Of a stretch of DNA of 64,000 nucleotides, positions 1-64,000 are shown piece after piece. The DNA lies in the IMG/VR virus record IMGVR_UViG_3300036831_000050, positions 18,354 through 82,353 of that record, one strand, 5' to 3'. This stretch comes from a virus. Numbering within the stretch: the stretch's first letter is position 1; each line of letters opens with the position of its first letter. The notes under the pieces are model-generated. The model saw only the letters and a list, made by a program, of their open reading frames with translations, searched no databases and was not told where the DNA came from. The translations under genes and the position numbers were made by a program.

Positions 1-1
1 G

Positions 2-169
2 GCGATGCAGGGTCACTCGCCCATCGGAAACTCGGCCGCGCTTATCAACAATCAGCCGACCATCAATGTGTATGTCGGTCAGGCCAGCGACGCCGGAGCG
101 GTGTATGACGCGATTGACAGGGCGACCGGCAGCGGCCTGGCCTCCACCATGCGATCAGTGGGAGCATAG
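2..169 (+). CDS. 3' end of probable tape measure protein (partial)
   Basis: Open frame ...INNQPTINVYVGQASDAGAVYDAIDRATGSGLASTMRSVGA* directly before the distal-tail-like gene; typical TMP C-terminus and position. Confidence 0.5.
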   Translation, partial: AMQGHSPIGNSAALINNQPTINVYVGQASDAGAVYDAIDRATGSGLASTMRSVGA

Positions 170-171
170 AC

Positions 172-615
172 ATGGCACGTGTGACGTTCACCGACCCGGC
201 GACTGGCGACACCTACACGTGGCCCAACAACCCTGCGCCTAACGAGATAACTCAAGCTGCGTCGAAGTCGCGGAGCATCGACCGCACTTCCTCCACCGGC
301 AACGTCGGCCTGGTCAAGCAGCAGGGCGACGACGGCGCCTACATCGTGCACTGGGAGCCGTCGGTGTTCACGCGCGAGCATGAAGTGCAGCTCTGGAGCT
401 GGTACACGCTGTCATCGAAGCAGACCATCTATCTGGCCGACTGGGATGGCAACGTCTACGAGGGTCAGATCATCACGCTCTCGAAGCAGGACATTGGCGC
501 ACTGGGCGGACCGGGTGACATACCCGACCGGCTCATGTACGCCAAGTACGTGTTCGAGTTCGAGGTGTACTCGTTCATCGCGGGCATCTTGGCCGACGCC
601 GGGGTTCGTGCATAG
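172..615 (+). CDS. Minor tail protein (distal tail-like)
   Basis: 147 aa; lies between the TMP end and a large tail protein. Confidence 0.55.
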   Translation: MARVTFTDPATGDTYTWPNNPAPNEITQAASKSRSIDRTSSTGNVGLVKQQGDDGAYIVHWEPSVFTREHEVQLWSWYTLSSKQTIYLADWDGNVYEGQIITLSKQDIGALGGPGDIPDRLMYAKYVFEFEVYSFIAGILADAGVRA

Positions 616-3600
616 TGAAGACCATTCCCGAGACCGTCCTGGCACGCTGGCTGTCAGGGGAGCTGGTCGGACAGGCCAAGCACCAGATGGTCGTGCGCGT
701 TCGGCCTGGTGTCGTCATGCGCCAGTACGCCGAGCTTGAGCGCATCGACCTGGCCAAGTGGCCGCACGTCACACCGATGATCTACGACGGCGACAATTCG
801 ACACCGTGGCAGGGTCAGTGGGTGCCGCTAGGCGACTGGGTGACGCTACCGCACATACAGAGCAGCAAGTACACCCGGAGCTTTGACCAGAACGGCAGTT
901 CCACGCTAACTGTCGTTCAGGACAACATCGCCTTCACGCCCCAGTCGGGCTTCGCGGGCATCTACCGCAACATCGAGCGCGGGTACTTCTCGCCGTCGCG
1001 TGGCATTGTGCTCAGCTCTCGGCCGAGCCTGTGGACCGAGACCGGCTGGACGGACGTGCTCAACGGCGGCTACCAGATCGAGCTATGGGAGGGCTACGGT
1101 CTGGACCGCGACCCGTCCGTCATTCCACTAGAGACCCCCGACCCGGTGACGCACTCCTGCGCCCCACCCGATGCGGCGATCTCCCGCACGTGGACGGGCC
1201 TCATCGAGACCGTCGATCTGGAGTCACAGCCCGACCACATCACCCTGACATGTCGGGACTTCGGCATTCTCTTCACCGACCAGTACCTCCAGCATGCCAA
1301 CAAGGACCCCGCCATCATCGCGCCGACCACCTTCGCGGACCGGCGCACCACGATGGGCGAGCAGGCGGTCCAAGCCCTGCTGCCGCCGCCGAGCGGTGCC
1401 AACGGCGGTGGCCTACAGGGTAACTCTTACGAGGCCGTAGGCACGGAGGGTGCATATCTGAAGAAGCACGGCTACTTCGCCTTCACCACATCGAGAGCGT
1501 CGTCACGGTTCACCACCCCGGCCGACGCCAAGGTGGACACGTACAACAGCACCTACCCGTGGGAGACCACCTCGTTCGTGCTGGCGAATGGCTGGGTGTC
1601 AGCAGCACAGGCCCACCCGAACGACTATCAATGGCTGGAGATGGACCTTCCGGCTGGTGAGTACAGCGAGTTCGACATGGCACTGCCGTTCGCCCAGGAG
1701 GCATGGGTGTCCATCTACGTTGGACCTGGCGGGGGCTGGTATGACGACAAGACCGGGCTACTGCCCGAGGGCTGGGCCGACCCCGACGGGAACGGCGACA
1801 CACCGCTCGGCATACCGTTCGTCCACCACTTCGGCACTGTTCCCCCGTCGTGGGTGCCGGGTACTGACAAGGCCGGGAATGTCATCAACGCGACGACGTA
1901 TGCCGGTCCGCTTCAGTTCGGCCACGACTTCGTGGTGCCGAAGGGGTCAAAGCTGCGTGTCACATTCGGCAAGCTCAAGTTCCGCGACCCCTCCTATGAC
2001 ACCGCGCCACCGTTCCCCGCAGGACTGTGGGAGAAGTTGACCACCGAGATACAGAGCGTCTTGCCAGTACGGGATGCACGTGACCTAGTTGCGCGCGATC
2101 AGAAGGGGGTCGATGCCTGGAGTTCCGAAGTCAACAAGATGAAGGCATGGCAGTCGCAGGCCCACCACTGGGTGAACACCCCCTCGGAGTGGCCGTCGTG
2201 GTGGACCGATGTGATGAGAGGCCAGCTCAACAACGTCCCGGCAGGCAGCGTGAAGATCAACGCCCCTGTCATGCAGGGCACGACCATGGGACCTGACGTA
2301 CTTGTGCTCCCCAACCCTCACTCCCCCGACGGGTTTGACTACTTCGCCACCAACTACGACCACGGGCAGATCGACCGGGCCAACGACAAGAAGAGCTGGA
2401 GCAGTGAGCCGGTTGCCTGGTTTGACAGTCAGCTCAAGAATGCCGAGGCCCAGCTCGATGCCTGGCAGCGGCAGCTCAAGGGCGATCAGGAGTTCCTAGA
2501 CCAGGCCATCAAGGCCAAGTCGGTGGCGGCGACGGCGAAGGCGCGGCTTGCCGCACTCATGTCAAATTACAAAGAGCTGTGGATCAAGGACTCCCATCAT
2601 CGCCCCGGCTACTACGCTGGGTGCAACTACCTGCGTGCGTACAGAGTGTCAAAGACCGACCCGTCCGTCGATGTGGGTCAGTTCGACATGGGCGGCGCGC
2701 CGGTCAACGCCGAGCACTGGGTGCTCGTAGACGACGCCTCTGAAGTCATCACCCAGCTCTGCATCTGGCTGGGCTTCAAGGAATGGGACATCGACCGCTA
2801 CGGATGGTCACTTGTCAACCCGATGCAGTGGGGCATTGACAAGTTCTTCATCGACGTGGTGAATGACATGCTGGGCCAGGGCAACTACGTGTTCTTCATG
2901 GGACCGCCCACCGAGGACGACCGCAGCATCGGCGTGCCGAGCTTCAAGCAGCAGCGCGCAGTCGCCAACCCGGTGCCTGACATGCTTCAGGTAGACGACC
3001 ACCTCCTCACCGAAGCAGCGCAGATGAAATGGGACCTGTCCACGCTGCCGGGGCAGTTCATCTACCGGGGCGACCCAGTGCCGACGGACGGCTCGCGCGG
3101 TCCCGGCCAGACGTATGAGAACGATCTGGTGGACACTTACATGGCAACTTACGTTCCGCCGTGGGCTGGCGCGGAGAACTGGACACCCCTCGACGGCTCA
3201 GACCCAATGACAGTGGACCCGCCAAACAGGGTCGCCGGAGTCATGCGCCACTTCATTCAGACCGTCGGCGTCAACGTCGTCATCGGCCTCACCTCCAACG
3301 AGGAGTGCCTGTTCGCCTGCCTGCTGGCGGCCGTGCAGTACGCGCTCGGCATCGCCACCGGACAGGTTCAGGTGCCTGGTCTCGCGGTCCCGCAGCTCAA
3401 CGACCAGATCAGCGTCGTTGACGAGGGGAGTGGCATCAACTCGCGCATGTGGATCGCCTCGATTGACAGCGAACACACGGGCGGCTCCAACGGCATGTGG
3501 AAGATGGTCATATCAGGGTCTTACATCGACCACGTGGACATGGTGCTGGTGCTCGATGACTACTGGGCAGCACTCAAGGCGTACCAGGCACTCAAGCAGG

Positions 3601-3641
3601 ACCCGATCACTCTCGTCCCCGTCGGACAGGTGGGCTTCTAA
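615..3641 (+). CDS. Large tail/baseplate hub protein
   Basis: 1008 aa; N-terminal WTGLIETVD...ITLTCRD and C-terminal PQLNDQISVVDE...IASIDSEH motifs resemble hub/Tal-type tail proteins. Confidence 0.65.
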   Translation: MKTIPETVLARWLSGELVGQAKHQMVVRVRPGVVMRQYAELERIDLAKWPHVTPMIYDGDNSTPWQGQWVPLGDWVTLPHIQSSKYTRSFDQNGSSTLTVVQDNIAFTPQSGFAGIYRNIERGYFSPSRGIVLSSRPSLWTETGWTDVLNGGYQIELWEGYGLDRDPSVIPLETPDPVTHSCAPPDAAISRTWTGLIETVDLESQPDHITLTCRDFGILFTDQYLQHANKDPAIIAPTTFADRRTTMGEQAVQALLPPPSGANGGGLQGNSYEAVGTEGAYLKKHGYFAFTTSRASSRFTTPADAKVDTYNSTYPWETTSFVLANGWVSAAQAHPNDYQWLEMDLPAGEYSEFDMALPFAQEAWVSIYVGPGGGWYDDKTGLLPEGWADPDGNGDTPLGIPFVHHFGTVPPSWVPGTDKAGNVINATTYAGPLQFGHDFVVPKGSKLRVTFGKLKFRDPSYDTAPPFPAGLWEKLTTEIQSVLPVRDARDLVARDQKGVDAWSSEVNKMKAWQSQAHHWVNTPSEWPSWWTDVMRGQLNNVPAGSVKINAPVMQGTTMGPDVLVLPNPHSPDGFDYFATNYDHGQIDRANDKKSWSSEPVAWFDSQLKNAEAQLDAWQRQLKGDQEFLDQAIKAKSVAATAKARLAALMSNYKELWIKDSHHRPGYYAGCNYLRAYRVSKTDPSVDVGQFDMGGAPVNAEHWVLVDDASEVITQLCIWLGFKEWDIDRYGWSLVNPMQWGIDKFFIDVVNDMLGQGNYVFFMGPPTEDDRSIGVPSFKQQRAVANPVPDMLQVDDHLLTEAAQMKWDLSTLPGQFIYRGDPVPTDGSRGPGQTYENDLVDTYMATYVPPWAGAENWTPLDGSDPMTVDPPNRVAGVMRHFIQTVGVNVVIGLTSNEECLFACLLAAVQYALGIATGQVQVPGLAVPQLNDQISVVDEGSGINSRMWIASIDSEHTGGSNGMWKMVISGSYIDHVDMVLVLDDYWAALKAYQALKQDPITLVPVGQVGF

Positions 3642-4186
3642 TGGCTGGGGGCCAACGAGAGAACCAGAGTTGGGCCGAAAGCCAGCGGCACGCGGCAGGT
3701 CGGGCGAGCGGGAGGGCACGTGTCAACCAGCTCGGACGTGCGCTTGCTCGCGTTGAGATTCGCCGCGCCCAGACCGAGCAGAGCAAGGCCAAGCGCGCTG
3801 CACAGGGCCAGGGCGAGTATGACCAGCAAGTCCAGTTCCCGTTCCACGGCAACGCCACGGCGGACTGGTCCTTCGTTGACAAGCAGGTCAAGCTCCGCAT
3901 GCCATTCATCTCCGCCAAGCAGCAGCGTCCAGTGCCGTTCGAGACCCCACACTTCACCTACGGCGTAGTGCTTGACAACCCGCCGAAGGACATGCTCATC
4001 GTCGTGGTCACCGTGGTGCAGTGGACGGTGAATCGAAGGGGTTGGACCACGGGCGCCACCGTTCGAGTGGCCGCCCAGGCGCCCAACGCCGGGAAGCTCG
4101 CGTTTAGCGGTACAGTCCATCTCACGTTCTCCGGTTACTCGGCGTACGCCGAGAACCAGAACACTCAGCCACAAGGGAGCCTATAG
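3641..4186 (+). CDS. Minor tail protein
   Basis: 181 aa, coupled to the upstream gene, within the tail module. Confidence 0.5.
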   Translation: MAGGQRENQSWAESQRHAAGRASGRARVNQLGRALARVEIRRAQTEQSKAKRAAQGQGEYDQQVQFPFHGNATADWSFVDKQVKLRMPFISAKQQRPVPFETPHFTYGVVLDNPPKDMLIVVVTVVQWTVNRRGWTTGATVRVAAQAPNAGKLAFSGTVHLTFSGYSAYAENQNTQPQGSL

Positions 4187-4188
4187 CC

Positions 4189-5715
4189 ATGCCCGCCAAG
4201 ACACCGTTCGCAGGTCTCGAAGTCCTCTTCGGTCCGGGCGACCCGCTCAGCTCTGACGGCTACGCCTTCACGGCCGTCAACCCGGTCGTCATCGACGCGC
4301 TGTTGCGCATCGGCGCTGTCACGCACAGGCACGATGGTCACGCCGCGATGGCCGACCCGACCGATGCCCCGGTGCTGGCCGTCAACCCGGCCGGTGGCAA
4401 CATTCCGGGCGGCCTGGAGCTGCACATCTGCTACACGCTGCTGGACATCGACGGTGGCGAAACGCTCCCGGTCCCGGCTACCTCGATTGTCACACCGAGC
4501 GGCTTCGCGACCCCCACGAACGAGCCGAGCGTCGCGCAGATCGCGGTCCCCTCCGGGCACAAGGGTCTGCTGAAGGGCAGCTACAGCTTCGGCGTGACGG
4601 TCACGGACGGCGAGGGTGGCGAGACCCAGATGAGTCCCATGACGACCATCTACGGGCAGGACGCCTTCCACGTCAGCGGCCTGACGGCACTCGTCAACGC
4701 TGCCAGCGGCAGCAACCCAATGGCGGGCTGGCGGCTGTGGGTGCAGGCGAACGGTGGTGCGCTGTACCTCATTGGCACGGGGACACATGCCACCGATGCC
4801 TTCACCTACGACGGCAATGTCATCGGTGACTGCACGATTAGCCCACCCGCGATTGACACCACCACCACGAACAACCAGCTTGAGGTGACAGTTCCGAACA
4901 CGCAGCCTGCGGGCGCTGAGCGGTTCGCAATCTACGTCAGCATCAACGGCGCCTTCAACTCACCGGCCCTACTTGGCGGCCCGTACCCCGCTGCCGATCT
5001 CGGCACTGTCAAGACATTCGCCAACCTGCTGGTCCAGCCTGGCGCTCCGCCACCCGTCAGTCGCTCCTACCCCGGCGCGGCGAAAATCGACCCGGACACG
5101 GAGATGCTGGCCTTCCCCTGGAAGCGGCCGGTGGCCACCAGCGCCGACCTGCCATCGGGCGCCAACGAGGACGGCGACGTACGCATCGCGCTCGACACCA
5201 AGATTCCGTGGGTGTGGAACGCGGCCGGACCCGCCTGGGAGATTCTGCCGATTCCCGACGTTGAGCCGGTGGACTCGTTCAAGGGCACGGTGGCCACTAC
5301 GGCAGCACTTCCGTCTGCCGGTAACACCGACGGCGACGTGTATCTGGTCCGCGATAGCTACCAGCTCTGGGTCTGGGAGAACACGGCAGCCGTGTGGGTG
5401 CCGCTTACCGAGGAGGCGGCCAACCATCAGGTCGCCGCCTATCAGCTCGTCCTCACCGACGTGGGCAAGACCGTGGAGTTCGACGTGGCGGCCGGAGCGG
5501 CCGTGACGGTGCCGACCCATGCCACGGTGGCCTTCCCCGTGGGCGCGGTCATCAGAGTCCTCCAATTCGGCGCGGGGCAGGCAGCGATCACCGCTGCGGG
5601 CGGTGTCACGATTCACTCCAAGGGAGGTCTGACCCATACCGCCGCCCAGTACAGCGAAGTGAAGCTGCGTCAGCGCGCCGTCGATGAGTGGGTGCTGACC
5701 GGCGACCTGGCATGA
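4189..5715 (+). CDS. Tail fibre / receptor-binding protein
   Basis: Repeated VATxAxLPS-G---DGDV modules and C-terminal FPVGAVIRVLQFGAGQ...WVLTGDL domain typical of fibre proteins. Confidence 0.7.
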   Translation: MPAKTPFAGLEVLFGPGDPLSSDGYAFTAVNPVVIDALLRIGAVTHRHDGHAAMADPTDAPVLAVNPAGGNIPGGLELHICYTLLDIDGGETLPVPATSIVTPSGFATPTNEPSVAQIAVPSGHKGLLKGSYSFGVTVTDGEGGETQMSPMTTIYGQDAFHVSGLTALVNAASGSNPMAGWRLWVQANGGALYLIGTGTHATDAFTYDGNVIGDCTISPPAIDTTTTNNQLEVTVPNTQPAGAERFAIYVSINGAFNSPALLGGPYPAADLGTVKTFANLLVQPGAPPPVSRSYPGAAKIDPDTEMLAFPWKRPVATSADLPSGANEDGDVRIALDTKIPWVWNAAGPAWEILPIPDVEPVDSFKGTVATTAALPSAGNTDGDVYLVRDSYQLWVWENTAAVWVPLTEEAANHQVAAYQLVLTDVGKTVEFDVAAGAAVTVPTHATVAFPVGAVIRVLQFGAGQAAITAAGGVTIHSKGGLTHTAAQYSEVKLRQRAVDEWVLTGDLA

Positions 5716-6755
5716 GTCCGGTCCCCGCATTCAAGGACGACTTCAGCACTGACAACAGTGCTACGTGGCAGTTCGACGCCTATCTGGGCGGTGGAGGTGA
5801 CGGGGGCGCCTTCGGCGGAAACTCCTGGGACCTGACAGCCTTCCCCGGCAATCTGTACGTCGCATCGGAGGCGGGGGCGCCCCATGAGTTCGTCACGATT
5901 GCGGCGGCCGGTCATGACTTCACTGTGGCCACGTGCAACGTCGTGGCCGTGCAGATGGTGGGCTTCCCTGGTGGCACCGACCGCGCCCATGGAGTGTCCG
6001 TAGGACTGGCGAACTTGACCGCCCCCTACAACGAGCTGGTGGCCAGTCTCAACGGGAACCTGCTCGGCCTGTGTCTCGGCCACTCCCCCGATCTCACGTC
6101 CACGTTGATCGACATACCTGACACCGCCGACGGCTTCGCCTGCGACAACACCCTGCCGCTTTGGCTGGCGCTGGTGCTCGACGGACCAGACACACTGGCG
6201 TGTGTCTACGACACGGACCCCTTCGCTGGCGGTGCGCTGCCGACTCCAAGGGCCAAACTCAAGTGGAGTGATTACGCAGTCGCGCAGGGCCAGCCAGCGG
6301 ACCCCACGACAGGCCTGGGGACCTGCGTGCCGCAGCTCGGCTTCTGGCTGACCGGCATCAGTCCGCAGGACACGATGAGGGTGGACAACTGGGAGGCAGG
6401 CGAGATGCCTCGCGTCCAGCCCGACAACATCAAGGTGGGGGCACAGCCCAACTCGATTCCGGCCGACGGCACGTCGCAGAGCGATGTAACGGCGCTCGTC
6501 AGGGATCACACGGGCGCGGGCGTGCCCGGACTAGCCGTGGTCTTCACACCGGCCGCGCACTTCGGTGGCGCTGTCACTGACAACGGCGACGGGTCCTACG
6601 ACACGCTCTTCACCAGCGACACCAACCCAGGCTCGGTAGAGGTGCAGGCCAAGACCGGGACCATCTCTGCCACCACCTCGATTCAGCAGAGGCCACCGGG
6701 CGACATTCACGCTGGGCCGCCGCAGGTCGGGATCGTGAAGCGGGGTCCACGATGA
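5712..6755 (+). CDS. Virion protein with C-terminal Big-1 (invasin-type Ig-like) domain
   Basis: SIPADGTSQSDVTALVRD...VTDNGDGSY motif; ATG overlaps the upstream TGA. Confidence 0.7.
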   Translation: MSPVPAFKDDFSTDNSATWQFDAYLGGGGDGGAFGGNSWDLTAFPGNLYVASEAGAPHEFVTIAAAGHDFTVATCNVVAVQMVGFPGGTDRAHGVSVGLANLTAPYNELVASLNGNLLGLCLGHSPDLTSTLIDIPDTADGFACDNTLPLWLALVLDGPDTLACVYDTDPFAGGALPTPRAKLKWSDYAVAQGQPADPTTGLGTCVPQLGFWLTGISPQDTMRVDNWEAGEMPRVQPDNIKVGAQPNSIPADGTSQSDVTALVRDHTGAGVPGLAVVFTPAAHFGGAVTDNGDGSYDTLFTSDTNPGSVEVQAKTGTISATTSIQQRPPGDIHAGPPQVGIVKRGPR

Positions 6756-7738
6756 CGCACTGGACCGATGACTTCACGCACGACCACTTCACGGACGGCA
6801 CCTACACGGTCGGAGCACTCCCGTCCTACCACGTGGGTGGGGGTGACCTGTCCGTGGAGGTGCTGGACTGGACGGACGAACACCTCAGTGGCCGCTATCT
6901 GCGCGACGGCGGTGTGTTCACGTCCTGGCTGAGGGTCGATGACATCACCAACCTCTACTTCGCGCAGCTCAGACTCTCCAACCTGAGTGACACCTTCATT
7001 CGCGGACTGATCTACGGTCCCGATATACCTTCGGGGGTCGGCGGTGTCGCGAACGAGGCCGATGTCACCTACGGAGGGCCGAGCTTCGGCGGCGACTTCG
7101 CCATGTTCTTCGCTGACCAGCCGACGAGTGGGCCGGTCACGATCACCATGGAGGTCTTCGCCCCCGGTCTGCTGATAGGCCAGGCTGCCATCAGGCTCAA
7201 GGTCACGTGGCCTCCCGACCACTTTGACGAGAGCGTGTTGGCCATCGCTGACGCCGACTGGGCGACGCTCAAGGGCATGACACTCTGGCCAGAGGTAGTG
7301 GCCAACGGCCGTTCGGGGCTAGGCGCGCTGGACCCCAGCGCCCATGATGTCGTCTTCACTGAGTGGCACTACGACGATGAGGGCGGCGGGCCGCCTCCGC
7401 CTCCGCCGAGAGCGACGATGGCGCTCGGCGCCAACCCCGGGTCAATTCCAGCAGACGCCAGCTCGACCAGTGATGTGACAGCGTACGTGAGAGACCATTC
7501 GGGCGCGGGTGTGCCTGGCCTGGGCGTCGTGTTCACACCGGCCTCGCATTTCGGCGGCGCCGTCACCGACAATGGCGACGGGACCTACGACACGACTTTC
7601 ACCAGCGACCTGAACCCCGGCTCGGTGGAGGTGCAGGCGGCGGCGGCCACCCTCAGGGCCACCACGGCCATTCGGCAGCGGGGCGAGCAGGGCGATATGC
7701 ACGCTGGCGCCCATCAAGTAGGCATTTTGCGGCCTTAG
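6752..7738 (+). CDS. Second virion protein with C-terminal Big-1 domain
   Basis: SIPADASSTSDVTAYVRD...VTDNGDGTY, paralogous to the preceding gene; poly-Pro linker. Confidence 0.7.
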   Translation: MTHWTDDFTHDHFTDGTYTVGALPSYHVGGGDLSVEVLDWTDEHLSGRYLRDGGVFTSWLRVDDITNLYFAQLRLSNLSDTFIRGLIYGPDIPSGVGGVANEADVTYGGPSFGGDFAMFFADQPTSGPVTITMEVFAPGLLIGQAAIRLKVTWPPDHFDESVLAIADADWATLKGMTLWPEVVANGRSGLGALDPSAHDVVFTEWHYDDEGGGPPPPPPRATMALGANPGSIPADASSTSDVTAYVRDHSGAGVPGLGVVFTPASHFGGAVTDNGDGTYDTTFTSDLNPGSVEVQAAAATLRATTAIRQRGEQGDMHAGAHQVGILRP

Positions 7739-7784
7739 GGAAAGTCTCCAGTTTGCGGGAAGAACACAGGTTCCGTCCGAGCCA

Positions 7785-7801
7785 TGGGGCATGATGCAAC
7801 A
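7785..7801. promoter_or_regulatory. 17-bp palindromic operator (TGGGGCA-tga-TGCAACA) upstream of the recombination operon
   Basis: One mismatch to TGTNGCA-N3-TGCNACA; intergenic; overlaps a -10-like CATGAT. Confidence 0.6.
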
Positions 7802-7824
7802 GTCCGAATCGAGAGGAGTACCCG

Positions 7825-8865
7825 ATGCCCCAGCAGCAGTGGCAGCCACCCGCGCCGCCAGACGAACCCGTGCAGGAAGGTGCGCGTTGGCGCTGGCATA
7901 AGCCGCCCAGCGAGGCCGTGGCCACGTGGTTTGGCCAGCAGCACATCGCAGACGAGCTGGACCATGAGCACTACGTCGGCGGCGTGGTCCTCATTCCCCA
8001 GTCGGAGAAGGTGAAGTACACCAAGCCCGACGGCAGCGGCACCATCGAGCGCCAGGAACAGGTCTTCACGCCGTACGTCCAGATCGGGACGCGCATCGCC
8101 TACTTCCACGATCTCGCGGAAGCGCGCAACTTGATTCCTGTCATAGAGCCAGCCGACGTGCCGCGTGCCACCAACCCCCAGTCGCTCTACTTCAACGCCA
8201 ACATGGAGGCGGGCCTGTGGTGGCACGTCGTCGCCGGTCGCAACCAGGGCGACGGCAACCAGCGGTTCCTCTGCGCGACGTGGACCGTGGCGCTCTACAA
8301 GCCCGAGAGCTACGCGCGCAAGCTCAACGGCCACAAAGAGATGCCCGTGCGTCAGGGCCGGGGCACCAAGCAGGTCTGGGGCAGCGCCGACATCAACCAG
8401 ATCGCCAAGGCTCAGACCGGCGCCATCGGCCGCGCGTTGGGCGTGTGCGGCATTCTCGTCGTCGGCACGGGTATCGCCACGGCGGAGGACATGCAGGAGT
8501 ACGTCGGAGCACCGCCCCAGCAGCCCGTGCAGGGCGAGCCGCAGCTTCCCGTACCCACCGAGGTGCCTGGGGCCGAGGCGCCGCCACTGGACCCGGAGGC
8601 CGCGCTGGACCAGCTCAGGGCGCACGCCATGACCCTCCAGGCCCAGATGCAGGAGCGCGGCGTGTGGCCGGAGTTCTCGGCCTGGTACTCCGAACGGGCC
8701 AAAGAGTCCGGGTGGTCCAGCCTCAACGACGTGCCGCACGATGCACTGCGCGGCGTCGTCAGTCGCATGGAGCGCATGGTGGCCGAGGCGCCCGCCAGTG
8801 TGCCTAACGAGCAAACTCAAGTCGCACCACTAGAGGAGGTGGCGAGTGAGCCGGTTCAGCAGTGA
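7825..8865 (+). CDS. Single-strand annealing protein (Rad52/Sak/ERF-like)
   Basis: KAQTGAIGRALG motif characteristic of phage SSAPs; GAGGAG RBS. Confidence 0.6.
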   Translation: MPQQQWQPPAPPDEPVQEGARWRWHKPPSEAVATWFGQQHIADELDHEHYVGGVVLIPQSEKVKYTKPDGSGTIERQEQVFTPYVQIGTRIAYFHDLAEARNLIPVIEPADVPRATNPQSLYFNANMEAGLWWHVVAGRNQGDGNQRFLCATWTVALYKPESYARKLNGHKEMPVRQGRGTKQVWGSADINQIAKAQTGAIGRALGVCGILVVGTGIATAEDMQEYVGAPPQQPVQGEPQLPVPTEVPGAEAPPLDPEAALDQLRAHAMTLQAQMQERGVWPEFSAWYSERAKESGWSSLNDVPHDALRGVVSRMERMVAEAPASVPNEQTQVAPLEEVASEPVQQ

Positions 8866-9427
8866 CTACGACGACGAGTATTTCCCCAACCAGGCCGCGC
8901 TCTGGCAGGCCAACGCCAGACGCGCACTGAAGGGGAAGAAGGGTCGCAAGGCTCTCGCTGAGCTGCGCGACGCACTGCGGGCACTGCCCGAGAAGCGCCT
9001 GATCGCTGGCGCGCTGTGCACCGTGGGCGGCCTGGAGCGACCCGACATCGCGGAGAAGCTGGCCGAGGAGGAGCGCCGTCATGAGGAGAACCCTCAGTGG
9101 GGCAACTGGTATCGCGACGAGGCGACGAGCAAGGTGAAGGAAGAGGGCGAGGGCGTGTGCGCCATCGGCGCATACCTCTGGCACCGCGAAGTGAAGGCCG
9201 GGACCGACCCCGAGGAGGCGTTCGCCAAGCTGCCGACACTGCTCGACATCGACGGTGGTGACTACGAGACCGCGAGGGCGGGCCACGAAGCCGGACTCAC
9301 CTTCACGCTCGCCTGGCAGCTCGCCTGGCGCAACGACGAGGAGTACGACGGCCTGTCACCAGAGGAGCGGTACGAGTCCTTCATGCGCTGGCTCGATGAG
9401 GAGCTGGGCGACGCGGTGGCGGCGTGA
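8846..9427 (+). CDS. Hypothetical phage protein
   Basis: 193 aa; GAGGAGG RBS; coupled. Confidence 0.7.
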   Translation: MSRFSSDYDDEYFPNQAALWQANARRALKGKKGRKALAELRDALRALPEKRLIAGALCTVGGLERPDIAEKLAEEERRHEENPQWGNWYRDEATSKVKEEGEGVCAIGAYLWHREVKAGTDPEEAFAKLPTLLDIDGGDYETARAGHEAGLTFTLAWQLAWRNDEEYDGLSPEERYESFMRWLDEELGDAVAA

Positions 9428-9879
9428 CCCTCCACCCCGACAGCCACACCGAGCTGCCGACCATCGAGCAGACCTACGTCCTGACAATCAAGGGTGCGCC
9501 GAAGTCGATCAACGCTGGCGGCGGCGGCACACGTGCCAACCACTACGCGGCGGCGGCCGAGAAGAAGCACTGGCAGGGTCAGTTCGGCCTAGAGCTGATG
9601 GTCGCCAAGGTCCGACGGAACATGCTGTTCTGCGGTGTGACTGTCACGGTGCGCTTCAAGCATCGTAGCGGCAAGGGGCGCGACGCAGAGAACTACCGCC
9701 AGCCCATCATCAAGCCACTGCTCGACGCTCTTCAGGCTGGCGGCTACCTTGAGAACGACACTGAGGAGTTCGTCAAGGTCCACGATGTCACCCTGGAGGA
9801 GGGCGTGGCCGAGTGGCCGCACGCCGACCCCCGAATCAAGTCAGAGATGATCGTCCAACTGGAGGCTGCCTACCTATGA
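9424..9879 (+). CDS. RusA-like Holliday junction resolvase
   Basis: PKSIN ... RDAENY...IKPLLDAL...END matches the RusA DxDN-K-DAL-DD pattern. Confidence 0.65.
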   Translation: MTLHPDSHTELPTIEQTYVLTIKGAPKSINAGGGGTRANHYAAAAEKKHWQGQFGLELMVAKVRRNMLFCGVTVTVRFKHRSGKGRDAENYRQPIIKPLLDALQAGGYLENDTEEFVKVHDVTLEEGVAEWPHADPRIKSEMIVQLEAAYL

Positions 9880-10255
9880 ACCTAGTCCCCCGCACCTACG
9901 TGTGCATCGCCCAGCTTCAGGTCGTCGCGCCGGACCCAGCGACAGCCCAGGAGGCCATCAAGACCGCCGCCGCCAACGTGGCGCCGACGCTCGCCGCCCA
10001 GACCGTCCCCGTGACGCTGAGCTTCGAGGAGGAGCAGGGCATGCCCGTCCTGGCCGAGACATGAAGGTCCGCGTGAACATCGTCATCGACTACGAGTTCA
10101 CGGACAAAGAGGCGCACGACAGCTACGGCGCCTACGACCCGGCCACCGTGGCAGCAGCGATGCAGGCGCAGGGCGAGCGTGAGCTGATCGGCGCCTTCGA
10201 GCACAAGCAGGGCGTGCAGCACGTCGGCCTGACAGTGCACCCGCTCTATGGCTGA
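9876..10255 (+). CDS. Two small hypothetical proteins (9876-10064, 10061-10255)
   Basis: ATGA-coupled ORFs with phage-like codon usage. Confidence 0.6.
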
Positions 10256-11003
10256 ACTGAAGTTAGCGACTTACTACGACAGCGCGCCGCTGCATGTGCT
10301 GGCGGAGTACATGCGCGACCGCGTGTGGCTGGACGTGATGACGGGGGAGGGCCTGCTCAAGCGCGTCCGCATCGTGCAGATCATCGTCGGCCGTCGGGCC
10401 GAGCAGGTCGTCTTCAAGCAGCAGTGGCTTGAGGGTGGCGGCAACGTCATCGAGCTGTGCAAGCAGCGCATCGTCGTGGACGGCTGTAGCATCTGGCAGG
10501 TCGGCGTCACGCAGTACACGGTGGACGAGATCGCGCCGTGGGGGGCAGCGAAGCTAGAGGTGGTCGATGTGGGCGAGCAGTTCGATGACGTGATGCGTCA
10601 GCTCGTCGTGGAGGCAGTGCTGGAGTGCACCGAGGAAATCTTCAAGGTCAAGCGCGACAAGCTCCTCCAGACGAGTGGGGACTGGCGCGAGTGTCACCAT
10701 CGACACCAGGCCATTCTTGTCATCTACGAGATGACTGACTACAGGCCCGCCGATCTCTGCAAGAACGTCTTTGGCTACGCTTCGCAGGGGCCGTGGTTGA
10801 CGGCCAGGGGCAAGTGTCAGAAGCCGCAGAACTACCACACTGCGTATGGGCAGGAGTATTACCAGCGACGATTGGCGCAGGCCGAGGGCATGGTCAAGGC
10901 CGTGCGACAGATCGGCAAAGCCGCCGACAGGCGACTCAACGCGCGCTACCGGCGCCCCGAGAGCTGTCCGTTCCCCCAGGACTACAAGCCGGTGCTCCGC
11001 TGA
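10248..11003 (+). CDS. Protein with DnaA domain IV-like C-terminal half
   Basis: VLECTEEIFKVKRDKLL...RHQAILVIYEMTDY...LCKNVFG aligns by eye to the DnaA C-terminal DNA-binding domain. Confidence 0.5.
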   Translation: MAELKLATYYDSAPLHVLAEYMRDRVWLDVMTGEGLLKRVRIVQIIVGRRAEQVVFKQQWLEGGGNVIELCKQRIVVDGCSIWQVGVTQYTVDEIAPWGAAKLEVVDVGEQFDDVMRQLVVEAVLECTEEIFKVKRDKLLQTSGDWRECHHRHQAILVIYEMTDYRPADLCKNVFGYASQGPWLTARGKCQKPQNYHTAYGQEYYQRRLAQAEGMVKAVRQIGKAADRRLNARYRRPESCPFPQDYKPVLR

Positions 11004-11490
11004 TGGACAGCGCCCAGACGTACAGAGCTTTCACCCGCGCCCGTGACCTCCGCCTGGCCGACCTGCACTACGACGGGACCTACAAACTGACACGCGGGGG
11101 CAGGGACTTCCTCGACATGGTGGACTTCCTGCGCTCGATAGACGACCGCGCGGGGGCCGCCAGCTCTTCGTCGCCTTTGGCGGCAGGCTCGGAGCAGGCG
11201 GCACCCCAACGCGGCGGCACACCGAGGGGCACACGCCAGGGGGATGATCGCCCGACGGCGCGCGGTGCGCGGAGTAAGCGTACATGAAGCTGCGGAGCCA
11301 CCTACGGCGCGTCTTGAGTCGGCACGTAGTGCTGCACACCAGCGTCGCCCTGGACATGGTGAACCGACCCTACTTCACGGTCTACCGCGACACCGATCTC
11401 ATTGGCGTGGGCCTGTCCTGGGGCAACCGACTGAGTGACCCCGTGTGGTCCATCGACATCGAGCTGTGGAGGAGACCGATCAAGCTATGA
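11003..11490 (+). CDS. Two small hypothetical proteins (11003-11287, 11284-11490)
   Basis: Coupled ORFs in the operon. Confidence 0.5.
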
Positions 11491-12716
11491 AGCTGCCCAA
11501 CAACAGCATCGGCATCTCGGACATCATCAACTACCGAGAGTGTCCGCAGCGCATGGCGTTCAACATGCGCCGTCACATCGAACTGCCGGAGAGACTTCAG
11601 CTCGAACCCGGCGAGCGCGACGAGCCACCTGGGCACACCAACTGGACCAATGCCTACGGGTCGGCCATTCACGACGCGATGCACCTCGTTGACAAGGAAG
11701 GTCTCACCCATGAGCAGGCGATTCACGAAGTGATGCTGCGCTGGGGGACCTACCTTGACCCCGGCGACATCGACCAGTTACGGGACGACTTGAGTCTGTT
11801 CGAGAAGCGCCGTCCGCTCGGCGTCACTCTCGTCGGCTCGGAGATGGAGGCGCGAGTCCCGCTCTTCGCCCATGAGACCGAGGGCCAAATCTACTTCCGG
11901 TTCCGCATCGACGCGCTACACCGCCTGATCGCGAACCCCGGCATCTTCCTGCACCGCGACTACAAGTCGAGCAAGTGGCGCAAGTCACCGGCCGAGGTGC
12001 ACTCAGACCCACAGATGTGGTCGTACAACTGGGGCATACATGAGTGGTTCCCCGAGTGCCAGTTCCTCCAGCAGACCTACGACCAGCTCCGCTTCGGTGA
12101 GGTGCCGACCAGCAAGAACGACGCGCAGCGGGCCACGATCAAGCAGTGGCTCATCGAGAACGTCCGCGTCATCATGGCGGACGAGACCTACAAGCCGAAG
12201 CAGAACGACTTTTGCCGCTACTGCCCGCTCGTTGTCACGTGCCGGGAGACACAGCGCGCCACTGACTACTGGAAGGGGCGCCTGGCACTGACTGCGCCGC
12301 TGACGAAGGAAGGTCGCAAAGTGCGGGTCGCGTTCGAGGCCGAGGGCGAGGAGCTGGCGCGCGTCGTGCGCGAGGAGCTGCCGAAGATGAGCGGCACCCG
12401 CAAGCACATCGAGCATGTTGAAAAGGTGTTGAAAACTATGTTGGCAGAGATGTCGATAGAGCAGCGCCAGGAGCTTGGCTGGCAGCTCAAAGACCGCCGC
12501 AGTAAGACGATTCCGCCCGACGGACTGCGCGAGCTGCACGCGATGATGGGTGACACCTTCTACCAACTTGTCAACATGTCGATGTCAACACTGGAGGAGC
12601 ACACCGGCAAGCCGAAGAAGGGCGAGCCAGTGCCCGCCGAACTTGAGGTGGCCCGTAACTGGCAGACCGAGGAGGTGACCGGGACCAACCTCGTCCCTGC
12701 AAACAGCGAGGACTAG
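11487..12716 (+). CDS. PD-(D/E)XK exonuclease (RecB/Cas4-like)
   Basis: ECP, GSAIH, FRIDAL, DYKS, QMWSY and CRYCP...C Fe-S-type cysteines. Confidence 0.85.
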   Translation: MKLPNNSIGISDIINYRECPQRMAFNMRRHIELPERLQLEPGERDEPPGHTNWTNAYGSAIHDAMHLVDKEGLTHEQAIHEVMLRWGTYLDPGDIDQLRDDLSLFEKRRPLGVTLVGSEMEARVPLFAHETEGQIYFRFRIDALHRLIANPGIFLHRDYKSSKWRKSPAEVHSDPQMWSYNWGIHEWFPECQFLQQTYDQLRFGEVPTSKNDAQRATIKQWLIENVRVIMADETYKPKQNDFCRYCPLVVTCRETQRATDYWKGRLALTAPLTKEGRKVRVAFEAEGEELARVVREELPKMSGTRKHIEHVEKVLKTMLAEMSIEQRQELGWQLKDRRSKTIPPDGLRELHAMMGDTFYQLVNMSMSTLEEHTGKPKKGEPVPAELEVARNWQTEEVTGTNLVPANSED

Positions 12717-12720
12717 CCCC

Positions 12721-12749
12721 TTGAAACCACCCGGCGCTCGCGCTAGGGT
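12721..12749 (+). promoter_or_regulatory. Sigma-A-type promoter of the replication operon
   Basis: TTGAAA-17 bp-TAGGGT in the intergenic region. Confidence 0.5.
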
Positions 12750-12950
12750 GGCCGCAGACAGGGACAAGCCCCCTGCGACCGGAGAGTCTGGCGGACACCG
12801 GAAGCACGGGACCTGTCCTGGGATGATGCGAAACCGAGGCAGATGCAGGCTATTCGTGCCGTACCTTCAGGCCGTCCGTGGCCCGTTCTGCATCGGTGTC
12901 CGAACCAGTGTACCGAAGGCCACAACAGTGGTCAAGAGGAGGGAGAGAGT

Positions 12951-13880
12951 GTGAGCTGGGAAGCGTTAGGGCGCGTGTGGGAGAGGGAGATCACCCCCGC
13001 CGCCCGCAAACTTGTCGCCGTGGCCATCGCAGACGCGGCGAGCGAGGAGTGTGTGTGTTGGCCAAGCCACAAGAGTCTCGCAACGAAGTGCTCACTCAGC
13101 GTTGACAGTGTGCGCGGGCACCTCCGGGCCTTGGAAGATGAGCAGGTCATCGAGAAAGAGTCGCGCGTCCGAGAGAACGGGTCGCAGACTTCCAACACCT
13201 ATGTCATCTTGCGGGCGCCGGACGATTCACCCCCCGGAGCCGGTTCACAGGGGGGTGTGGACGGGTCCACAGGGGGGGGTGTGAACGGGTCCACCCCCCA
13301 GAACCACCATGAAGAACCACCAGAGAACCCCACAGACGGTGCGGAGGGGGTGGGCGACGGGCGGCTGTTCGACTCCGACCCCGTGGCCGAGGTGTTCGAG
13401 CACTACAAGGTCACCGTCCCTGGCAAGGCCGACTCCCGACTGACCCAGCCGACGCGGAAGCTCATCAAGCGCGCCCTGGACGAGCGTCCTATCGACCGAC
13501 TCAAGTTGGCCATCAACGGCCTCGCCGTCAGCCAGCACCACATCGACGGCGGCTGGCTCGGCATTCAGTACGCCATCGGCAAGGTCAAGCAGAGCGAGAC
13601 CCCCGGCGACCGCATCGACATGATGGCCGCCAAAGCGCCTGCTCAGTCCAACAGTTCAGACGGTGGGGTCACAGTTGACGAGCTGCTGCGCACTGTTCCG
13701 TCCGACCGCCACTGGATCATTCGGGACACGATGAGTCTGGTCATCGCCGCCATCAAGCGCGGCGAGCGCGCCGAGCGCGAGGAGGAGATGTTGCGTCGTT
13801 CCCCAGGAGTCGAGCCGATCATCGTGACCGCCAGGGTGGACCAGCCGCCCGAGTTCAAGGGGTGGAGGCGGGTGTCATGA
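12951..13880 (+). CDS. Replication initiator (N-terminal HTH, lambda O-like organisation)
   Basis: CWPSHKSLATKCSLS...LRALE...R..NGSQTSNTY winged HTH; GAGGAGGGAG RBS; internal iterons; upstream of DnaB. Confidence 0.8.
   Translation: MSWEALGRVWEREITPAARKLVAVAIADAASEECVCWPSHKSLATKCSLSVDSVRGHLRALEDEQVIEKESRVRENGSQTSNTYVILRAPDDSPPGAGSQGGVDGSTGGGVNGSTPQNHHEEPPENPTDGAEGVGDGRLFDSDPVAEVFEHYKVTVPGKADSRLTQPTRKLIKRALDERPIDRLKLAINGLAVSQHHIDGGWLGIQYAIGKVKQSETPGDRIDMMAAKAPAQSNSSDGGVTVDELLRTVPSDRHWIIRDTMSLVIAAIKRGERAEREEEMLRRSPGVEPIIVTARVDQPPEFKGWRRVS
13226..13335 (+). repeat. Iteron-like direct repeats, probable replication origin
   Basis: CACAG(G)nTGTGRACGGGTCCAC x2 (13246-13293) plus GAACC(A/C)C x3 inside the initiator gene. 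Confidence 0.6.
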
Positions 13881-14239
13881 GTCATGGCAGCGACCCGCTC
13901 AGCACGGGCTTCGAGAACCGGAAGAATGCCTACTGGTGCCCGGAGTGTCATGGCTACGTCGTGACCATCGACTTGGACGAGGGTGTCACACCGATGTTCC
14001 TGGCCTGCCGCGTCCTGGGTGAACCGAAGGACCCGGCCAACACGTGCACCGGCCGGATGCACTCGATGATGTACCCCGAGGAGCCGTGGCCAGCCGAGGA
14101 CGGCTACGGCAACCCGATTCCCACCGTGCCGACCTGGGAGTGGTACATGCCCGACGCCGCCGAGCTGCGGAAGATGGGCCGCGAGGGCCGAGAGCACGCA
14201 CGCAAGGGCGGCCTGTCACTGAGGCAGCGCAATGCGTGA
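13877..14239 (+). CDS. Zn-binding hypothetical protein
   Basis: CPEC...C...C motif; ATGA overlap. Confidence 0.65.
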   Translation: MSHGSDPLSTGFENRKNAYWCPECHGYVVTIDLDEGVTPMFLACRVLGEPKDPANTCTGRMHSMMYPEEPWPAEDGYGNPIPTVPTWEWYMPDAAELRKMGREGREHARKGGLSLRQRNA

Positions 14240-14744
14240 CGTGAACTTCGGCTACTGGGTCGAGCGCAGCTTGGCCAACATGGGCGTCGGCCCGCTGGAC
14301 GGCCCTGTCATCTTCGGCAGTGCTGTCATGAAGCTGCACGGTCTCAAGGACGAGATCGGGGACGTGGACCTGTTCGTAACACCGAGCGCCTATCACCGGC
14401 TGCGCGGCCAGGGGTGGGAGGAGCTGCGGCCCGTACCGGAGGACCCGCCGTTCCTAGAGGCGCAGTCGATCATCGAGCGCACCCTGTCAGCCGCCAAGGT
14501 CATGGACTTCCACGCCTTCCACGCATGGACCAGCCGCGACGCCTGGCTGGACCTGCCCGAGGCGGTGGCGACGGCCGAGCGCGTCTGCGGCCTGATGTGC
14601 GTGCGACTGGAGTTGGTCGCTAAGTGGAAGCAGGAGGCGTTGACGTGGTGTGTCAAGCACGGCGTCGAGATTCCCGGCTCACCGTGGGAGAAGCACATCG
14701 CAGACCTGAACACGCTGGTCGGGGCGGGGGTGACACCAGCATGA
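14232..14744 (+). CDS. Minimal nucleotidyltransferase-like protein
   Basis: IFGSAVM..HGL...GDVDLF is a Pol-beta superfamily GS...DxD motif. Confidence 0.55.
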   Translation: MRDVNFGYWVERSLANMGVGPLDGPVIFGSAVMKLHGLKDEIGDVDLFVTPSAYHRLRGQGWEELRPVPEDPPFLEAQSIIERTLSAAKVMDFHAFHAWTSRDAWLDLPEAVATAERVCGLMCVRLELVAKWKQEALTWCVKHGVEIPGSPWEKHIADLNTLVGAGVTPA

Positions 14745-16132
14745 GCGAGATCATGGCCATGCCGATCAACCGCGAGGCCGAGTGGTCTGTCATCGCTCGC
14801 ATGCTCAACCAGCCTGACATCATCGGTGAGATCATCGGCGTGCCCATCGAGCAGCAGGACTTCTCCGACGGCGACACGCGGCTTCTCTACGCAACTTGTG
14901 TTGAGCGGTACTACAGCGGTCAGCCCGTTGACCCGCTCATCGTGGGCGAGGTGGTGCGCGAAGACCTGGCGGCTGCGTGGGGCATGACCGACAGTCGTGG
15001 GGTGTCCGGTCAGCTCGTCCAGCGTGTCCGGCAGGCCGAGGTGGGCGGCAACGTGCTGGACCACGCGGCGCTCGTCAAGCGGCTCTCGGTGGCACGCCAG
15101 CTAGACATGGTGTGCTTCCAGGCGATCACCCAGCTCCGCGACGGCCAACTGACACCCGAGGAGGTGGCCGACCAGCTCTCCACCGAGGCCCTACAGATCA
15201 CGGCAGGCTCGCTGCGGCGCTCCGAGCTACTGGGGTGGATGGACGTGGGCCGTCAGTACGCCATTCAGCTCGAACGGATCATGAAGGCCAGGCAGCAGGG
15301 CATCGAGATCGGCGTCTACACCGGCCACTCGTTCATCGACAAGTGGACGCAGGGCATCGGTCCCGGCGAGCTGTGCTTCCTGGCGGGAGACCCCGGCGTG
15401 GGCAAGACGGCGGTTGCGTGGTCGGCGGCGATGGGTTTCGCCCGACGGCAGATGCAGCGTAAGCCCGAGCAGCGCGTTGGCACGCTGATGCTGTCCATGG
15501 AGATGAACCTGTTTGGGTCCACGATGCGCATGGTCCAGTCACTTACAGGGATCGACGGCGGCAAGCTGCGGACCGGCGACCTGACACGCGACGAGTTCCA
15601 CCACATCTTGCGCGAGTGGAAGAACCGCGAGCAGCTACCCATGCACTTCAACTTCGCCAGCAACTTCAGGCTGTCACAGATGCGGGCGCTCATCACCGAG
15701 GCCATTCGCAAGGCGAACATCGGCTTCGTTGTCATCGACCACTTCCGCATGATCGACACCGACCGGCGCTACACCAACCCCAATCAGGAGGACGAGGCCA
15801 AGGTCCGCTTCCTGAAGGAATCGTTGGCCAAGGACTTGAACATCGCCGTGCTCTGCCTGGCGCACACTGTGAAGGTGGGGCGTGGTCAGGGCGGCGAGTC
15901 ACCCAAACCAAGACTGTCAGACCTTCGAGGCTCAGGTCAGGTGTCAGCGCACGCCGACTTCGTGGGCTTCATGTGGAACCCCAGCAAGTACATGTCAGAA
16001 GAGGCACGGTACGAGATGGGGCTACTCCGTGACAACGAGATGGAGCTGTCATGGGAGAAGAGCCGCTTCGGACCAGGCGGTAGTGAGAAGTTCCTGTTCG
16101 AGGCAGACAAAATGCGGGTGCTACCCGCCTAA
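14741..16132 (+). CDS. dnaB: Replicative DNA helicase
   Basis: EAEWSVI N-terminus, GDPGVGKT Walker A, SMEM, VIDH, PRLSDLRGSGQV..HAD. Confidence 0.95.
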   Translation: MSEIMAMPINREAEWSVIARMLNQPDIIGEIIGVPIEQQDFSDGDTRLLYATCVERYYSGQPVDPLIVGEVVREDLAAAWGMTDSRGVSGQLVQRVRQAEVGGNVLDHAALVKRLSVARQLDMVCFQAITQLRDGQLTPEEVADQLSTEALQITAGSLRRSELLGWMDVGRQYAIQLERIMKARQQGIEIGVYTGHSFIDKWTQGIGPGELCFLAGDPGVGKTAVAWSAAMGFARRQMQRKPEQRVGTLMLSMEMNLFGSTMRMVQSLTGIDGGKLRTGDLTRDEFHHILREWKNREQLPMHFNFASNFRLSQMRALITEAIRKANIGFVVIDHFRMIDTDRRYTNPNQEDEAKVRFLKESLAKDLNIAVLCLAHTVKVGRGQGGESPKPRLSDLRGSGQVSAHADFVGFMWNPSKYMSEEARYEMGLLRDNEMELSWEKSRFGPGGSEKFLFEADKMRVLPA

Positions 16133-16145
16133 CGAGAGGAGCAGC

Positions 16146-17054
16146 ATGGAAGGTTCAGACCCATTCGCGCAGGTCGAGACAACGGGAGAGAACGACCCGT
16201 TCGCCGGGACCGAGTTCGGTGACTTCGAGCAGCATGAGCCGACGACCGACGGCGACGGTGAGGCAAGCGGCGAACTGAAGACCGTCGATAAGGAAGGCAA
16301 CGAGGTGGCGCCAGGCCAGGCCGCCCCGGCGCACGCCCCGAACGACGGCGCCCAGAGCGGCACGCAGACAGAACCGGCCGCCCAGCCCACCAGCGAGGTG
16401 GACGTGCAGCCCCAGGCCGCCCCTGCGCCCGCTGAGGTGGCCCAGGAGGCCACGCCGGACCCTACGCCGTCCTCGCCGGAACCGTCGCCCGCAGCAACGC
16501 CCGACGCTTCGCCGCAGCCTGGGGAGCCTGCGCCGAGCGAACCGGCCGCTGCCGCTGCGCCGAGCGGGGAAAGCACCCCGGCTTCTACCGAGGCGACGAA
16601 TGGTGCTTCGGCGGAGCAGACGGGGGGTGACCAGGGCGACCCTACCCCAGCCTCGCCCGCGCAGCCTTCACCCGCCGCAACGTCCGACTCGTCCTCCAGC
16701 GAGTCGAGCGACGTGGAGGACGCACCGCTCCCTGAGGAGCCGAAGGACAAGCGCGGTCGGGCAACGGCGCGGCGGTATGTCATCTTGCGTGTCGATGGAC
16801 CGGGCAAGTTCACCCAGGTCCACTGGTACGAGAGTGCCGACGGCAAGATGCTGACCAAGCGCGAGCCTGGCAGCAAGCGTCAGACGGTGGCGCTGTGTAA
16901 GAACGCCGAGGACGCCCTGAAGGTCGGCTTCGCGGCGTGCGGCGGACCGCAGGATGGTGTCAACCTCGTCGCCACTGCGGCCCTGCACTTCCAGCCGAAG
17001 GTGGTCAAGCCCCTGCCCCCCGAGCCGTCGAAGCAGCGGCTTCAGATCAGCTAG
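16146..17054 (+). CDS. Hypothetical protein with long Pro/Ala/Ser/acidic disordered region
   Basis: GAGAGGAG RBS; low-complexity N-terminus and folded-looking C-terminal ~110 aa. Confidence 0.7.
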   Translation: MEGSDPFAQVETTGENDPFAGTEFGDFEQHEPTTDGDGEASGELKTVDKEGNEVAPGQAAPAHAPNDGAQSGTQTEPAAQPTSEVDVQPQAAPAPAEVAQEATPDPTPSSPEPSPAATPDASPQPGEPAPSEPAAAAAPSGESTPASTEATNGASAEQTGGDQGDPTPASPAQPSPAATSDSSSSESSDVEDAPLPEEPKDKRGRATARRYVILRVDGPGKFTQVHWYESADGKMLTKREPGSKRQTVALCKNAEDALKVGFAACGGPQDGVNLVATAALHFQPKVVKPLPPEPSKQRLQIS

Positions 17055-17056
17055 GC

Positions 17057-17969
17057 ATGGCCTCTGCACGGCAGCGTAGGCGGCGACTTGAGATGGCCCG
17101 TAACCACCAAGCCGCTCAGGATCGCCGTCTACGCGCCGCGCTCGATGAGCTGCCCGCCGTCGTGTCACCAAAGGCGATGGTGCAGCACATGGAGGAGCGC
17201 GGCTTCGAGCGAGACATGATGACCGGCAAATGGAGAGCGAGGCGCAGATGATCGGACGCAGAAACGGATGGCCCGTCGTGGACGGCGAGCCTGTCAAGCC
17301 GTACGAGTTGCCCGACGACCCCGCAGGCAACCAGCGAGAGCTACTACGGATGGCTCGCGAGGAGCAGAGGCGCATGGAGCGCGACCGCTCACTCTTCAGG
17401 CGCGGTGTTCGGGCGGTGGTCAAGGGGATCAACGCCCGCAAGGGTCGGGGGTTCGAGGTGACACTGCTCCGTCGCTGGACGCTGGAGTGTCACCGTCTAG
17501 CCACCAGCGGCGGCGAGAAGTTCCGCGTCGAGCTGTACCGCCGCCTGAAGTGGGACCTGAACGTGGAGTTCTGGAGGAGCCGATGAACGGCACGTACGCA
17601 GAGAAGGTCTCTACGGACAGACTCCAAGTGGACAGTTACCGTGTGCGACGGTGGACGCGCTTCACGCCAGGCAGGCCCGCCGAGCGCAAGGACCGCGAGG
17701 CGCATCTGGCGCGGGCCTCGCTGCTCATGACGACCAAGATGGCCGACACCATTCCCGACATGAAGGGCAAGGTGGAGCAGGTCCGCGTCAACGGCGAGCC
17801 TGAGCTGCTGTTCGAGATCACCGTGCTGGCCACCGACGAGGACGACGCCAGGAAGCGCGCCCTCTACCGCTTCGAGCGGGTGCTGACCACCAGGATTCCC
17901 ACCGGGCCGAGGCAGAGTGTGACACTCAGGCCGCCGTGGGGCAAGCTGGAGGTGGACAAGCAGTCATGA
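17057..17969 (+). CDS. Three small hypothetical proteins (17057-17251, 17248-17586, 17583-17969)
   Basis: ATGA-coupled ORFs. Confidence 0.55.
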
Positions 17970-18427
17970 CAGACCAGCGCCAGGGCGGGAAGGACATGAA
18001 GCTGAAGATCGCGGCGTGCCGTCAGGTCTACAGCGGTGTCAACCGGCGCGGCGATTCGTACACCATCTACGAGGTGGAGGCGCACCGCGCACAGGACGGA
18101 GTGAAGATCAACCAGAAGCTCCGCTCGTTCACGGCGCTGGCCATCGGCCAGGAGATCGAAGTGACGGTCGTGCCGTTCAACTCAGAGCAGCACGGCCGGA
18201 GCTTCACCCTGTACCCGAAGAACTCGAAGGGAGGGGTCAGCACGACCGACCAACTCAACGAGCTGAAAGAGCAACTGGACGAGGCGTTCAGCCGGATTGC
18301 CAAGCTGTCACAGCGGGTGGGCGCGCTAGAGGGGGCGCACCGCACCGAGACCGTGGCCGAGGTGAACGCTGGCGGGTCCGTCCAGAGTCGGGCGGCCCAG
18401 AACTTCGGAGATGACCCAGGTTTCTGA
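17966..18427 (+). CDS. Possible single-stranded DNA-binding protein
   Basis: Beta-rich N-terminus, coiled coil and acidic-aromatic tail DDPGF. Confidence 0.45.
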   Translation: MTDQRQGGKDMKLKIAACRQVYSGVNRRGDSYTIYEVEAHRAQDGVKINQKLRSFTALAIGQEIEVTVVPFNSEQHGRSFTLYPKNSKGGVSTTDQLNELKEQLDEAFSRIAKLSQRVGALEGAHRTETVAEVNAGGSVQSRAAQNFGDDPGF

Positions 18428-18651
18428 TGGCTGGCGAGGTGGTTAGAACCGAACTGGCGTCGCTCCGTGACGACATCGAGCGCGTCCGTGGCACCGAAGA
18501 GGTGGACGACGAGGAGCTGGCCCGCTGGGTGTCGGTCCTCGATGACGCACTGCTGCGGCTGGGCGGTCGCCCCTGCCCTGAGTGTGGTGGGCAGATGGAG
18601 TACAGCGCCACACTCCAGGCCCACGTCTGCCACCACTACGAGTCCGGCTAA
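18427..18651 (+). CDS. Small zinc-ribbon protein
   Basis: CPECGG...C motif. Confidence 0.6.
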   Translation: MAGEVVRTELASLRDDIERVRGTEEVDDEELARWVSVLDDALLRLGGRPCPECGGQMEYSATLQAHVCHHYESG

Positions 18652-18698
18652 GGACCAGACTTCAGTTCCGTCGTCGGCCGTGCTAAGCTCCCGCTCGG

Positions 18699-19358
18699 AT
18701 GATTGAAGCCTGCTCCACTGGCGGAGAGCAGACGGTTGGGGACCTTCGGTCCTTCGAGGGATTAGTCGTCAGCACCGCACGTATGTTCGCCTCCCGCATT
18801 GGCATGGAGGAGGACGACCTGGCGCAAGAGCTGCGCATCAAGGTCTGGAGCGTGATACCCCGCTACGACCCGGCACGCTCGCCCCTGACACTGGAGCGGT
18901 ACGTCTTCGGCGCGCTCACCAACAAGATCAAGGACTTCAAGCGCGGCGCGGGCCGAGAGGCCAAGCGCCGTGTCACGTTCGGGGTGGAGTTTCTGCACAT
19001 CGAGGACATGCGTGGCTGGGATGACCTGTCGCGCCAGGAAGCCTTCGATGGCCAGTTCCACTTCGTTGAGCGCGAAGAGGTGTTCTCCCAGATCGAGGAA
19101 GGGCGCTTTGTCCTACCCGCTGGTGTGACACACACCGAGGCGCGCGTGCTCGTCCTCCTGATGACCGACCACACCAAGAGCGAGATCGCGCTCCGGCTCG
19201 GCATCACCAAGACCGAGGTGTTCCGGTCGATGACGGCGTTGCGCGAAAAGTTTGCCGACTGGCGGCCGTCGCGGCCGAACTCCAGTCAGGTCGTAGAGAT
19301 CAGCACCGTACAAACGGTGCGGGCCGAGGACCAGCTAGTAGGGAGCCGCGCGGCGTAA
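18699..19358 (+). CDS. ECF-type sigma-70 family factor
   Basis: Region 2 EDDLAQELRIKVW...YDP...LERYVFGALTNKIKD; region 4 HTH TKSEIALRLGITKTEV; near-leaderless after TGCTAAGCT extended -10. Confidence 0.85.
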   Translation: MIEACSTGGEQTVGDLRSFEGLVVSTARMFASRIGMEEDDLAQELRIKVWSVIPRYDPARSPLTLERYVFGALTNKIKDFKRGAGREAKRRVTFGVEFLHIEDMRGWDDLSRQEAFDGQFHFVEREEVFSQIEEGRFVLPAGVTHTEARVLVLLMTDHTKSEIALRLGITKTEVFRSMTALREKFADWRPSRPNSSQVVEISTVQTVRAEDQLVGSRAA

Positions 19359-19444
19359 GGCATGCCGAACCAAGGTGCGCCGCGTATGGTCGTGGACCCC
19401 TGGCGGAAGAACCCGAACACACTCTCGACCCTCTGACGGCCGTC

Positions 19445-20049
19445 CTACGTGGCGGCCGTCGTCGTTCCTGACTGCTTGAGCTTGTGCTGGTGCTTCGCCC
19501 CCGTCGTGTGGGTCCGGGCGATGTTGACAGCGATGGCGTGGACGCCCTGCGTGGTGCCCTCGTAGTCACACATCGTGCACTTCGGGGTGTAGCTGCCGTC
19601 GCCGTTCCAGCGTACGGTGGCCACGTCGCCCTCGCGGACGATCTCCTCGCCGTCGTCAGTGAACCTGACGCTCACGGTGCCCTCCTCGCGGCGGCGTTGA
19701 GCGCGTCTAGCGAGTGCTGCATGCGCTCCACCTCGTCCTTCAGCTCCATGAGCTTCTGTTCGGTGTAGTGGGCCTCCAGGGGGATGGCGGCGCGCATCGC
19801 CTCCTCCATGGTGTCGAAGTCGCCAGCGCGTCCCTCCCATCGCTGCTGGTTCTTCCAGCGTTTGACGTGACTGCCCACCTCGTCCAGCGCCAGCACCCAG
19901 TCCTCGCGGTCGTCCTGGCCATCGCCAAAGCCACCATGGGCGCGCAGCCAGCGCAGCCCGTCAACCTCCACCTCGGCGTCGTACTTCATCTCCCGCCAGT
20001 GCCCCACCTTCAGCATGGCAGGCTGGTCCCAGTAGGTGATCTCGCTCAT
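19445..20049 (-). CDS. Two hypothetical proteins (19445-19675 C2H2-like; 19672-20049)
   Basis: Coupled leftward ORFs; CTMC...H....H. Confidence 0.6.
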
Positions 20050-20609
20050 GTGATTCCCCTTCTACGGGCAAACTCAGGTCCGGTGCTAATGCCTGGCTCC
20101 CAGTCTCGCTGGCGCCCCTTGTCCGGGCCGGGGCCGAGCACGGCCTGCATTGCCGCGCGAGACTCGGCCTCGGTCTTCACGTCGCGGTCGCGGAAGCCGA
20201 TCTCCAATGTGACGCCAGCCTCCATGACCCAGAGGTGGGTCTGGTTGGCCTGGTCCACTAGACGGCTCTCGCGCGGGAACAGCTCGAATGCCTCCCGCTC
20301 CCAGCCTGCGATCTCGTTCTTGATCGACTGGAGGTGACGCCAGTCACGGGCAGGCTCGCGGTCGTACCGCTTGATCGACAGGTGCAGGGCGCCTCCCTTG
20401 CCGCGCGGCTCGATGTAGCGCACGATGACTTCGTACTGGTCGTTCGCCCACACCTCATGCACTTGGTCAACGAACGGATTGGCCGACGCCCCTGACGTGT
20501 GGAACGCCGCCATCTTCCTGACGAACTCCGGGTCGATGGGCCTCTGTGTCAGGGGTGTCCACCCAGAAGCCTCTCCACTCTCCGCCGTGCTCTGTGGTGA
20601 CGGTTCCAT
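20046..20609 (-). CDS. Conserved phage hypothetical protein
   Basis: HLSIKR.D...DWR.LQ.IKNE...E.FP.ESRLVD.AN..HLW motif common in phages. Confidence 0.7.
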   Translation of the reverse strand: MEPSPQSTAESGEASGWTPLTQRPIDPEFVRKMAAFHTSGASANPFVDQVHEVWANDQYEVIVRYIEPRGKGGALHLSIKRYDREPARDWRHLQSIKNEIAGWEREAFELFPRESRLVDQANQTHLWVMEAGVTLEIGFRDRDVKTEAESRAAMQAVLGPGPDKGRQRDWEPGISTGPEFARRRGIT

Positions 20610-20881
20610 GCTGTATCGCTCCCTCGTTCGCTAGGTGTTGTAGGTGCCTGCCGAGCCAGCGCCGTTCGTTCCGGCGACGGCGGTTCAGCGACTTCCACTC
20701 CGGGGTGTCGGCCCAGAGGTAGTACAGGTCAGTGGCGGACTGCGGTTCGCTCGTAAGCAGCGGCACCGGGTCGCCGTACTTCTCGATGAGTGGGTGTGTC
20801 ATAGCCGTGGCCAGTAGTAGCCGAGCATCATGCCCGCGATGAACGCGAGCACGCCGACCGCGAAGCACCAGCCGACGGTGC

Positions 20882-21904
20882 TCATGCTGCCAGGCCCATG
20901 CGCCGAGCGAACTCCTCCGAGGCCGCCCCGAACGCAGAGGACACGTCACTGTTCGCGAGCTTGACGTACTCCATGGTCTGCTCGATGCGAGCGTGACCGG
21001 CCGCGATCTGCATTTGGACCAGCGGGATGCCCGCAGCGGCCCAGCCAGTGATGGCAGTGTGACGCAGGCGATGCCAGCGCCACGGTCCCAGGATGCCCAG
21101 CGACTCGCGGAAGCTCCGCACGCTGAGCGGTGCGAGCTGCTGATCGCGCAGCCCGTCACGTGTCAGGGCCAGCCACGGTGAATCGTGGTCCGGCCTTAGC
21201 AGCCAACGCAAGTCCAGCCATTCGCGCATGCACTCCCTGGCGTGGGGGAAGTAGGGCACGGCACGCATCTGCGGCACGCCCGGTCCCTTCTTCGCGGTCC
21301 TGACCACCACGTCGGTGTTGTCGTAGTGGAGCGCCGGGATGGTAAGCGTCATGATCTCGATGCTGCGTAGCCCCTCCTCGATGGCGAGCGCGATCTGTGC
21401 CTCCAACTGCACGCGCCGTGCGTGGCGCAGGAGGTGACGGCGCATCGCCGGAGACTTGCCCTGCACGAACCGCGTGAGCAGGCGAGACCCGCGCCCGTAG
21501 GCAGGCAGCGCCGGGTACACCTCAGCCAAGCGGCGCCGCATCTCCGCGACTTCGCTCTGCTTGTAGGGGTTCGGCTTGCCGTGGCTGGTGCTGCCACGCG
21601 GGTTAGGAACAGACTGAAGTTGAAGCGTACGGTCCGTGTCGATGAGATCGGCCTCGCTAGCCCAGGTGATGAACGAGCGGATCATGATGCGGTACTTGCG
21701 CGTGGTGTTCGGGGACACACCGCGCTTCAGCTCGGCGCCCAGGAACGTGGTGAAGTCCTGTCGCGTCAGCTCGATGAGCGGGTGGTCCAGTCCGGCCTCG
21801 AAACGACGAAGGACGCGGAGCTGTTCGCCGCGCCGGTCGGGACTGATGCTGTTCACCTCAAGGTACTCGGCCTCGAAGCGGGAGAGGAGTGTGTCGGTGT
21901 CCAT
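20882..21904 (-). CDS. Tyrosine recombinase / integrase
   Basis: SAM-like N-terminus (SPNTTRKY); catalytic R (GLRSIE), K, HRLRH, GH and Y (TMEY). Confidence 0.9.
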   Translation of the reverse strand: MDTDTLLSRFEAEYLEVNSISPDRRGEQLRVLRRFEAGLDHPLIELTRQDFTTFLGAELKRGVSPNTTRKYRIMIRSFITWASEADLIDTDRTLQLQSVPNPRGSTSHGKPNPYKQSEVAEMRRRLAEVYPALPAYGRGSRLLTRFVQGKSPAMRRHLLRHARRVQLEAQIALAIEEGLRSIEIMTLTIPALHYDNTDVVVRTAKKGPGVPQMRAVPYFPHARECMREWLDLRWLLRPDHDSPWLALTRDGLRDQQLAPLSVRSFRESLGILGPWRWHRLRHTAITGWAAAGIPLVQMQIAAGHARIEQTMEYVKLANSDVSSAFGAASEEFARRMGLAA

Positions 21905-21928
21905 GTGGGTCTCCGTGTCGGGTGATGG

Positions 21929-21964
21929 GGCGCGGTGCTACACGGTACGGTGTAGCACCGCGCC
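21929..21964. repeat. Perfect 15-6-15 bp inverted repeat upstream of the recombinase
   Basis: GGCGCGGTGCTACAC-ggtacg-GTGTAGCACCGCGCC. Confidence 0.85.
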
Positions 21965-21972
21965 TGAGGCAA

Positions 21973-22812
21973 CTACGTGGCGAAGGGGTCGTCGCCCTCC
22001 TGCTGGAACTCCGGCTCGGTCGGCACGCCGGGACGCTCCTCTTCGACACGCGCACCCACGGCGGCCAGCTCGCCGCCCTCGACCGGCTCAGTAGTCGAAC
22101 CAGTCGTCCCAGCGGCGTCGGCTGGGGTAGGGTCCGGCTCGGGGGTAGAGGCAGACTCCTGTCCACCCGTAGGAGGCGCTGAGGGAGCCGGAGCGGCCGT
22201 CTGAGCGGCAGCCTTGGCCCCGGCCTTGGAGCCGGTCCCGTTCCGCGATGCCCCGGCCTTGGCGGAGGACCGCTTCGGCTTCGGCTTGGCGCCGGACAGG
22301 GCGGCCTCGGCAGCGGTGAGCTGCTTCAGCTCGTCGGCCCGGTTGGCCTCCAGCTTGGCGTGCGAGTCCTTCTCGCTGTTGTAGACCTTCTCGGCCTCAG
22401 CGACACGCCGCGCCGACTCGGTGATCTGCGCCTCGATCTCCGACTTGCGGTGCCTGATCGCCTGGAGTGGCGTCATGGCCCTCGCCTCAGCGACCGGAGC
22501 GGGCGCAGGGGCAGGCGTGGGGCGCCGTGGCGCCCTCCGCGTGGTGCTCTTGCGTGTCGCGCTCCGTCGCGTGCTCGGCTTGCGAGTGGTGCTCTTACGA
22601 GCCGTGCTCTTCCGGGCAGTGCTCTTGCGAGCGGTGGTGCGCTTGGCACCGGCACGCTTGGTGGTGGCACCCGACGCGCCCATGCGGCGAATGTGCTGGT
22701 AGATGCTGTTGACGTTGACCTTGAGCGTCTTCGCCACTTCGGCGGGAGTCTTGCCCTGGTCAAGCAGGTCTTTGACCTGCTTCTGCTTCGGTGTGAGTGT
22801 GGCAGTGGCCAT
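21973..22812 (-). CDS. HTH DNA-binding protein with histone H1-like repeats and coiled coil; repressor candidate
   Basis: LTPKQKQV...KTPAEVAKTLKVNVNSIYQHIRR HTH; (K/R)STARK repeats; GAGGAGG RBS; operator over its promoter. Confidence 0.75.
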   Translation of the reverse strand: MATATLTPKQKQVKDLLDQGKTPAEVAKTLKVNVNSIYQHIRRMGASGATTKRAGAKRTTARKSTARKSTARKSTTRKPSTRRSATRKSTTRRAPRRPTPAPAPAPVAEARAMTPLQAIRHRKSEIEAQITESARRVAEAEKVYNSEKDSHAKLEANRADELKQLTAAEAALSGAKPKPKRSSAKAGASRNGTGSKAGAKAAAQTAAPAPSAPPTGGQESASTPEPDPTPADAAGTTGSTTEPVEGGELAAVGARVEEERPGVPTEPEFQQEGDDPFAT

Positions 22813-22850
22813 GCGGCCCCTCCTCTGGTTGGTTGATGTGTAGCTCACGG

Positions 22851-22867
22851 TGTTGCACTGTACTACA
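22851..22867. promoter_or_regulatory. 17-bp operator overlapping a leftward -10 (TACAGT)
   Basis: TGTTGCA-ctg-TACTACA. Confidence 0.7.
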
Positions 22868-22969
22868 GGTGGCGGTTAGTTGTGAGATGTTTCTGCCAGT
22901 TCGTCCACCATCTCGGCGGCGGACTCATGGCTCATGCCGAACGTCTGGCCCAGCGCGTCGATGATTTCG

Positions 22970-23887
22970 TCACGCGGGTACTCCAGCGTCAGGCACAGGC
23001 GTGTCATCGCTTCCGGCGTTGTCAGCCTGCTCGGTATCGACATGACGCTCTCCTCTCAGGCGTCGGCGGGCCTCGTCGGCCAGCATGAACTTGACGGTGC
23101 GGCCAAGACTGGTCCCCAGCACGGCCTCGGGTTCCTTCAGCGTGCCACTGTCCCCAGGTGCCAGCCAGGACCCGTACTGGCAGTGGAAGTAGACCTTGCG
23201 CGTCCCGTCCACGATGATGCGGGCATGCCAGTAGCCGCCCGTGGGATGGCGGCCGAAGGTGTCTTGGCCACGGGCGTCCTTGTCGTATCGGATGCGGCGC
23301 AGCTCGTAGTCCTCACCGATGGCCTGGTTGAGCGCCTGTCGGGCGGCTCGGCTGGCCCGCTCGACTGCCGTGTCAGTCCTCGCCACCTCCCACCTCCAGT
23401 TGCGTCGTAATGGTGGTCACGCAGCAGCCCCGGCACACGGGGCATGCGATGCGTAGGGTGGGCGCGCCGATCTGGCCCTCGCCCTGGCAGCGTCCGCACG
23501 GCACGACGGCGACCCCGGCCATCGCCCGCTCGATGAGTGCTCTCTCGCCGTTCATGACTCCTCCAGTTCTCGTAGTCGTGTGCGACCGTGGTCGGTGATG
23601 GTGTAGTAGACGCGCCGTCCTCGGAAGAACGCACCGCTCCGGCGCGCTGGCTTGGCGTAGTTGTGGTGGGACAGGCGCACGAAGACCTTTTGCAGCGTGC
23701 GCTCGTTCCAGCGGTTAGGCTCGTCCTCGGTCCAGCTATGCGCACTGCCCGTGCCCTTGCGCTCTGTCATGACGCGCAGCACGACTCTCTCCTCATAGGT
23801 ATGCAGTGCTCGGCGGTACTTGTAGGCCCTGGAGATTTTTCGCCACGGCGAAGTCCGCCTCTTACGACGCAACTTGAGTGGCGTCAT
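22970..23887 (-). CDS. Three hypothetical proteins (22970-23386, 23373-23555 Zn-finger, 23552-23887 possible winged helix)
   Basis: Coupled leftward ORFs; CGRC/CPVC; YYTITDHGR. Confidence 0.55.
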
Positions 23888-24615
23888 AGGGCACGCCTCG
23901 ACTCTGCGATGGCCAGCCCCGTGTCTCCCACCCACGGGTTTGGCAGGCCGTGAATGCGGACCACGGTGGGCGACCAGCGGTCGTAGATGTCGGCCGCAGT
24001 GCTCATGCCCTGGCCCAGCAGGCCCTCGCCAATGCTGTCGTGACTGACGAACAGGTCGAACAGCACGCCGTCAACCGGCTCGATGCTGCTCGGGTCCACC
24101 GTGTAGAAGTCGTCGCACACGATGTCCAGCTTGTCGTGGGGCACGTGGGGCGCCACCAGCCTTATCACGTCCCGCTCGCGCTCAACGACCGTGATGTGCT
24201 CGACGCGGGGGTTCGCGGTCAGCGTGTGGACCATGAGGCCCAGGCCGAGGCCAGCACACAGCACGTGGCCGGTCAACGCCTCCGCGTGCTCCTCCATCGC
24301 CCACCAGTGCGGCGGGTCGTCCACCATCCACGTCTTACCACCAATCTGGAGATCAGTGATAGGCAGCGGGCGGTTGTTCTCGAAGTACAGGAAGCCGCGC
24401 TGCATGTAGTTCCGGTAGATGCCGGGTGTGTACTGGAACGTCACGATCTCCGCCTTGCCCACGCGGGTGCGCGGGTAGTCGGTGGCTGGCGTGTGCCAGG
24501 CGTCCAGCCTCACGGTGTCACTGCGCAGCGGGCCACTGGTGATGCCGCCGCACGTGAGGCAGACGTACTGCTTCGGGCGCACCGACGGGCGCAGGCATGT
24601 GCACTGGTTGGGCAT
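23884..24615 (-). CDS. SAM-dependent methyltransferase / spermidine-synthase-like protein
   Basis: HVLCAGLGLG motif I, ITVVERE, DIVCDD, DGVLFD. Confidence 0.7.
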   Translation of the reverse strand: MPNQCTCLRPSVRPKQYVCLTCGGITSGPLRSDTVRLDAWHTPATDYPRTRVGKAEIVTFQYTPGIYRNYMQRGFLYFENNRPLPITDLQIGGKTWMVDDPPHWWAMEEHAEALTGHVLCAGLGLGLMVHTLTANPRVEHITVVERERDVIRLVAPHVPHDKLDIVCDDFYTVDPSSIEPVDGVLFDLFVSHDSIGEGLLGQGMSTAADIYDRWSPTVVRIHGLPNPWVGDTGLAIAESRRAL

Positions 24616-26916
24616 CAGATGACGCCCTCCACTGCCCAGCCAAAGCTCCCCCAGCGCGGCTCGGTCGGGGCCTTCGGACCGACCAGGCGCACGCGGTGCT
24701 CGACGCGATTGCGTGGCTGGTAGCTGCGCTCGATCTCGTTGGAATCACTCTCGCTGGCGGGCCGACACATGTCGAAGCGCAGCATGTCGATGGGGAACTG
24801 GCCGGTGCCAGCGACGGTGAAGTTGTACGTCCGGGGAATCTTCGGGTAGGTTCGCGGGACGCCTCTAGCTCGGGTCATGTCAACTCCGTTCGGTTGGGAT
24901 CGTATGGCAGCTTGAGAATCGGGAAGTCGTGGCGGCTGTTGTCGTACCGGGCCGGGTCGTGCTGTTCGAGGGAATGGTGGATCAGCTCCGAGGTGAGGCG
25001 GTCCAGCATCGGGAGGCCGAACTTGCCGTCGTGGTCGTTGACCAACCGCACATCGAAAGTTAGGCCGTAGTAGCCCCAGTGCTCGGGCGGCAGGAACTTC
25101 ATCTTGGTCTCGGGACTGCGCGCCCTGTCCAAGTGCTGTAGCGGGAATGTCAGCTCCAGCATCTCACCGTCCGGCGCCACACACCAGGCGTGAGCCAGTG
25201 GCACGCCGTAGCCTGTCGTGTAGTAGCCCTCGCAGTAGGTCAGCGACGGGTCGGCGTTGGCGGCGTTCTGTGCGTTGGCGAAGCAGTGCCCCAGGTCGCC
25301 TTGGTGCGGCATGTACTGGGCGGGCAGCAGGCGGCCGGGGTAGAACTTGCCGTGCCTGAGCGCAAGGTCAGCACCCCCGCGATAAACGTAGCCGTCACCT
25401 GGCGAAAATTGCGCAGCCTCTTCCAGTCGCTTACGACGCAGCTCAAGTTCACGGGTAAGCGATGTGCGCACGCGCTCCTCGGGACTGGGCAGCACGCCGT
25501 CAAGGAAGGTCATTGCCGCTGCTCCCACCTCTCCAGCGTCGTAGCCGCGACGGCGCGTGCGTCGGCCGTGGACTGGAACTGGTGTCCACGGGCCTCGGCC
25601 ATGCAGAGCTGCTGAAGTGACTCGATGTGCTCCTCGGCCGCCGCGAGCCGCTTGAGCAGGTAATCAACGTCCTCGGCGGAGTGTGCGATGAAGTCGGCGT
25701 CTGGGACGTGTAGACCCTTGAAGTCCTCACGGTAGAGCGCGTCCTTCACGCCGATGGCGCCGCCCTGGTCCATCTCCCACTGCGCCTTGGTCCTGTAGCC
25801 CAGCACCTCGTACCGTGGGCCGGACTCGCGGTAGGACCGCATCGAGCCGTCGAAGCGGAACCGTATGTCAGGGTGGACCTGCACGCCGCGAATCAGGTTG
25901 GGGAACTGATCGCTGCTACGGCCGAACTCCAATTGGAGCCAAGTCTCGAAGCGACGGCTGGCCTCGGCCGGGTCCATGTCGCCGCGCATGAACTCGCGCA
26001 GCTCGTCACACAGGCACGGCGGCGGGAAGTCCAGATCGGAGTCACTGTGCGCAGGGCACCACTTGCCGATGACATTCGCGCGAGCCTGCTCCAGTGTGTA
26101 GCTCTCCATCTCGTCCTCGTCGTAGACGTACTGCTCGTTGCGCAGCGTGGGGGTCATGATGTAGAGGCGCCCACGGTCCGGTGTGCCAAGGTAAACCTGA
26201 TCGGTCTCCGTGTTGCCGAACCAGTCCCACGGCGGCGGGGTGATGCTCTCGAAGCGTTCGCGAATCTCGTCCAGCTTGCTGCCGCTGACGGTTGTCATCG
26301 GTCCTCCTCTAGCGCGCGGTTTACGTGGTCGATGACCTGCTGGCGGCTGGTCACTTCTTCAACGGGGAGTGCGGGCTGGCCGATGGCGATGTAGCAGGCG
26401 TCACAGATGACGGTCTCGCCATCGAATGTGCCGTCATCGTCCATGCTGTCGTACCCGCCATAGACGGACACACACTCGCGCCCCTCGTAGCAGTTCGGGG
26501 ATCGCTTGGCTCGGCACTTGATCTGCATTACACGCTCTCCTCTTGGTGGTGGACACTGGCGGCGGGAAGGTCGCCTAGCACGGCGCCGAGATCGGCCTCG
26601 GCCGCCTCGCGCGTGCGGTAGGTCATGAACTCGCCCCGGTTGGTGGCGTAGACCTTGATGACGGCCTTGCCGCCGCACTCGATGACGAACTCGGCCGGTA
26701 CGGTGGCGGCGATGGCCTCGGCCGTGGCCTTGCCGGTGGTGTAGGTGACGGCACTCATGCTGGTGTCACGTCCACCAGACCGACGATGTGGAAGTTGGAT
26801 AGCGCCGACTCCACGTCCAGCGCGATGCCAGCGGCATCGACATCGCCGTCCTCGATGTAGAAGTCGTCGTCCTCCTCGATCTCGACCTGCACGCGAATCT
26901 CAACAACCACACTCAT
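24615..26916 (-). CDS. Six hypothetical proteins (24615-24878, 24875-25513, 25510-26298, 26295-26528, 26528-26758, 26755-26916)
   Basis: Contiguous coupled leftward ORFs; the last (53 aa, acidic) was read directly from the sequence. Confidence 0.6.
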
Positions 26917-28118
26917 AGCTGCCTCGCTCTCTCGATTCCGGCGTCGGTGAGCTGGCGTCCGCCGTGGGTCACGCAGACGTAGCCCTCCTCGATCAGGTAC
27001 GGCTCAACGAACAGCGCCACGGCCTTGGTGTCGCGTGAGTGGCCCAGCGCCGTGGCGATGGTGTTCACGCTGGCCTGGTAGATGACAGTGTTGTCCACCC
27101 GCCGCGTCCGCTTGGAGCGGAGCAGGGACTTGAGCATCTTCTGCATGTCGATGGTCAGGCCGTCTAGCGTGCAGCCGTTCAGATCGCGGACCACGGCCTC
27201 CGCGTCGGCATCGGTCACGGGATCGCAGCCGAGCGCCATCGCATTGCGGACGTAGGTGTTGACCTGCCTCGGGTTACGCCGTGACGCAAGTCCGAAGATA
27301 GCCTCGGCCTCTGGTGTCAGGTGCACTCCGAGCTGCTGCCCGTTGAGGTGGGCCAGACTGGTCATGTCCGCGAAGGTGTAGGGGTCCAGCGTCAGGGTCA
27401 GCGGGAAGCGGTTGCAGAACGCTTCCGGCAGCAGGCCGATGTCGGTGGTGCAGCCGATGAAGGTCACGGCCGGGAAGGGCAGCATGCCGCTCTGTGTCGG
27501 CAGCCGACGGTCCTCCATGACGTGATAGAAGTCCTCGGGGTCGGCAGCCTGCGTGACGCCTCGCCTGTCGCCGGAGACCTGCTGATGAATCTCGTCCACG
27601 ATGACGACATCGCCGTCCTCGCAGGTCGTGCGCAGCGCGTCCAGCGTCGCCAGATCGACCGGGGCCTTGATCTGGTACACACGCCGTCCGCACTCATGAG
27701 CGACGACCTGTGCCAGCGTGGTCTTGCCGGTGCCCGACTGGCCAGCCAGCATGATGTGGTCCAACGGACGACCTGAAGTTCTGCTGTTAGCAACGATGCG
27801 GGCCATGAGGCGCTTGAGCCTGTCCTGGCCGATCATCGTGTCGAACGTGGACGGCCGCAACTTGTTGCCGCTGCGGTCATCGAAGCTCAGTGGCTTGAGC
27901 TGGACCTTCGGGCCGGTGGCACCGTCGCCCCAGATGGCCTGGTGAATCGCGCGCATCTCCCGGGAGAGCGGGTCCTGGCCAACCTCACGCATGAAGTTGG
28001 GGTAGCGGTCGTGGAGACTCTGGCCGTGGCCAGCGGGCACGCGGCCGGTCGGTGTGCCGCCGCCGTGGTCATGGTGTCGGGCGATGCGGGCGGTGCGAGA
28101 AAGATCGTGATGGTGCAT
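26913..28118 (-). CDS. ruvB: Holliday junction branch-migration ATPase RuvB-like
   Basis: LRPSTFDTMIGQ, LDHIMLAGQSGTGKTTLA, DEIH, IGCTT, NPR, EPYLIEEG...THGGRQLT; GGAG RBS before ATG 28118. Confidence 0.85.
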   Translation of the reverse strand: MHHHDLSRTARIARHHDHGGGTPTGRVPAGHGQSLHDRYPNFMREVGQDPLSREMRAIHQAIWGDGATGPKVQLKPLSFDDRSGNKLRPSTFDTMIGQDRLKRLMARIVANSRTSGRPLDHIMLAGQSGTGKTTLAQVVAHECGRRVYQIKAPVDLATLDALRTTCEDGDVVIVDEIHQQVSGDRRGVTQAADPEDFYHVMEDRRLPTQSGMLPFPAVTFIGCTTDIGLLPEAFCNRFPLTLTLDPYTFADMTSLAHLNGQQLGVHLTPEAEAIFGLASRRNPRQVNTYVRNAMALGCDPVTDADAEAVVRDLNGCTLDGLTIDMQKMLKSLLRSKRTRRVDNTVIYQASVNTIATALGHSRDTKAVALFVEPYLIEEGYVCVTHGGRQLTDAGIERARQL

Positions 28119-28146
28119 GTGTGCTCCCATTCGGTAGGGCGGAGAG

Positions 28147-28163
28147 TGTAGCAGCGTGCCACA
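28147..28163. promoter_or_regulatory. 17-bp operator overlapping a leftward extended -10 (TGCTACACT) of ruvB
   Basis: TGTAGCA-gcg-TGCCACA, exact consensus. Confidence 0.75.
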
Positions 28164-28185
28164 CTCTCCGCACTGTCGTGGTTGG

Positions 28186-29241
28186 TCAGACGCCGAGCAG
28201 CTTGCGGAGCTGCCGGTTCAGCACCTCCATGCGGGTCTCGACATCGCCAACCTCGCTCTTGAGCGCGCCCTGGTACTCGCCCAGCTTGCGCTTGAGCTGG
28301 TCCAGCTTCCCGTAGTGGTGCTTCATGACATCTTCGCGGACGCCCCGCTTACGGGCATCGCCGGAAGTGTCGTTGGGGTTGACTGGCCGGAGCAGGTCAG
28401 CGACGGTGGCGATCTCCTCCTCAAGCTCCTCCATGATCGTGGTCATGAACGACCTACGAATCAACTCACGCTCGCTGGCACCGTCTGCCATCGGAGCGTA
28501 GTAGAGGAACGCCCGACCTTCGGGCTTGTAGAGGCTGTTCAGGAACTCGGCCAGCGCGTCCAGCGTCCTGCGGTGGCGCTCCAGCACGAAGTAGATCGAC
28601 TGACGCGGCCCACCGATGGGAGTGCCGCTGAGGCCGACCTGATTGCCGTACGTCTTGCCGGTCTTCTCATCGACGCGGCCCTCATCGTGCACGTTGACGA
28701 TGTAGTCACGGACCATCTCCCTGACCTTGGCGCCAGTGATGCGCTTGGCGTTCTGGTCAACGCGGGTCTGGATGCTGTCCATGATGGCCACGACCGTGGG
28801 CCGGTTGGCACCTTCGAGCGCCTTGAAGCCGACGGTCTCGCTGGCCTTGGAAAACCAGACCTTGACGGCGCCGGAGTACAGGACACGCTCGTCGGAGGTG
28901 TCACGCTCAACACGTGTCACCTGATAGATCACGTCCTCGTTGTTCTCCAGCACCAGCCGAATGTCGGTCTCGACCTTCGTGCCAGTCTTGTCATCGACGT
29001 ACGTCCCGGCCTTCTCCTCGTCCCGTACGGCGCGCTTGAACGCATCGACGGCGCGGGGATCGCGGGGAAGCGGCTGTGGGTCCAGACCTGCCATGCCCCA
29101 GCGCCGGATGACCCGGCTCAGAGACACGTCCTCCATGGGGACGCTGGACCACACGATGTAGCCCAGCGGCTTGACCTTGGAGTCCTTCGACACGGCGACC
29201 ATGCCCTTCAGGACATCGGGGGTGGTCATTGTTGCGGACAT
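28186..29241 (-). CDS. Hypothetical protein associated with the AAA/vWA pair
   Basis: 351 aa; LGYIVWSSV...AVDAFKRA; C-terminal coiled coil. Confidence 0.75.
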   Translation of the reverse strand: MSATMTTPDVLKGMVAVSKDSKVKPLGYIVWSSVPMEDVSLSRVIRRWGMAGLDPQPLPRDPRAVDAFKRAVRDEEKAGTYVDDKTGTKVETDIRLVLENNEDVIYQVTRVERDTSDERVLYSGAVKVWFSKASETVGFKALEGANRPTVVAIMDSIQTRVDQNAKRITGAKVREMVRDYIVNVHDEGRVDEKTGKTYGNQVGLSGTPIGGPRQSIYFVLERHRRTLDALAEFLNSLYKPEGRAFLYYAPMADGASERELIRRSFMTTIMEELEEEIATVADLLRPVNPNDTSGDARKRGVREDVMKHHYGKLDQLKRKLGEYQGALKSEVGDVETRMEVLNRQLRKLLGV

Positions 29242-29282
29242 GTGGTCACGCTCCTAACGGTGGGATTGCAGTTGGTCGGTTG

Positions 29283-30980
29283 TCATGTCAGGTGGACGGC
29301 CAGCTCGGCGGTGGCGTGGGACGGGTCGTTCAGCTCGAAGTCCTCGACCCGGACCACGTAGTCGGAGTAGCCCTCCAAGTAGGGGAAGCGGCGCGAGTCG
29401 CGCCCGATGGCGATTCCGAAGATGCGCACACCCATCTCGTTGAGTCGGTTGCGCAGACGCTTGTCAGCGTCGCCGTACGGTGCGTCACCGTCACCGATGA
29501 GCACGATGTCGGCCTTCTTGAACTCGGGTGCGCGCTGCATGATGTCAGCGGCGCCCTTGACGGCCTGGTATGGCGCGGTGCCACCTCCGAAGAAGTGACT
29601 GGCCATGTCCACGATCTTCTGTGCGTCCATGGCCTCGCGCCCCTTGAACTCGGTGACGAACACCTCGTCCATGTCCGCCCATTCGACACAGGCGAAGTCA
29701 CGCTTCTCCAGCCGAGCGATGTGGAGTAGGCACATGCACACGGCCCGTGCCCAGATGTTGCGCTCGCCCTTCATGGAGTAGCTGGCGTCCGGCGCCACGA
29801 TGATCGGCCCGCGTCCGGCGTGCTCCTCACCGACGGTGCTGAACTGAAGCAGCTCTTGGTCGCCGTACCGCTGGAGGAAGCCCAGCTCCAGATCGTCGTC
29901 TGCGAACTCGGACAGCTCGGAGCTTAGGACGCGATTCAAGTTGTCCCCAAACTCAACGTCAACGATCTCGTCGTTGCCGCCGACGATGCGCTTCGCACGC
30001 CGGAACCGAATGTCACGGTCCAGCCGACCGAACCGCTCGGCCATGGCGCGGAGCTGCGGGTTCTCGGCCCACATCTGGGCGATGGTCAGAGCTTGCTCGG
30101 GCGATTCGTAGACCGGCTCGCCCTTGCCTAGACCGCTGCCGAACTTCGGTACGTTGCTGGCCTGCTCGGCCGCCTCATGGGCAGCCTGGGCGGCCCGCTC
30201 GATGGCGGCGAGTGCCTGTGCGTCCATGGGACTGAAGTTGTCGGCCACGTCGGCGGCCTGCTGCTGTAGGTCGGCCTGCTGCTGAGCGAGCTGGTCGATC
30301 TCCGCTGTCAGGTTCGCGGGCACCGGCTGTCCGGCGTCGGCAAGCTCCTGAGCGTGCCCCTGAGCCTGTCCGAGCTGGTCGATGGTGTCACGGACCTGCT
30401 GCTCAAGGTCGCTGTACTCCTGCGACTCTTGCGACTGCTCAAGCAGCTCGTCGGTCAGGATGCGGCGCAGTTCCTTGGCGAACGCCATGGTGGCGATGCC
30501 AGCCATGGAAGCGTCGTCCATGGTCGTGTTGCGAGCGGCTGAGTGCGAGTCGCTGGCGATCAGCTTCGGCATGATGCGCTTGTGCAGCTCGACGCGCGGG
30601 TCAACCGGCTCGATGATCTCGGGCCGGAAGTGAGCGTGGTAGCTGTAGAACACGTCCCGGCACAGCTCGGCCCATGCGTGGTAGGCCGGAGCGTTCTCGG
30701 TCGCGTCCTTGTGAGCCTTCATGGCCTCTTGGTACGCGATGAACTCTTCGGGCGTGGCGGCTGTCATGTCGATGGGGTCAGGCTCGGGCACTTCGCGGGG
30801 AATCTGCGGCGCCTCATCGACGGCGATGGCCCGGAATCGCGGGCTGTCATCGCGGAAGTTCTTGTACTGCATGCTGTCCATCGAATCGTGGGTCAGCACG
30901 CTGTCAGGCAACTGAAGTTCGGGCGTACCGATCTTGTTGCCGTTCTCGCCCAGCAGGTCAGTCAGTGAGATGACCGGCAT
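29283..30980 (-). CDS. vWA-domain protein (ViaA-like)
   Basis: GPIIVAPDASYSM MIDAS motif, FGGGT, ADIVLIGDG. Confidence 0.85.
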   Translation of the reverse strand: MPVISLTDLLGENGNKIGTPELQLPDSVLTHDSMDSMQYKNFRDDSPRFRAIAVDEAPQIPREVPEPDPIDMTAATPEEFIAYQEAMKAHKDATENAPAYHAWAELCRDVFYSYHAHFRPEIIEPVDPRVELHKRIMPKLIASDSHSAARNTTMDDASMAGIATMAFAKELRRILTDELLEQSQESQEYSDLEQQVRDTIDQLGQAQGHAQELADAGQPVPANLTAEIDQLAQQQADLQQQAADVADNFSPMDAQALAAIERAAQAAHEAAEQASNVPKFGSGLGKGEPVYESPEQALTIAQMWAENPQLRAMAERFGRLDRDIRFRRAKRIVGGNDEIVDVEFGDNLNRVLSSELSEFADDDLELGFLQRYGDQELLQFSTVGEEHAGRGPIIVAPDASYSMKGERNIWARAVCMCLLHIARLEKRDFACVEWADMDEVFVTEFKGREAMDAQKIVDMASHFFGGGTAPYQAVKGAADIMQRAPEFKKADIVLIGDGDAPYGDADKRLRNRLNEMGVRIFGIAIGRDSRRFPYLEGYSDYVVRVEDFELNDPSHATAELAVHLT

Positions 30981-31040
30981 GTTGTGCCTCCAGTGCCGCC
31001 GCGCCGATGTGCGCGGCGGCCGGTCGTCGGTGTCAGAGTC

Positions 31041-32276
31041 CTACTCGTCGTCATCATCGTCGTCGGTGCCGGACAGGTAGCCGACCACCCACTTGTGATA
31101 GCTCTTGATCTCGGCTACAACTTCGCGGGTGACAGACACGTCCTCGCCCTCGGCCTCGCCTTCGGTGATTTGGTCCTTGCCCTCGTCAAGCAGTTTCTTG
31201 AGCTGAGTGGCGAACTGCCACCCTTCGCCCATCTTGTCACGGCGCTCGGCCTCGTCCAGCTTGGCCGCGTCCTGCTCCAGCTTCGCCATCTCGGCCCGTA
31301 CGGCCTCCATGGCCTCGCGCAGCCGCCTGGCCTTGCGAGTGAACTTGCTGGCGAGATCGGTCACGATGTCGCGAGCTGGCTTGTGGTGGTCAGGCAGACT
31401 CCACGCCATGTGCTCGGCAACGAGGAAGTCGTCCATGACCACGGTGTCACGGCCGCGCAGCCAAGCGCGAGACCGCATCGCCCGCCAGATGTCACGCTTG
31501 CGCCGCTGGGAGACCATGAAGCCAGCCTCCAAGCACTTCTGCTCCAGTTCGCCCATCTTCTCCAGCACCGGCTCGGGCACTGGGATGGCGCGGGCAGCGT
31601 CGCGGATCGTCTTGATGTCGTCCAGCGTGAGCGGTTCGAGATCAGTGGAGTCGATGCCGTCCACGTCATAGCCGAGCTGGATCAGTGACACCGACTTGCG
31701 TCCCTCCGGCGTCTGCACCGGCTGAACGACCTTGGTGATGGCGATTCGGTCGCGGAACGCCTGCAAGTCCTCGCGGTCAGGCAGCTCGTTCGATGACATC
31801 AGAATCGTGATGAGCTGCGAGCAGTCGATGACCTTACCGCCGATCTTCAGTTGGCGCTTAGCGAAGATGTCCAGCAGCGGGTTGAGCATCGGCGGCGACC
31901 CCTTGAAAATCTCGTCCAAGTAGGCCAGGTTCGCCTCGATGAGCGAGCCAGCGGTGATGCGGGCGGTCCGGCCTTCCTTCATGGCCATCACGTCCTTCTC
32001 GCCCAGCAGCTCGGACACGCTCTGGTCCTTCGCCAGGAGGTGCGTGAACAGCTCGGCGGCGTCGATGCAGTAGTCGGTCAGCAGCTCGATGAGCCAGGTC
32101 TTGCCGACGCCTGGGTCGCCCAGGAAGAGCAGGTCGATACCTGAGATGATCGCGATGGCCAGCAGCTCGATCTCCTCAGTTCGCTCGACGTTGTTCCGAG
32201 CGAGGAAGCCGGTCTTCGGGTTGAAGATGGCGTCGAACCGAGCGTGTAGCTGGCTCGTAACGGTGGTCGTGGTCAT
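31041..32276 (-). CDS. MoxR-family AAA+ ATPase (RavA-like)
   Basis: GDPGVGKT, YLDEIFKG, SSNELP, AFRDR. Confidence 0.9.
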   Translation of the reverse strand: MTTTTVTSQLHARFDAIFNPKTGFLARNNVERTEEIELLAIAIISGIDLLFLGDPGVGKTWLIELLTDYCIDAAELFTHLLAKDQSVSELLGEKDVMAMKEGRTARITAGSLIEANLAYLDEIFKGSPPMLNPLLDIFAKRQLKIGGKVIDCSQLITILMSSNELPDREDLQAFRDRIAITKVVQPVQTPEGRKSVSLIQLGYDVDGIDSTDLEPLTLDDIKTIRDAARAIPVPEPVLEKMGELEQKCLEAGFMVSQRRKRDIWRAMRSRAWLRGRDTVVMDDFLVAEHMAWSLPDHHKPARDIVTDLASKFTRKARRLREAMEAVRAEMAKLEQDAAKLDEAERRDKMGEGWQFATQLKKLLDEGKDQITEGEAEGEDVSVTREVVAEIKSYHKWVVGYLSGTDDDDDDE

Positions 32277-32315
32277 GCGAGTCTCCAGTTCGCTAGTGGT
32301 TGACGGGAGTCAGAG

Positions 32316-32351
32316 TGTAGCACGGTGCCACAGGTGTGGCATCGCGCATCA
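32316..32351. promoter_or_regulatory. Tandem 17-bp operators overlapping a leftward extended -10 (TGCTACACT)
   Basis: TGTAGCA-cgg-TGCCACA (exact) and TGTGGCA-tcg-CGCATCA. Confidence 0.75.
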
Positions 32352-33274
32352 GGTTGTGGCTCGTTCGATGTCGCTTGCAAGTCTCTGCATTGCTCGCGCA
32401 ATCGCCTTCGCCAGGTTCGGTGGCGTGATTCGTGGTCCATCGAAGGACACCATGGGTCCGGGCATGAATCTCGCGACCCGTGCCACGCGCTCGCCTTCGT
32501 CATCGAGCACGTGGTAGACGCCCTCGTACTGCTTACTGACGCGGTAGGTAATCACGGCACTGTCACCACCCCGCGAGCGGCCCACTCCTGAGCAAGCTCG
32601 GCCTCATGCTGGACCTGCTCGGCGCAGCTCTCGGCCATGGACGCGGCCTCGGCCTTGATGTAGCCCTCGTCGGGTTCGCCAATGAAGCCCCACACGGACT
32701 CCATGACTTCGCCGCCCTCACGGTCACGTATCACGATGCCGAACACGTAGCCCTGGAGCCACTGGTCCAGTTCGTTGACGCGAGCCTCGGCGTACTTGGT
32801 GGCGTCATCGACCGAGCCGTTCCACTCGTCATCGAGCTGCTTCTGTGTGAAGCAGATGGCACAGTTCGGGCCGTCCTCCATGACGTACAGGCGAGCACCA
32901 GTTGACCCGTAGTCCGAGAAGAACAGCGGGATGGTGAGCACGGCGTCGTAGTTGTGACGCATGTAGGTCGGCAGGTCGCACTCGATGTAGCCGTTGCCCT
33001 CGCAGTTCGGGCAGTTCTTCTCGATTGGGTGGTCGTCGGCATCGAGCACTGGTTCGTCGTCCGACTCGACGGTGCCCTCACCCTCACAGTTCGGGCAGTC
33101 GATGGTCAGCTCCGGCTCGGAGATGCGTTCGTCGCCTTCCCACGTGCCGTCGTAGACCCACGAATAGATCGTGCCAGCGTTGTCGTTGTCCTGTGGGCTA
33201 GACACGGGATCGTCGTCGGGAACGATCTCGACCCACACACCAGCGTGTTCGTATGCCTCGGCAGGTTCGATCAT
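32349..33274 (-). CDS. Hypothetical protein (32349-32555) and acidic protein with CxxCxGxG repeats (32552-33274)
   Basis: CPNCEGEG and CPNCEGNG DnaJ-type zinc motifs; D/E-rich. Confidence 0.65.
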
Positions 33275-33275
33275 G

Positions 33276-33704
33276 TCAGCTCCTAATCAGGTAGTCGTCA
33301 CCGTCGTAGGTGATGGTTGTGTAGTCCTGGCGCAGTTCGTCGGCCGCCGCCTCCCAGTCGATGTGATTGAACGGCCAGCGGTTCGTGTCGTCCGAGATGT
33401 AGCCGAGATCGGTGGCCAGCTCCTCCGCGTACTCCGCGAAGTCGTCCTCGGCAATGAGCGTGGGTTCGTGGTTGTTGGCGTGCCACTCCAGCGTGTCAGG
33501 TTCGGCCGGATCAAGGCCCAGCTCGCCGCATAGGCTCACGTACTTCTCGACGTACTCCTGCTGCTCGTCTTCGGCCAGGAACTTCTCCGTGGCCTCGGCA
33601 ACCTCACCGTAGGACATGCCTTCGGTGTCGGGCACGCTGGACCCCATCTCGGCAATGCGTTCGCGCCACTCTTCAGCGATCTCTCGCAGGTCCAGTACGT
33701 TCAT
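33276..33704 (-). CDS. ArdA-like acidic antirestriction protein
   Basis: EDDFAEYAEELA...HIDWEAAADEL resembles the ArdA C-terminal YIDYEAxARDL; very acidic. Confidence 0.5.
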   Translation of the reverse strand: MNVLDLREIAEEWRERIAEMGSSVPDTEGMSYGEVAEATEKFLAEDEQQEYVEKYVSLCGELGLDPAEPDTLEWHANNHEPTLIAEDDFAEYAEELATDLGYISDDTNRWPFNHIDWEAAADELRQDYTTITYDGDDYLIRS

Positions 33705-35023
33705 GCTGTCACCTCCACGCCAGCGACGCCAGCGCCATAGGTCTCGGGAATGAGTCGGCGGTACAGGTAGGTTCGCAGGGCACGTGTCACCACATCGGCG
33801 GTGCCGTATCGCGCCTTCTCGCCACCCATGGTCCCTTCGTCTGGGTCCATGCCCAGGTGGATGAAGACGCCGGTATCGGAGTAGCCCGCTTCGCGCAGTG
33901 CGTTGACGAACATGCTCGGCACGTAGTACCGCTCGCGAATGTGCTGTTCGAGATGGTCAGTGCCGAACGCCTCAGCACGCGGTTCGTTGGGATCGCGCAG
34001 CGCGCAGCCCCAGCAATCGCCGCCACTGGGCAACTTGAGTCCGTTCGTAACCAGCTCGTTGACGGCATCGGCCACGAACTTGTTGATGCGCTTCTTCTTC
34101 TTCTCCAACTGGCGCTCGCGGCGAGCATTGCGCTCGATCTCTCGCCGGTTCGGACGCGGGGCATAGCCCTCGGCGTTGACTTCCATGCCATCGGTGAAGG
34201 GCACGCGGTTGCGTTCGTCCCACTCCCGGTAGAGCTTCCGCGCAGCCTTGACAGCTCGGAACTCCTCCAGATAGGCGTCCTGCCACGCTTCGCGGGTCTC
34301 GAACCGTTCGAGCATCGCTGTCATCTTCGCGTAGCCCTCGGTTCGGTTGCGACCCCAGCCGCCGCCGTTCATGGCCTCAGACCACGCGCGGTGCTGGCGC
34401 TCGAACAGCGCGCAGTGTGGGCATTGCTCCCACTTGTGTTCGTCGGCATCGGGGAACGTGGTCTCCGGCCGTGGGGCGTGATAGTTGTACTGCTCTTCGC
34501 GCCAGGCGGTTGCCACGTGCACGACACGCCGGACCTTCGCGGAGAAGTACCCGTCGCAGTGTTCGAGCGTGATGTCATCGTCGCGATGCTCGCCCTCACG
34601 AATGAACACCTCGCGGGTCTCCGGTTCGCAGGTCTCGGTGCCAGCGATGCAGCCCTCGGTGGGCTTGACAGGCTCAGGGCCAGGGTCGAGCGCGTGGAAC
34701 GGCTTTGGGATCGTTCGCTGCGGCCAACGCTCCGGGCGTGGGTCGTCTGGGTCCGGCTCAGCGCGCACGTACCAGTCGCCGCGCTCGCTCACAATGTGGG
34801 GCGTGACGGCCGAGAGTCTGTCCTTCGTGGTCACAGTTCGCCAGCCGCCGCTATTGAGCGTGACGCGGCCGTCCCTGTGGAACGTCGCGATGTCTGTGGC
34901 GTGCAACCTCAGCGCGTAGGTGTCCTCGTCGCGCCGTTCGATGCGAGTGTTGTTGGCGTACGGCTTTGACCGCTTATCGCGGGCACTTGAGACAAGCTGT
35001 TCGCACTGTGCGAAATCGAGCAT
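33701..35023 (-). CDS. Hypothetical protein
   Basis: 441 codons from ATG 35023 with AGGAG RBS; LNSGGWRTVTTKDRL motif. Confidence 0.7.
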   Translation of the reverse strand: MLDFAQCEQLVSSARDKRSKPYANNTRIERRDEDTYALRLHATDIATFHRDGRVTLNSGGWRTVTTKDRLSAVTPHIVSERGDWYVRAEPDPDDPRPERWPQRTIPKPFHALDPGPEPVKPTEGCIAGTETCEPETREVFIREGEHRDDDITLEHCDGYFSAKVRRVVHVATAWREEQYNYHAPRPETTFPDADEHKWEQCPHCALFERQHRAWSEAMNGGGWGRNRTEGYAKMTAMLERFETREAWQDAYLEEFRAVKAARKLYREWDERNRVPFTDGMEVNAEGYAPRPNRREIERNARRERQLEKKKKRINKFVADAVNELVTNGLKLPSGGDCWGCALRDPNEPRAEAFGTDHLEQHIRERYYVPSMFVNALREAGYSDTGVFIHLGMDPDEGTMGGEKARYGTADVVTRALRTYLYRRLIPETYGAGVAGVEVTA

Positions 35024-35045
35024 GATGGTCTCCTGTGTAGGTGGG

Positions 35046-35354
35046 TCAGTTGTCGTCCAGCGAGTACAGTCCGAACTCGCCGTCGTTCCAGCTCCAAGCG
35101 TGTCCTTCGAGCGGACGCTGTTCGTTGAGCCAGCTCTCTGCGTCGTCTGCGCAGTCCACCAGCCGCTCGAACTCGTCCACGTCCAGCGGGGGTTCGGTGC
35201 TCGGCCCCATGGCCGCGAGATGGCGCCGCGCGAGATCGCTCGCCTCGTCGTCCTCCCAGCCGAACTCGGCCGCAACTTGGACCGCACGCGCGAGCGCGTA
35301 CTGGCCCCAATGGCCGTCCACGTAGCACCCAGGTTCGGGCTTAGCATCGGTCAC
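35046..35354 (-). CDS. Small acidic hypothetical protein
   Basis: CGAACTGGAG RBS; D/E-rich. Confidence 0.65.
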   Translation of the reverse strand: MTDAKPEPGCYVDGHWGQYALARAVQVAAEFGWEDDEASDLARRHLAAMGPSTEPPLDVDEFERLVDCADDAESWLNEQRPLEGHAWSWNDGEFGLYSLDDN

Positions 35355-35497
35355 GACAGTTCTCCAGTTCGCTCGTAAGGTCGAGCGAGGTTGTAGGTGG
35401 GTTCTGGCGGGTTCGCGGGAAGTTCACCCGCGCGCAAGTCAAAGGTTAGGGCATGGCGCGAACCGCCGTACCCGACAGCTCGCGCCACAGTGCCCAA

Positions 35498-35584
35498 TCA
35501 GTCCTCGACGCGCGTGAGCAGTTCGTAGCCAGTGTCCTCAGGGACACGGAACGCTTCGCGCAGCCGGTGCAACAGTCGGCGCAT
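35498..35584 (-). CDS. 28-aa small ORF MRRLLHRLREAFRVPEDTGYELLTRVED
   Basis: ACAGGAGG RBS 6 nt upstream; below the ORF-track size cutoff. Confidence 0.45.
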   Translation of the reverse strand: MRRLLHRLREAFRVPEDTGYELLTRVED

Positions 35585-35599
35585 TGCCAACCTCCTGTG

Positions 35600-35950
35600 T
35601 AGAAGACTCCCGCGCGCAACAGCGCACGTATTCGCGCGGGCATTACTCACGGTGCGCCCGTGAGGGTTCGTGCAACATTCGACAGCACGTCGTCAGCAGC
35701 GGGCAGGAACCGCAGCTCGCTGTAAGCGGGGTCGTTGTTCGTGGCAGTGTGCCTCTGCCCTGTGGTTCGCTGGACTGGCGGAGCTTGCAGTGCGCAAGGA
35801 CACCAGCAGCGCGTGACGCTCGCGGCGCCACTGTTCGCGGCGGTCTCACACTGTTCGCCAAACAGTGCGAGTGTGCCGAGACCGTGTTCACGTCTGCGCG
35901 CGGCTGTTCGAGCACACGCGCACACGCGAGCACGGGGGATGGCCCCCCTG
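35600..35950 (-). ncRNA. Candidate structured RNA / leader with CGAAC repeats
   Basis: About 350 nt without a credible ORF; several perfect stems; repeated CGAAC. Confidence 0.4.
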
Positions 35951-35951
35951 C

Positions 35952-36269
35952 TCAGCTTGCGCCGAGCAGGGAAGCGATCTCCTCCGGGGTGATGACCGCG
36001 CCGATGGCCGCGCCGATGGCCGCGAGCGGGAGCGTTTGCTCCGAGCTGCCATCGCGCAGCACCAGCACGGGCACGCGGGTATTGTCGCGGCCGACCAGCC
36101 GCGCGCCGCGCGTGACATACGCGGCATCGGAAACCTCGGGCACGCTCGCGCGGGGTGCGCTCTTATCGACCAGCACGCGAGACTCGCGCCGCGCGGAGAC
36201 CTTGAAGTCTGCGAGCGTGTCTGTCTTCGCGGCCGGAGCGGCCGGGGTGGTCGTTGTCTTACCGGGCAT
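35952..36269 (-). CDS. Hypothetical protein, first gene of the leftward arm
   Basis: GGAGGAG RBS before ATG 36269; 105 aa. Confidence 0.6.
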   Translation of the reverse strand: MPGKTTTTPAAPAAKTDTLADFKVSARRESRVLVDKSAPRASVPEVSDAAYVTRGARLVGRDNTRVPVLVLRDGSSEQTLPLAAIGAAIGAVITPEEIASLLGAS

Positions 36270-36316
36270 AACTCCTCCGATCTCACGCGGGAAGGTCCCG
36301 CGAGTGTTGACTCTGA

Positions 36317-36479
36317 CACTAGGTACAGTGCGCCGCCCCCTGAAAAGGTTACGGGCCAACTGGCGGCCGAGCGTAACCTTTTGCCCGCTTGGCCCACTGT
36401 ACCTAGTGAAGGCGCCGAGCTGGCCCGCCACTGTGGCGGCCACACTAGGAACAGTGCTCAAGGCGCCGCAAAGGTTTCG
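36317..36479. promoter_or_regulatory. Three copies of the bipartite unit CGTAACCTTTT-N12-CACTGTACCTAGTG; candidate divergent ECF-type promoters
   Basis: Copies at 36317-36353 (-), 36372-36408 (+) and 36443-36479 (-, 3 mismatches), all with a 12-bp spacer. Confidence 0.65.
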
Positions 36480-36701
36480 GCCGCACATTGGCCGCGCCGC
36501 TCGCCCCACTCGCCCCACCCCGCCATGATTCGGCGGCCGTCCGCCAATGTGCGGCCAACACTCTGCGAGATTGCGCGAGCGGCGCGGCGGCCGTGCGGCG
36601 CGGCGGGTAGTACAAACGTCCAGAGTCGTAACCTTCCAACTGAAGTTGGCCGATAATAGCCGCGAAGCGGCTACCGGCCGCCAAACGGAAGGGAAGACCA
36701 G

Positions 36702-37754
36702 ATGTCACCCCGCAACACTCTCACCCCGGCCGAGCGAATCACGCTCAAGCGTGAAGTGTCGGCCGCCAGACTGGCCGCCAAGCGTGCCGCCGATGCCCGG
36801 ACCGAATCACTCCGGCCGAGCGGCGGGCCAGCACTGCTACCGAATCTGGCCCAAATGCGCGAGCTGCGCGGCCAGCTCGAAGCGGCCGAGCTGCTGAAGC
36901 TGGCCCGCTCCGCCGCACGTTTGGAGCTGCGCGGCGAACGGTACTCGGCAGATGACCGCGCCGATGTCGCCGCGTCCATAGTGGCGGCCGTGCTGGCCGA
37001 CACTGGCGGAGCGATGCCGCGCCGCGAATCACCCCGGATCAAACTTGGCCGCTTGTGCGGCGACGCGAAGAACTTGCGCCGCTCAATCGACGCGGCGCGG
37101 GAGCGTGACCAGCTCGAAGCTGGCCGCGAAGCTGCGCGGCATGCGCTCACGGCCGATGCTCTGGGCCACTCGCCCACCCCGGCCGCTCATGCCGCCATCG
37201 TGGCCCGCTCTGGGGAGCTGGCCGCCGAGCGTGCCGCCACTGCGATATGCGCCGAGCTTGGCCTACCGGCCGACCCGGACACGGCCGCTTGGAGCGTGCT
37301 CTATCAATGGGCACGCGGCGCCACTGGCGAAGTCTGCGCCGCCGAGCGTGGGGCCACGTGGGGAGCTTGGAAGGTCCGCCAGACACGCGGCGCCAAGTTC
37401 CTGCGCGAGTTCTACTCCGCCGCCGAGCTGATGGCGCGGCTAACGCTTGGCGCCACAGTGGGCGAGGATGGCGCGATTGTCTTTGCTCTGGAGGATGACT
37501 CGCGCGAAGCGCACGGCCGCACGCCGATCATGGCGCCAGACTGGCGCGAGCACCCCGACACGGCCGCGCCGATGCTCAAGCGGGCCATGTCACCCCGCGA
37601 GCGTGTCCACTGGCGCCGCCGCCGCGAGCATCGCGCCGACACGGCCGAGCAGACGGCCGCCGCTCTGGCCAGACTGGCCCGCGCGTATGCCACCAGCTCG
37701 CGCCGCGAACGTGCCGCCGCCAGAACTTCAGACCTACCCCGGATAGGAGGATGA
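36702..37754 (+). CDS. Highly diverged sigma-70/ECF-like protein
   Basis: Region-2-like DDRADVAASIVAAVL...LCGDAKNLRRSID and region-4-like WSVLYQWARGATGEVCAAERGATWGAWKVRQTRGAKFLRE; GAAGGGAAG RBS. Confidence 0.55.
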   Translation: MSPRNTLTPAERITLKREVSAARLAAKRAADARTESLRPSGGPALLPNLAQMRELRGQLEAAELLKLARSAARLELRGERYSADDRADVAASIVAAVLADTGGAMPRRESPRIKLGRLCGDAKNLRRSIDAARERDQLEAGREAARHALTADALGHSPTPAAHAAIVARSGELAAERAATAICAELGLPADPDTAAWSVLYQWARGATGEVCAAERGATWGAWKVRQTRGAKFLREFYSAAELMARLTLGATVGEDGAIVFALEDDSREAHGRTPIMAPDWREHPDTAAPMLKRAMSPRERVHWRRRREHRADTAEQTAAALARLARAYATSSRRERAAARTSDLPRIGG

Positions 37755-37758
37755 CCAG

Positions 37759-38001
37759 ATGACCAGCGAAGAGACCGCACGCGCAGCTCTGGCCCGCTCA
37801 CGCGGGCCATGGGCCACCCCGGCCGCGCGAGCACTGGCGGAGCGTGTCCAAGCGTGCGAGCTGGCCGCTCTGGCCCGCTCCGCGCCGCTCACCCCGGCCG
37901 CGCCGCACGTGCCCGCTCGCGCAGTGCCGCCCCCGTACCGGCCGCGCATGCTGGCCCGCGTGCTGATGGCCGCCGCGCCGCATGCGCTGCGCGCGGGGTA
38001 G
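37759..38001 (+). CDS. Ala/Arg/Pro-rich hypothetical protein
   Basis: AGGAGG RBS; atypical composition. Confidence 0.4.
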   Translation: MTSEETARAALARSRGPWATPAARALAERVQACELAALARSAPLTPAAPHVPARAVPPPYRPRMLARVLMAAAPHALRAG

Positions 38002-38478
38002 CGTGGGAAGTCCACGCGCGGACGTGCCGCCCCCCCCTTCCGCGTGGGAGGACGGGTGGCGCGCCCGAACCCCTCACCTGACTCTCTCCCGCAGTAGACC
38101 CCCTCTCGCACCGCTTACGAACTGTGTCGAGTTCTGCGGTAACAGTCCAACTGCCGTTCACTCCTAGCCAGCCCCCCAGGCCGACGGCCCGCGAGCGCCC
38201 CCCATCGGGTCCACCAGGGGACGGTCGGCGCCAATTCCTGCACAGTGCATACTCGCGGGGCGACACTGCGGCTCCCACGGTGATACTGTGCACCCGCCTA
38301 GGGTTACCTCTCCCGCTTGCCCCCTCGTCCGCCTTGCTCAGGGTCGCACCCTGTGTCGGGCCACCTGGGGCCTCGCGGTGAAGTGGCTCTAGGCTACGGC
38401 GCCCCCACCGGGGCTTCCCCGTAGAGGGTGGGCGGCTTCTGATCGGCAGAGTCGCCCCCCTCTGATACTCTCACCCGC

Positions 38479-40409
38479 GTGGCGGACACAGGCATCGTGC
38501 GCGAGCTGCTGGGGTGCGAGTGGGGTCGGGCACTCTCCACACCCGACGATACTGTGCCCTGCGAGGAGCGCGCCGTCGGCTACGTGGTCGTTCACGACGG
38601 CGATGCGGAGGCCGCCTTCAAGCTGTGCCAGCGCCACCACGACCGCCTCTCCCAGGAGACCACCCCGAGGGAGGTGACCGATGGCGCCCCCGCTTGAGCG
38701 CCAGGGCCTTGACCTGCTGCTGGCGAAGTTCCCCGAGGCGACCGTCTACCACGCTGGCCGCCCGCTGGTCTTGGACCGGCAGATGTGCGGCACCGTGATG
38801 GAGACTCCCTGGCTGGCCTGCGACCTGACAGTGGACGGCACCGTGCGCAAGTTCGCTATCTGGAAGACGACCGGCGCGGTGTACGAGCTGGACGAGCACG
38901 GCGCCGTCATGGAGGACACGCTGTTCGGCTACCCCTGCGCAGTGTGCGGCTTCCAGGGCACCTGCGGCGACCCACCCGGAGAGGACTGTCACTCATGAAG
39001 CTCCGCCGTGACCTGCTGAGCGAGCAGGAGATGCGCGACGCCGTGCTGTGCGGCGAGGCCATGGCGCTGCGCCAGATGAACAAGCCGATCTCCCCCGAGC
39101 ACCAGGAGGCCGAGCGCCGACACGCTGCCTGGCGCAAGGCCGAGGAGGAGGGCATGGGCACGGCGCCGGAAGTGACTTACGGGCCAATTCTCGTTTCGCT
39201 GTTAGTCGTGCTCTCGACCATCGGCCTCGCCGTGGCCGTGGGCTTCCTGCTCAGGGACGAGGGCGCACCGAAGTGGGGTGCCGAGCTGGGCGCCATACTC
39301 ACCCTGCTGGTCATGTGTGCCAACTGCCTGCTCTTCGCCGTTCTGTACGCCACTACCCGGAGGTGACAGTGGACGAGAACCCCAACGCATACGACGTACA
39401 GGGCATCGCTGCGGCGCATGACAGCCTCCAGTCGGTGCTCCCACCCCAGCTCGACAAGCTGTGGAAGGCCGGGGCCACGCTGGAGGACATCGAGGCGTCC
39501 CTGGCCGTGGCCGTCCAGTCCTGCTCGATGTACGGCCGTCACCAACACTGCACCGTCACGGTGGCGCTCTCATGATGGTCAAGGTGGAGGTGCTGCATCG
39601 GCACGGCCGTCCCGGCGACACGCCGGTCTGGCAGTCGGCGGCCATGGAGGTGGGCGAGGCCGAGCACTACGTGCCTTCGGACGACCTGATGCAGGAGTTG
39701 CACGACTGCCTGGCCGAGCAGGCGCAGCGGGTGGTGGAGGGCAACGCCTGCGAAGTCACCGTCACCTTCCAGCCAGCCGTATGACCGAGCCTGTCACACA
39801 CATCTACGTGGGCGGGTCGAAGAAGGTGTGGTGCGGCATCAAGCTGGCGCGCGACGCGCAGGGCCACCTCCGCTTCAGCACCCCGGCGCCGATCACCGAG
39901 GGCGAGTTCGTGGACGGCCACCACGGGTCCAGGGACCTATGCCCGGACTGCCGTCAGCGCGTAGTGGCTATCAGGGGCGAGCCTGCGTGACACCCGGCAT
40001 GCCAGCCCAGGACGACGACGAGCCGTGCCCCTGGTGCCAGTGCCCGCCCGAGAAGTACGACGGGCACGCCTGCGACGAGTATCCGCCCCAGCCCGAGCAC
40101 TGTCACCATGAGTGGGTGCTGGGCAACGATGACTGCATACACCGCTGCGGCACCCGGTGGTCAGAGCTTCACCCCGACCACCCCGACATGCTGCTGGACC
40201 CCGAGCCTGGCTGGGAGGGTAAGACGGTCACGGCCAGGGCGCTGGAGCGGTCGGCCGAGGAGCTACGTGCGCTGGCCGACTGGGTACGCGGCGTGAGGAC
40301 CACGCACTACATCATCGACAAGTTCATGGCCCGCCTGTGCCTGCTGGTCACCTTCGCCGCTGGCATGGCCATCGGGGCACTGGTCATGGTCCTGGCCATC
40401 TTCGGCTAG
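38479..40409 (+). CDS. Seven coupled small hypothetical proteins (38479-38697, 38681-38998, 38995-39366 membrane, 39369-39575, 39572-39784, 39781-39990, 39987-40409)
   Basis: Contiguous overlapping starts and stops; several Cys/His-rich; two with TM segments. Confidence 0.6.
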
Positions 40410-40529
40410 ACTCACCGCCGTCAACGACGAGAGGAGGCGCACCCACGCCCAACCTGCGCGGGCTTCCAGTAATCGGAGCTAGTGCGAACGCGCCCGCTGG
40501 ACAGTGACCATACGAACTAGGAGGCTTCA

Positions 40530-41084
40530 GTGAAGCGTCTGATTCTCGCGGCGAGCTGTGTGCTCGCCGTTTCTGCGCCCGCCGCTCTGGCCGCAACGCC
40601 GACGCGGGCACACACCACGAAGTACACCCACCTCTACCGAGAGGTTGCCCGGAAGTTCGGCAAGCGGACCCCTGGCCGCAACATCGTCAACGATGGCGTG
40701 TCCTCTGGGCGCGGCGCCACCGACGCTGAGGTGGCCAAGAGCATCACGGTGCTGGAGCGCATGCTGGCTCCGCCCCCGGTGCCAAGCTCGGTGCCAAGTG
40801 GCAACCCGGCTGGCACCACCAGTTACGGGTCAACTTCCGTCAGCTCGTACAGCTCGGCGGGCGCGTCGGGAGTCCCGGCGTGTGCATCGGAGTCGGGGAC
40901 GAACTACTCGACTGGCTCGGCCAATACCAACGCCTCGTCTGGCGCCACCGGCCGCTACCAGATCATTCCGTCCACGGCTGCGGCCTATGGCTGCGATCTC
41001 TCGACACCGGCAGGGCAGGACTCCTGCGCTCAGGCCATCTACGCCCACCAGGGCGCTGGTGCCTGGGTGGGTTGCGGGGGCTAG
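40530..41084 (+). CDS. Secreted lytic transglycosylase, Rpf-like
   Basis: Signal peptide (APAALA), S/T linker, CASESG catalytic Glu, ATGRYQIIPST, QD..A..IY..QGAGAW..C. Confidence 0.75.
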   Translation: MKRLILAASCVLAVSAPAALAATPTRAHTTKYTHLYREVARKFGKRTPGRNIVNDGVSSGRGATDAEVAKSITVLERMLAPPPVPSSVPSGNPAGTTSYGSTSVSSYSSAGASGVPACASESGTNYSTGSANTNASSGATGRYQIIPSTAAAYGCDLSTPAGQDSCAQAIYAHQGAGAWVGCGG

Positions 41085-41095
41085 GACGCGGAGCT

Positions 41096-41126
41096 GGGGT
41101 TTCCACTCGATTCGGGTGGAAACCCC
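41096..41126 (+). terminator. Hairpin after the Rpf-like gene
   Basis: GGGGTTTCCAC...GTGGAAACCCC, 11-14 bp stem; no U tract. Confidence 0.5.
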
Positions 41127-41154
41127 GCACCCCGCAAAGAGCGACAATCTGTGG

Positions 41155-41171
41155 TGTCGCAGGCTGCCACA
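41155..41171. promoter_or_regulatory. 17-bp operator upstream of an extended -10 (TGATACCGT)
   Basis: TGTCGCA-ggc-TGCCACA, exact consensus. Confidence 0.7.
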
Positions 41172-41196
41172 GTTCTGATACCGTCCCCGCCTCAGG

Positions 41197-41261
41197 CGCG
41201 GGTGCTGGCTCTGACGGGCCTCAACAGCCCAGAGGACGAGGTTCGATTCCTCGGCCCGCTA
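41197..41261 (+). ncRNA. tRNA-like element with a truncated D-arm (anticodon-loop CAA)
   Basis: Perfect T-arm CGAGG-TTCGATT-CCTCG; acceptor GCGGGT/GCCCGC; stem GGGC-CTCAACA-GCCC; no D stem and no CCA. Confidence 0.5.
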
Positions 41262-41262
41262 T

Positions 41263-42142
41263 GTGGACGACGAACTGGACAGGGCCATCGACGCCGCCTT
41301 CAGCGCGGACCGACCCCTCGGCAAGCTGGAGCGCGAGCTGCGCGACCTGATCGACCTTACACAGATGGCCACCGCCGACGTGCCGAGTCGCATACGCTTG
41401 ACCGTGATGTGCCCACCGGGCATGGCCGTGCTGGTGCCCTACGAGGAGGACGGCGGCGTGCCGCTGCTGGAGCGCACCGTAGGCGACGGCGGCCCGAAGG
41501 AAGTGCTCATGCACCCCGACGACTGGGAGCGCATTGTCGCCACCGTGCCTGACATGTCAGATTCGCCCTTCAAGGACCGGGCGTCGTTTTACCAGGGCAT
41601 TCCTGTCATCAAAGATCAACCCAACAAACCAACTGGAGGTGAGCAGTAATGTGGGAGTTCACGCAGGTCGAAGGCTCTGGCCCGCCCATGGACATCGAGG
41701 CCAAGACCGATGACAGCAACGCCGAGCTGGCGGAGCTGAGGGACCTGTTCAACGAGGGCGAGTTCGAGCCGGGTGACTGGAAGACGGTCGCCAACTTCGA
41801 CGCCGCCACGGCGGGCGAAGACGGTCTGACGATGTTCGTCATTCCCGGCGACGAGGCCGGGGAAATCTCGGACTACTGGGACGAGCTGGGAGCGTTCCTG
41901 CACGAATGCAACCAGAAGGCCATGGCCGCCGCCGAGGCCGAGGCCGAGAAGGCGGCATCGGCATGAAGTACGTCGGCATTGTCATACAGGGCATGGTGCT
42001 CGACAGCGCCGCTGTCACGGTGGGCGAGGACTCGCAGGCCGTCCTCCAGTCCGCCGAGGGCGAAGCACACAGCCGCAACCAGAAGATCGAGATGGAGGAG
42101 GGCTACACGGCAATCGTCCTGTCACTGCCCGACGAGTCATGA
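41263..42142 (+). CDS. Three small proteins (41263-41649, 41649-41966 very acidic, 41963-42142)
   Basis: Coupled ORFs; ACTGGAGG RBS. Confidence 0.6.
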
Positions 42143-42672
42143 GCGGCGCCGTGCAGGTCAGCTTCGCTCACGCCCACCCGGCACCCGACGGGCTGGAGCC
42201 GGGACGGGGTGACATGGGTCTCGACTGCACCTTCAGGAAGGTGTGGTGCTCGATGGTGGACGCGGTGGTGGAGTACGCGGGCGAGTTCGCAGGCTGGGAC
42301 GGCTCGAAGGGAATCATCACCCGCGCCACGGAGTCGCTTGACCACCACCCCAACCTGAAGAGGTGGTGCCCGTCCGGCTGGTTCTACGTGGTGGAGGGCA
42401 TCGAGCCGGTGGTGTCAAACGGCCAGCATGTCAGGGCCGGTGAAGTCATCGGTCACGCGGCACGCAACCCGTACAACGGCATCATCGGCAACATCGAGCA
42501 CGGTGTGTCCGCGCAGGGTCGGCCGGGTGAGCACGTACAAGTCGATGCGCTCGCCAAGGTCATGGGCGAGGGCAGTGACGCTCGCCGCATGGTGTTCAAC
42601 TACGAGTGGGGCTGCGTGCACATCATCGGCATGTCACCCGCCACGACGATGGTGGACGCCGGTCACGCATGA
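42139..42672 (+). CDS. M23 peptidase-like protein (possibly degenerate)
   Basis: GDMGLD and VSNGQHVRAGEVIG motifs; canonical HxH not evident. Confidence 0.5.
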   Translation: MSGAVQVSFAHAHPAPDGLEPGRGDMGLDCTFRKVWCSMVDAVVEYAGEFAGWDGSKGIITRATESLDHHPNLKRWCPSGWFYVVEGIEPVVSNGQHVRAGEVIGHAARNPYNGIIGNIEHGVSAQGRPGEHVQVDALAKVMGEGSDARRMVFNYEWGCVHIIGMSPATTMVDAGHA

Positions 42673-43636
42673 GGGCGTTCGAGGCCACCGACACCATGAC
42701 AGTACGTCGGGTCAAGGCGATCAATCGCCAGACTGGCCGCGAGCACGGCATCGCTCTGCTCGGTGACTTCGATGGTGACATCGAAGCGTTCGAGGAGATT
42801 CGTCGCCACTACCCGAAGCGGCTCTACAAGATCGTGGACCGCGAGACCGGCGAAGAGATCGAGCTGGACAGTTGAGCTTCCGCGACCGCATGGAAGAGGA
42901 GGACCGCAACTGGCAGTTCGAGGACGAGCGCCGAGCTGAGCGCGAGCGCGAGCATGCGCCTGCGCCCCGGTTCGGCATTCCGGCCATCTCCGAGCTGGAG
43001 GGCTGTAACCCGACCATCGGGCCGGACCCCGTGCTCCTACTGGTCGTGCAGGTTCCACCAGGGACCGAAGGGGCTGTAGTGAGGGCGGTGGCGAGGCACG
43101 CCAAGTCTCACAGTGTCACACTGATGCTGTGGACGAGGCGGCCTCGCCGCCGCCAACGTCGTGCAATGAAACTTCTGTGGGGCCGTAAGCTCGGCAAGCG
43201 GCTCACAGGCTAACGAGAGGAAGACATGGAAGCAGCAACAGTGACGCCGGACCAGACGGAGACCAAGGCCGAAGAGGCCGAGGAGTCAACGCCCGAGCAG
43301 CGGGCGGAGCAGGAGGCGATCATCGGAGACCCCGGCATCGAGACCGAGGCGCCGATGGCCGAGCGCACCACGCCGCCCGCGAAGTCCTGGGCGGTCTACC
43401 AGTACGACTCAACGGCAGTTCCGCCAGCGCCGCAGTGTCACATCTTCGGCTACGACACGGCGGGCAACCCGCTGGACGAGGCCGGAGCCAACGACCTGCT
43501 GGCACGGCTCTCGCCCGGACACTCCGGCACACTCATGGCGTTGCCCAACGAGGACGCGCCCGACCTGCCACCCGCGCCTGCCGCTGCGGCCCCGCTGGAA
43601 GAGCCGCACGCCGAGCAGAACCACGACAACGCATAG
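42669..43636 (+). CDS. Three hypothetical proteins (42669-42875, 42872-43213, 43226-43636 acidic)
   Basis: Coupled ORFs; GAGAGGA RBS. Confidence 0.55.
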
Positions 43637-43705
43637 GTGTCGCTCATGGAGGGTAGACCTGCTACCGTCGGTCCCCTCCAGTTCGTTGGCATGGACGCCA
43701 ACATC

Positions 43706-43746
43706 GCCCCGCCGCTCAGCGCCCCCGAGCGGCGGGGCATCTTTTT
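43706..43746 (+). terminator. Rho-independent terminator
   Basis: GCCCCGCCGCTC/GAGCGGCGGGGC 12-bp stem followed by CTTTTT. Confidence 0.8.
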
Positions 43747-43766
43747 GCCCAAATTGCGGGGTCACC

Positions 43767-43783
43767 TGTTGCAGGCTGCCACA
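43767..43783. promoter_or_regulatory. 17-bp operator
   Basis: TGTTGCA-ggc-TGCCACA, exact consensus, intergenic after the terminator. Confidence 0.7.
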
Positions 43784-43856
43784 GCACGTGGTATGAGTCC
43801 CACCAAGTGTCAGAGGACTGACGCTAACACCGGGACCAGATCGGAGGGGCACTGCA

Positions 43857-44439
43857 ATGCTCTCCACAGTCATGCAGGAAGTCAGGGACAGACTCCACGG
43901 AGGCGAGCCGTTCGAGAGGGTCGAAGCCTTCATCGAATACGCGCCCGGTCTGACAGACGAGGAGCGTGCCGCGCTCTGGCTGCTCGCCTGGTCAGACGGC
44001 GATCTCCAGGCGATGTCATTCGACCTGGGGCGCTCACACGACTTGGTGGTCTGTGACTGACATCGTTGTCACCTGGCCGAAGGACCGGCGACTCGCCAGC
44101 TACATCGCGGGCTGCATGAACGCCAAGTCCGACGGCCAGGTCATCAACTTCAGGGTGCGCAACCCACCCAATCGTGGGCGGCTGTTCGAGGAGGGGGAGC
44201 AGCCGCCCCGTCTGTACCGGGTGCACGACGGGTTCGTCCGTGGCTACACGCCGATTACCGCTGTCACATTCAAGGACGACGTGATAAGAGTCGCGGACGA
44301 CCCGTTGCCTGGCTACTGGCCACCGGGCTGGTACATCGTGTGCGACCCGACGTGGACCGACGCGCAAAAACCGTTGCAGGCCATGAAGGGCTTTCGCGGT
44401 TTCCGCTGGTTCCAGCGGCCGATGCGCGACGGCGGCTAG
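43857..44439 (+). CDS. Two hypothetical proteins (43857-44060, 44053-44439)
   Basis: GGAGG RBS; coupled. Confidence 0.55.
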
Positions 44440-44537
44440 AAGCTAGAATCTAGGCATGAACTTCAATCGAGGCGTAGAGCGGGTCCGGCGTGTCATGAGG
44501 GAACGCGAGGAGGCGGCCCGACGGTCGGTCGGCCTCC

Positions 44538-44548
44538 GGCGTAAATTA
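44538..44548 (+). promoter_or_regulatory. Late-type promoter motif GGCGTAAATTA
   Basis: One of five GGCGTANATTA copies. Confidence 0.6.
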
Positions 44549-44579
44549 CGAACCAGAGTCCAACCGTCAGGAGGAAGCA

Positions 44580-44906
44580 ATGACGAATATCGCCAAGTGG
44601 GAGGAAGGGACCGAGATCACACTGGACAGCGAGGTTGAGGCCGCCTCCGCAGGCTGGGTCCTCAACTACGCGAGCGTCCTGCGCATCGGTAGCGCGGTCG
44701 CGGTCCACATCGAGGCGACGAGCGATGGGACCGGCACCGGCCACATCTGCACGCTCCCTCCCCAGTTCGCCCCCGGCGCCCTGGTGACCACCTCGGACGG
44801 TCTGTTCACCATCGCGCAGGACGGCACCGTGACGCGGCTCGCGGGCGGCGCGGCCGGAGTCGGCCGCATCAACGTCAACTACGCCGCTGGCGAGGCATCG
44901 CCCTGA
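44580..44906 (+). CDS. Small beta-rich protein resembling a tail-fibre head domain
   Basis: LRIGSAVAVHI...ICTLPPQFAP...TIAQDGTV pattern; GGAGGAAG RBS. Confidence 0.5.
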   Translation: MTNIAKWEEGTEITLDSEVEAASAGWVLNYASVLRIGSAVAVHIEATSDGTGTGHICTLPPQFAPGALVTTSDGLFTIAQDGTVTRLAGGAAGVGRINVNYAAGEASP

Positions 44907-44935
44907 TCTGCACCTGACGATTCGGACTCGTCATG

Positions 44936-44973
44936 GGGGCGGCGCCTTTGGTAGGGGCGCCGCCCCTCTTTTT
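44936..44973 (+). terminator. Rho-independent terminator
   Basis: GGGGCGGCGCC/GGCGCCGCCCC stem followed by TTTTT. Confidence 0.8.
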
Positions 44974-44994
44974 GTCCAGATAGCGGGATAGCTC

Positions 44995-45023
44995 TTGCGA
45001 GCCTTCGGGAACACGTGTACTCT
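44995..45023 (+). promoter_or_regulatory. Sigma-A-type promoter
   Basis: TTGCGA-17 bp-TACTCT. Confidence 0.55.
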
Positions 45024-45049
45024 CCCGACGGGATGATGAGGACGGCCGC

Positions 45050-45660
45050 ATGAGCGAGCAGCCAGCGGTGCACCGGCACCCCGAGGCGCCGAAGGTGCAC
45101 ACCGAGCACAAGAAGGCCAACGAGGCCATCGAGAGCTTGCGTGCGGTGGCGGCCACCCTTCAGCAGGTCGGCAACGAGCTGACCCACACGACGACCGACA
45201 AGAAGAAGCTGGAGGAAGAGGTGACCAAGCTCACCGAGCAGGTCGCGGAGATGGAGGAGCAGGTCGCTCTAGGCGGTGAGGCGCTGGAGGCACTGGAGGA
45301 CTTCAAGCGTGACCTATGTGACAGGGACGAATTGCTGCAACGAACGGTGGGGAGGCCATGACATTCGATGACGAGCGCCGGACTCTGGAGCTGGCGAGAG
45401 AGTGGAAGGAAGGGCGCATCGTCGCGGTGCACCCGAGCATCGGGCGAATGCTCAACTGCGCACTGACAGCCAACGGCGAGGACCCGGTGCCATTCGGGCT
45501 GGCCACCAACAGCCAGGCGCCGTCGTTGATCGACCTGATTCGTGGTGAGTACGAGTGTGCACCACGTGACACATCGGGCGGGAAAAAGGCAGCGGCACGT
45601 CGATTCGCGCACCAACTGAGCGCGAGCGTGCATGGGAGGGCACATGTCGGCGGCGGCTGA
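45050..45660 (+). CDS. Two hypothetical proteins (45050-45361 coiled coil, 45358-45660)
   Basis: Coupled ORFs. Confidence 0.55.
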
Positions 45661-45874
45661 AACGGCCGTGAACGCGGCGCTGAAGACCGCTCGCGACTTC
45701 CGGGGCGCGCTGGAAGTGGCCACCAGGCATGAGCGCACGGCCACCGTCGCCTTCATGGACGAGGCGCGAGCGAGTGGCTGGGACTGGGAGAGCGTTGGTC
45801 GCGAGCTTGGCATCTCCGGCAACGCGGCCCGCCGCTACTACGCACGCAACCGCAGGAAGGTGCGGAGTGTCTGA
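45644..45874 (+). CDS. Small HTH protein
   Basis: ARASGWDWESVGRELGISGNAARRYY. Confidence 0.7.
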   Translation: MSAAAETAVNAALKTARDFRGALEVATRHERTATVAFMDEARASGWDWESVGRELGISGNAARRYYARNRRKVRSV

Positions 45875-47511
45875 GACCGACCAGAGACAGGCTCACCTCA
45901 TGGAGACCACCGAGGCGCGCATGCGCGACACCCACCGGATGCTGACCGAGGCGGACATCAAGGTCCGCGAGGCCAGGCTGCGGCACCAAACGGCCGACAT
46001 TCTCTTCGACAGCGCCCACGACCTGAACGAGTCGGCACAGGCAAACTTGAATCGAGCCGTAAAGATCAGGCGCCGCATGACGAAGCTGGACCTGTTGGTC
46101 ATTCTGCTCATCATCTTGCTGGCGACGCACGTCATCTAGGGAGGACTCATGGACCACATCGACAGCAAGGTCACCACAGCACTACGCGCCATCGAGGCCG
46201 GTGGGCAGCAGCTCGTCATGCAGGCACGCCAGCGCGTCGCCAAGATTCTCGACGCGCTGGACGAGGGTGACTTTGTTGAAGCGTTCCAGGCCGCAAAGCT
46301 CGTCCAGCAGTCGCTTGGCCCGCTGACCAACGCGCAGAACTACATCGCCGTAGCGGGCAACTCACGCCTGCTCGCAGCCAGGGAGCTGAAGACGGGCATG
46401 GTCCTGACCGACGTGGGCGCCGTCACCGATGTCACGATCAACGAGTGCGTGGCCGAGGTGTGCGAAGGGCATGTCAAAATCTCCATCGGCGCGCATGAGG
46501 TGGAGTACGACGGCGGGACCGAGCTGTACGTCCGTGTAGACGACAACGGCGAGTTCGTCTACGAGGAGGCATCTGCGTGAGCTGGCATGAGGACGGCCAC
46601 AGTGCCGCCGCCTTCATTGACGACGAGGTGATGCGCGTCAAGCTCCAGTGCCCAGGTGACGACTTCTGCGAGGCCAAGCAGCGGTGTCACGTCTGTGAGG
46701 GTGCGGGCGAGGTGACCAACGGCCCGTTCGAGACCGAGCCGACCTACCGCCGCGAGACCTGTCAGCTCTGCGAGGGGTCCGGCGTGGAGCCGGGGACGTG
46801 TCATCTCATCGACTGGGCCGAGAACATGTGCCCGATGGAGATGCACCACGGCCGCACGGACCTGTTCGGTGTCACATTCCCTGCCGCGATTCGATGGCGC
46901 TACGGAGGTGATGAAGATGGCCCGGAGTGGCGTTTCGCGATTGACTACCCCGACGAGGGACGAGAAGCCGCCGCCTAGACAGCACGGCATTCTGCACTGC
47001 GAGGCGCGGCTGCGCTCGCTGCCGAACTTCGATCAGCACCGCTGCCAGCCACCCGAGTTCATCTGCGCGTGCGGGCGCCGCTGGGTTCACGTCTGCAACG
47101 AGGCCGAAGGCTGCTCCTACGTCGAAGCGGGCGCCATACGGTTCGTCGTCCTGAATGACGATTCCGTGCTGTGCGAGGACTGCTACGAAATGCTCAAGAC
47201 CGATGTGGAGATAGACCCAGGCAAGGTGCCATTCGGAACGACCAACCAGGGAACGTGTGGGTACTGTGGAGCCTGTTCGGCATAGTGTCACGTGGCGCAT
47301 CGCCACGCAGGACGAGCTAGAGCGCACCGGCTGCGAGGGCCAGGCGAACCTCACCGACGGCGCGGCGGCCATTCTGGTGGACGGCGAGCTGCGGGGCATC
47401 ACCAACGAGTACGGCACGTGCATCTGGTCGGCCTACGACGGCCCCGAGGACGTGAAGGGGTCGCAAACCGAGGCCATCGAGCGGCTGAGCGAGGCCGCAG
47501 GCGAGCTATGA
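45867..47511 (+). CDS. Cluster of small hypothetical proteins (45867-46139 membrane-anchored, 46149-46580, 46577-46978 Zn-finger, and ORFs ending at 47285 and 47511)
   Basis: Contiguous ORFs; starts of the last two are uncertain. Confidence 0.5.
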
Positions 47512-47536
47512 CCCAACGACAGTTGACTTGCAAGAT

Positions 47537-47565
47537 GTGACACCCGCCACCAAGGCGGGTACACT
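47537..47565 (+). promoter_or_regulatory. Sigma-A-type promoter
   Basis: GTGACA-17 bp-TACACT. Confidence 0.6.
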
Positions 47566-47593
47566 GCCAGTAACCTACCCATAGGAGGCAAAG

Positions 47594-48190
47594 ATGGAAG
47601 CAGGATCGCAGACCCCTGGCGACCAGGGCACACCGGAGGCCGAGGGCCAGACCCCAGAGCAGCAGGCTGCTGCCGCTGGAGCGGCCCCCGAAGGCCAGGA
47701 CCAGCACGGCCAGGCGCTCGCGTCCGGCGTCGCGGGGTCCGAGGCCGACCCGACAGCGGGTGCGCCCGCCGAGGGCGAGGGCGGAGCCGAGGGCGCGGGT
47801 GAGGGTGCCGCTGGCGGTCCGACGGACGCGCCGGTTCCCACCGCCTCCGATGAGGAGCGGCTGAGCGATCTCTCCGAGGAGGAGCGCAACCCCGCTGCCG
47901 ACCAGTCCCCGGCCGCCACGGCGGCACAGGACGCGGTGGTCGGAGACCCTGGCCTGCGCGACGAGCAGCAGCCGGTTGGCTCGGTGCCAAACCCGGACAC
48001 GCCCGTCCGCACGTCGGCCCCGCCGCCGTCGGCCCAGTCCGGCGTTCCGCTTCCCGAGGACCGCGCCGCTGGCGTGCAGCCGGGAGTCAGCGGTCCCGCC
48101 GTCGCTGGGGGCGCGGGTGCGGACGAGGAGGAGACCCCGGACCACGATGGTTCCGAGGGCCAGTCCTCCACGTCGCCCATGGGCGGCTAG
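47594..48190 (+). CDS. Acidic, intrinsically disordered protein
   Basis: AGGAGG RBS; G/A/P/E/D/Q-rich with no aromatic residues. Confidence 0.65.
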   Translation: MEAGSQTPGDQGTPEAEGQTPEQQAAAAGAAPEGQDQHGQALASGVAGSEADPTAGAPAEGEGGAEGAGEGAAGGPTDAPVPTASDEERLSDLSEEERNPAADQSPAATAAQDAVVGDPGLRDEQQPVGSVPNPDTPVRTSAPPPSAQSGVPLPEDRAAGVQPGVSGPAVAGGAGADEEETPDHDGSEGQSSTSPMGG

Positions 48191-48214
48191 TCCTAGCCCG
48201 CAATCTGGAGCATT

Positions 48215-48248
48215 CCAAGGGCCGCCTCAGGGCGGCCCTTGGCCTTTC
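48215..48248 (+). terminator. Terminator hairpin
   Basis: CCAAGGGCCGCC-tcag-GGCGGCCCTTGG, 12-bp stem. Confidence 0.7.
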
Positions 48249-48259
48249 CGGGGGAGGGG

Positions 48260-48276
48260 TGTGGTAGCCTGCAACA
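48260..48276. promoter_or_regulatory. 17-bp operator over an extended -10 (TGGTAGCCT) of a leaderless gene
   Basis: TGTGGTA-gcc-TGCAACA, immediately before ATG 48278. Confidence 0.7.
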
Positions 48277-48277
48277 C

Positions 48278-48842
48278 ATGGCTGAGCGAGAGCTGAGAGA
48301 GCGAACCGTCGATGCCTGGCACCGTGAATTGCACGACGGCCGGGTGGAAATCATGTGCAAGAGCGCCACGCATCGCATTCGTGTGACAGCGCCCGAGGAC
48401 CAGGCGTGGGAGGCGGTCGAGCTGTTCGAGAAGTGGACCGGCCTGACAATCGCGTCCGAGCGCAGGCCCCGCCGTCGGGCACCGCAGCTCCCCGGCCAGC
48501 TCGCTATGACCGAACTCGAATCTGACAGTAACGAGGGAAGTGGCGATTCTGCCCCAGTCGGGGAACAAACGCCACTTGACCCAGACAGGGAGGCTCTACG
48601 TGGGACTATCTAGCTGTCCAGGCTGCGGCGCCAACGTGAACGTGGCCCATGACATCGCCACCGACGAGGTGGTCGTGCTGGAAGTGCACACCGACGCCTC
48701 ATCTGACGCGGCGCGCTACCGCATCGTGTCACACGGGCCGCCGAAGCTCCTCGTTGAGCGCGTGCCTGAAAACGCCCCCGGCGACTTCTACCCCGACCAC
48801 AAGTTCGACTGCCCCGACTTCAATGCCGGTCATACCGTCTGA
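48278..48842 (+). CDS. Two hypothetical proteins (48278-48613; Zn-ribbon ORF ending 48842)
   Basis: Leaderless start; CPGC...H..DC. Confidence 0.55.
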
Positions 48843-49044
48843 GCGCGCACAGGAGGTGCGAGACCAGCTCCTCGGCGCCGCAGAGCGCCGCAGGCAGCTC
48901 AGCTCGTCCAGCGAGGCCCTGAGCGACGAGATCAGGCAGCTCGTTCGCGACGCGCGGGCTGTCAGCATTCCCGTGGCCGAGGTGGCACGCCTGCTGGAGA
49001 TCGACCGCTCCACTCTGTACCGCGTCTACAGCGATGCCGCCTGA
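48823..49044 (+). CDS. Small HTH protein
   Basis: IPVAEVARLLEIDRSTLYRVY. Confidence 0.75.
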   Translation: MPVIPSERAQEVRDQLLGAAERRRQLSSSSEALSDEIRQLVRDARAVSIPVAEVARLLEIDRSTLYRVYSDAA

Positions 49045-49541
49045 CACTTGCGTTCACGCCGATGTGGACTTCCTCCGGTCCGCCCAGTTGGCCGACGATG
49101 AGATCGCGGTGTGTGTCTACATGGCGGCGGACGGCCGTTGCCCGATCTGCAAGCCGGAGCATGAGGACGCCTACACCGAGGCCGTGCGGTTCCGCAGGGA
49201 GGGTCACAACCCCACTCCGAGCGATGCCGCGTAAGCCGACCAGGCTGGCCGACGACATCGAGCGGTCGCTGCGCGCTCGCGAGAACGGCGACCCGCGCCG
49301 GTTCGTCGGCTTCGACTACATGCGGGTCTTCGCGCAGGCGGGCATACCCATGCGCAAGGTGCCCCAGAAGCATTGGCTCTTGGACGGTGAGCCGACCAAG
49401 GCCGTGGTCAACTGCCCCTGCGAGCACGGGGTGAGCATCGACGCCGGTCAGTACCCGGCCAAGTGCCCCGGCAAGGACTGCCCCAGATCGTTCTTCTTCG
49501 ACGGAACTGCCGTCTGGGCGTTGCTCTCACCGACTTCCTGA
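49034..49541 (+). CDS. Two Cys-rich hypothetical proteins (49034-49234, 49224-49541)
   Basis: Overlapping ORFs with CxxC motifs. Confidence 0.55.
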
Positions 49542-49546
49542 GCGGA

Positions 49547-49557
49547 GGCGTATATTA
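49547..49557 (+). promoter_or_regulatory. Late-type promoter motif GGCGTATATTA
   Basis: 6 nt before leaderless GTG 49564. Confidence 0.65.
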
Positions 49558-49563
49558 GGGGGT

Positions 49564-50058
49564 GTGCATCTTCCGCACTGGCCGGACTCAGACAAGGCAC
49601 CCCGACCGTTCGTGGCGTTCGCTGCCGTGGATCGCGTTCACGCCCAAAGGCTCTACCGCGCCCAGAACGTGATCTGGGTCTGGCTGGGCATAGTGGCCAT
49701 GCTGGCCGCCGTTGCGTACTTCGCGCGGCCGTACTTCGGCCCGGTGATCGTTAGCCGCTACCCGGCTCTCGATGTCGTGCGTGTCGTCGCGTTCGCCGTT
49801 GGCGGAGCTGGTATTTCCGGTGGCGTCTGGAACGTCCGGCGAGTGCTGGAGGTATGGGGTCACTGCCTGTTCGCCTGCGGGGCGACGATAACCGCCGCCG
49901 TGGAGCTGTCACTTCACCTTGACGCCTTCACGATCATCACCACGTTCGGGCTGGCCATAGCCAGTGCTCTGCGGGTCTGGTACATCGTCGCCTGGATCGG
50001 CGCCGGTAGGGTCACGGCAGCAGTGGTCGAAGACGCACATGCACTTCCTCGCGACTAG
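49564..50058 (+). CDS. Four-TM membrane protein (holin-like)
   Basis: Four hydrophobic segments; heads the lysis region. Confidence 0.55.
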   Translation: MHLPHWPDSDKAPRPFVAFAAVDRVHAQRLYRAQNVIWVWLGIVAMLAAVAYFARPYFGPVIVSRYPALDVVRVVAFAVGGAGISGGVWNVRRVLEVWGHCLFACGATITAAVELSLHLDAFTIITTFGLAIASALRVWYIVAWIGAGRVTAAVVEDAHALPRD

Positions 50059-50362
50059 CACCTTCGGGTTCGTGCAGGCGGTCTCGGCCGCTGCCGTCAT
50101 CGCTGCCATAGTCGGAGGCATCGCGGCCGTGCGGAAGATGGGACCGGAGAAAGACTCCCTCTTCATCACCTCGGCGCAGGGAGCGGCTGTCATCATGGAC
50201 AACCTCATCTCCACGCTTCGCGAAGAAGTTGATCGCGAGCGCCAGGAGGTTGCACGACTGACAGCCGAGAATGAGCGCCTTGAACGGGAGAACAAGGGAC
50301 TGAGGGAGGAGACCGAGGGGCTGCGCAAGCGCGGCGGCACCAGACGAAATGACAGAGAGTGA
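50039..50362 (+). CDS. TM plus coiled-coil protein (lysis accessory)
   Basis: N-terminal TM and C-terminal coiled coil, as in actinophage lysis cassettes. Confidence 0.6.
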   Translation: MHFLATSTFGFVQAVSAAAVIAAIVGGIAAVRKMGPEKDSLFITSAQGAAVIMDNLISTLREEVDRERQEVARLTAENERLERENKGLREETEGLRKRGGTRRNDRE

Positions 50363-50935
50363 TGCGCCTCCTTCGTAGGCCCCGCATATTCCGCGAGCCA
50401 ACCGTGGTGGTCATCGACGTTTCTGAGCCTGACACGCTTGATCGCATCGCCCTCATGAACAGCACGCTTATCAGGCTCGTCGCTGGCACGGGCCTGGTCG
50501 AGGTTCGCAGCGCCGACTACAGGCAGGGCCACATGGAAGTGGTGGTGGAGCACAAGCCGAGAGTGGTCACAGAGGACAGGCGTGTCGCTGTTCACGCGGC
50601 GCATACCCTCTGACTAGAGTTCCGCCGTAACCTGTAGTACGCTGCATCACATCATGCAGCGCCCGTCGATTTACGAGCTGGTCCGCGCGGTGAGAACCGT
50701 AGCCGCAACGGTCGGCGCCACCACGGCCACCTACTGCTTCGAGGGACGCATCGCTGTGTCCCTGGAGGCGGGCTGGTCGCTGGTGCTTTCCTCGGACGAT
50801 GCGGGGAGATTCAGGGTCGAGGCTTGCCATTCTGGCCGAGTACGAGCTACCATGTGGTGTCTCGCGGACGACGACGACCGGCTGGCGGAGCTGGCGTCCT
50901 CGGCAGAGCGGGAAGCGGCGGCTCTGGTCGCCTGA
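50359..50935 (+). CDS. Two hypothetical proteins (50359-50613, 50654-50935)
   Basis: The second is leaderless behind the operator-like site 50633-50649 (TGTAGTA-cgc-TGCATCA). Confidence 0.5.
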
Positions 50936-50951
50936 GTCCTAGACAGGAGGG

Positions 50952-51962
50952 ATGATGCGGAAACTCAAGCTGTCGCGGGCCTTTGTGCCACTACTGGCGA
51001 CGGCACTCACCCTGGCCGGGTGCGGCGGAAGCTCACCGCCCCCGAGAGTCCAGCACGCCGTCACGAAGGGCGGCCTGGCCACCACGGTCCAGACGAGCTA
51101 CGGCGGTCGGACCCACTCGCAGGCGTTCTTGCAGCAGGTCGAGAACCCACCGGCCTCGGCGCTGCCCACGCTCCCTACGGCCACACCTCAGTTGAGCGGT
51201 TACGACGCGGTGACCGCCTCGGCGGTTCCCTTCAAGGCCCAGGTGGCCCTCTGCTACGCCAACGGCCACTACGCCAACTGCACGGCCGTCAAGGCGCGCC
51301 AGCCACAGCACCTCGTCACCATCGCGGTCAACACGTCGGGGGTGGCGCGGCTGCTCGATGTCGAACCGGGCGACGCTTCGCCCTCACAGGCTGGCGCGTG
51401 GGTCAAGCAGATGATTCAGGTCCACCACATCTGGCGGCCTGGCATCTACGCCTCCTCCTCCAATATGTTCGCGGTCGAGCAGTCGCTACGCGGTGCGGGC
51501 CTACAGCGTTCGCAGTACGTCTTGATGGCTGCCTCCTGGGACGGCAACCCGACGGTGCCGAGCGGCTTCGATGCGAAGCAGTGGCGCTCCACTCAGGCGC
51601 TTGACTACGACTCGTTCCTGACATCGTTCTTCCAGTCGGCGCCCGCGCCGAAGCGGACGATCTGCTGGGGTAAGAACAGCACCCCCACCTCGTCCACGTG
51701 TCGCAAGATCGAGGGGCAGGCTCACGCGGAGTGGGCCAACTACCTCAACACGAAGAAGAACCTCTCGCATCGCAACACCGAGCTGCGCAACGTGGAGCGG
51801 AACATCTCGGCACTGCAAGCGAACAACATTCACATCGCGGTCAAGGTCAACTACGTCGGTCCCGGCGCAGGCTGGGTGCAGGCGCAGATCAAGACCCTGA
51901 CAGCGCGCGCCTCGCAGGAGAAGGCCGCGCATGACAACACCGTCCACAAGTACAGCGGCTAG
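50952..51962 (+). CDS. Lipoprotein with GH25-like muramidase domain (endolysin candidate)
   Basis: Lipobox LAGC; LLDVEPGD, RPGIYAS, MAASWDG, AKQW; C-terminal coiled coil. Confidence 0.6.
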   Translation: MMRKLKLSRAFVPLLATALTLAGCGGSSPPPRVQHAVTKGGLATTVQTSYGGRTHSQAFLQQVENPPASALPTLPTATPQLSGYDAVTASAVPFKAQVALCYANGHYANCTAVKARQPQHLVTIAVNTSGVARLLDVEPGDASPSQAGAWVKQMIQVHHIWRPGIYASSSNMFAVEQSLRGAGLQRSQYVLMAASWDGNPTVPSGFDAKQWRSTQALDYDSFLTSFFQSAPAPKRTICWGKNSTPTSSTCRKIEGQAHAEWANYLNTKKNLSHRNTELRNVERNISALQANNIHIAVKVNYVGPGAGWVQAQIKTLTARASQEKAAHDNTVHKYSG

Positions 51963-51969
51963 GAGACAC

Positions 51970-52866
51970 ATGGAACGCCACTTCGCAGAGCGCCTGACCC
52001 GCCTGGCACAGGGCATCGAGGACGAGGCATTCGACCTGACACAGATCGTCAGGGGTGACAAGCCGATCTCCGGGCCGGTCAAGGCCGAGGCGAAGATCGT
52101 CCGGCCGAAGCTCAACCTGGCCGACTACTTCGCGGCCGACGCTGAGCCACCGCCCGCGCTCAACCGCTCGGCGTTCATGGCCAGTGCTGGCGCTCGCGAC
52201 CCGCTCGGCAACACCGACTGGGGCTGCTGTGGCGACGCGATGACCATTCACGGCATCGAGGCGTTCCACACCTTCAACCAGACTCCAGTCCCGCCGTTCG
52301 TCGTGGGTGACTCGTTGGGCCTCTACTCCGCCGTGAGCGGGTTCAACATCAACGCCGGTCCTCCCGGCAACAACCCGACGGACACCGGGACCGACAATCA
52401 GCAGCTAGTGGACTACTGGCGGAACCAGGGCGTCCTCTGTGCTGCCGATGGAAGCAGGCACAGCATCGCTGGCTCTCTGTTCGTGGACCCGAAGGACCAA
52501 CGGGTGACACGACTGGCGATCTACGAGTTCTTGGTCCTGTTCCGTGCGGTGGGCTTGCCCATTGCCGCGCAGGGTCAGAACCGCTGGGTACAGACCGACC
52601 CGAACCTGCAAGGCAATGCAGCGGTCGGGTCCTGGGGCTATCACGACATTCCCTACTTCAGCTACGACAGTACGTGGTATCACGCCGATAGCTGGGGTGA
52701 GGACATCTTGATCGGCCGCAGATGGGACCAAGACTACGGAGTACAGGGCTTCGTGGTCGTCACACAAGAGATGACAAACCTTCAGGGCGTCAGTCCCTCG
52801 GGTCTCGATTGGACGCGACTCAATCAAGACCTGGCGAACTTCCCCGCCCAGACGGCCAACCAGTAA
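51970..52866 (+). CDS. Papain-like cysteine peptidase (lysin candidate)
   Basis: LGN..WGCC, GYHDI and DSWG catalytic pattern; AGGAG RBS. Confidence 0.65.
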   Translation: MERHFAERLTRLAQGIEDEAFDLTQIVRGDKPISGPVKAEAKIVRPKLNLADYFAADAEPPPALNRSAFMASAGARDPLGNTDWGCCGDAMTIHGIEAFHTFNQTPVPPFVVGDSLGLYSAVSGFNINAGPPGNNPTDTGTDNQQLVDYWRNQGVLCAADGSRHSIAGSLFVDPKDQRVTRLAIYEFLVLFRAVGLPIAAQGQNRWVQTDPNLQGNAAVGSWGYHDIPYFSYDSTWYHADSWGEDILIGRRWDQDYGVQGFVVVTQEMTNLQGVSPSGLDWTRLNQDLANFPAQTANQ

Positions 52867-52881
52867 AGGGGAGCTTCACAC

Positions 52882-53376
52882 ATGAGTCCAAGGAACCTAC
52901 TCGCCACTGCTGCCAGTGGCCTGTCCATCGAGCGCGTGGTTGCGCTCCTGACACCGTTCTTCAGCGCCGGGGCTGGGTGGGTCACCAGCGTCATCGCTCA
53001 CAACATTCCGGGGGTGAGCGTCCCTTCTGGGTGGGTGGCCGGTCTCTTTGCGACCGGCACTGCCGCAGCCGCAGCAGCCGCCCTCAAATGGCTGCACGGC
53101 CGACAGAAGTTCGTCAACTTCACGACGGACTCCGAGCATGTCATTCAAGAGGTGGTGTCACGCCTCCAAGCCGTCGGCGGCGCCCCGCTTGTTGACATCG
53201 AGAAGGTGCTGGCGGCTCACAGCTCGCAGATCATCGACGCGCTCGGCAACAAGATCGGGGCGCCTCCATCAGCGGAGGACATCGCGAAGAAGATCGTCCA
53301 AGAGCTGTGGCCACATCAGGCCGCTGGCGCTTCGGTGGCGGGTACTGGCCCGTCGGTGGCTGGCGCCACAGCGTGA
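52882..53376 (+). CDS. Holin-like membrane protein
   Basis: Two TM segments; directly after the lysins. Confidence 0.55.
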   Translation: MSPRNLLATAASGLSIERVVALLTPFFSAGAGWVTSVIAHNIPGVSVPSGWVAGLFATGTAAAAAAALKWLHGRQKFVNFTTDSEHVIQEVVSRLQAVGGAPLVDIEKVLAAHSSQIIDALGNKIGAPPSAEDIAKKIVQELWPHQAAGASVAGTGPSVAGATA

Positions 53377-53810
53377 CAGGAGTAAAGACGGAGTGGCACT
53401 TGGCCGAGCTTTCCTCGGCCGAGTGCGACCCGTTTGCCACCGTGGTGTACTCAAGCGGCGTGACCATCGACCTGCAAGCCCCGGACGAGGAGCTGGTGCG
53501 ACAGTATTTCTCGCTGGTGAAGCGCGAGGGGCGAATGGCGGGCGGCGGCCTGACCTGTCAGCTCAAGGCCGACGGCCAGGACTGCCGGACGTGTCCCTCC
53601 GCCACGCTGGAGGAGGACGAGAAGCGCAGCCGTCTGTGCCGCCTGGGCAAGGACCAACGACTGCTCGAAGGTCTCATCGAGGACCGTATGGACGCGGAGG
53701 CCGCTCGCCTGGCACCGCTGCGCGAGCTGGCCGAGATGGTGGGCGAGATGGGCGAGCTGGGTGAGATACCCGACGACCTGTCCGAGCTGCTGACTTCAGT
53801 TGGGCTGTAG
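53373..53810 (+). CDS. Cys-containing hypothetical protein
   Basis: GTGA overlap; C...CRTC...C. Confidence 0.55.
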   Translation: MTGVKTEWHLAELSSAECDPFATVVYSSGVTIDLQAPDEELVRQYFSLVKREGRMAGGGLTCQLKADGQDCRTCPSATLEEDEKRSRLCRLGKDQRLLEGLIEDRMDAEAARLAPLRELAEMVGEMGELGEIPDDLSELLTSVGL

Positions 53811-53933
53811 TGCTCCCGCTCCTGCTCTTCATCTTCCTGCCGCCCTGCATTAGGCGTCGCCTTCCTCTGCGTGAGATGTTCGACGGGGAGGCGGCGCTGG
53901 AGTCGGTGCTGGCCTACGCGGCTGAGGTGACAG

Positions 53934-54470
53934 GTGTTAGACCAGCTTGACGCGCTGGACACCGGGGCCATCTTCTCCCCTTGCCGCCGCTGGCGCTACC
54001 TCCTGTGGCGCCGCTGGGACCGCGACAAGGGCATCTGCGCGTTCATCGGCCTGAACCCGTCCACGGCCGACGAGACCGTGGACGACCCGACCGTGAGGCG
54101 GTGCATACGCTTCGCGAAGGACTGGGGCTACGGCTCGCTGTGGATGCTCAACGCATTCGCCTTCCGGGCCACCGACCCGCGTGTCATGAAGGCGGCCGGT
54201 GGCGCCGCGCTCGGACCGCAGAACAACCTCTACCTTCAGCAGGCTGGCCTCAACTGTGACATCGTGGTCGCCGCGTGGGGCGCGCACTGCCCCGGCTCGC
54301 GCCAGGACGAGATCAGGACCGCGTTCGCGGGTATGGCCAAGCCGCTCTACCTGCTCGGCCAGACCAAAGACGGCTGCCCTCGCCACCCGCTGTACCTGCG
54401 AGCTGACACCCAGCCAGTGCGCTGGATGCCGCCTGCGGACGTGCGGTCGGTGAGCGTGGCCCATGGCTAA
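53934..54470 (+). CDS. DUF1643-family protein
   Basis: YLLWRRW, FIGLNPSTAD...DDPT, AAWG, PRHPLY. Confidence 0.85.
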   Translation: MLDQLDALDTGAIFSPCRRWRYLLWRRWDRDKGICAFIGLNPSTADETVDDPTVRRCIRFAKDWGYGSLWMLNAFAFRATDPRVMKAAGGAALGPQNNLYLQQAGLNCDIVVAAWGAHCPGSRQDEIRTAFAGMAKPLYLLGQTKDGCPRHPLYLRADTQPVRWMPPADVRSVSVAHG

Positions 54471-54924
54471 GTACAAGGGCGTCGCTCCGAAGGGTGGAGA
54501 GCGGGCCGAGGCGGTCACGCTCTTCCTGCGCGTCCCGGCCGTGGACTGGCCACGCATCGTGGTCGGAGAGAAGACCGAGTTCCGCACGACGCCACGCGAA
54601 GGCTCGCGCATGGGCAAGGCTAAGTGTCCAACTCCAGTCGTGGCGTACCGGACGCGGCAGGGCCACGACAACGACTTCAAGCTGCTCCTCTTGCAGGAGA
54701 TGCGGGCCGAGCCGCTGTTCGCCGTGTCCGAGGTGCCGGAGTCGCTGGCTCGCGAGGGCTTCGAGACCTACGACCTGTTCCGGCGCTACTGGCGCGCTCG
54801 CCAGCGCAGGCCGTTCGTGCCGCTGGAGGTGGTGCAGGTCTGGCGGGTGTGCCTGCCGACACAGCGTGACTACCGGGACATGGGCGACCGGCTGCTCTGT
54901 CAGCTCTACGGGCCTTACCTATGA
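54463..54924 (+). CDS. ASCH/PUA-like protein
   Basis: IVVGEKTEFR and LAREGFETYDLFRRYW motifs. Confidence 0.55.
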   Translation: MAKYKGVAPKGGERAEAVTLFLRVPAVDWPRIVVGEKTEFRTTPREGSRMGKAKCPTPVVAYRTRQGHDNDFKLLLLQEMRAEPLFAVSEVPESLAREGFETYDLFRRYWRARQRRPFVPLEVVQVWRVCLPTQRDYRDMGDRLLCQLYGPYL

Positions 54925-55352
54925 CCCGCTTCGGTGAGCCGATCTCGGACCCGCACAGCTTCCATCTGGAGGCGCGCTACCAGGCGCTCTGCGCGGTGTG
55001 TGGGAAGGCCAAGGGATCGCGGCCGGACGGCTTCGGCCGCTACTGGCACGCGCACCACGTCTGCCCGAAGGTAATCTTGAAGCGACTGCACTTCCCGCAG
55101 TACGACACTCGCAACGCCCTGCGGCTCTGTACGGACTGTCACATGGCCTTTGAGTGGGCCGGACCGGGTAAGATCGCCGTGCCCATCACCAAGTGGAAGC
55201 AGCAGAACGTGTGCTATGTCTGGGAGGTGCTAGGCGTGGCAGCGGTGCAGCTCGAAGACAAGTACGGGCCGCTCGATGTGGACGAGCGGTGGGTGAAGCA
55301 TCTATCGGAGGAGTGTGACCATTGTCAGAGAATAACGGCGACGGCCGCGTAG
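54921..55352 (+). CDS. HNH endonuclease (terminase-associated)
   Basis: CAVCG...HAHHVCPK...NALRLCTDCH. Confidence 0.8.
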   Translation: MTRFGEPISDPHSFHLEARYQALCAVCGKAKGSRPDGFGRYWHAHHVCPKVILKRLHFPQYDTRNALRLCTDCHMAFEWAGPGKIAVPITKWKQQNVCYVWEVLGVAAVQLEDKYGPLDVDERWVKHLSEECDHCQRITATAA

Positions 55353-55996
55353 TCACTGACTACACAGTCGAGCTGCCTTCCGGTGGACCGCTCCACCTCC
55401 AGACGCCCGATGAGGTGGACCTGTGGACGACGGCGCTTGAACGCTACCGCGAGGACTACCTGCTGGTCAAGCACAACGACCTAGTGACACTGGGCGCGCT
55501 CCTCCAGCAGCAAATCATCATCTTCCGCTGTCAGACCGCCATCAACGGCATGGAGCCGGAGCTGGACGCCCAGAAGGTCCCGACCGGCAACTACAAGCGG
55601 TCCAAGATCGACGGCGCCGACCTGGCGGCCTACCAGCGCACCCTCACAGAGGCGACGAAGGAATACCGGGCGCTGGAGAAGCAGCTCGGCATCGACAAGG
55701 CCACCCGCGAGCAGGGCGGAGCGCACAACGTGGAGACCTACGTCCGCGACCTGAAGCGCGCCGCGCACGCACGTGGCATTCACATCACGACTCAAGTTCT
55801 GGAGTACCAGCGCGTCTTCAAGGAACTGGGCTGGCGACTGCGCGTGCTCTACAAGGCCGACTCCCAGGACCGGGCCTACCACGCGATCACGCCGAAGTCG
55901 GTCCTAGACTGGATCAAGGCCGAGATCGAACGACTCGAACAGGTGGACCGTGACTTCGCCGCCGAGACAGGCAAGCTCTATGCCGGAAAGCTCTAG
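55322..55996 (+). CDS. Probable terminase small subunit
   Basis: Helical, with EKQLGIDKATR motif; between HNH and TerL; GGAGGAG RBS. Confidence 0.55.
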   Translation: MSENNGDGRVVTDYTVELPSGGPLHLQTPDEVDLWTTALERYREDYLLVKHNDLVTLGALLQQQIIIFRCQTAINGMEPELDAQKVPTGNYKRSKIDGADLAAYQRTLTEATKEYRALEKQLGIDKATREQGGAHNVETYVRDLKRAAHARGIHITTQVLEYQRVFKELGWRLRVLYKADSQDRAYHAITPKSVLDWIKAEIERLEQVDRDFAAETGKLYAGKL

Positions 55997-56068
55997 CGTG
56001 GGTGTCATCACGGCCTGGCGCGCGGCAGTGCTGGAGCTGCTGGGTGCCCTGACACCGGGGATGGTGCC

Positions 56069-56593
56069 ATGGGCGTAGAGGTAGAACTGTGGGCCGACGG
56101 CTCTGGCACCACCAGCGGACCCATCGGCTTCGCCTGGGTGCTCATACACCGGCCGACGGGTGTCATTCGAGAGGGCCACGCAGGCGCCACCGAGGGCACC
56201 AACAACCGAGCGGAACTATTGGCGGTTATTTCCGGTCTGCGCGCACTCAACCGCCCCGTCGAGGTGGAAATCACCACCGATAGCGAGTACGTGGGCAAGG
56301 CGTACCCGCAGGGCTGGGTGGACGCCTGGAAGCACAAGAACTGGCGCAAGGTCAAGAACGTGGACCTGTGGCTGGAGCTGGACCGCGAGATACAGCGTCA
56401 CGTCGCCGTCACGTGGAAGTGGGTCAGGGGTCACACCGGCCACCGCTTCAACGAGTCCTGCGACCGGCGCGCCGGGGAGTGTCGCCGCGCGATCATCGCT
56501 GCGATAGCCGAGTCCTCACCCCTGACCGGGCTGGCCTTCCCCGTGCACGGCGAGCTGCCTAAGGAACAACTCAAGTTGGTGGGTAATGGCTAA
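56069..56593 (+). CDS. rnhA: Ribonuclease HI
   Basis: ADGS, TNNRAEL, TDSEYV, VKNVDLW, WVRGHTG..FNESCD. Confidence 0.92.
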   Translation: MGVEVELWADGSGTTSGPIGFAWVLIHRPTGVIREGHAGATEGTNNRAELLAVISGLRALNRPVEVEITTDSEYVGKAYPQGWVDAWKHKNWRKVKNVDLWLELDREIQRHVAVTWKWVRGHTGHRFNESCDRRAGECRRAIIAAIAESSPLTGLAFPVHGELPKEQLKLVGNG

Positions 56594-58343
56594 GGGCCAG
56601 CTCGGCATCATCGACGGCACCAAGAACATCGAGACCAGCGAGGGCACATGGCTCTTCGATGACGACGACTGGGCGCTCTTCGCCCAGCTCTGTGACCCGG
56701 TGTTCTGCGCCGAGCTGCTGTTCGAGGACCCCAACAACAAAGAGTTCAGCGGGTGCTACAAGGTGCGCGACCACCAGTACCCGCTCTTCAGGCCACCTGG
56801 CCGGTACAACGTCGCGCCGTGTGCCCGTGACGTTGGCAAGACCGAGAGCATCAAGGCGCGGTCGGTGTCACACATCTTCAGGCGCATGGGCGAAGACCTG
56901 CTCCTGACAGCACCGCAGATGATTCACCTCAAGCCGCTGACCGACGCGGTAGAGGGCCGCATCAACAGCGTGCGGCTGTGCCGGGAGTTCCTGAAGACCG
57001 ATGCGCAGAAGACCGGCTTCACTCACAACCCCTTCCAGGCCGACTTCGTGGACGGCACGAAGATCATGGGCCGCATTCCCCACATGGACGGCAAGGGTGT
57101 CAAGGGCATGCACGAACCCGACCTGATCGGTGACGAGATGCAGGACTACCCGGAGGCGGGCTGGACCGAGGTGTTCCCGACGGTGATGAAGGACCACACC
57201 AACGCCGCTGGCGAGTACGACTTCTCGATGACGTTCTACGGCGTGCACGGTGCTGGCCAGGGCGGCGGCTTCGGCCGCATCGCCAGAGAGCCGTCTTACA
57301 ACATGACTGTCGTTACGCGGTTGCAGACGCAGAACTGGGGGCGCGAGGAGAAGCGGGCCACGGCGGCCATGTACGGCGGCGTTCACTCCCCCGACTACCG
57401 CCGCAACGTCCTGGGCGAGCCGGGACAGGCGTTCTCGCAGTTCTTCTCCGCCGCGCGCCTGCTGTCATGCGTCGATCAGGTCGCGGACTCGCGCTACAAC
57501 ACGGCCACCTTCAAGGCGCAAGAGCTGCACGCCGAAGAGGTGGACACGATGATCGGTGAGGGCGGCGACGTGGGCGAGCTACTGGACCTGCCAGCCGAGC
57601 TTGGCCAGCAGGTCTACGGCGGCATGGACGTGGGCCTCGTCACGGACCCGACTGTCATTACGCTCTGGGCCGTGCTGCCGGACGCGCATAAGAAGTCGCG
57701 CCTCCAGCTCATTCGCATGATTCACCTCTGGCGGTTCCGCGAGAAGCAGATTCGCCAGGCCACCTATCGCATTGGTCTCCAGTACGGCTTGACACTGCGC
57801 GCCTTCGGCCAGGACATCACCGGCCTGGGCCTGCCGCTGTATCAGGCCATGGAGGACGACGAGCAGTGCCCCGCCCACCTCAAGGACGTGTCACACGGCT
57901 ACGTGTTCAACGCCAAGGTGCCGGTCGCCGTGGACAAGAACTACGTTAGCGAGCAAGGGCAGCAGCTCGTAGACCAGTACGGCAACATCGTTGAGATCGT
58001 CCGTGACAAGTGGACGGGCCAAGAGACCCTGGTGGCCAAGATGACGATGATTGAGGCCAGCACGCGCTACCTGCGTGGCTTCGTTGACACGGGGTTCCTG
58101 CTGCTCCCGTTCCACGACAAGCTCCTCATCGACTTCCAGGGCGAGACCGAGCAGCGCGTGAAGGCCATGGCCGGTGTCAGGAAAAAGCCCAACGCCTTCC
58201 ACATGCTCGACTCCGCCCGCGCCATGGCTATGTCCTACAAGCAGGGGGAGGTGCAGGAGATGGTCTACGCCCATGCGCCGGGGCCGGTGCTTGACCGTGC
58301 AGTTGACATGACAGGCGCCAGCCTGGCGACCACGATGCGCTGA
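56586..58343 (+). CDS. Terminase large subunit
   Basis: ARDVGKTE Walker A, GDEMQD Walker B, GMDVGLVTDPT nuclease, HMLDSAR. Confidence 0.85.
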   Translation: MAKGQLGIIDGTKNIETSEGTWLFDDDDWALFAQLCDPVFCAELLFEDPNNKEFSGCYKVRDHQYPLFRPPGRYNVAPCARDVGKTESIKARSVSHIFRRMGEDLLLTAPQMIHLKPLTDAVEGRINSVRLCREFLKTDAQKTGFTHNPFQADFVDGTKIMGRIPHMDGKGVKGMHEPDLIGDEMQDYPEAGWTEVFPTVMKDHTNAAGEYDFSMTFYGVHGAGQGGGFGRIAREPSYNMTVVTRLQTQNWGREEKRATAAMYGGVHSPDYRRNVLGEPGQAFSQFFSAARLLSCVDQVADSRYNTATFKAQELHAEEVDTMIGEGGDVGELLDLPAELGQQVYGGMDVGLVTDPTVITLWAVLPDAHKKSRLQLIRMIHLWRFREKQIRQATYRIGLQYGLTLRAFGQDITGLGLPLYQAMEDDEQCPAHLKDVSHGYVFNAKVPVAVDKNYVSEQGQQLVDQYGNIVEIVRDKWTGQETLVAKMTMIEASTRYLRGFVDTGFLLLPFHDKLLIDFQGETEQRVKAMAGVRKKPNAFHMLDSARAMAMSYKQGEVQEMVYAHAPGPVLDRAVDMTGASLATTMR

Positions 58344-58502
58344 TGGCTGTCCTGCACCACGACTCACGGTCACGTGACTACTGGGTCCGCAACAATGTGA
58401 GCGGCGGCTACCTGCGCGTGCCAAAGACGCCCGTGGAGAAGATCATGCTGGGCGCCAAGCTGATGAAGATGAAGAGGGACTTCCTGAGGAGGCAAGCCGA
58501 AC

Positions 58503-59162
58503 GTGGAAGCTGACATCGAAGAGATCAAGCAGGCCGTGCACGACGCGGTGAAGCTCCGGCCGCCGACGAACGACGACGAACGGCTCCCCCCTCAGGCGAA
58601 GGTGTCACTGTTCGAGGACTACTTGTTACGGTCGGCGTGGATGCGCGCAGAGTTGGAGGAGTGCGTGTTCTGGCTCGACGGCGTGGTGGCAGAGTTGAAG
58701 GCCAAGGTGGAGAGTATGACCGGCTATGAAGCTCTGCTCCCGCGCAAGCCACAGGACCGCATCACGCAGGCAGACATCAACGCGGCGAAGGCCAAGGTTG
58801 ACCCCCCGACCTTTGAGGCGGGGGCCGAGGCCAAGCACCTCCGGGTGCACGCCCTGCGGCAGATCACACGCTTGGAGTTCGAGGCCCAGTGGGTCATTTC
58901 ACGGGCTTACACCATGATTTCAGGTGGCTCGTAGGTCAAATCGCCGGTCGGCGGCGTAAATTACAGAGAGATGGCGCGGCTCTGGGACACCAACATGGCG
59001 GACAAGGCTGCGGCCATCGACCAGGCCACCAAGCTCGGTGGGGTCGTCGTCCACCCGCCGAAGAGCACCGGCTTTGGCCAGGAGCGCCCGCAGCCGCCAC
59101 ACCGGCTGCGCCTTGAGGCCGAAGGCAGTCATCTCCCCGGCCAGCCGGACGAGGACTTCTGA
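58503..59162 (+). CDS. Two hypothetical proteins (58503-58934, 58971-59162)
   Basis: The second is leaderless behind GGCGTAAATTA (58953-58963). Confidence 0.55.
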
Positions 59163-61555
59163 TGACCGAGCCGACCTTCCCCGCCGTCGCCCAGCCGCCC
59201 ATGCGCCGTGGCCACCACGGCGAGATGGTCAACGCGATCATCGACAACCGGACCGGCCTGCCTGACGAGGCGATTCGCGAGGTGGTTCGCGACCGCTGGA
59301 TAGAGACAGCCGGTCTCCAGTACAGCGTCCCGACGAACTTCCAGCTCTACTCCAACAACCAGGGGTCGATGCTGGCTCGGACGCCGTTCAAGACCCCGGC
59401 GTCGGTCATAGACGAGATCAAGTTGGCCCGTAGCGTGGCCGACACCGACGATGACGTGGGCGGCATCATCGGCAACATGATCGCCATTGCCTTCGGGGAC
59501 GGCGTGACCAACCAACACCGGGACGAGAAGACGCTGGAGTTCTTCAACCAGATGACAGCGCCGACGGCCATGGACATCGAGACCGTCTTCGAGGAGATGT
59601 ACCGCGAGTTCCTGATCGCGGGCAGCATCACCACTGTCACCATCTTCGGGCGCCAGCGCATGCAGTATTGGCCGCTGAAGAGCGAGACCCCGGTCCAGGC
59701 CCAGCTTCAGGTGCCCAACGTCGGCATCTTGCCCGCCGAGAATGTCCGTGTCATCTCCAACGACATCATGCGCCAGGGCACGCTCGCCTACTACGTGGAG
59801 GACCAGAACCTCAAGCGGTGGCTGAACGAGTACCTTGACCCGAACACGCCTGGCTCGCGGAAGGCGATCATGGCGATGCAGGAGCCTGTGACAGCGGCGC
59901 TCTTCACCGGCAAGGTGCAGATTCCACTCACCGACGGTGACCCGGCCTCGCGCGGTCAGACGCTCTACACGATGAACCCGCGCATGATTCACCGCTCCAC
60001 GGCGCCGAAGGGAGCCGCCCCATACCCGCGTCCGTTCCTGACACGCAACTTCGCGCTGCTGGAGGCCAAGCGGCTGCTCAACATCATGGACTACGCGCTG
60101 CTCCAGGGCGGCACCAACTACATCGTGGTGGCGAAGAAGGGCAGCGACAACCTGCCCGCCCAGCAGGGTGAGGTGGACAACCTGATGGAGCAGGTACGGC
60201 ACGCTTCCCGTTCAGGCGTAATGGTCGGCGACCACCGGCTGTCCATCGAGATCATCACGCCGAACCTCAGCGAGCTGCTGGAGCCGAAGAAGCGCATGCT
60301 CCTCGGTCGCAAGCTGAAGATGGGCCTGATGCGTCAGACCGAGGAAGTGACAAGCGACGCCGGGACGCAGGGCGCGACCAACGAAATGGAGATGACAGCG
60401 CGCGTCGTCGGAGCCGACCGGCGCAAACTGATTCGTCACGCCAAGGCCACCTTCTACGACGAGACCTCCACGCGCAACCGCTCGGTCTTCCCGATGGGTG
60501 CGCCGAACATCTGGGCACCGAAGATCATTCTCAGCAACGTCGCCGTCTTCTGGACCAACGTGCTCAATGCTCGCGACCGGGGTGACATTCCTCGCCGTTG
60601 GGTGGTGGAGGCGCTGGGCTATGACTACGATGCCGCCCTGGCCGAGCGCGAGCGCGAGCTGGCCCGTGGCGACGATGACATCTTGATGCCGGGTGCGGTG
60701 CCGTTCTCCAACCCCGGCGACCCGCAGGACAACAACTCCGGCCGTCCTCCGGGGGCGAGTCCCAACAACGGACGAACTCAAGACCTGCCGCAACCGATCA
60801 GCGCACGCCCACGCCGGGTTCTCCAGCGCAACGCTGGCGAGACCGTCACGGCCATGGTGGAGGACGGCGAGGTGCACTACATCGGAGAGACCACGGGCGC
60901 GGTGCTGGAGGAGTACGCCGACCGCGCCGACTTCAACGCCTACGTGACACAGGCCGAGAAGGACGCCATCGACTTCAACCAGACGCTCCGCTCTGGCCCC
61001 TCGGTCATCGTGCCGGTCAACCCGTACGTCCGCTGTGACGAGTACGCCTGTGTCAAGCTGGAGGAGGGCCTGCGCATGATCGTCGGCAGGCGCATCGGTG
61101 ACGAGGCGATGATCGCCAGGGCCATACGCTTCAGCGAGCCGCAGTTCGATCTCAGGAAGGCCAGCGAGTACGCACTGCGCTGGGGCTTCATCACCGAGCC
61201 GCTAGTGGAGGGCGACGAGGAGGCCCGCCGTCGTCGGCGCAACAGCGACGCTTCGTTCGGTGGCTTCGGTATGACATGTGTCAACTGCGGCACGTCGTTG
61301 AGCCAGAACAACGGCCCGGTGTGTCAGAACTGCGGCATGGACAACTCGGGCGGCAGCGGCGGCAACCTGGGCGAGGCCGCCATAGCCGAGGTGGTCAAGC
61401 TGCTGGTGGAGAGCGGCAACGCGAACACCGCGCGCCTCATCGAGGAGATCGCCAGGAGCCGGACCGTGCCGACGCCGCCCGCACCGGAGCCTGCCCCCGC
61501 GCCGGACCCAAAGCCTGAACCTGACCCTGCACCCACCCCAGAACCGGAGGAGTGA
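59162..61555 (+). CDS. Portal protein with long C-terminal extension
   Basis: Position between TerL and protease; 797 aa; C-terminal CVNC...CQNC and PEP repeats. Confidence 0.65.
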   Translation: MTEPTFPAVAQPPMRRGHHGEMVNAIIDNRTGLPDEAIREVVRDRWIETAGLQYSVPTNFQLYSNNQGSMLARTPFKTPASVIDEIKLARSVADTDDDVGGIIGNMIAIAFGDGVTNQHRDEKTLEFFNQMTAPTAMDIETVFEEMYREFLIAGSITTVTIFGRQRMQYWPLKSETPVQAQLQVPNVGILPAENVRVISNDIMRQGTLAYYVEDQNLKRWLNEYLDPNTPGSRKAIMAMQEPVTAALFTGKVQIPLTDGDPASRGQTLYTMNPRMIHRSTAPKGAAPYPRPFLTRNFALLEAKRLLNIMDYALLQGGTNYIVVAKKGSDNLPAQQGEVDNLMEQVRHASRSGVMVGDHRLSIEIITPNLSELLEPKKRMLLGRKLKMGLMRQTEEVTSDAGTQGATNEMEMTARVVGADRRKLIRHAKATFYDETSTRNRSVFPMGAPNIWAPKIILSNVAVFWTNVLNARDRGDIPRRWVVEALGYDYDAALAERERELARGDDDILMPGAVPFSNPGDPQDNNSGRPPGASPNNGRTQDLPQPISARPRRVLQRNAGETVTAMVEDGEVHYIGETTGAVLEEYADRADFNAYVTQAEKDAIDFNQTLRSGPSVIVPVNPYVRCDEYACVKLEEGLRMIVGRRIGDEAMIARAIRFSEPQFDLRKASEYALRWGFITEPLVEGDEEARRRRRNSDASFGGFGMTCVNCGTSLSQNNGPVCQNCGMDNSGGSGGNLGEAAIAEVVKLLVESGNANTARLIEEIARSRTVPTPPAPEPAPAPDPKPEPDPAPTPEPEE

Positions 61556-61556
61556 C

Positions 61557-61901
61557 ATGCTACGCCGACACATGCGCGACCGCGACACCAAGCGTGACCT
61601 TGAGGAGTTCGCGGCCCGCCGCGACGAGGACGCCCGCCAGCTCCAGACGTGGGCCACGGAGCATGCCTCCAAGTGGGCGCAGGAGGAGAACGCGGCGAAG
61701 TACAACGCCCAGCAGCGCCGTGACGCCGCCAAGCGTGGCGACGCCCTGCCGGACGGCAGCTTCCCGATCATGGACCAGGAGGACATGAACAACGCTGCCA
61801 CCCTGGCTGGCAACAGCAGCCACCCGAAGGCGACGGTCCACGCCCACATGAAGAAGCAGGCCAAGAAGAAGGGCCTGAAGCTGCCGGACTCGGTTAGCTA
61901 G
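61557..61901 (+). CDS. Small head-module protein
   Basis: ALPDGSFPI.D motif often associated with phage head/protease genes. Confidence 0.55.
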   Translation: MLRRHMRDRDTKRDLEEFAARRDEDARQLQTWATEHASKWAQEENAAKYNAQQRRDAAKRGDALPDGSFPIMDQEDMNNAATLAGNSSHPKATVHAHMKKQAKKKGLKLPDSVS

Positions 61902-61918
61902 GCGCCGACTCCAGTTCC

Positions 61919-61929
61919 GGCGTACATTA
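61919..61929 (+). promoter_or_regulatory. Late-type promoter motif GGCGTACATTA
   Basis: 6 nt before leaderless GTG 61936. Confidence 0.65.
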
Positions 61930-61935
61930 TGAGGG

Positions 61936-63267
61936 GTGGAAGCGACACTCCTCGGTCGGCCGCACGTCTTCGAGCGCGGCGATAAGGTCTACCTGACGAC
62001 CCCGCTCACCGTGGCCAACCCCACGGACGGGCAGATCGAGGAGTTTGCGTTCGCGTCGGCCGTCAAGAACAAGGCGCCCAACGAGAACATCGGGTGGTTC
62101 CAGGGGCGCTACGTTGAGGCTGGCCGCGCCAACCTCAACAACGCGATGTGGCTGAGCGACGAGCTGGCGCTGAAGGCGCTGACTCCGATGCTCATGCCGG
62201 TCACCGTCATGCACGACCCGCGTACTGCCGTTGGCACCATCGCGGACTGCAAGCTCATCAACGAGACTGCCGGTGCCGCGCGCATCGACACCATCTTGGC
62301 CATCTGGCGTCATCGCTTCCCTGACATCTGGGAAGAGGCGGCGGCGAACATCGAGCGTGGCCAGATGATGCAGTCCATGGAGTGCTACGCGCCGTGGTAC
62401 ACGTGCTCGGAGTGCAGCCAGCAATACCTCAAGCTGCCGAACGGTTCCGAGCAGGCATCTTGGTGCGACCATTTACGGGCAAACTCAGGTCGGCGTATAT
62501 TAGGTGATGTTTGCTTCACCGGCACCGGGTTGATCTTCGGGAGTCGTGGCGGAGTGGGCGCCTACACAGAGGCGTACTTGGACCACTTCCAAAACGAGAT
62601 CGCGGAATACCACGACCGGGCACATGTGGACAGTTCGTATCGACCGACTCAGAGGAGCACAAGCGCAATGACACTGGTTCAGATCGAAGACACGGAACTG
62701 GCCGAGCTGCGCCGCGAGCGTAACGAGGCCAAGGCCCAGGTCGAAACGCTCCAGACGGAGAAGCGCGATCTGACCACCAAGGCTGAGCAGGCCGAGGCCG
62801 CGCAGAAGGCGGCCGAGACCGAGCGCGACACTGCCAAGCAGGAGACCGCGCAGCTCAAGACCGAGAAGGACAAGACTGAGCTGGCGAGCAAGCGCCTCAC
62901 GGCGCTCGGCCCCGGCTTCCTGGCCAAGCTGGGCGAGACCAGCAAGGCTCGCCTGACGGAGCTGGCCTCCACGTGCGACGACGCACAGTGGGACTCCGAG
63001 CTGGCCGAGCGCGAGGAGTGGGCCAAGGTCAAGCGTGACGCCCCCGCCGAGGGCGGCGCCACCCCGCCTCCGGGCGGCGGCGGCGACAACAACGGCAACG
63101 GCAGTGAGTCCACCGGGTTCAAGGACGAGGAAGTCGCCTCGTTCATGCGCTCGGGCGTCGCGACCCCCGCTGGCGGTGCGCCCGCACAGGACGGCTCAAC
63201 TTCAGTTCGCCAGTTGGCGCGGAGCTTCGGCTCGAAGCGCCAGGCGGCGGCCGGAGCCAAGTCGTAA
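61936..63267 (+). CDS. Prohead protease fused to scaffold
   Basis: ANLNN, PVTVMH, QSMEC and FTGTG protease-like motifs; C-terminal coiled coil. Confidence 0.7.
   Translation: MEATLLGRPHVFERGDKVYLTTPLTVANPTDGQIEEFAFASAVKNKAPNENIGWFQGRYVEAGRANLNNAMWLSDELALKALTPMLMPVTVMHDPRTAVGTIADCKLINETAGAARIDTILAIWRHRFPDIWEEAAANIERGQMMQSMECYAPWYTCSECSQQYLKLPNGSEQASWCDHLRANSGRRILGDVCFTGTGLIFGSRGGVGAYTEAYLDHFQNEIAEYHDRAHVDSSYRPTQRSTSAMTLVQIEDTELAELRRERNEAKAQVETLQTEKRDLTTKAEQAEAAQKAAETERDTAKQETAQLKTEKDKTELASKRLTALGPGFLAKLGETSKARLTELASTCDDAQWDSELAEREEWAKVKRDAPAEGGATPPPGGGGDNNGNGSESTGFKDEEVASFMRSGVATPAGGAPAQDGSTSVRQLARSFGSKRQAAAGAKS
62668..63267 (+). CDS. Nested in-frame scaffolding protein
   Basis: AGAGGAG RBS before in-frame ATG 62668; internal GGCGTATATTA at 62492-62502. 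Confidence 0.55.
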   Translation: MTLVQIEDTELAELRRERNEAKAQVETLQTEKRDLTTKAEQAEAAQKAAETERDTAKQETAQLKTEKDKTELASKRLTALGPGFLAKLGETSKARLTELASTCDDAQWDSELAEREEWAKVKRDAPAEGGATPPPGGGGDNNGNGSESTGFKDEEVASFMRSGVATPAGGAPAQDGSTSVRQLARSFGSKRQAAAGAKS

Positions 63268-63302
63268 GCAACTGAGACCCCTGAGAGGAGCCTGATTTCA
63301 CC

Positions 63303-63914
63303 ATGAGTCCTGGCGTACTGACCCAGCAAGGCGCATACCCGCTACTCGGAACCGGCGCACTGCCCAACGTCGATGTCGCCTCCCCCGGCGAGGTGTGGTC
63401 CTACAAGCGCGCCAACGGCGTCATCATTCCCGGTTCCTGCGTCCGCCCACACGTCGTGGCGGGCATCGAGTGCGTCCAGCCGGTCGTCGCCGGTGACGCC
63501 GTGGTCGCAGCCGGTGACGGCATTCGGTCACAGGCGCTCTCCATCGCGCTGCGTCAGATCATGACGCCGGACTTGAACCCCGGCTCGCAGTTCAACCCGG
63601 CGCTGGGTCCGAACGAGATCGTCAACCTGCCCATCGCGGACCAGGACTACGTGCGCACGTACCACACGGGCGTCGTGCACCTGACACTGGTCAAGCCCGA
63701 CGCGACGTACGCCCCCGATGACATCATCGGCTGGGACGACACGGCGCCGCGTCCGGCCGGGAAGGCGGCTGGCCTCGGAGCCTGGGCCAAGCACAGCGAT
63801 GACAGTGCCGTCATCGCAGGCACCGACATTCTGATCGTGCACACGTTGCCGCGCTACTACGGCTCGAACAACGAGTGCGTCCTGACCTGCCGGTTCCTGC
63901 GGTCCAACCAGTAG
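63303..63914 (+). CDS. Head decoration / capsid-associated protein
   Basis: 203 aa between scaffold and the next strong-RBS gene. Confidence 0.5.
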   Translation: MSPGVLTQQGAYPLLGTGALPNVDVASPGEVWSYKRANGVIIPGSCVRPHVVAGIECVQPVVAGDAVVAAGDGIRSQALSIALRQIMTPDLNPGSQFNPALGPNEIVNLPIADQDYVRTYHTGVVHLTLVKPDATYAPDDIIGWDDTAPRPAGKAAGLGAWAKHSDDSAVIAGTDILIVHTLPRYYGSNNECVLTCRFLRSNQ

Positions 63915-63962
63915 GCAACCAGGCCGACCACCCACGAAAGAACCGAAGGGAGCTACACACAA

Positions 63963-64000
63963 ATGGACGCCCTGGTAGAGCGCGCACTGGCCGAAGTGGC
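63963..64000 (+). CDS. Start of probable major capsid protein (partial)
   Basis: GAAGGGAG RBS then ATG; assigned by synteny only. Confidence 0.4.
   Translation, partial: MDALVERALAEV

What the first reader, a model, noticed from the sequence alone, without database searches (positions are those of the whole stretch)
1..64000. Strand-specific purge of a 4-mer: ATCC nearly absent from the + strand while GGAT is common
Seen: I scanned every + strand ATC by eye (several hundred) and found only two followed by C. One is at 24326, forced by a Trp-Met TGG-ATG codon pair on the minus strand; the other is at 40081. Base composition predicts roughly 200. In + strand genes, Ile before a C-starting codon is consistently ATT or ATA (att ccg, ata cag, att ctc, att cgc), against the genome's ATC preference. 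GGAT occurs dozens of times on + in varied flanking contexts, including inside minus-strand genes (gcc atc ccc at 19782, ggc atc ccg near 21025). The bias therefore follows the DNA strand, not the mRNA. Known: T7 keeps its EcoP15I sites in one orientation to escape Type III restriction, which needs inversely oriented sites. Inference: the host has an orientation-dependent defence recognising a very short asymmetric site (Type III/ISP R-M, a strand-specific modification system, or something acting on one replicating or injected strand), and the phage escapes by polarising all its sites.
Basis: partly seen in the sequence, partly recalled or inferred. Interest (0 to 1): 0.85.

Follow-up and report, generated by a model that had tools for sequence, protein, structure and literature searches.

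The report
One-strand purge of GGAT sites
A soil phage has rewritten its codons so that the four-letter word GGAT points almost only one way along its DNA, most likely to escape a host enzyme that cuts only where two such sites face each other.

Summary
The window has ATCC 2 times and GGAT 71 times. The whole 82,353-bp phage genome has 2 and 84. A synonymous-codon shuffle expects 161±9 and 159±8.

The purge follows the DNA strand, not the mRNA:
- + genes: 1 vs 127 expected.
- − genes: 1 vs 34 expected.
- Uncalled DNA: 0 vs 27 expected.

In + genes, 0 of 133 Ile codons before C are ATC, against 529 of 599 elsewhere.

GGAT is not simply "common". It is itself about 2-fold depleted.

The trait is confined to one clade of uncultured relatives. 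Syntenic outgroups lack it, and one sister pair shows only the GGAT-side depletion. I found no DNA methyltransferase in the phage. Twenty-one six-base palindromes are also purged.

Best reading (0.6): escape from a host, orientation-dependent, Type III-like restriction system that reads GGAT. No host or enzyme was identified. This is a known strategy (T7/EcoP15I; MANTIS) at an unusual scale and with an unusually short site. An overlapping window of this scan noted the same thing.

The parts
1..64000 (.). Whole window (and the other 18,353 bases of the genome): GGAT read on the + strand 71 times, on the − strand (ATCC on +) 2 times
24326..24329 (-). Residual reverse site: TGG-ATG (Trp-Met) in a − strand gene (window 23884-24615). 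It cannot be removed without an amino-acid change.
40081..40084 (+). Residual reverse site: TAT-CCG (Tyr-Pro) in a called + gene (window 39828-40409, no Pfam match). It could be removed by TAT>TAC; either recent, or the gene call is wrong.
19672..35347 (-). Block of − strand genes (integrase, RuvB-like AAA, MoxR-like ATPase and others). Here the purge appears as absence of sense-strand GGAT (Asp GAT after G: 0 of 102), while sense ATCC is kept at 25 vs 37.5 expected.
19782..19785 (+). Example of a tolerated-orientation GGAT inside a − strand gene (sense ATC-C)
21025..21028 (+). Second example of a tolerated GGAT inside a − strand gene
20882..21904 (-). Tyrosine integrase (PF00589, E 1e-14): the phage is probably temperate, which bears on which defences can act on co-oriented sites
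54921..55352 (+). HNH endonuclease (PF13391, E 5e-5) upstream of the terminase. Considered as a possible phage nickase, but conserved in relatives without the purge.

Best explanation
The phage, or its recent ancestors, has been under strong selection from a host restriction system. That system reads the short asymmetric site 5'-GGAT-3' and acts efficiently only when sites in opposite orientation are present on one DNA molecule. Type III enzymes work this way, and so do the related hemimethylating systems MANTIS and Type ISP.

Selection removed essentially every site pointing one way. Removal used silent codon changes (ATC>ATT/ATA before C, NAT>NAC before Pro, TCC avoided after A, GAT>GAC after G in − genes). 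Where no silent change exists, the Trp-Ile and Trp-Met dipeptides appear to have been avoided. All remaining sites are co-oriented, so they cannot form inverted pairs.

The tolerated orientation is also thinned about 2-fold. That suggests the system keeps some activity on co-oriented sites, as reported for MANTIS against temperate phages, or that additional GGAT-containing sites are targeted.

Shown: the counts, their independence from transcription, the codon mechanics, and the distribution across lineages. Inferred: that the agent is a host nuclease, its site, and its requirement for inverted sites.
For: 1. Size and exclusivity. ATCC 2 vs 161±9 expected; GGAT 84 vs 159±8. This is the top-ranked 4-mer for both asymmetry and depletion.

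2. It follows the DNA strand. + genes 1 vs 127, − genes 1 vs 34, uncalled DNA 0 vs 27. The codon tables agree.

3. All 16 N-GGAT-N contexts are empty or nearly empty in the reverse orientation, so the core is the 4-mer.

4. Signs of protein-level selection (small counts). Trp-[Ile/Met] in − genes is 1 vs 5.7 expected in G000 and 1 vs 4.3 in G002. The weakly affected relative G001 has 4 vs 4.4. Of the 5 residual reverse sites in G000 and G002, 4 are TGGATG, and 2 of those are confirmed Trp-Met in called − genes.

5. It varies between lineages.
- Affected: G002 (63.6 kb) 3/43 vs Markov 153/166; G004 2/8 vs 27/35; L024 0/2 vs 7/10.
- Partly affected: G003 8/24 vs 48/67.
- Weakly affected: G001 119/175 vs 211/258, and G005.
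- Not affected: G006 235/201 vs 263/246; L025 66/85 vs 73/98; L027 60/66 vs 65/63.
All affected genomes fall in one terminase clade (support 98/96). Gene order and gene strand are the same in affected and unaffected genomes.

6. L003 and L023 are sisters (100/98) next to the purged G004. They keep ATCC at expectation (21 vs 19.9; 8 vs 10.0) but have low GGAT (5 vs 11.6, 0 of 300 shuffles as low; 5 vs 10.8, 1 of 300). The strand that is spared is therefore not fixed by genome architecture.

7. In the 81%-identical L003/G004 alignment, the 21 ATCC of L003 correspond in G004 to ATTC 7, ATCT 3, ATAC 2, ACCC 2, five other words once each, 1 shared ATCC and 1 gap. The differences are not all C>T.

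8. Restriction avoidance is this phage's habit. Twenty-one six-base palindromes and four asymmetric 6-mer pairs are at 10% or less of expectation. PF01555, PF02086 and PF00145 methyltransferases were not found in 0 of 4 genomes searched.

9. Precedent. T7 carries all 36 EcoP15I sites in one orientation. [quoted passage not shown] MANTIS still restricts temperate phages through direct repeats, less efficiently (bioRxiv 10.64898/2026.09.23.753747; abstract and sections 8 and 10 read). Type III Mod1 of Mycoplasma hyorhinis SK76 is assigned a GGAT-centred 6mA motif (PMC13736764, passages).
Against: No host and no defence gene were found. The terminase finds no prophage relative in 185,579 species genomes, and the only information on source is 'soil metagenome'.

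A strict Type III enzyme would still have targets, because two reverse sites remain, and one of them (40081) could be removed silently.

A strict inverted-pair rule does not predict the 2-fold depletion of the tolerated orientation. That depletion depends on context: [A/C]GGAT, GGAT[A/T] and GGATNT (0 of 84, about 12 expected) are thinned, while GGGAT[C/G] is at expectation.

Classical Type III, ISP and MANTIS sites are 5-7 bp. A 4-bp site rests on one inferred methylome assignment in a mollicute.

The L003/L023 evidence comes from contigs of 6.6 and 4.1 kb and is only a 2-fold effect. It could equally be the clade-wide GGAT thinning with the ATCC purge relaxed.

G002 lacks the early-gene region, so an early phage gene shared only by the purged genomes cannot be excluded.
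Confidence: 0.6

Rival explanations
1. A host site-specific nicking enzyme, or a short-range two-strand cutter, reads GGAT and cuts a fixed strand relative to the site. With sites on both strands, nearby opposed nicks become double-strand breaks. With all sites co-oriented only one strand is nicked, which is repairable but costly. That would give a total purge of one orientation and a partial thinning of the other.
For: It accounts for both the near-total purge and the 2-fold depletion of the tolerated orientation, and for the variation between lineages. Frequent-cutting nickases with 3-bp sites are known from chlorella viruses (recalled, not checked here).
Against: At about 160 sites per strand in 82 kb, only a few tens of opposed pairs would lie within some tens of base pairs (my estimate). 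Selection should then remove close pairs, not every one of about 160 sites, including those far from any partner. No such enzyme was identified. I have no data that separate this from the Type III-like reading.
Confidence: 0.1
2. A process of the phage itself uses or attacks GGAT on one strand. Candidates are T5-like site-specific nicks made by a phage nuclease, a strand-specific modification, or a replication or packaging step that always exposes the same strand.
For: The phage has an HNH nuclease (window 54921-55352) and an RNase H gene (56069-56593) next to the terminase. Many small early genes have no known family: 22 of the 50 proteins scanned had a Pfam match at the thresholds used. G002 lacks the early region, so a shared early gene cannot be excluded.
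Against: The HNH, terminase, portal, DnaB helicase, RuvB-like ATPase and the gene order and strands are all conserved in relatives without the purge (G006, L025, L027, and largely G001). The RNase H gene has no match in any of the 9 relatives compared. L003 and L023 spare ATCC but thin GGAT, which a fixed-strand process does not predict. GGAT is depleted rather than kept at expectation, which is odd for a signal that the phage uses.
Confidence: 0.1
3. A strand-specific mutational process, not selection on sites. For example, an ssDNA cytosine deaminase with an ATCC preference acts on the strand that is single-stranded during replication and erodes the motif.
For: In the L003/G004 comparison, 10 of the 19 positions that differ are C-to-T type (ATTC 7, ATCT 3).
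Against: The other 9 of those 19 are not C>T (ATAC 2, ACCC 2, then GTTC, ATAA, ATGC, GTCG and GTCT once each). In G000, 20 of 133 Ile-before-C codons are ATA, and NAT>NAC before Pro is a T>C change. C>T dominance is expected anyway, because ATC>ATT is the main silent option. An 80-fold depletion that includes non-coding DNA needs an implausibly strong and specific pressure. Syntenic relatives with the same replication genes lack it.
Confidence: 0.05
4. Codon-pair or translational bias, or a longer symmetric site, produces an apparent 4-mer asymmetry.
For: Most genes (74 of 93 called) lie on the + strand, so a sense-strand bias could mimic a DNA-strand bias.
Against: The purge has the same DNA polarity in − genes (1 vs 34), where it is the opposite mRNA word, and in uncalled DNA (0 vs 27). 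All flanking contexts are purged. GATC is abundant (220 in the window) and GGATC occurs 27 times against GATCC 0.
Confidence: 0.01

Closest known systems
Phage T7 and EcoP15I (Type III R-M): all 36 CAGCAG sites in one orientation
   Same: An asymmetric site kept on one strand only across the whole genome, regardless of local gene function. Explained by an enzyme that needs inversely oriented sites (as summarised in bioRxiv 10.64898/2026.09.23.753747 section 10, and PMC6286503).
   Different: The site here is 4 bp, not 6 bp. About 160 sites had to be removed, not about 18. The tolerated orientation is also about 2-fold depleted. Two reverse sites remain. The host and enzyme are unknown. The phage has an integrase.
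MANTIS (Gao_RL, BREX-related) and strand-biased depletion of its sites in Pseudomonas phages
   Same: Hemimethylation of short asymmetric sites. Inverted pairs are restricted robustly. Direct repeats are still restricted, less efficiently, in temperate phages. That matches a strong purge of one orientation plus a mild thinning of the other in a phage with an integrase.
   Different: MANTIS sites are described as 6 bp and its hosts are Pseudomonas. Nothing here links this soil phage's host to MANTIS.
Type III Mod1/Res1 of Mycoplasma hyorhinis SK76, assigned a GGAT-centred 6mA motif
   Same: The same four-base asymmetric word assigned to a Type III methyltransferase (PMC13736764, passages read). 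This shows that such a short Type III specificity is plausible.
   Different: The assignment there is inferred from methylome, proteome and modelling. It is a low-GC mollicute, unrelated to the 65% GC soil phage lineage here. No phage data.
Ordinary avoidance of palindromic Type II sites by phages
   Same: The same genome also shows it: 21 six-base palindromes at 10% or less of expectation. The mechanism is the same (silent codon choice).
   Different: Palindromes cannot be strand-polarised. The GGAT purge is one-sided. A survey of dsDNA phages reported no systematic strand-asymmetric avoidance (PMC6286503, discussion passages).

Membership tests
Strand-polarised site avoidance against an inverted-pair-dependent restriction system (T7/EcoP15I type) | The site is asymmetric and present essentially on one strand only, genome-wide | tested here: met
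   ATCC 2 vs GGAT 84 in 82,353 bp; null 161±9 and 159±8
Strand-polarised site avoidance against an inverted-pair-dependent restriction system (T7/EcoP15I type) | Polarity is independent of transcription direction and also holds in non-coding DNA | tested here: met
   + genes 1 vs 127; − genes 1 vs 34; uncalled DNA 0 vs 27
Strand-polarised site avoidance against an inverted-pair-dependent restriction system (T7/EcoP15I type) | Either strand can be the spared one (only co-orientation matters) | tested here: inconclusive
   L003 and L023 spare ATCC and thin GGAT about 2-fold. The contigs are 6.6 and 4.1 kb, and the pattern may be relaxation of the purge rather than a mirrored purge.
Strand-polarised site avoidance against an inverted-pair-dependent restriction system (T7/EcoP15I type) | The tolerated orientation is selectively neutral | tested here: not met
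   GGAT 84 vs 159±8. In − genes, Ile before C is ATC in 16 of 34, against 146 of 157 elsewhere.
Strand-polarised site avoidance against an inverted-pair-dependent restriction system (T7/EcoP15I type) | The host encodes a system with that specificity which requires inverted sites | not testable with these tools
   Host unknown. No prophage relative in genome contigs. The source is a soil metagenome.
MANTIS-driven strand-biased depletion | Six-base asymmetric hemimethylated site | tested here: not met
   All 16 N-GGAT-N contexts are purged in the reverse orientation, so the core is 4 bp. The site length of MANTIS is taken from the section heading.
MANTIS-driven strand-biased depletion | Graded orientation preference: inverted pairs strongly restricted, direct repeats weakly restricted (in temperate phages) | tested here: inconclusive
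   The pattern fits (80-fold vs 2-fold; integrase present). It is only a sequence footprint.
Phage-made strand-specific nicks (T5-like) | A phage-encoded nicking enzyme present only in genomes with the polarity | tested here: not met
   The only nuclease candidate near the packaging genes, the HNH, is conserved in 8 of 9 relatives compared, including non-purged G006, L025 and L027. Early genes were not all comparable.
Self-protection by a phage DNA methyltransferase | A DNA methyltransferase gene in the phage | tested here: not met
   PF01555, PF02086 and PF00145: 0 of 4 genomes (G000-G003) with a match at E<=0.01. Other methyltransferase families were not searched.
Codon-pair bias | The bias follows the mRNA sense strand | tested here: not met
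   The purged mRNA word is the opposite one in + and − genes

The most novel reading that the evidence does not exclude
The footprint records a defence not yet described in soil high-GC bacteria. It would read only four bases (GGAT), communicate between sites, and have a graded orientation rule (inverted pairs lethal, co-oriented sites mildly harmful, with preferences for flanking bases). Its pressure would be strong enough to re-code over 130 isoleucine codons and to deplete Trp-Ile and Trp-Met dipeptides in phage proteins. Related phages (AGGAT/ATCCT 11/0 in G001; GGAT-only thinning in L003 and L023) would be tracking variants of its specificity. If so, phage k-mer polarity could be used to read out specificities of orientation-dependent defences from metagenomes without culturing hosts.
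Probability: 0.25. Interest if true: 0.75.

Novelty: new member of a known kind. Interest (0 to 1): 0.6.

Why it matters
Escape from Type III-like enzymes by pointing all sites one way is a textbook idea that rests on few examples. One survey of dsDNA phages found no systematic strand-asymmetric avoidance (PMC6286503).

This case is unusually clean and extreme. The word is four bases long, and about 160 occurrences have been removed from one strand by silent re-coding. Protein sequence may be affected too. Close relatives show the state before or without the purge, and intermediate states.

It predicts a GGAT-reading, orientation-dependent defence in uncultured soil bacteria. It also shows that such specificities can be inferred from phage sequence alone. 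The partial depletion of the tolerated orientation is a handle on whether such systems are strictly dependent on inverted pairs, or graded.

Tried and rejected
Identifying the phage or host:
- Megablast of window 1-20000 against GenBank phages gave no match.
- tblastn of the terminase gave 1 record, GX15bay, at 28.9% identity.
- tblastn of the 565-aa protein and of DnaB gave only distant hits, across unrelated hosts.
- The terminase, alone and as an alignment, found no relative in genome contigs.
- No tRNA genes in the window.
- The Rpf-like domain that suggested an actinobacterial host is weak (PF06737, 25.7 bits, below the 27-bit cut-off). I do not claim a host phylum.

Finding more relatives:
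- DnaB and the 565-aa protein found none in viral contigs.
- The L003 portal found no new contig.
- The capsid protein added L043 and L044. L043 is not depleted. L044 has GGAT 27 vs 45 and ATCC 68 vs 62. I did not follow L044 further.
- L028-L030 (about 1.1 kb each) were counted but are too short to use, and I left them out of the tree.

Reads. Logan contigs of four soil runs were laid on window 24001-44000. They gave only short, low-depth, mostly divergent pieces. Nothing about site polymorphism could be drawn, and I draw no conclusion on habitat beyond the run label.

Literature. The searches found no report of a one-strand GGAT purge in a phage. PMC3983042 (passages) did not give a 4-bp Type III motif.

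Ideas rejected:
- A GATC-related effect: GATC is abundant.
- A Shine-Dalgarno-like explanation for AGGAT depletion: outgroups L025 and L027 are not depleted.
- A terminal or packaging polarity: the physical ends are unknown, and the contig has a 126-bp repeat between its last bases and bases 20-145.

Full report
**What the window is**

The window is bases 18354-82353 of an 82,353-bp virus record. The record is 65.5% G+C and CheckV estimates it 94% complete. Its last 126 bases repeat bases 20-145. The only run that holds all the sampled words of window 52001-62000 (1 of 7 listed) is a soil metagenome run, which may be the source sample.

The genome is a tailed phage. Features found:
- A large terminase (window 56586-58343; weak PHROG match) and a 797-aa portal-sized protein next to it.
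- A 2,075-aa ORF in the tail-gene region, with a tail-fibre-like protein downstream of it.
- A DnaB-type helicase, a sigma-70-like factor and a tyrosine integrase.
- A PD-(D/E)XK exonuclease, a RuvB-like ATPase and a MoxR-like ATPase.
- An HNH nuclease and an RNase H gene just upstream of the terminase.

It has no close relative among GenBank phages. No prophage relative turned up in one genome per prokaryote species. The host is unknown.

**The observation**

ATCC occurs twice on the window's + strand, at 24326 and 40081. GGAT occurs 71 times. In the whole genome the counts are 2 and 84.

I made my own gene calls from GC3 contrast (93 genes covering 82% of the genome). I then shuffled synonymous codons within each gene, which keeps every protein and each gene's codon usage.
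- The null gives ATCC 160.6±8.6 (minimum 133 in 500 shuffles) and GGAT 159.4±8.0. A repeat gave 161.6±9.0 and 158.6±8.0.
- ATCC is therefore about 80-fold depleted.
- Among all 4-mers this pair ranks first for strand asymmetry and for depletion against a Markov expectation.

**It follows the DNA strand**

ATCC counts against the null:

| Region | Observed | Expected |
|---|---|---|
| + strand genes | 1 | 126.6 |
| − strand genes | 1 | 33.9 |
| 14.5 kb outside my gene calls | 0 | 26.9 (Markov) |

The codon tables show how this was achieved.
- In + genes, Ile before a C-starting codon is never ATC (ATC 0, ATT 113, ATA 20). Elsewhere ATC is 529 of 599.
- In + genes, NAT before Pro is 1 of 170, and TCC after an A-ending codon is 0 of 40.
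- In − genes the opposite mRNA word is avoided. GAT after a G-ending codon is 0 of 102, against 60 of 244 elsewhere. GGA before T is 0 of 50.

In a − gene, the only codon pairs that cannot be fixed silently are TGG-ATN (Trp-Ile and Trp-Met).
- These dipeptides are rare in − genes: 1 vs 5.7 expected in this genome and 1 vs 4.3 in relative G002. The weakly affected relative G001 has 4 vs 4.4.
- The residual site at 24326 is exactly such a Trp-Met.
- The one at 40081 is TAT-CCG in a called + gene and could be removed silently.
- Of the five residual reverse sites in G000 and G002, four are TGGATG.

Codon-pair bias, a longer palindrome and a GATC effect are therefore excluded. All 16 N-GGAT-N contexts are empty or nearly empty in the reverse orientation.

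**The tolerated orientation**

GGAT on the + strand is at 40 vs 102 in + genes and 25 vs 37 in − genes. In − genes, Ile before C is ATC in only 16 of 34, against 146 of 157 elsewhere. This thinning is also a DNA-level effect.

It depends on context:
- AGGATN, CGGATN and GGAT[A/T] are about 3-fold down.
- GGGAT[C/G] is at expectation.
- GGATNT is absent: 0 of 84, with about 12 expected from the shuffle's 14%.

**Relatives**

The terminase, portal and capsid proteins retrieved uncultured relatives from IMG/VR and metagenomes. I fetched four larger contigs in full. All are oriented like the window.

| Genome or contig | Size | ATCC obs/exp | GGAT obs/exp |
|---|---|---|---|
| G002 | 63.6 kb | 3/153 | 43/166 |
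| G004 | 10.6 kb | 2/27 | 8/35 |
| L024 | 3.9 kb | 0/7 | 2/10 |
| G003 | 21.3 kb | 8/48 | 24/67 |
| G001 | 80.2 kb | 119/211 | 175/258 |
| G005 | 12.4 kb | 27/36 | 24/47 |
| G006 | 85.8 kb | 235/263 | 201/246 |
| L025 | 21.7 kb | 66/73 | 85/98 |
| L027 | 13.9 kb | 60/65 | 66/63 |

Expectations in the table are Markov. Codon-shuffle nulls agree.

A terminase tree places every affected genome in one clade of nine (support 98/96). The unaffected G006, L025, L026 and L027 lie outside it.

Gene order and gene strand are the same in affected and unaffected genomes. This includes the − strand block, DnaB, the RuvB-like ATPase, the HNH, the terminase and the portal. A process built into the phage's replication or packaging therefore does not explain who has the purge.

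Each relative also has its own list of purged words.
- G000: 21 six-base palindromes, plus CACGAG, CGTCTC, GACCTC and GAGCCC on both strands.
- G006: 27 palindromes plus CACTG/CAGTG. It is also low in CCCAG/CTGGG.
- G001: AGGAT 11 vs 46 and ATCCT 0 vs 39, while [C/G/T]GGATG is at expectation.

This is the signature of host-specific restriction pressure on a phage family that relies on site avoidance. Three DNA methyltransferase families gave no match in G000-G003.

**A possibly mirrored case**

L003 (6.6 kb) and L023 (4.1 kb) come from different metagenomes. They are sisters (100/98) next to the purged G004.
- L003: ATCC 21 vs 19.9; GGAT 5 vs 11.6 (0 of 300 shuffles as low).
- L023: ATCC 8 vs 10.0; GGAT 5 vs 10.8 (1 of 300 as low).

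L003 and G004 are 81% identical over 6.1 kb. The 21 ATCC of L003 align in G004 to ATTC 7, ATCT 3, ATAC 2, ACCC 2, five other words once each, one shared ATCC and one gap. None of the GGAT sites is shared.

So within about 19% divergence one lineage carries the ATCC purge and the other does not. The differences at those positions are not only C-to-T.

L003 and L023 might be a lineage purging the other strand. They might instead be a lineage that lost the ATCC pressure and kept the milder GGAT pressure. The contigs are too short to decide. Either way, the spared strand is not dictated by genome architecture.

**Mechanism**

A host system reads GGAT and acts efficiently only on inversely oriented sites, so a genome with co-oriented sites escapes.

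The principle is established for T7 and EcoP15I. It was recently extended to MANTIS, a BREX-related hemimethylating system. About 40% of virulent Pseudomonas phages show one-strand depletion of MANTIS sites, and temperate phages are still restricted, less efficiently, through direct repeats (bioRxiv 10.64898/2026.09.23.753747; abstract and sections 8 and 10 read).

That graded rule would explain both features here: an 80-fold purge of one orientation and a 2-fold thinning of the other, in a phage with an integrase.

A four-base site is short for such systems. However, a Type III Mod has been assigned a GGAT-centred 6mA motif in Mycoplasma hyorhinis (PMC13736764, passages).

Points against this reading:
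- No host or enzyme is in hand.
- Two reverse sites remain.
- A strict Type III rule does not predict the thinning of GGAT.

Rivals:
- A host nickase whose opposed nicks make breaks (0.1).
- A phage-intrinsic strand-specific process such as T5-like nicks (0.1). The conserved gene set of unaffected relatives weakens this. It is not excluded, because G002 lacks the early region.
- A strand-specific mutational process (0.05).
- Codon-pair bias (0.01; tested and not met).

**Novelty and verdict**

The strategy is known, so I class this as a new member of a known kind. The instance is unusual in three respects:
- Site length: 4 bp.
- Scale: about 160 sites removed, and more than 130 Ile codons shifted to rare synonyms.
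- The availability of relatives without the purge, or with only part of it.

One survey of dsDNA phages reported no systematic strand-asymmetric avoidance (PMC6286503, passages). My four literature searches found no report of a one-strand GGAT purge.

No follow-up on other DNA was found.

Interest is 0.6. It is a striking, clean natural experiment that predicts a specific, testable host defence, but it rests on a known principle and the defence itself is unseen.

Noticed in passing
whole genome (window 1-64000 and L040): Twenty-one six-base palindromes are at 10% or less of the Markov expectation, for example GCCGGC 0/74, GAGCTC 0/65, CAGCTG 0/64, CCGCGG 0/54. Four asymmetric 6-mers are absent or nearly absent on both strands: CACGAG/CTCGTG 0/0, CGTCTC/GAGACG 0/0, GACCTC/GAGGTC 2/2, GAGCCC/GGGCTC 0/0. 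This is a very broad restriction-site purge.
   Followed up: partly
G001 (IMG/VR relative, 80,165 bp; loci L012-L016): A narrower polarised word: AGGAT 11 vs 46 expected and ATCCT 0 vs 39. GGATC 46 and GATCC 16 against about 100 each. [C/G/T]GGATG is at expectation on both strands. Possibly a related defence with a longer or different specificity.
   Followed up: partly
G006 (IMG/VR relative, 85,805 bp; loci L034-L038): No GGAT effect, but two asymmetric 5-mers are nearly absent on both strands: CCCAG 1 / CTGGG 6 (expected 37 / 55) and CACTG 1 / CAGTG 2 (expected 30 / 43). Twenty-seven purged six-base palindromes.
   Followed up: no
window, all 71 GGAT sites (84 in the genome): No tolerated GGAT site is followed by N-T: GGATNT 0 of 84, about 12 expected from the codon shuffle. 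In G002 it is 4 of 43 with about 10 expected. This may be a flanking preference of the same system or a second avoided word.
   Followed up: partly
window 56069-56593 (+): An RNase H gene (PF00075, E 6e-27) sits directly upstream of, and overlapping, the large terminase gene, where a small terminase would be expected. It has no match in any of the 9 relatives compared.
   Followed up: no
window 26913-32276 (−): A conserved module shared with G001, G002 and G006: RuvB-like AAA ATPase, DUF6744 protein, a 565-aa protein of PHROG 24053 (distant matches to a 'metalloprotein chaperonin subunit' of Bacillus phage 0305phi8-36), and a MoxR-type ATPase. Function in the phage unknown.
   Followed up: no
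window 35350-38480: About 3 kb between the − strand block and the rightward early genes has no ORF passing my GC3-based gene call. The two long ORFs there (35584-36528, 36702-37754) have no Pfam match. It holds 7 of the tolerated GGAT sites. Earlier first-stage notes describe hairpins and repeats here; I did not examine them.
   Followed up: no
window 40530-41084 (+): A protein with a weak transglycosylase (Rpf-type) domain: PF06737, E 1.8e-5, 25.7 bits, below the 27-bit cut-off. This is the only hint, and a weak one, of an actinobacterial host.
   Followed up: partly
genome ends (G000 bases 20-145 and 82228-82353): A 126-bp direct repeat between the contig's end and bases 20-145, with 19 unmatched bases at the very start. 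It is probably an assembly overlap of a circular or terminally redundant genome, although IMG/VR classes the record as linear.
   Followed up: partly

Follow-up and report, generated by a model that had tools for sequence, protein, structure and literature searches.

The same 17-bp palindromic word lies on at least eight promoters of non-structural genes in an 82-kb uncultured soil phage

An uncultured soil phage with an 82-kb genome was found to carry the same 17-bp palindromic word, TGTNGCA-N3-TGCNACA (7-3-7 geometry), on at least eight promoters of non-structural genes. Judging from sequence, we put at about 0.6 the probability that the word is the operator of a phage-encoded dimeric HTH regulator that would repress at least eight non-structural transcription units. 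The window analysed comprised 64,000 nucleotides, bases 18354 to 82353 of IMG/VR record IMGVR_UViG_3300036831_000050, and the whole 82,353-bp record was also scanned; coordinates are those of the window. Four exact copies were present in the window (28147, 32316, 41155, and 43767), compared with an average of 0.01 over 100 dinucleotide shuffles, none of which reached four, and three further copies had one mismatch (7785, 22851, and 48260). At up to two mismatches there were 11 matches, whereas the shuffles averaged 3.21 with a largest value of 8 and 0 of 100 reached 11. The sites lie 2 to 15 kb apart as single or double sites over 43 kb, and the whole-record scan found no site in the first 18 kb of the record, which holds the structural genes.

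According to a GC3-based gene list made in this analysis, 10.7% of the record is non-coding. The non-coding share in the whole record was 4 of 4 exact copies, 3 of 3 copies with one mismatch, 3 of 4 with two, and 6 of 21 with three, so that all seven copies with at most one mismatch fell within about 11% of the genome. The dispersed palindrome claimed in the preliminary description is thus real, and it is not equally frequent in coding DNA. One two-mismatch copy, at 5924, is coding and was absent from the list given there. A 25-bp weight matrix trained on the seven best sites gave these sites 19.8 to 29.8 bits, scores that are circular, and gave 20.1 bits to the site at 50633, which was outside the training set; the maxima of 20 shuffled genomes were 8.1 to 17.5 bits. 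The matrix thus set eight sites apart from shuffled sequence, all of them non-coding. Two-fold symmetry was found at all 12 specified positions (six per half), with the halves 3 bp apart, while the letters at the N positions of the exact sites are non-complementary (A/C, A/C, C/C, and T/C), suggesting that the word is a protein-dimer site on duplex DNA rather than a hairpin. The sites, listed without strand, are as follows.

7785 to 7801: putative operator with one mismatch, 19.8 bits, 23 nt before the ATG of gene 7825-8865
22851 to 22867: putative operator on the promoter of candidate regulator A; minus strand TGTAGTACAGTGCAACA, with TACAGT at positions 6-11
28147 to 28163: exact copy, 29.8 bits, between the DUF6744 gene and the RuvB-like gene
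32316 to 32332: exact copy on the promoter of the leftward MoxR-like/vWA operon, with TACACT (minus strand) over the downstream half
32335 to 32351: weak copy, probably an auxiliary operator, lying 2 bp upstream of the main operator of MoxR at 32316
41155 to 41171: exact copy, 26.6 bits, after the Rpf-like gene
43767 to 43783: exact copy directly after the intrinsic terminator 43721-43738 (T-run)
48260 to 48276: putative operator with one mismatch and TAGCCT at positions 6-11, followed 1 nt later by the ATG of 48278-48613
50633 to 50649: putative operator with two mismatches and TACGCT at positions 6-11, followed 4 nt later by the ATG of 50654-50935

Gene 7825-8865 is the first of the rightward recombination/replication operon, whose later genes are RusA-like, exonuclease, replication initiator, and DnaB-like; its earlier label as an SSAP found no support, with no Pfam match, one PHROG of unknown function, and no PDB match. 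No TAnnnT box was seen at site 7785. Site 28147 reads TGCTACACT on the minus strand, with the box TACACT, and is nested in a longer palindrome (28139-28171). Site 41155 is followed 6 nt downstream by TGATACCGT (TACCGT) and then by a tRNA-like element and gene 41263-41649; the first gene behind site 43767 is likely 43857-44060 (67 aa, GC3 0.78). Genes 48278 and 50654 have a leaderless geometry relative to sites 48260 and 50633, as had been described for two leaderless genes, and 48278-48613 was confirmed as a gene by orthologs in four relatives.

The TAnnnT box occupies operator positions 6-11 in three sites, lies over the downstream half in two, and lies 6 nt downstream in one, and the overlaps with -10 boxes reported earlier were all recovered (TACACT, on the minus strand, at 28147 and 32316; TACAGT at 22851; TAGCCT at 48260; and TACGCT at 50633). 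In a hand tally over the phage and its relatives, a GCA-to-GTA half-site variant lay in the promoter-upstream half in 12 of 12 sites with an assignable downstream gene, two further sites with no such gene being left out. This variant places the -10 box at the operator centre, and the embedded box explains why orientation is confined to the position-6 variant. A consensus sigma-70 scan called no promoter at any motif site because there is no -35 match, and the promoter assignment is thus made from -10-like boxes only. Among RNA runs, none was found to contain this DNA.

This phage (G000) was compared with five full relatives (G001-G005), with G006-G010, and with metagenome contigs such as L107. 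The motif stands at the same promoters in relatives with only about 45-55% protein identity, recurring before the recombination/replication operon, RuvB, MoxR, an HTH gene, and a leaderless operon. Copies with at most one mismatch numbered 3, 5, 0, 1, and 6 in G001 to G005, respectively, and a reversed-pattern control gave none in all five; G006 had 3, G007 had 1, and G008-G010 had 0. Before the recombination operon, same-place sites occur in G001 (17.7 bits) and G005 (23.9 bits), and weaker ones in G002 and G003. A site precedes the RuvB ortholog in three of the five full relatives (G001, G002, and G005) and in L107. The MoxR ortholog is preceded by a site in G001 and 4 of 13 metagenome contigs, the operator being kept in G001, L107, L108/L119, and L109, with visible variants in G002, L113, and L114. 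When the MoxR upstream region was aligned with that of L107 (MoxR 86% identical), the sole conserved islands were the operator with its -10 box and the ribosome site. Such a footprint was seen in one of the two upstream regions compared, MoxR but not RuvB, the RuvB comparison being uninformative because the whole region is conserved. Furthermore, L107 keeps a second copy adjoining the main MoxR operator (17.8 bits), the counterpart of site 32335, which scores 15.1 bits and taken alone lies inside the shuffle noise range. In G002 and G005 the operon headed by 48260 is preceded by a site with the same leaderless geometry, which recurs in G004 with a variant site; in G003 there is none before it (best -0.6 bits). 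Weaker related sites stand upstream of the 50654 orthologs in G003 (10.8 bits) and G005 (9.5 bits), and the gene downstream of 41155 has no ortholog in the relatives. The preliminary description is borne out in that a single palindrome of the dimer type occupies promoters on both arms.

Three HTH proteins were considered as binders, and the neighbourhood of the first contains two further features.

21973 to 22812, minus strand: candidate regulator A (279 aa), with the integrase gene immediately downstream
48823 to 49044, plus strand: candidate regulator B (73 aa), whose gene is the final one in the operon behind the site at 48260
45632 to 45874, plus strand: candidate C, 80 aa, with a Myb-like HTH (22.7 bits, cut-off 27)
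20882 to 21904, minus strand: tyrosine recombinase (integrase), Pfam Phage_integrase 55.1 bits (cut-off 27.1)
21929 to 21964, minus strand: inverted repeat whose 14-bp arms match perfectly around an 8-nt spacer, in the gap separating the A stop codon from the integrase start

Protein A combines an N-terminal GerE/LuxR-like HTH (about residues 5-45) with basic Arg/Lys/Ser/Thr repeats, a predicted long helix, and an acidic tail. Orthologs occur in all five full relatives, of which tblastn alone reached four, missing that in G004; tblastn of A against 50,697 phage records gave no match. Each of the six A orthologs is matched by the Pfam models GerE and Sigma70_r4_2 at E up to 0.05 (best for GerE, 7.8e-5), all Pfam HTH matches of A itself being below curated cut-offs (GerE, 15.6 bits against 23.5), and the family profile matches GerE (1fse, E 5.4e-6) and NarL (1je8, E 0.026) in the PDB. 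As stated in the preliminary description, A has a site on its own promoter (22851), and no classical cI was found: Pfam detects no S24 peptidase domain in A, nor Peptidase_S24 in any of the 50 window proteins scanned. The motif stands before the A ortholog in G002 (22.6 bits), G004 (22.4), G003 (18.0), and G001 (12.7), so that A's own promoter bears it in five of six phages; G005 has none there despite 6 copies in its genome.

The integrase gene itself had been named as a target on account of weak copies at 21926 (12.8 bits) and 21951 (3.0 bits). These were rejected as operators, since they are the two arms of the 21929-21964 hairpin, in everted geometry and with scores indistinguishable from chance. 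Of the weak copies in the preliminary description, those at 50633 and, probably, 32335 stand. The 21929-21964 repeat (RNA fold -33.3 kcal/mol, z -6.7) is most likely a terminator-type hairpin, and a T-tailed hairpin was read by eye in the same gap of G002.

Protein B, 26 kb from A, consists of an N-terminal helix and a C-terminal Fis/resolvase-type HTH. HTH_8 (Fis family) matches four of five B members (best E 7.2e-5) and HTH_28 all five. Candidate C is the weakest of the three, its orthologs being confined to G002, G003, and G004, with none in G005 and its 6 motif copies.

Considering these data, we propose that the regulator would sit on the core promoter, over the -10 box and the start point, and repress its own gene along with the RuvB-like gene, the MoxR/vWA operon running leftward, and, running rightward, the recombination/replication operon and four early units of which two are leaderless. 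The repressor regulon would thus span early and middle genes of what may be a temperate phage. The most likely binder would be the GerE/LuxR-like protein A beside the integrase, negatively autoregulated, and the Fis-like B may bind the same sites, as Cro shares operators with cI. Nevertheless, A and B appear to fit the comparative data equally well; these data do not single out A because G004 has a canonical word with a divergent helix and the A promoter of G005 has no site. In G003, the helix of A is conserved, yet the sites are weak and half-degenerate. In both A and B the recognition helix diverges most in G004, and this phage also carries a variant word, TGTRGA-N5-TCYACA (three exact copies; shuffle mean 0.3 at up to one mismatch), placed before the recombination operon and the B operon, which is a hint of covariation.

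A possibility that we consider minor but worth weighing is that B alone is the binder, as a lytic-cycle regulator of early genes and not a lysogeny repressor, with A otherwise employed. B has orthologs in G002-G005, its long helix and C-terminal HTH agree with the HTH_8 and HTH_28 matches, its operon bears the motif in this phage, G002, and G005, and in G004, where the helix of B is divergent, the B operon has the variant word while the A promoter still keeps the canonical one although the helix of A has diverged there. On the other hand, G003 has no site before the B operon, no B ortholog was found in G001 (a record 73% complete), B itself scores 16.5 bits against HTH_8 (cut-off 22) with all its Pfam matches below curated cut-offs, and no PDB match was better than E 0.016, that being to a 25-residue peptide.

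Related temperate phages usually differ in their immunity operators. Here, phages with 33-86% MoxR and 55-82% capsid identity, at about 50% protein identity, share the outer word TGTNG-N7-CNACA, a persistence that is unusual for such operators and also fits a conserved host transcription factor, to whose signal the phage family would wire its early promoters. Actinobacterial CRP/FNR-type factors use palindromes ended by TGT...ACA, for example Cmr, whose site is given as TGTCA-N6-TGACA in excerpts of PMC4705688. We regard such a binder as unlikely: CRP/FNR sites of the TGTGA-N6-TCACA type have a 5-6-5 geometry over 16 bp, unlike the 7-3-7 geometry over 17 bp here; the inner positions change from one phage lineage to another along with the HTH proteins of the phage (G004); and two HTH genes of the phage have the motif at their own promoters, as is seen with autoregulated phage regulators.

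Beyond a single phage-encoded dimeric repressor, one may speculate, at decidedly long odds, that the unrelated regulators A and B share the genome-wide operator set as a distributed lysis–lysogeny switch without a central control region, that the basic tail and long helix of A bridge operators and compact a silent prophage, and that the word is nearly fixed across a family of ~80-kb soil phages, with specificity drift only at half-site positions 6-7.

Very improbable is a promoter element for a phage sigma-like protein (18699-19358 or 36702-37754) in place of an operator. The protein 18699-19358 matches Sigma70_r2 (26.9 bits, cut-off 24) and is present in G001-G006, and each motif site is at a likely promoter. 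However, the two halves mirror each other at each of the six specified positions across only 3 bp, as no -35/-10 pair does, the TAnnnT boxes look like those of the host housekeeping type, neither Pfam nor PHROG gave a match for 36702-37754, and the sigma gene also occurs in the motif-poor G003 and G004, so that it does not correlate with the motif. That the palindromes are RNA or DNA hairpins (terminators or processing sites) is scarcely credible: the extended stem 28139-28171 (RNA fold -30.5 kcal/mol, z -6.6) and 21929-21964 do fold strongly and both lie between co-directional genes, but the core N positions of the exact sites are mismatched with no compensatory changes preserving their pairing seen across relatives, site 41155 folds no better than shuffles (z -0.9), the leaderless sites are upstream of the transcript, and 21929-21964 is of other geometry and outside the operator family.

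High-GC soil phages of ~80 kb form an abundant uncultured family, and the present results map its regulation for the first time; 157 MoxR homologues from this family were found at E up to 1e-30, many on 79-86-kb contigs. The map indicates probably co-repressed units, promoter and leaderless-start positions, and two small candidate genes. An operator with an embedded -10 box would be a compact promoter-plus-operator module that could serve as a repressible part in actinobacteria.

The layout is already known from a few other phages, and this phage is a further example. The preliminary description had set the distributed switch apart from lambda; the distributed layout holds, but it is not a new kind, as phiC31 and L5-type phages already have dispersed sites. 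Phage P1 also has one repressor with many scattered operators. Since the scattered-operator principle is established in these phages, the gain here is a new example with candidate regulator folds, not a mechanism. In the phiC31 genome (AJ006589), palindromes of the CTACTCACGTGAGTAG type (families D1, D2, and D4) occur in at least 14 dispersed copies, likewise one palindrome scattered in intergenic gaps, including the repressor's own region. The function of its repressor c and conserved inverted repeats was reportedly described by Ingham and colleagues in 1994, Wilson and colleagues in 1995, and Smith and colleagues in 1999. The phiC31 word is distinct, of even length and without a central base, TGTNGCA-N3-TGCNACA is absent from phiC31, and A has no similarity to the 683-aa repressor of that phage (BLASTP best E 5.8). 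The phiC31 sites go together with a phage-specific promoter word that is distinct from them; in the present phage the operator itself contains the -10 box.

GerE/LuxR-type domains bind inverted heptamers as dimers (7-2-7 in NarL), and the HTH of A aligns to GerE and NarL through the family profile; A differs in that, as read by eye from the alignment, it seems to lack the fourth helix of the GerE fold, in place of which it has a long helix set apart by a basic, histone-like linker. In L5 and cluster A phages, as excerpts of PMC9283540 describe, the genome is dotted with more than 20 repressor sites (operators and stoperators), lying at promoters and in short intergenic gaps; the site family is common to a large group of related phages, and the sites are asymmetric 13-mers, bound by a monomer and active in one orientation only (PMC9283540 and PMC6550527, in excerpt). 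The phage studied here likewise has many dispersed sites at promoters, common to related phages, but these are symmetric 17-mers in which only the position-6 variant is oriented. Lambda cI and Cro use 17-bp operators of two 7-bp half-sites with a 3-bp centre that overlap core promoters, arranged as two clustered triplets between the divergent cI and cro genes. The 17-bp 7-3-7 sites described here also lie over core promoters and are perhaps shared by a long and a short regulator, whereas no RecA-cleavable S24 peptidase domain was found in A and the sites are scattered singly or in pairs.

The 17-bp palindrome TGTNGCA-N3-TGCNACA occurs in four exact copies against 0.01 expected and, at no more than two mismatches, in 11 copies against 3.2 expected. 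All seven copies with zero or one mismatch are non-coding in the whole record, where non-coding DNA makes up 10.7% of bases under the GC3-based gene call, and three of the four two-mismatch copies are likewise non-coding, upholding the enrichment outside coding DNA claimed in the preliminary description. The relaxed core TGTNG-N7-CNACA was found nine times against a mean of 0.9 in 200 shuffles (largest count, 4), six of the nine being the non-coding sites. A 25-bp weight matrix was trained on the seven best sites (7785, 22851, 28147, 32316, 41155, 43767, and 48260), whose own scores of 19.8–29.8 bits are hence circular. Among the weaker copies reported earlier, the site at 50633, outside the training set, scored 20.1 bits, above the 8.1–17.5 bits at which 20 shuffled genomes topped out, whereas 32335 (15.1 bits) and 21926 (12.8 bits) fell within that noise range. 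The operator set is a real, well-conserved regulon, of the same kind as known dispersed-operator systems. A literature search on palindromic intergenic repressor operators of actinobacteriophages listed nothing on this motif.

The whole record (82,353 bp, G+C 65%, estimated 94% complete), of which the window covers positions 18354–82353, is a soil-metagenome assembly. Megablast returned no close cultured phage; for the large terminase, a mangrove-soil phage gives 29% identity. Outside the following three non-structural blocks, defined by the gene call and family searches, the remainder of the record consists of structural genes.

7825-19358, rightward: recombination/replication block, with RusA-like resolvase, exonuclease, replication initiator, DnaB-like helicase, and Sigma70_r2 protein
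35347-19672, leftward: MoxR/integrase block, with MoxR-like ATPase, vWA, DUF6744, RuvB-like, and HTH proteins and tyrosine integrase
36702-52866, rightward: small-gene block

A total of 157 proteins match the MoxR-like protein at E ≤ 1e-30, many on 79–86-kb contigs and one labelled as a Solirubrobacteraceae MAG. In five IMG/VR relatives fetched whole (G001–G005; MoxR 44–54% identical), the motif at no more than one mismatch was present in 3, 5, 0, 1, and 6 copies, respectively, and the reversed control gave none in any of the five. G006, a more distant relative whose capsid is 58% identical to that of this phage by tblastn, carries three copies, G007 one, and the fragments G008–G010 none. A crude 7-mer count of non-coding DNA gave no convincing separate motif in the motif-poor G003 and G004. 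The matrix scan of relatives, already proposed in the preliminary description, showed that operators recur at matching promoters in G001–G005 and in metagenome contigs, including L107, whose MoxR is 86% identical.

RuvB promoter: operator kept in G001, G002, G005, and L107
MoxR promoter: kept in G001 and, among 13 short metagenome contigs, in 4 (L107, L108, L119, and L109); sub-threshold variants in G002, L113, and L114; no comparable site in the remaining 7 contigs
Recombination operon promoter: kept in G001 and G005; weaker in G002 and G003
Gene A promoter: 22.6 bits in G002, 22.4 in G004, 18.0 in G003, and 12.7 in G001; none in G005
Promoter of the operon starting at 48278: kept in G002 and G005

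The MoxR promoter of L107 has two adjoining operator copies. In alignment with L107, the region upstream of MoxR has diverged save for an island containing the operator and -10 box and the ribosome site; the region upstream of RuvB is conserved throughout, and that comparison is thus uninformative.

With each site oriented toward its downstream gene, a TAnnnT box occupies operator positions 6–11 at 22851 (TACAGT), 48260 (TAGCCT), and 50633 (TACGCT), and start codons follow the latter two sites by 1–4 nt (genes 48278 and 50654), a leaderless geometry. TGCTACACT lies over the downstream half of operators 28147 and 32316, TGATACCGT lies 6 nt downstream of operator 41155, and neither 7785 nor 43767 has a clear -10-like box. 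A consensus sigma-70 scan called no promoters at the operator sites and found no -35 element there, so the promoter reading draws on the -10-like boxes only. In a hand tally over all genomes, the half with GTA for GCA was the promoter-upstream half at 12 of 12 assignable sites (two further sites were unassignable). An embedded TAnnnT box needs this placement, which supports the promoter reading. Terminator-like hairpins ahead of 43767 and, by eye, of 41155 and 48260 fit separate transcription units. The first gene after operator 43767 is probably 43857-44060, an ORF of 67 aa with a GC3 of 0.78 and a GGAGG ribosome site; it overlaps a longer called ORF (43966-44439) that probably starts later than called.

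The facing N positions in the four exact sites are A/C, A/C, C/C, and T/C. Such non-complementary positions indicate that selection acts on the six specified positions of each half and not on pairing, and at the 41155 site folding is no stronger than in shuffles (z -0.9). We take the motif to be a protein site, not a hairpin. Operator 28147 has eight more complementary bases on each side, giving a palindrome at 28139-28171 that forms a strong hairpin (-30.5 kcal/mol, z -6.6). A second strong hairpin (21929-21964; -33.3 kcal/mol, z -6.7) is a perfect inverted repeat of 14 bp around an 8-nt spacer. It lies between the stop of gene A and the start of the tyrosine recombinase (integrase) gene, directly ahead of the latter, and holds an operator heptamer in each arm in everted order. 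Its geometry is as much like a lox/FRT-type core site as a terminator. A T-tailed hairpin was seen by eye in the corresponding gap of G002. We read the repeat as a terminator-type hairpin, not an operator, with a lox-like recombinase site as a weaker alternative; the tyrosine recombinase, previously counted as a regulon target, falls from the regulon, as its supposed site is this hairpin.

Three HTH proteins had been nominated as the binder.

21973-22812, minus strand: candidate A, GerE/LuxR-like HTH, Arg/Lys/Ser/Thr repeats, conserved helical segment, and acidic tail
48823-49044, plus strand: candidate B, 73 aa, long helix and C-terminal Fis/resolvase-type HTH
45632-45874, plus strand: candidate C, Myb-like

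Candidate C, whose start had been placed at 45644, is missing from the motif-rich G005. Pfam GerE and Sigma70_r4_2 match all six A orthologs, every score being below cut-off, and the A family profile matches PDB GerE at E 5.4e-6. All five full relatives have gene A, which adjoins the integrase gene in this phage, G002, G003, and G004. As single queries against viral contigs, A and the vWA protein gave no matches; a word-indexed search with the first 50 residues of A returned A itself only, and an alignment of three A N-termini returned G001 and G002 again and nothing further. An Atlas structural look-up gave low scores (0.79 by features; TM ≤0.25), treated as no evidence. Three of the six A orthologs end in Ala-Ala (TAA, PAA, and AAAA), and in the three long forms, the window's own included, an acidic motif, F-x-Q-[DE]-G-[DE]-[DE], stands near the C-terminus (loci for the comparison, L103:8329-8760, L089:12424-12996, and L095:3532-4317); these ends might serve as a degradation tag or bind a partner. 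In the B family, HTH_28 matches five of five members and HTH_8 four of five, each below cut-off; gene B is the last in the leaderless operon under operator 48260, with orthologs in G002–G005.

The recognition helices of both A and B are most divergent in G004. Inspection of orthologous promoters there yielded the word TGTRGA-N5-TCYACA, with three exact copies against 0.3 expected, at record positions 41730, 41867, and 83483 (L104 and L106), at the recombination operon and the leaderless B operon. The promoter of A itself in G004 keeps the canonical word despite the divergent A helix. This pattern makes a phage-encoded binder likelier than a fixed host factor and does not separate A from B. We put the probability that A is the binder at about 0.4. 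B alone is less likely and a host factor slightly less likely again, with the remainder going to other phage proteins.

We propose that a dimer on the core promoter would block RNA polymerase at about eight units spanning all three non-structural blocks, and that the regulator would limit its own synthesis. The sigma-like gene at 18699-19358 (Sigma70_r2 26.9 bits, cut-off 24; kept in G001–G006) closes the rightward operon under operator control, and we infer that the structural genes would thus stay silent indirectly, through this gene. A correlation of this gene with motif abundance, suggested by its apparent absence from the motif-poor G003 and G004, was rejected, since tblastn finds the gene in both. 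The phage may be temperate, a lifestyle suggested by the integrase alone (Pfam match 55.1 bits). Alignment of the capsid found no prophage in 185,579 species genomes. A secreted-looking Rpf-type transglycosylase protein (40530-41084; 25.7 bits, cut-off 27, and 27.4 bits with in-frame neighbours) points to a putative actinobacterial host. Runs listed as carrying window positions 22600-32500 comprised no RNA runs and two soil-metagenome DNA runs, one of them perhaps the origin of this sequence.

Downstream of operator 41155, a tRNA-like element (41197-41261) has the T-loop GGTTCGATTCC. Rfam and ARAGORN reported nothing in the window, this element included. Its 22-nt T-arm/acceptor word had a single exact match among the 185,579 species genomes, on a Treponematales MAG contig, and the element seems not to be an attP-borne copy of any known host tRNA.

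The sites share with the lambda operators a length of 17 bp and a 7-3-7 geometry; lambda operators are clustered, whereas those found here are dispersed, as the preliminary description had rightly contrasted. In phage phiC31 (L154, AJ006589), another palindrome, one of even length, is dispersed in at least 14 copies, found by a repeat search and missed by a 17-mer palindrome scan because of that length; they serve as sites for the phiC31 repressor, which is unrelated to A. The phiC31 early region also holds nine copies of GGGTTGCCGACTCCCTTAC-like repeats (family D3), presumably its known early promoters. L5-type phages have more than 20 dispersed sites, which are asymmetric, orientation-dependent, and bound by a monomer (PMC9283540); the regulon of this phage is like theirs in its dispersal and unlike theirs in its palindromic sites.

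Follow-up and report, generated by a model that had tools for sequence, protein, structure and literature searches.

Genome context and the ECF-type sigma gene

The phage considered here is an uncultured soil phage with a genome of 82 kb, and the window, the stretch of 64,000 nt that was analysed, covers most of it. The phage encodes an integrase. The ORF at 18699..19358 is the final gene on the + strand and is followed by a convergent minus arm; the operon upstream of it encodes a PD-(D/E)XK nuclease and a DnaB helicase. Its 219-aa product, P0001, is matched by Pfam, PHROG, and NCBIfam models. Pfam Sigma70_r2 aligns with residues 18-86 at 26.9 bits (cut-off 24), and PHROG sigma families are also matched, one of them at residues 141-188. 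The NCBIfam sigma70-ECF model TIGR02937 is covered at positions 8-160 of 165 (E 4e-8), with a score of 33 bits that lies below the curated 42.9. The C-terminal half gives a weak GerE match (E 0.024, residues 144-185), and no Pfam Sigma70_r4 match was found in the protein. P0001 is small, and its Pfam and NCBIfam matches include neither a region 1.1 nor a region 3 family. PF04542 is present in most of 75 homologues. The ORF thus encodes a real ECF-type sigma factor, apparently of two domains, and the initial annotation was right to place a clear ECF sigma at the end of the replication operon. The source's own gene call for this gene begins at Met29 (P0018, 191 aa).

A probable, diverged sigma-like protein at the divergence point

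The second gene of interest, at 36702..37754 (+ strand), encodes the 350-aa protein P0002. It is a conserved ORF and, as first described, the first rightward gene at the divergence point, where it follows a 430-bp spacer. Its divergent neighbour, at 35952..36269 on the - strand, encodes a 105-aa protein (P0199) without a match in Pfam or NCBIfam; homologues of P0199 adjoin the P0002 homologue in three related phages (G1, G2, and G4), and in G7 and G10 the corresponding position is taken by analogues of P0002 whose similarity to it is marginal. A tblastn search with P0001 and P0002 against 50,697 phage records found nothing.

P0002 consists of an N-terminal extension of about 60 aa, a sigma-2-like part at about residues 60-136, a sigma-4-like HTH at about 190-238, and a C-terminal extension of about 110 aa that matches nothing. 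An ADWR motif lies in this extension at residues 278-282, and such a motif stands behind the sigma-4-like part in both families, that of P0001 and that of P0002. P0002 itself has no match among Pfam, PHROG, and NCBIfam models; it is, however, a member of a conserved phage family with 116 representatives, and its resemblance to sigma regions 2 and 4, weak but consistent, appears only at the level of family and profile. Sigma70_r4_2 of Pfam is matched by 12 of 107 family members (best 6.4e-6), next to HTH_10 in four, GerE in three, and HTH_23 in three, and one of 15 close homologues matches sigma region 4 (E 2.4e-4). Pfam Sigma70_r2 is matched by none of the 107. The NCBIfam matches of the family are almost all to sigma models, and 9 of its 12 PDB profile matches are sigma factors, with E 0.02-0.15 for ECF sigma region 4 and SigJ as the best.

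For the sigma-2-like part, hhalign of the P0002 family with the phage's own sigma family gave a colinear sigma-2 and sigma-4 alignment of 144 columns (E 0.012, probability only 3.5%), in which P0002 residues 68-136 fall on region 2. Positions of about 60-118 in the A3 HMM repeatedly match sigma residues of about 30-90, and with 76 sigma sequences this HMM gave 18 matches at E<=0.1, compared with 1-4 in reversed or shuffled decoys. The family member P0110 aligns with positions 25-160 of 162 in TIGR02985 (E 2.5e-5) at 24.6 bits, where the cut-off is 126.4, and a sigma HMM matches the G4 homologue at positions 58-185 (E 0.017). Every match with a reported cut-off, TIGR02985 included, falls far short of the curated value. 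The Atlas feature neighbours of P0002 are phage sigma/HTH clusters (score 0.95-0.96) that share fewer features than the 170 typical of true family members; the Atlas model is poor (pTM 0.29), and its best sigma row has a TM of 0.39. Judged from these sequence profiles, P0002 is probably a very diverged sigma-like protein, for which we infer a sigma fold. The proposed region-2-like and region-4-like segments therefore stand weakly, for the family and not for P0002 alone, and of the two phage sigma-like factors first suggested one is a true ECF-type sigma and the other a probable, very diverged one.

Repeated units in the divergent spacer

Three 37-bp units of fixed spacing lie between the divergent 105-aa and 350-aa genes. 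Unit B (36317..36353, - strand) is composed of CGTAACCTTTT, 12 nt, and CACTGTACCTAGTG, and points leftward to the 105-aa gene. Unit A (36372..36408, + strand), with the same boxes and spacing, points rightward, and unit C (36443..36479, - strand; CGAAACCTTTG, 12 nt, CACTGTTCCTAGTG) again leftward. Repeated promoter-like CGTAACCTT units had been noted beside the 350-aa gene, and the count bears this out: CGTAACCTT has exactly three copies in the whole 82-kb genome, all in 36345-36635, and three copies were reached in 0/200 shuffles (mean 0.23). Likewise, G[TA]AACC-N16-CACTGT has three exact matches in the genome vs 0.0 in shuffles, and no bipartite unit occurs anywhere in the genome outside 36317-36479. 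A further site on the + strand, at 36624..36660, consists of AGTCGTAACC, 18 nt with the palindrome CAACTGAAGTTG, and GATAAT, and is without the 14-bp box. On its sequence, this site is the likeliest candidate for a host-type promoter of the 350-aa gene; a strict scan for a sigma-70-type site returned none there.

In the present phage (G0) the geometry of the units is AAC, 18 nt, ACTGTA. The AAC-N18-ACTGT geometry is shared by G2, and G1 also has 18-nt spacing, with another downstream box. Repeated units particular to each phage are also present in G1, G2, and G4, in each case between that phage's copies of the two divergent genes. The repeats are shorter in G4 (about 29 bp) and G7 (about 21 bp), with no obvious fit to -35/-10 spacing.

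A short invariant element before the late genes

A separate motif had been reported ahead of the late genes, and it is confirmed: within the window GGCGTANATTA occurs five times without a mismatch, each time on the + strand, a count reached in 0/100 shuffles, and a sixth copy lies outside the window. Its core, CGTAnATTA, occurs six times in the present phage, all on the + strand. The comparison set comprised this phage and ten related phages (11 genomes), and the ten hold 62 further copies, 68 in total, on one strand per genome. In the closest relative the copies are at syntenic places. All six copies in G1 are likewise on the + strand, and the spacings run parallel (5009/9406/2966/573 in G0 vs 4608/10287/3189/576 in G1). 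Eight more phages that carry the sigma family have 50 of 50 copies on one strand per genome, with 1 for a reversed-pattern control. Variants with one mismatch on the late strand number two in G0, two in G1, and one in G2. In 11/11 phages, all of them sigma-carrying, the motif is restricted to one strand and one genome region.

The first element in the window is CGTAAATTA at 44540..44548 (+ strand); gene 44580-44906, which has an AGGAGG, has its ATG 31 nt downstream. At 49549..49557 (+; CGTATATTA), the GTG of gene 49564-50058 is 8 nt past the last T of TAnATT; at 58955..58963 (+; CGTAAATTA), the ATG of gene 58971-59162 is 9 nt past it; and at 61921..61929 (+; CGTACATTA), the GTG of the 443-aa gene 61936-63267 is 8 nt past it. 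The element at 58955..58963 precedes a 797-aa gene, and the terminase comes before that gene. The element at 62494..62502 (+; CGTATATTA) is inside the 443-aa gene, where it is read as the codons CGT ATA TTA. It is kept at the orthologous place in 11/11 genomes and uses rare codons (in G0, TTA accounts for 9 of the 2012 Leu codons and ATA for 57 of the 1015 Ile codons).

In the alignment of the 68 sites, all positions upstream of -2 stay at or below 0.25 bit, and neither a -35 partner nor an AAC-type -35 box is seen, so the motif is not a classical ECF promoter. An open ATG or GTG follows the hexamer by 5-11 nt (mode 7-8) at 29 of the 68 sites, compared with 0-3 of 68 for five control anchors. 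The motif is a short invariant -10 element without a -35 box, placed at late genes and conserved in relatives. The missing -35 partner and the close open starts argue that it is a -10-only promoter for predicted leaderless late mRNAs. The bipartite units and this motif are supported as two sharply defined, non-host-like site classes. The assignment to late genes is based on the terminase and gene order only; the large terminase is the sole late-cluster protein given a name, and the remaining ones have neither a family nor a structure match. The lysis and head genes that a late sigma had been suggested to drive are thus not confirmed as such; a position of the motif ahead of the virion-gene cluster is supported.

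Host-type promoters and the order of expression

A host-type extended -10 element, TGCTAAGCT, lies at 18681..18689 (+ strand), 10 nt before the ATG of the ECF-type sigma gene. The pattern TGnTAnnnT is intergenic in 8 of its 11 copies in G0. In 6/7 genomes examined it occurs in the 100 nt ahead of the sigma gene, in five of them 9-11 nt upstream of a start codon.

In the SPO1 cascade, gp28 is followed by gp33/gp34, and each sigma gene lies behind the promoter of the preceding sigma. For the sigma cascade proposed in the initial annotation, this serial order finds no support. Since a separate host-type promoter precedes the ECF-type sigma gene, with no unit upstream, a serial cascade of the SPO1 type is not supported, and since no bipartite unit lies outside the divergent spacer, nothing shows the 350-aa protein turning on the ECF sigma. 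In SPO1, early genes are described as served by the host sigma and later classes by phage sigmas (PMC13401047). A 17-bp palindromic operator forms a separate set of eight sites; it had been proposed to overlay both promoter classes, but every one of the eight is more than 700 bp away from the nearest late motif or bipartite unit.

Proposed scheme and alternative explanations

The scheme that we prefer, with a probability of about 0.5, is that the phage uses the RNA polymerase of its host, with promoters of three or more classes, and that the ECF-type sigma serves the late motif and P0002 the units. Early transcription would start from host-type extended -10 elements, one of them directly before the ECF-type sigma gene. 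This sigma, conserved across the phage group, would most likely be the reader of CGTAnATTA(gg), a -10-only element with TAnATT at -12 to -7 and CG at -14/-13. Transcription from it may often begin at or near the start codon and yield leaderless mRNAs for the terminase/virion cluster. P0002, a fast-evolving diverged sigma-like factor, would probably confer specificity for the three 37-bp units, two firing leftward and one rightward. Both factor-to-site pairings and the timing are inferred. An initial test, in which the late motif appeared to track the ECF sigma and not P0002, was undone by the positional analogues of P0002 in G7 and G10; both factors are thus probably present in all 11 genomes, and co-occurrence does not tell them apart. 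A -35 box, which one would expect a two-domain ECF sigma to require, is absent from the late motif.

TAnATT has the general form of a housekeeping -10 box, TAnnnT, including the A in second and the T in sixth position that housekeeping sigmas require, so the host sigma could read the late motif, perhaps with a phage activator. The ECF-type sigma would then act on other promoters, either middle ones or those of the host, none of which was found. Leaderless starts 7 nt past TAnnnT boxes are common in Actinobacteria, the AAC-type -35 box of classical ECF sigmas is absent from the late motif, and the host-type promoter of the sigma gene makes early production possible. We nevertheless consider this reading rather unlikely. 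The late motif is all-or-none (six exact copies against at most two one-mismatch variants on that strand), shows no variation in its CG at -14/-13 or its A at -6, and is without the TG of the phage's host-type promoters. Its restriction to one strand and region in every genome of the set, all of them sigma-carrying, also speaks against the host sigma, and phiEco32 gp36, as described (PMC12276001), sets a precedent for a -10-centred consensus that a diverged phage sigma reads.

P0002 may instead be an HTH DNA-binding regulator (an activator, a repressor, or an immunity-type switch) with the units as its operators, which we consider less probable than the preferred scheme. Repeated family support concerns the HTH part only, with models of related folds, and the sigma-2 resemblance is marginal; the gene lies at the divergent control region of an integrase-bearing phage, protein and sites change jointly between relatives as immunity pairs do, and the unit lengths in G4 and G7 do not fit promoter spacing in any obvious way. 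However, alignments that cover both sigma domains in their proper order were obtained independently for P0110 (with TIGR02985 and TIGR02937), for P0035/P0061/P0156, and for the G4 homologue, the units are asymmetric, oriented, and fixed-spaced, unlike dimer operators, and the genome already has a separate palindromic operator set. That the units are replication-origin iterons or partition or packaging sites bound by one of the two flanking proteins is very improbable. They are clustered repeats of mixed orientation in a long non-coding spacer, once per genome, but they lie exactly between the divergent genes with at least one facing each, no AT-rich unwinding tract is seen in the spacer, and the terminase is 20 kb away, with DnaB and the nuclease 20 kb away on the opposite side.

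Comparison with known systems

T4 gp55 is a diverged phage sigma that reads the -10-only late promoter TATAAATA without a -35 box; it has no sigma-4 domain and requires gp33 and the sliding clamp. The late element here is likewise -10-only, whereas the sigma here has a probable C-terminal HTH. In the preferred scheme, the ECF-type sigma would work on it like T4 gp55 or phiEco32 gp36. In the published description, phiEco32 gp36, acting with gp79, is a very diverged phage sigma that steers host polymerase to middle and late promoters; these have one short consensus with its centre near -11.5 (AATGTA), transcription of the early genes stays with the host sigma, and the gp36 structure still contacts -35 bases (PMC12276001). 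As is probable for the present phage, phiEco32, of comparable size (roughly 78 kb), encodes a remote relative of sigma factors whose domains are sigma-2-like and sigma-4-like (PMC12276001). However, P0001 and P0002 have no sequence match among the 50,697 phage records searched, the motif here is CGTAnATTA without upstream conservation, and the predicted leaderless late mRNAs and a second, probable sigma-like gene set the present system apart from the phiEco32 system as described. Unlike in SPO1, the ECF-type sigma gene lies behind a host-type promoter.

The two-domain build is that of bacterial ECF (group 4) sigmas, including the C-terminally extended SigJ/ECF41. The AAC-containing -35-like box and about 18-nt spacing of the units, and the CGT in the late -10, also resemble ECF promoters. 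Unlike that group, neither P0001 nor P0002 reaches curated whole-sigma cut-offs, and no anti-sigma gene was recognised. In mycobacteriophage D29, the gp53-gp52 module is described as displacing SigA; gp53, to which P0002 may be likened, is an actinophage HTH protein in a two-gene module that occupies the sigma-binding surface of host polymerase (bioRxiv 10.64898/2026.10.05.756390). P0002 and the 107 family members, unlike D29 gp53 (Pfam PF25684), have no PF25684 match.

Implications

A more far-reaching reading, which we regard as tentative and rather improbable, is that these soil phages of roughly 80 kb have two private sigma factors in parallel and not in series, with a -35-independent ECF sigma, an immunity-like early switch formed by the P0002 family and the unit triplet, and ADWR as a shared docking point. 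If this were true, the ECF-type sigma would no longer depend on a -35 box and would read an invariant 9-bp element to give leaderless late mRNAs. An unnamed, fast-evolving sigma-like family (116 clusters) would co-vary with its own promoter triplet at the divergence point, and ADWR would dock on the polymerase or on a common phage partner. Apart from this reading, the system adds a new example of a known mode of phage gene timing, with a sharply defined late promoter that is common to the relatives of this phage.

Phage record and gene layout

The IMG/VR virus record comprises 82,353 bp from a soil metagenome, with a GC content of about 65% and a completeness of 94% (CheckV); the window spans its bases 18354–82353. 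Because its final 60 nt (record 82294–82353, window 63941–64000) recur at genome positions 86–145, the record nearly closes on itself. The circle probably closes, with the late gene cluster crossing the junction. Genes were called from third-position GC and annotated with Pfam. A plus-strand block encoding a PD-(D/E)XK nuclease, an HTH protein, and a DnaB helicase ends with the ORF at 18699–19358. The convergent minus arm (19672–35347) carries an integrase, a RuvB-like ATPase, DUF6744, a vWA-like protein, and a MoxR ATPase, and is followed by a divergent spacer and by a rightward arm headed by the ORF at 36702–37754. The large terminase (56586–58343) precedes large unnamed genes, which continue at the record start up to a 2075-aa ORF.

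The late genes had been described in the initial annotation as lysis and head genes, and these names could not be confirmed: searches of PHROGs, Pfam, and PDB with the late-cluster proteins identified an RNase H-like protein and, weakly, a transglycosylase domain, but nothing else, and the tblastn matches were limited to a short one under a PhoH-annotated feature and to a hypothetical protein of Mycobacterium phages. The RNase H-like gene (window 56069–56593, +; PHROG 531, E = 1.6e-38) lies directly 5' of the large terminase, in the place expected for a small terminase. The Rpf-like reading of window 40530–41084 (+) is based on a weak Pfam Transglycosylas match (25.7 bits, cut-off 27).

No cultured relatives were detected by megablast of positions 30000–40000 or by tblastn of the two sigma-like proteins. 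The terminase matched one mangrove-soil phage, at 29% identity. A tRNA search of the phage found none, and a scan of genome contigs with query A1 found no relative; in the search for a host, the first sigma protein gave only a partial match (35%, a Clostridia MAG). That the host is an actinobacterium is a guess, drawn from a GC content of 65%, from the weak Rpf-like domain, and from the leaderless starts. A literature search, with supplementary files (possible phiEco32-like promoter lists) outside its scope, found no paper on this phage group.

An ECF-type sigma factor preceded by a probable host-type promoter

The ORF at 18699–19358 (+, 219 aa) is, judged by its profile matches, a small, diverged two-domain ECF-type sigma factor, as the initial annotation had proposed. 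It passes the Pfam threshold for Sigma70_r2 (26.9 bits, threshold 24) and also matches PHROG sigma families. The TIGR02937 sigma70-ECF model aligns over positions 8–160 of 165 (E = 4e-8), with a score of 33 bits that lies below the NCBI cut-off of 42.9. Most of its homologues (n = 75) carry PF04542.

The extended −10 element TGnTAnnnT occurs 11 times in the genome, and eight of these copies fall in intergenic DNA, which makes up 7% of the genome (window 18681, 38281, 38463, 41176, and 43660 on the plus strand; 43829, 32322, and 28153 on the minus strand). One copy, TGCTAAGCT, ends 10 nt 5' of the sigma gene's ATG. In six of seven genomes such an element falls in the 100 nt that precede the sigma gene, and in five of them it stands 9–11 nt before a start codon. 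The gene is therefore most simply read by host polymerase. The 38463 copy stops 8 nt short of the GTG of gene 38479–38697, which is likely to be another leaderless start.

A conserved late motif and probable promoter class

The window holds five exact copies of a separate motif, GGCGTANATTA (core CGTAnATTA), every one on the plus strand; none of 100 shuffles reached this count. A sixth copy lies elsewhere in the genome. Six copies, all forward, were found in each of two related genomes; in one of them (G1, about 44% identity in the 350-aa protein) the spacings run parallel to those of the phage under study. Eight further IMG/VR phages, picked up through the sigma family at 24–41% identity, have two to nine copies each, and all 50 lie on a single strand per genome; a reversed control pattern gave one match.

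In the alignment of 68 late sites, information is confined to positions −2 to +10, numbered from the C of CGTA, so the motif has no −35 box. A frame-opening ATG or GTG follows 5–11 nt after the last T of TAnATT in 29 of the 68 sites (mode 7–8), compared with 0–3 of 68 for five control anchors. This spacing is the expectation for a −10 box at −12 to −7 and a leaderless mRNA. Variants with one mismatch hardly occur on the late strand (two in the phage under study, two in G1, and one in the second relative, G2).

One copy lies inside a 443-aa gene (window 62494–62502), where it forms the codons CGT ATA TTA, and it is kept at the orthologous place in all 11 genomes. TTA accounts for 9 of the 2012 Leu codons of this genome and ATA for 57 of its 1015 Ile codons; both are thus rare, and their retention in 11 of 11 genomes argues for selection on the DNA itself. 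This pattern suggests an internal promoter under DNA-level selection. A nested in-frame start at this site was considered and dropped, as coordinate arithmetic places the nearby ATG and GTG out of frame. On these sequence patterns, we regard the late motif as a real, conserved promoter class of the terminase and virion region.

The second ORF and its family

The ORF at 36702–37754 (+, 350 aa; P0002) has a coding-type composition with a weaker third-position signal. It has no match of its own in Pfam or PHROGs, and is conserved in 15 proteins at 38–100% identity. A profile search extended the family to 116 cluster representatives, all of about 270–500 aa. Across the family, a number of weak resemblances agree with one another. 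Among 107 members, Sigma70_r4_2 was matched in 12 (best E = 6.4e-6), the remaining Pfam matches being related HTH families, and NCBIfam returned almost only sigma models (sigma70-ECF in 6 and SigE-fam in 4 of 107). The member P0110 (E = 3e-49 against the family profile) aligns with positions 25–160 of 162 of TIGR02985 (E = 2.5e-5) and 11–162 of 165 of TIGR02937 (E = 0.012), spans that cover both sigma domains.

A PDB search with the 15-sequence profile found no match. With the family profile, 12 matches were obtained (E = 0.02–2), of which nine are sigma factors (SigJ, CnrH, three SigE entries, an ECF sigma, 3hug, SigC, and sigma E) and three are GerE, an UPF0122 protein, and a chemoreceptor; region 4 was covered in all printed alignments. 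Aligned by hhalign with the phage's own sigma family, the 350-aa family gave E = 0.012 at a probability of only 3.5%; at a relaxed threshold, one colinear alignment of 144 columns placed residues 68–136 on region 2 and about 190–238 on region 4. At E ≤ 0.1 the family HMM picked out 18 of the 76 sigma sequences, compared with 1–4 in reversed or shuffled decoys, with recurrent coordinates (60–118 on sigma 30–90; 183–213 on sigma 130–180), and the sigma HMM matched the homologue in genome G4 (E = 0.017, positions 58–185). The protein-language-model neighbours of residues 45–245 are phage clusters with Sigma70_r4, r4_2, r2, or GerE (scores of 0.95–0.96), with shared-feature counts of 149–165, compared with typically 170 for true family members. 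None of these lines of resemblance passes a curated threshold. Taken from sequence comparison, the chance that the protein has a sigma-2/sigma-4 build is about two in three.

The HTH part of the 350-aa profile (140–213) also matches an 80-aa ORF at window 45632–45874 (+; E = 6e-4 in a seven-genome ORF set), which could be a small stand-alone sigma-4-like protein. Behind the HTH, an A-x-D-W-R motif is conserved in both sigma-like families, at residues 186–190 of the ECF-type sigma (window about 19254–19268) and 278–282 of the 350-aa protein (about 37533–37547). In the former family D187, W188, and P190 are each present in 38 of 40 sequences; in the latter W281 occurs in 59 and R282 in 81 of 107. 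The motif could serve both families for docking.

Units at the divergence point

The repeated sequence CGTAACCTT forms part of three 37-bp units at 36372–36408 (+), 36317–36353 (−), and 36443–36479 (−), each with a first box of 11 bp and, after 12 free nt, a second of 14 bp, CACTGT(A/T)CCTAGTG. The pattern G[TA]AACC-N16-CACTGT occurs three times in the genome, always in these units, versus 0.0 in shuffles. AAC and ACTGTA lie 18 nt apart, a distance consistent with the geometry of ECF-type promoters. The same distance is found in the back-to-back units of G2 (GTAAGG...ACTGTCCC) and in G1 (GTAACA...CATGGA); G4 carries a different and shorter unit three times, and two other genomes (G7 and G10) have 3–5 repeats with the cores GGTAAC or GTGAAC.

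In the phage under study, G1, G2, and G4, the units are flanked by homologues of the 350-aa protein and of a 105-aa gene (35952–36269, −), for which a word-based search found one close homologue only. Since the units sit between these homologues, the 350-aa protein and the unit sequences change together. Such co-change would fit a private recognition pair, and fits a sigma factor with its promoters or a regulator with its operators alike. G10 (L084, 15900–16200) and G7 (L099, 12470–12760), in which no homologue of the 350-aa protein is detectable, likewise show a small leftward gene, a repeat spacer, and a rightward gene for 358–413 aa, and the module of divergent genes and repeats seems older than sequence similarity can show.

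A fourth CGTAACCTT (36627) lacks the 14-bp box and is followed 18 nt later by GATAAT; this is probably the host-type promoter of the 350-aa gene. Its place is taken by TGCTACAGT in G1 and by TTGACA-17-TAGCTT in G2. The sequence AGTCGTAA, followed within 2–6 nt by CAACTGA, occurs three times (window 36624–36650 and 63260–63280, and genome 11014, i.e. window −7339), always on the plus strand and 45–75 nt before a start codon. In two cases the TAA doubles as the stop codon for the gene upstream, and two copies have in common a 26-nt stretch with the palindrome CAACTGAAGTT.

Assignment of factors to promoters

The ECF-type sigma and the late motif are present in all 11 genomes. In a first search, four complete genomes (G6, G7, G9, and G10) were apparently without the 350-aa family. 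The positional analogues in G7 and G10 have an N-terminal motif that aligns with residues 52–110 of the 350-aa protein (E = 0.001 and 0.012 in a six-sequence database, a marginal similarity). Because of these analogues, co-occurrence cannot separate the two factors, and we rejected it as uninformative for tying the late motif to either.

Other considerations bear on the reader of the late motif. TAnATT fits a housekeeping −10 element, and a two-domain sigma factor acting without a −35 box is unusual; both points count against the ECF-type sigma. In its favour, a conserved factor would match a conserved site, while the 350-aa protein and its units vary, and the late motif is all-or-none and unlike the host-type promoters of the phage. 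A precedent is phiEco32 gp36, whose promoters have one −10-centred consensus in common (PMC12276001). We favour the ECF-type sigma as the putative reader.

A 17-bp palindrome, TGTnGCA-N3-TGCnACA, has eight sites (window 7785, 21926, 22851, 28147, 32316, 41155, 43767, and 48260), seven intergenic and one in a doubtful ORF. A sigma-54 reading of TGTGGCA...TGC was rejected for its wrong spacing; the sequence is this palindromic operator. With one mismatch allowed, sites are enriched in the phage under study (seven), G1 (five), and G7 (three), compared with 0.00–0.20 in shuffles; G4 has one, and G2, G6, and G10 have none.

The observations of the initial annotation were largely right and its interpretation was partly right: the two factors are retained, as are the two special classes of site. 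The sigma gene carries a host-type element and nothing ties it to the units; the proposed serial sigma cascade is therefore neither demonstrated nor supported. The operator was also thought to overlay both promoter classes, an overlay that its sites do not show: some overlap host-type −10 boxes, including those at 28153 and 32322, and none comes closer than 700 bp to a late motif or to a unit.

Implications

Phage-encoded sigma factors are textbook timing devices. To our knowledge, nearly all that have been studied come from phages of Bacillus and enterobacteria. The 11 genomes examined here represent an uncultured, high-GC soil phage group with one ECF-type sigma factor and one invariant, easily recognised late promoter, which may offer a ready-made, orthogonal candidate pair to test. 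The late promoter would also be a clear phage example of leaderless late transcription. Should the 350-aa proteins prove to be sigma factors, they would form an additional sigma family, unnamed and rapidly diverging, with promoters readable beside each gene. Even if the factor pairings fail, the conserved motif still marks the late operons in these genomes.
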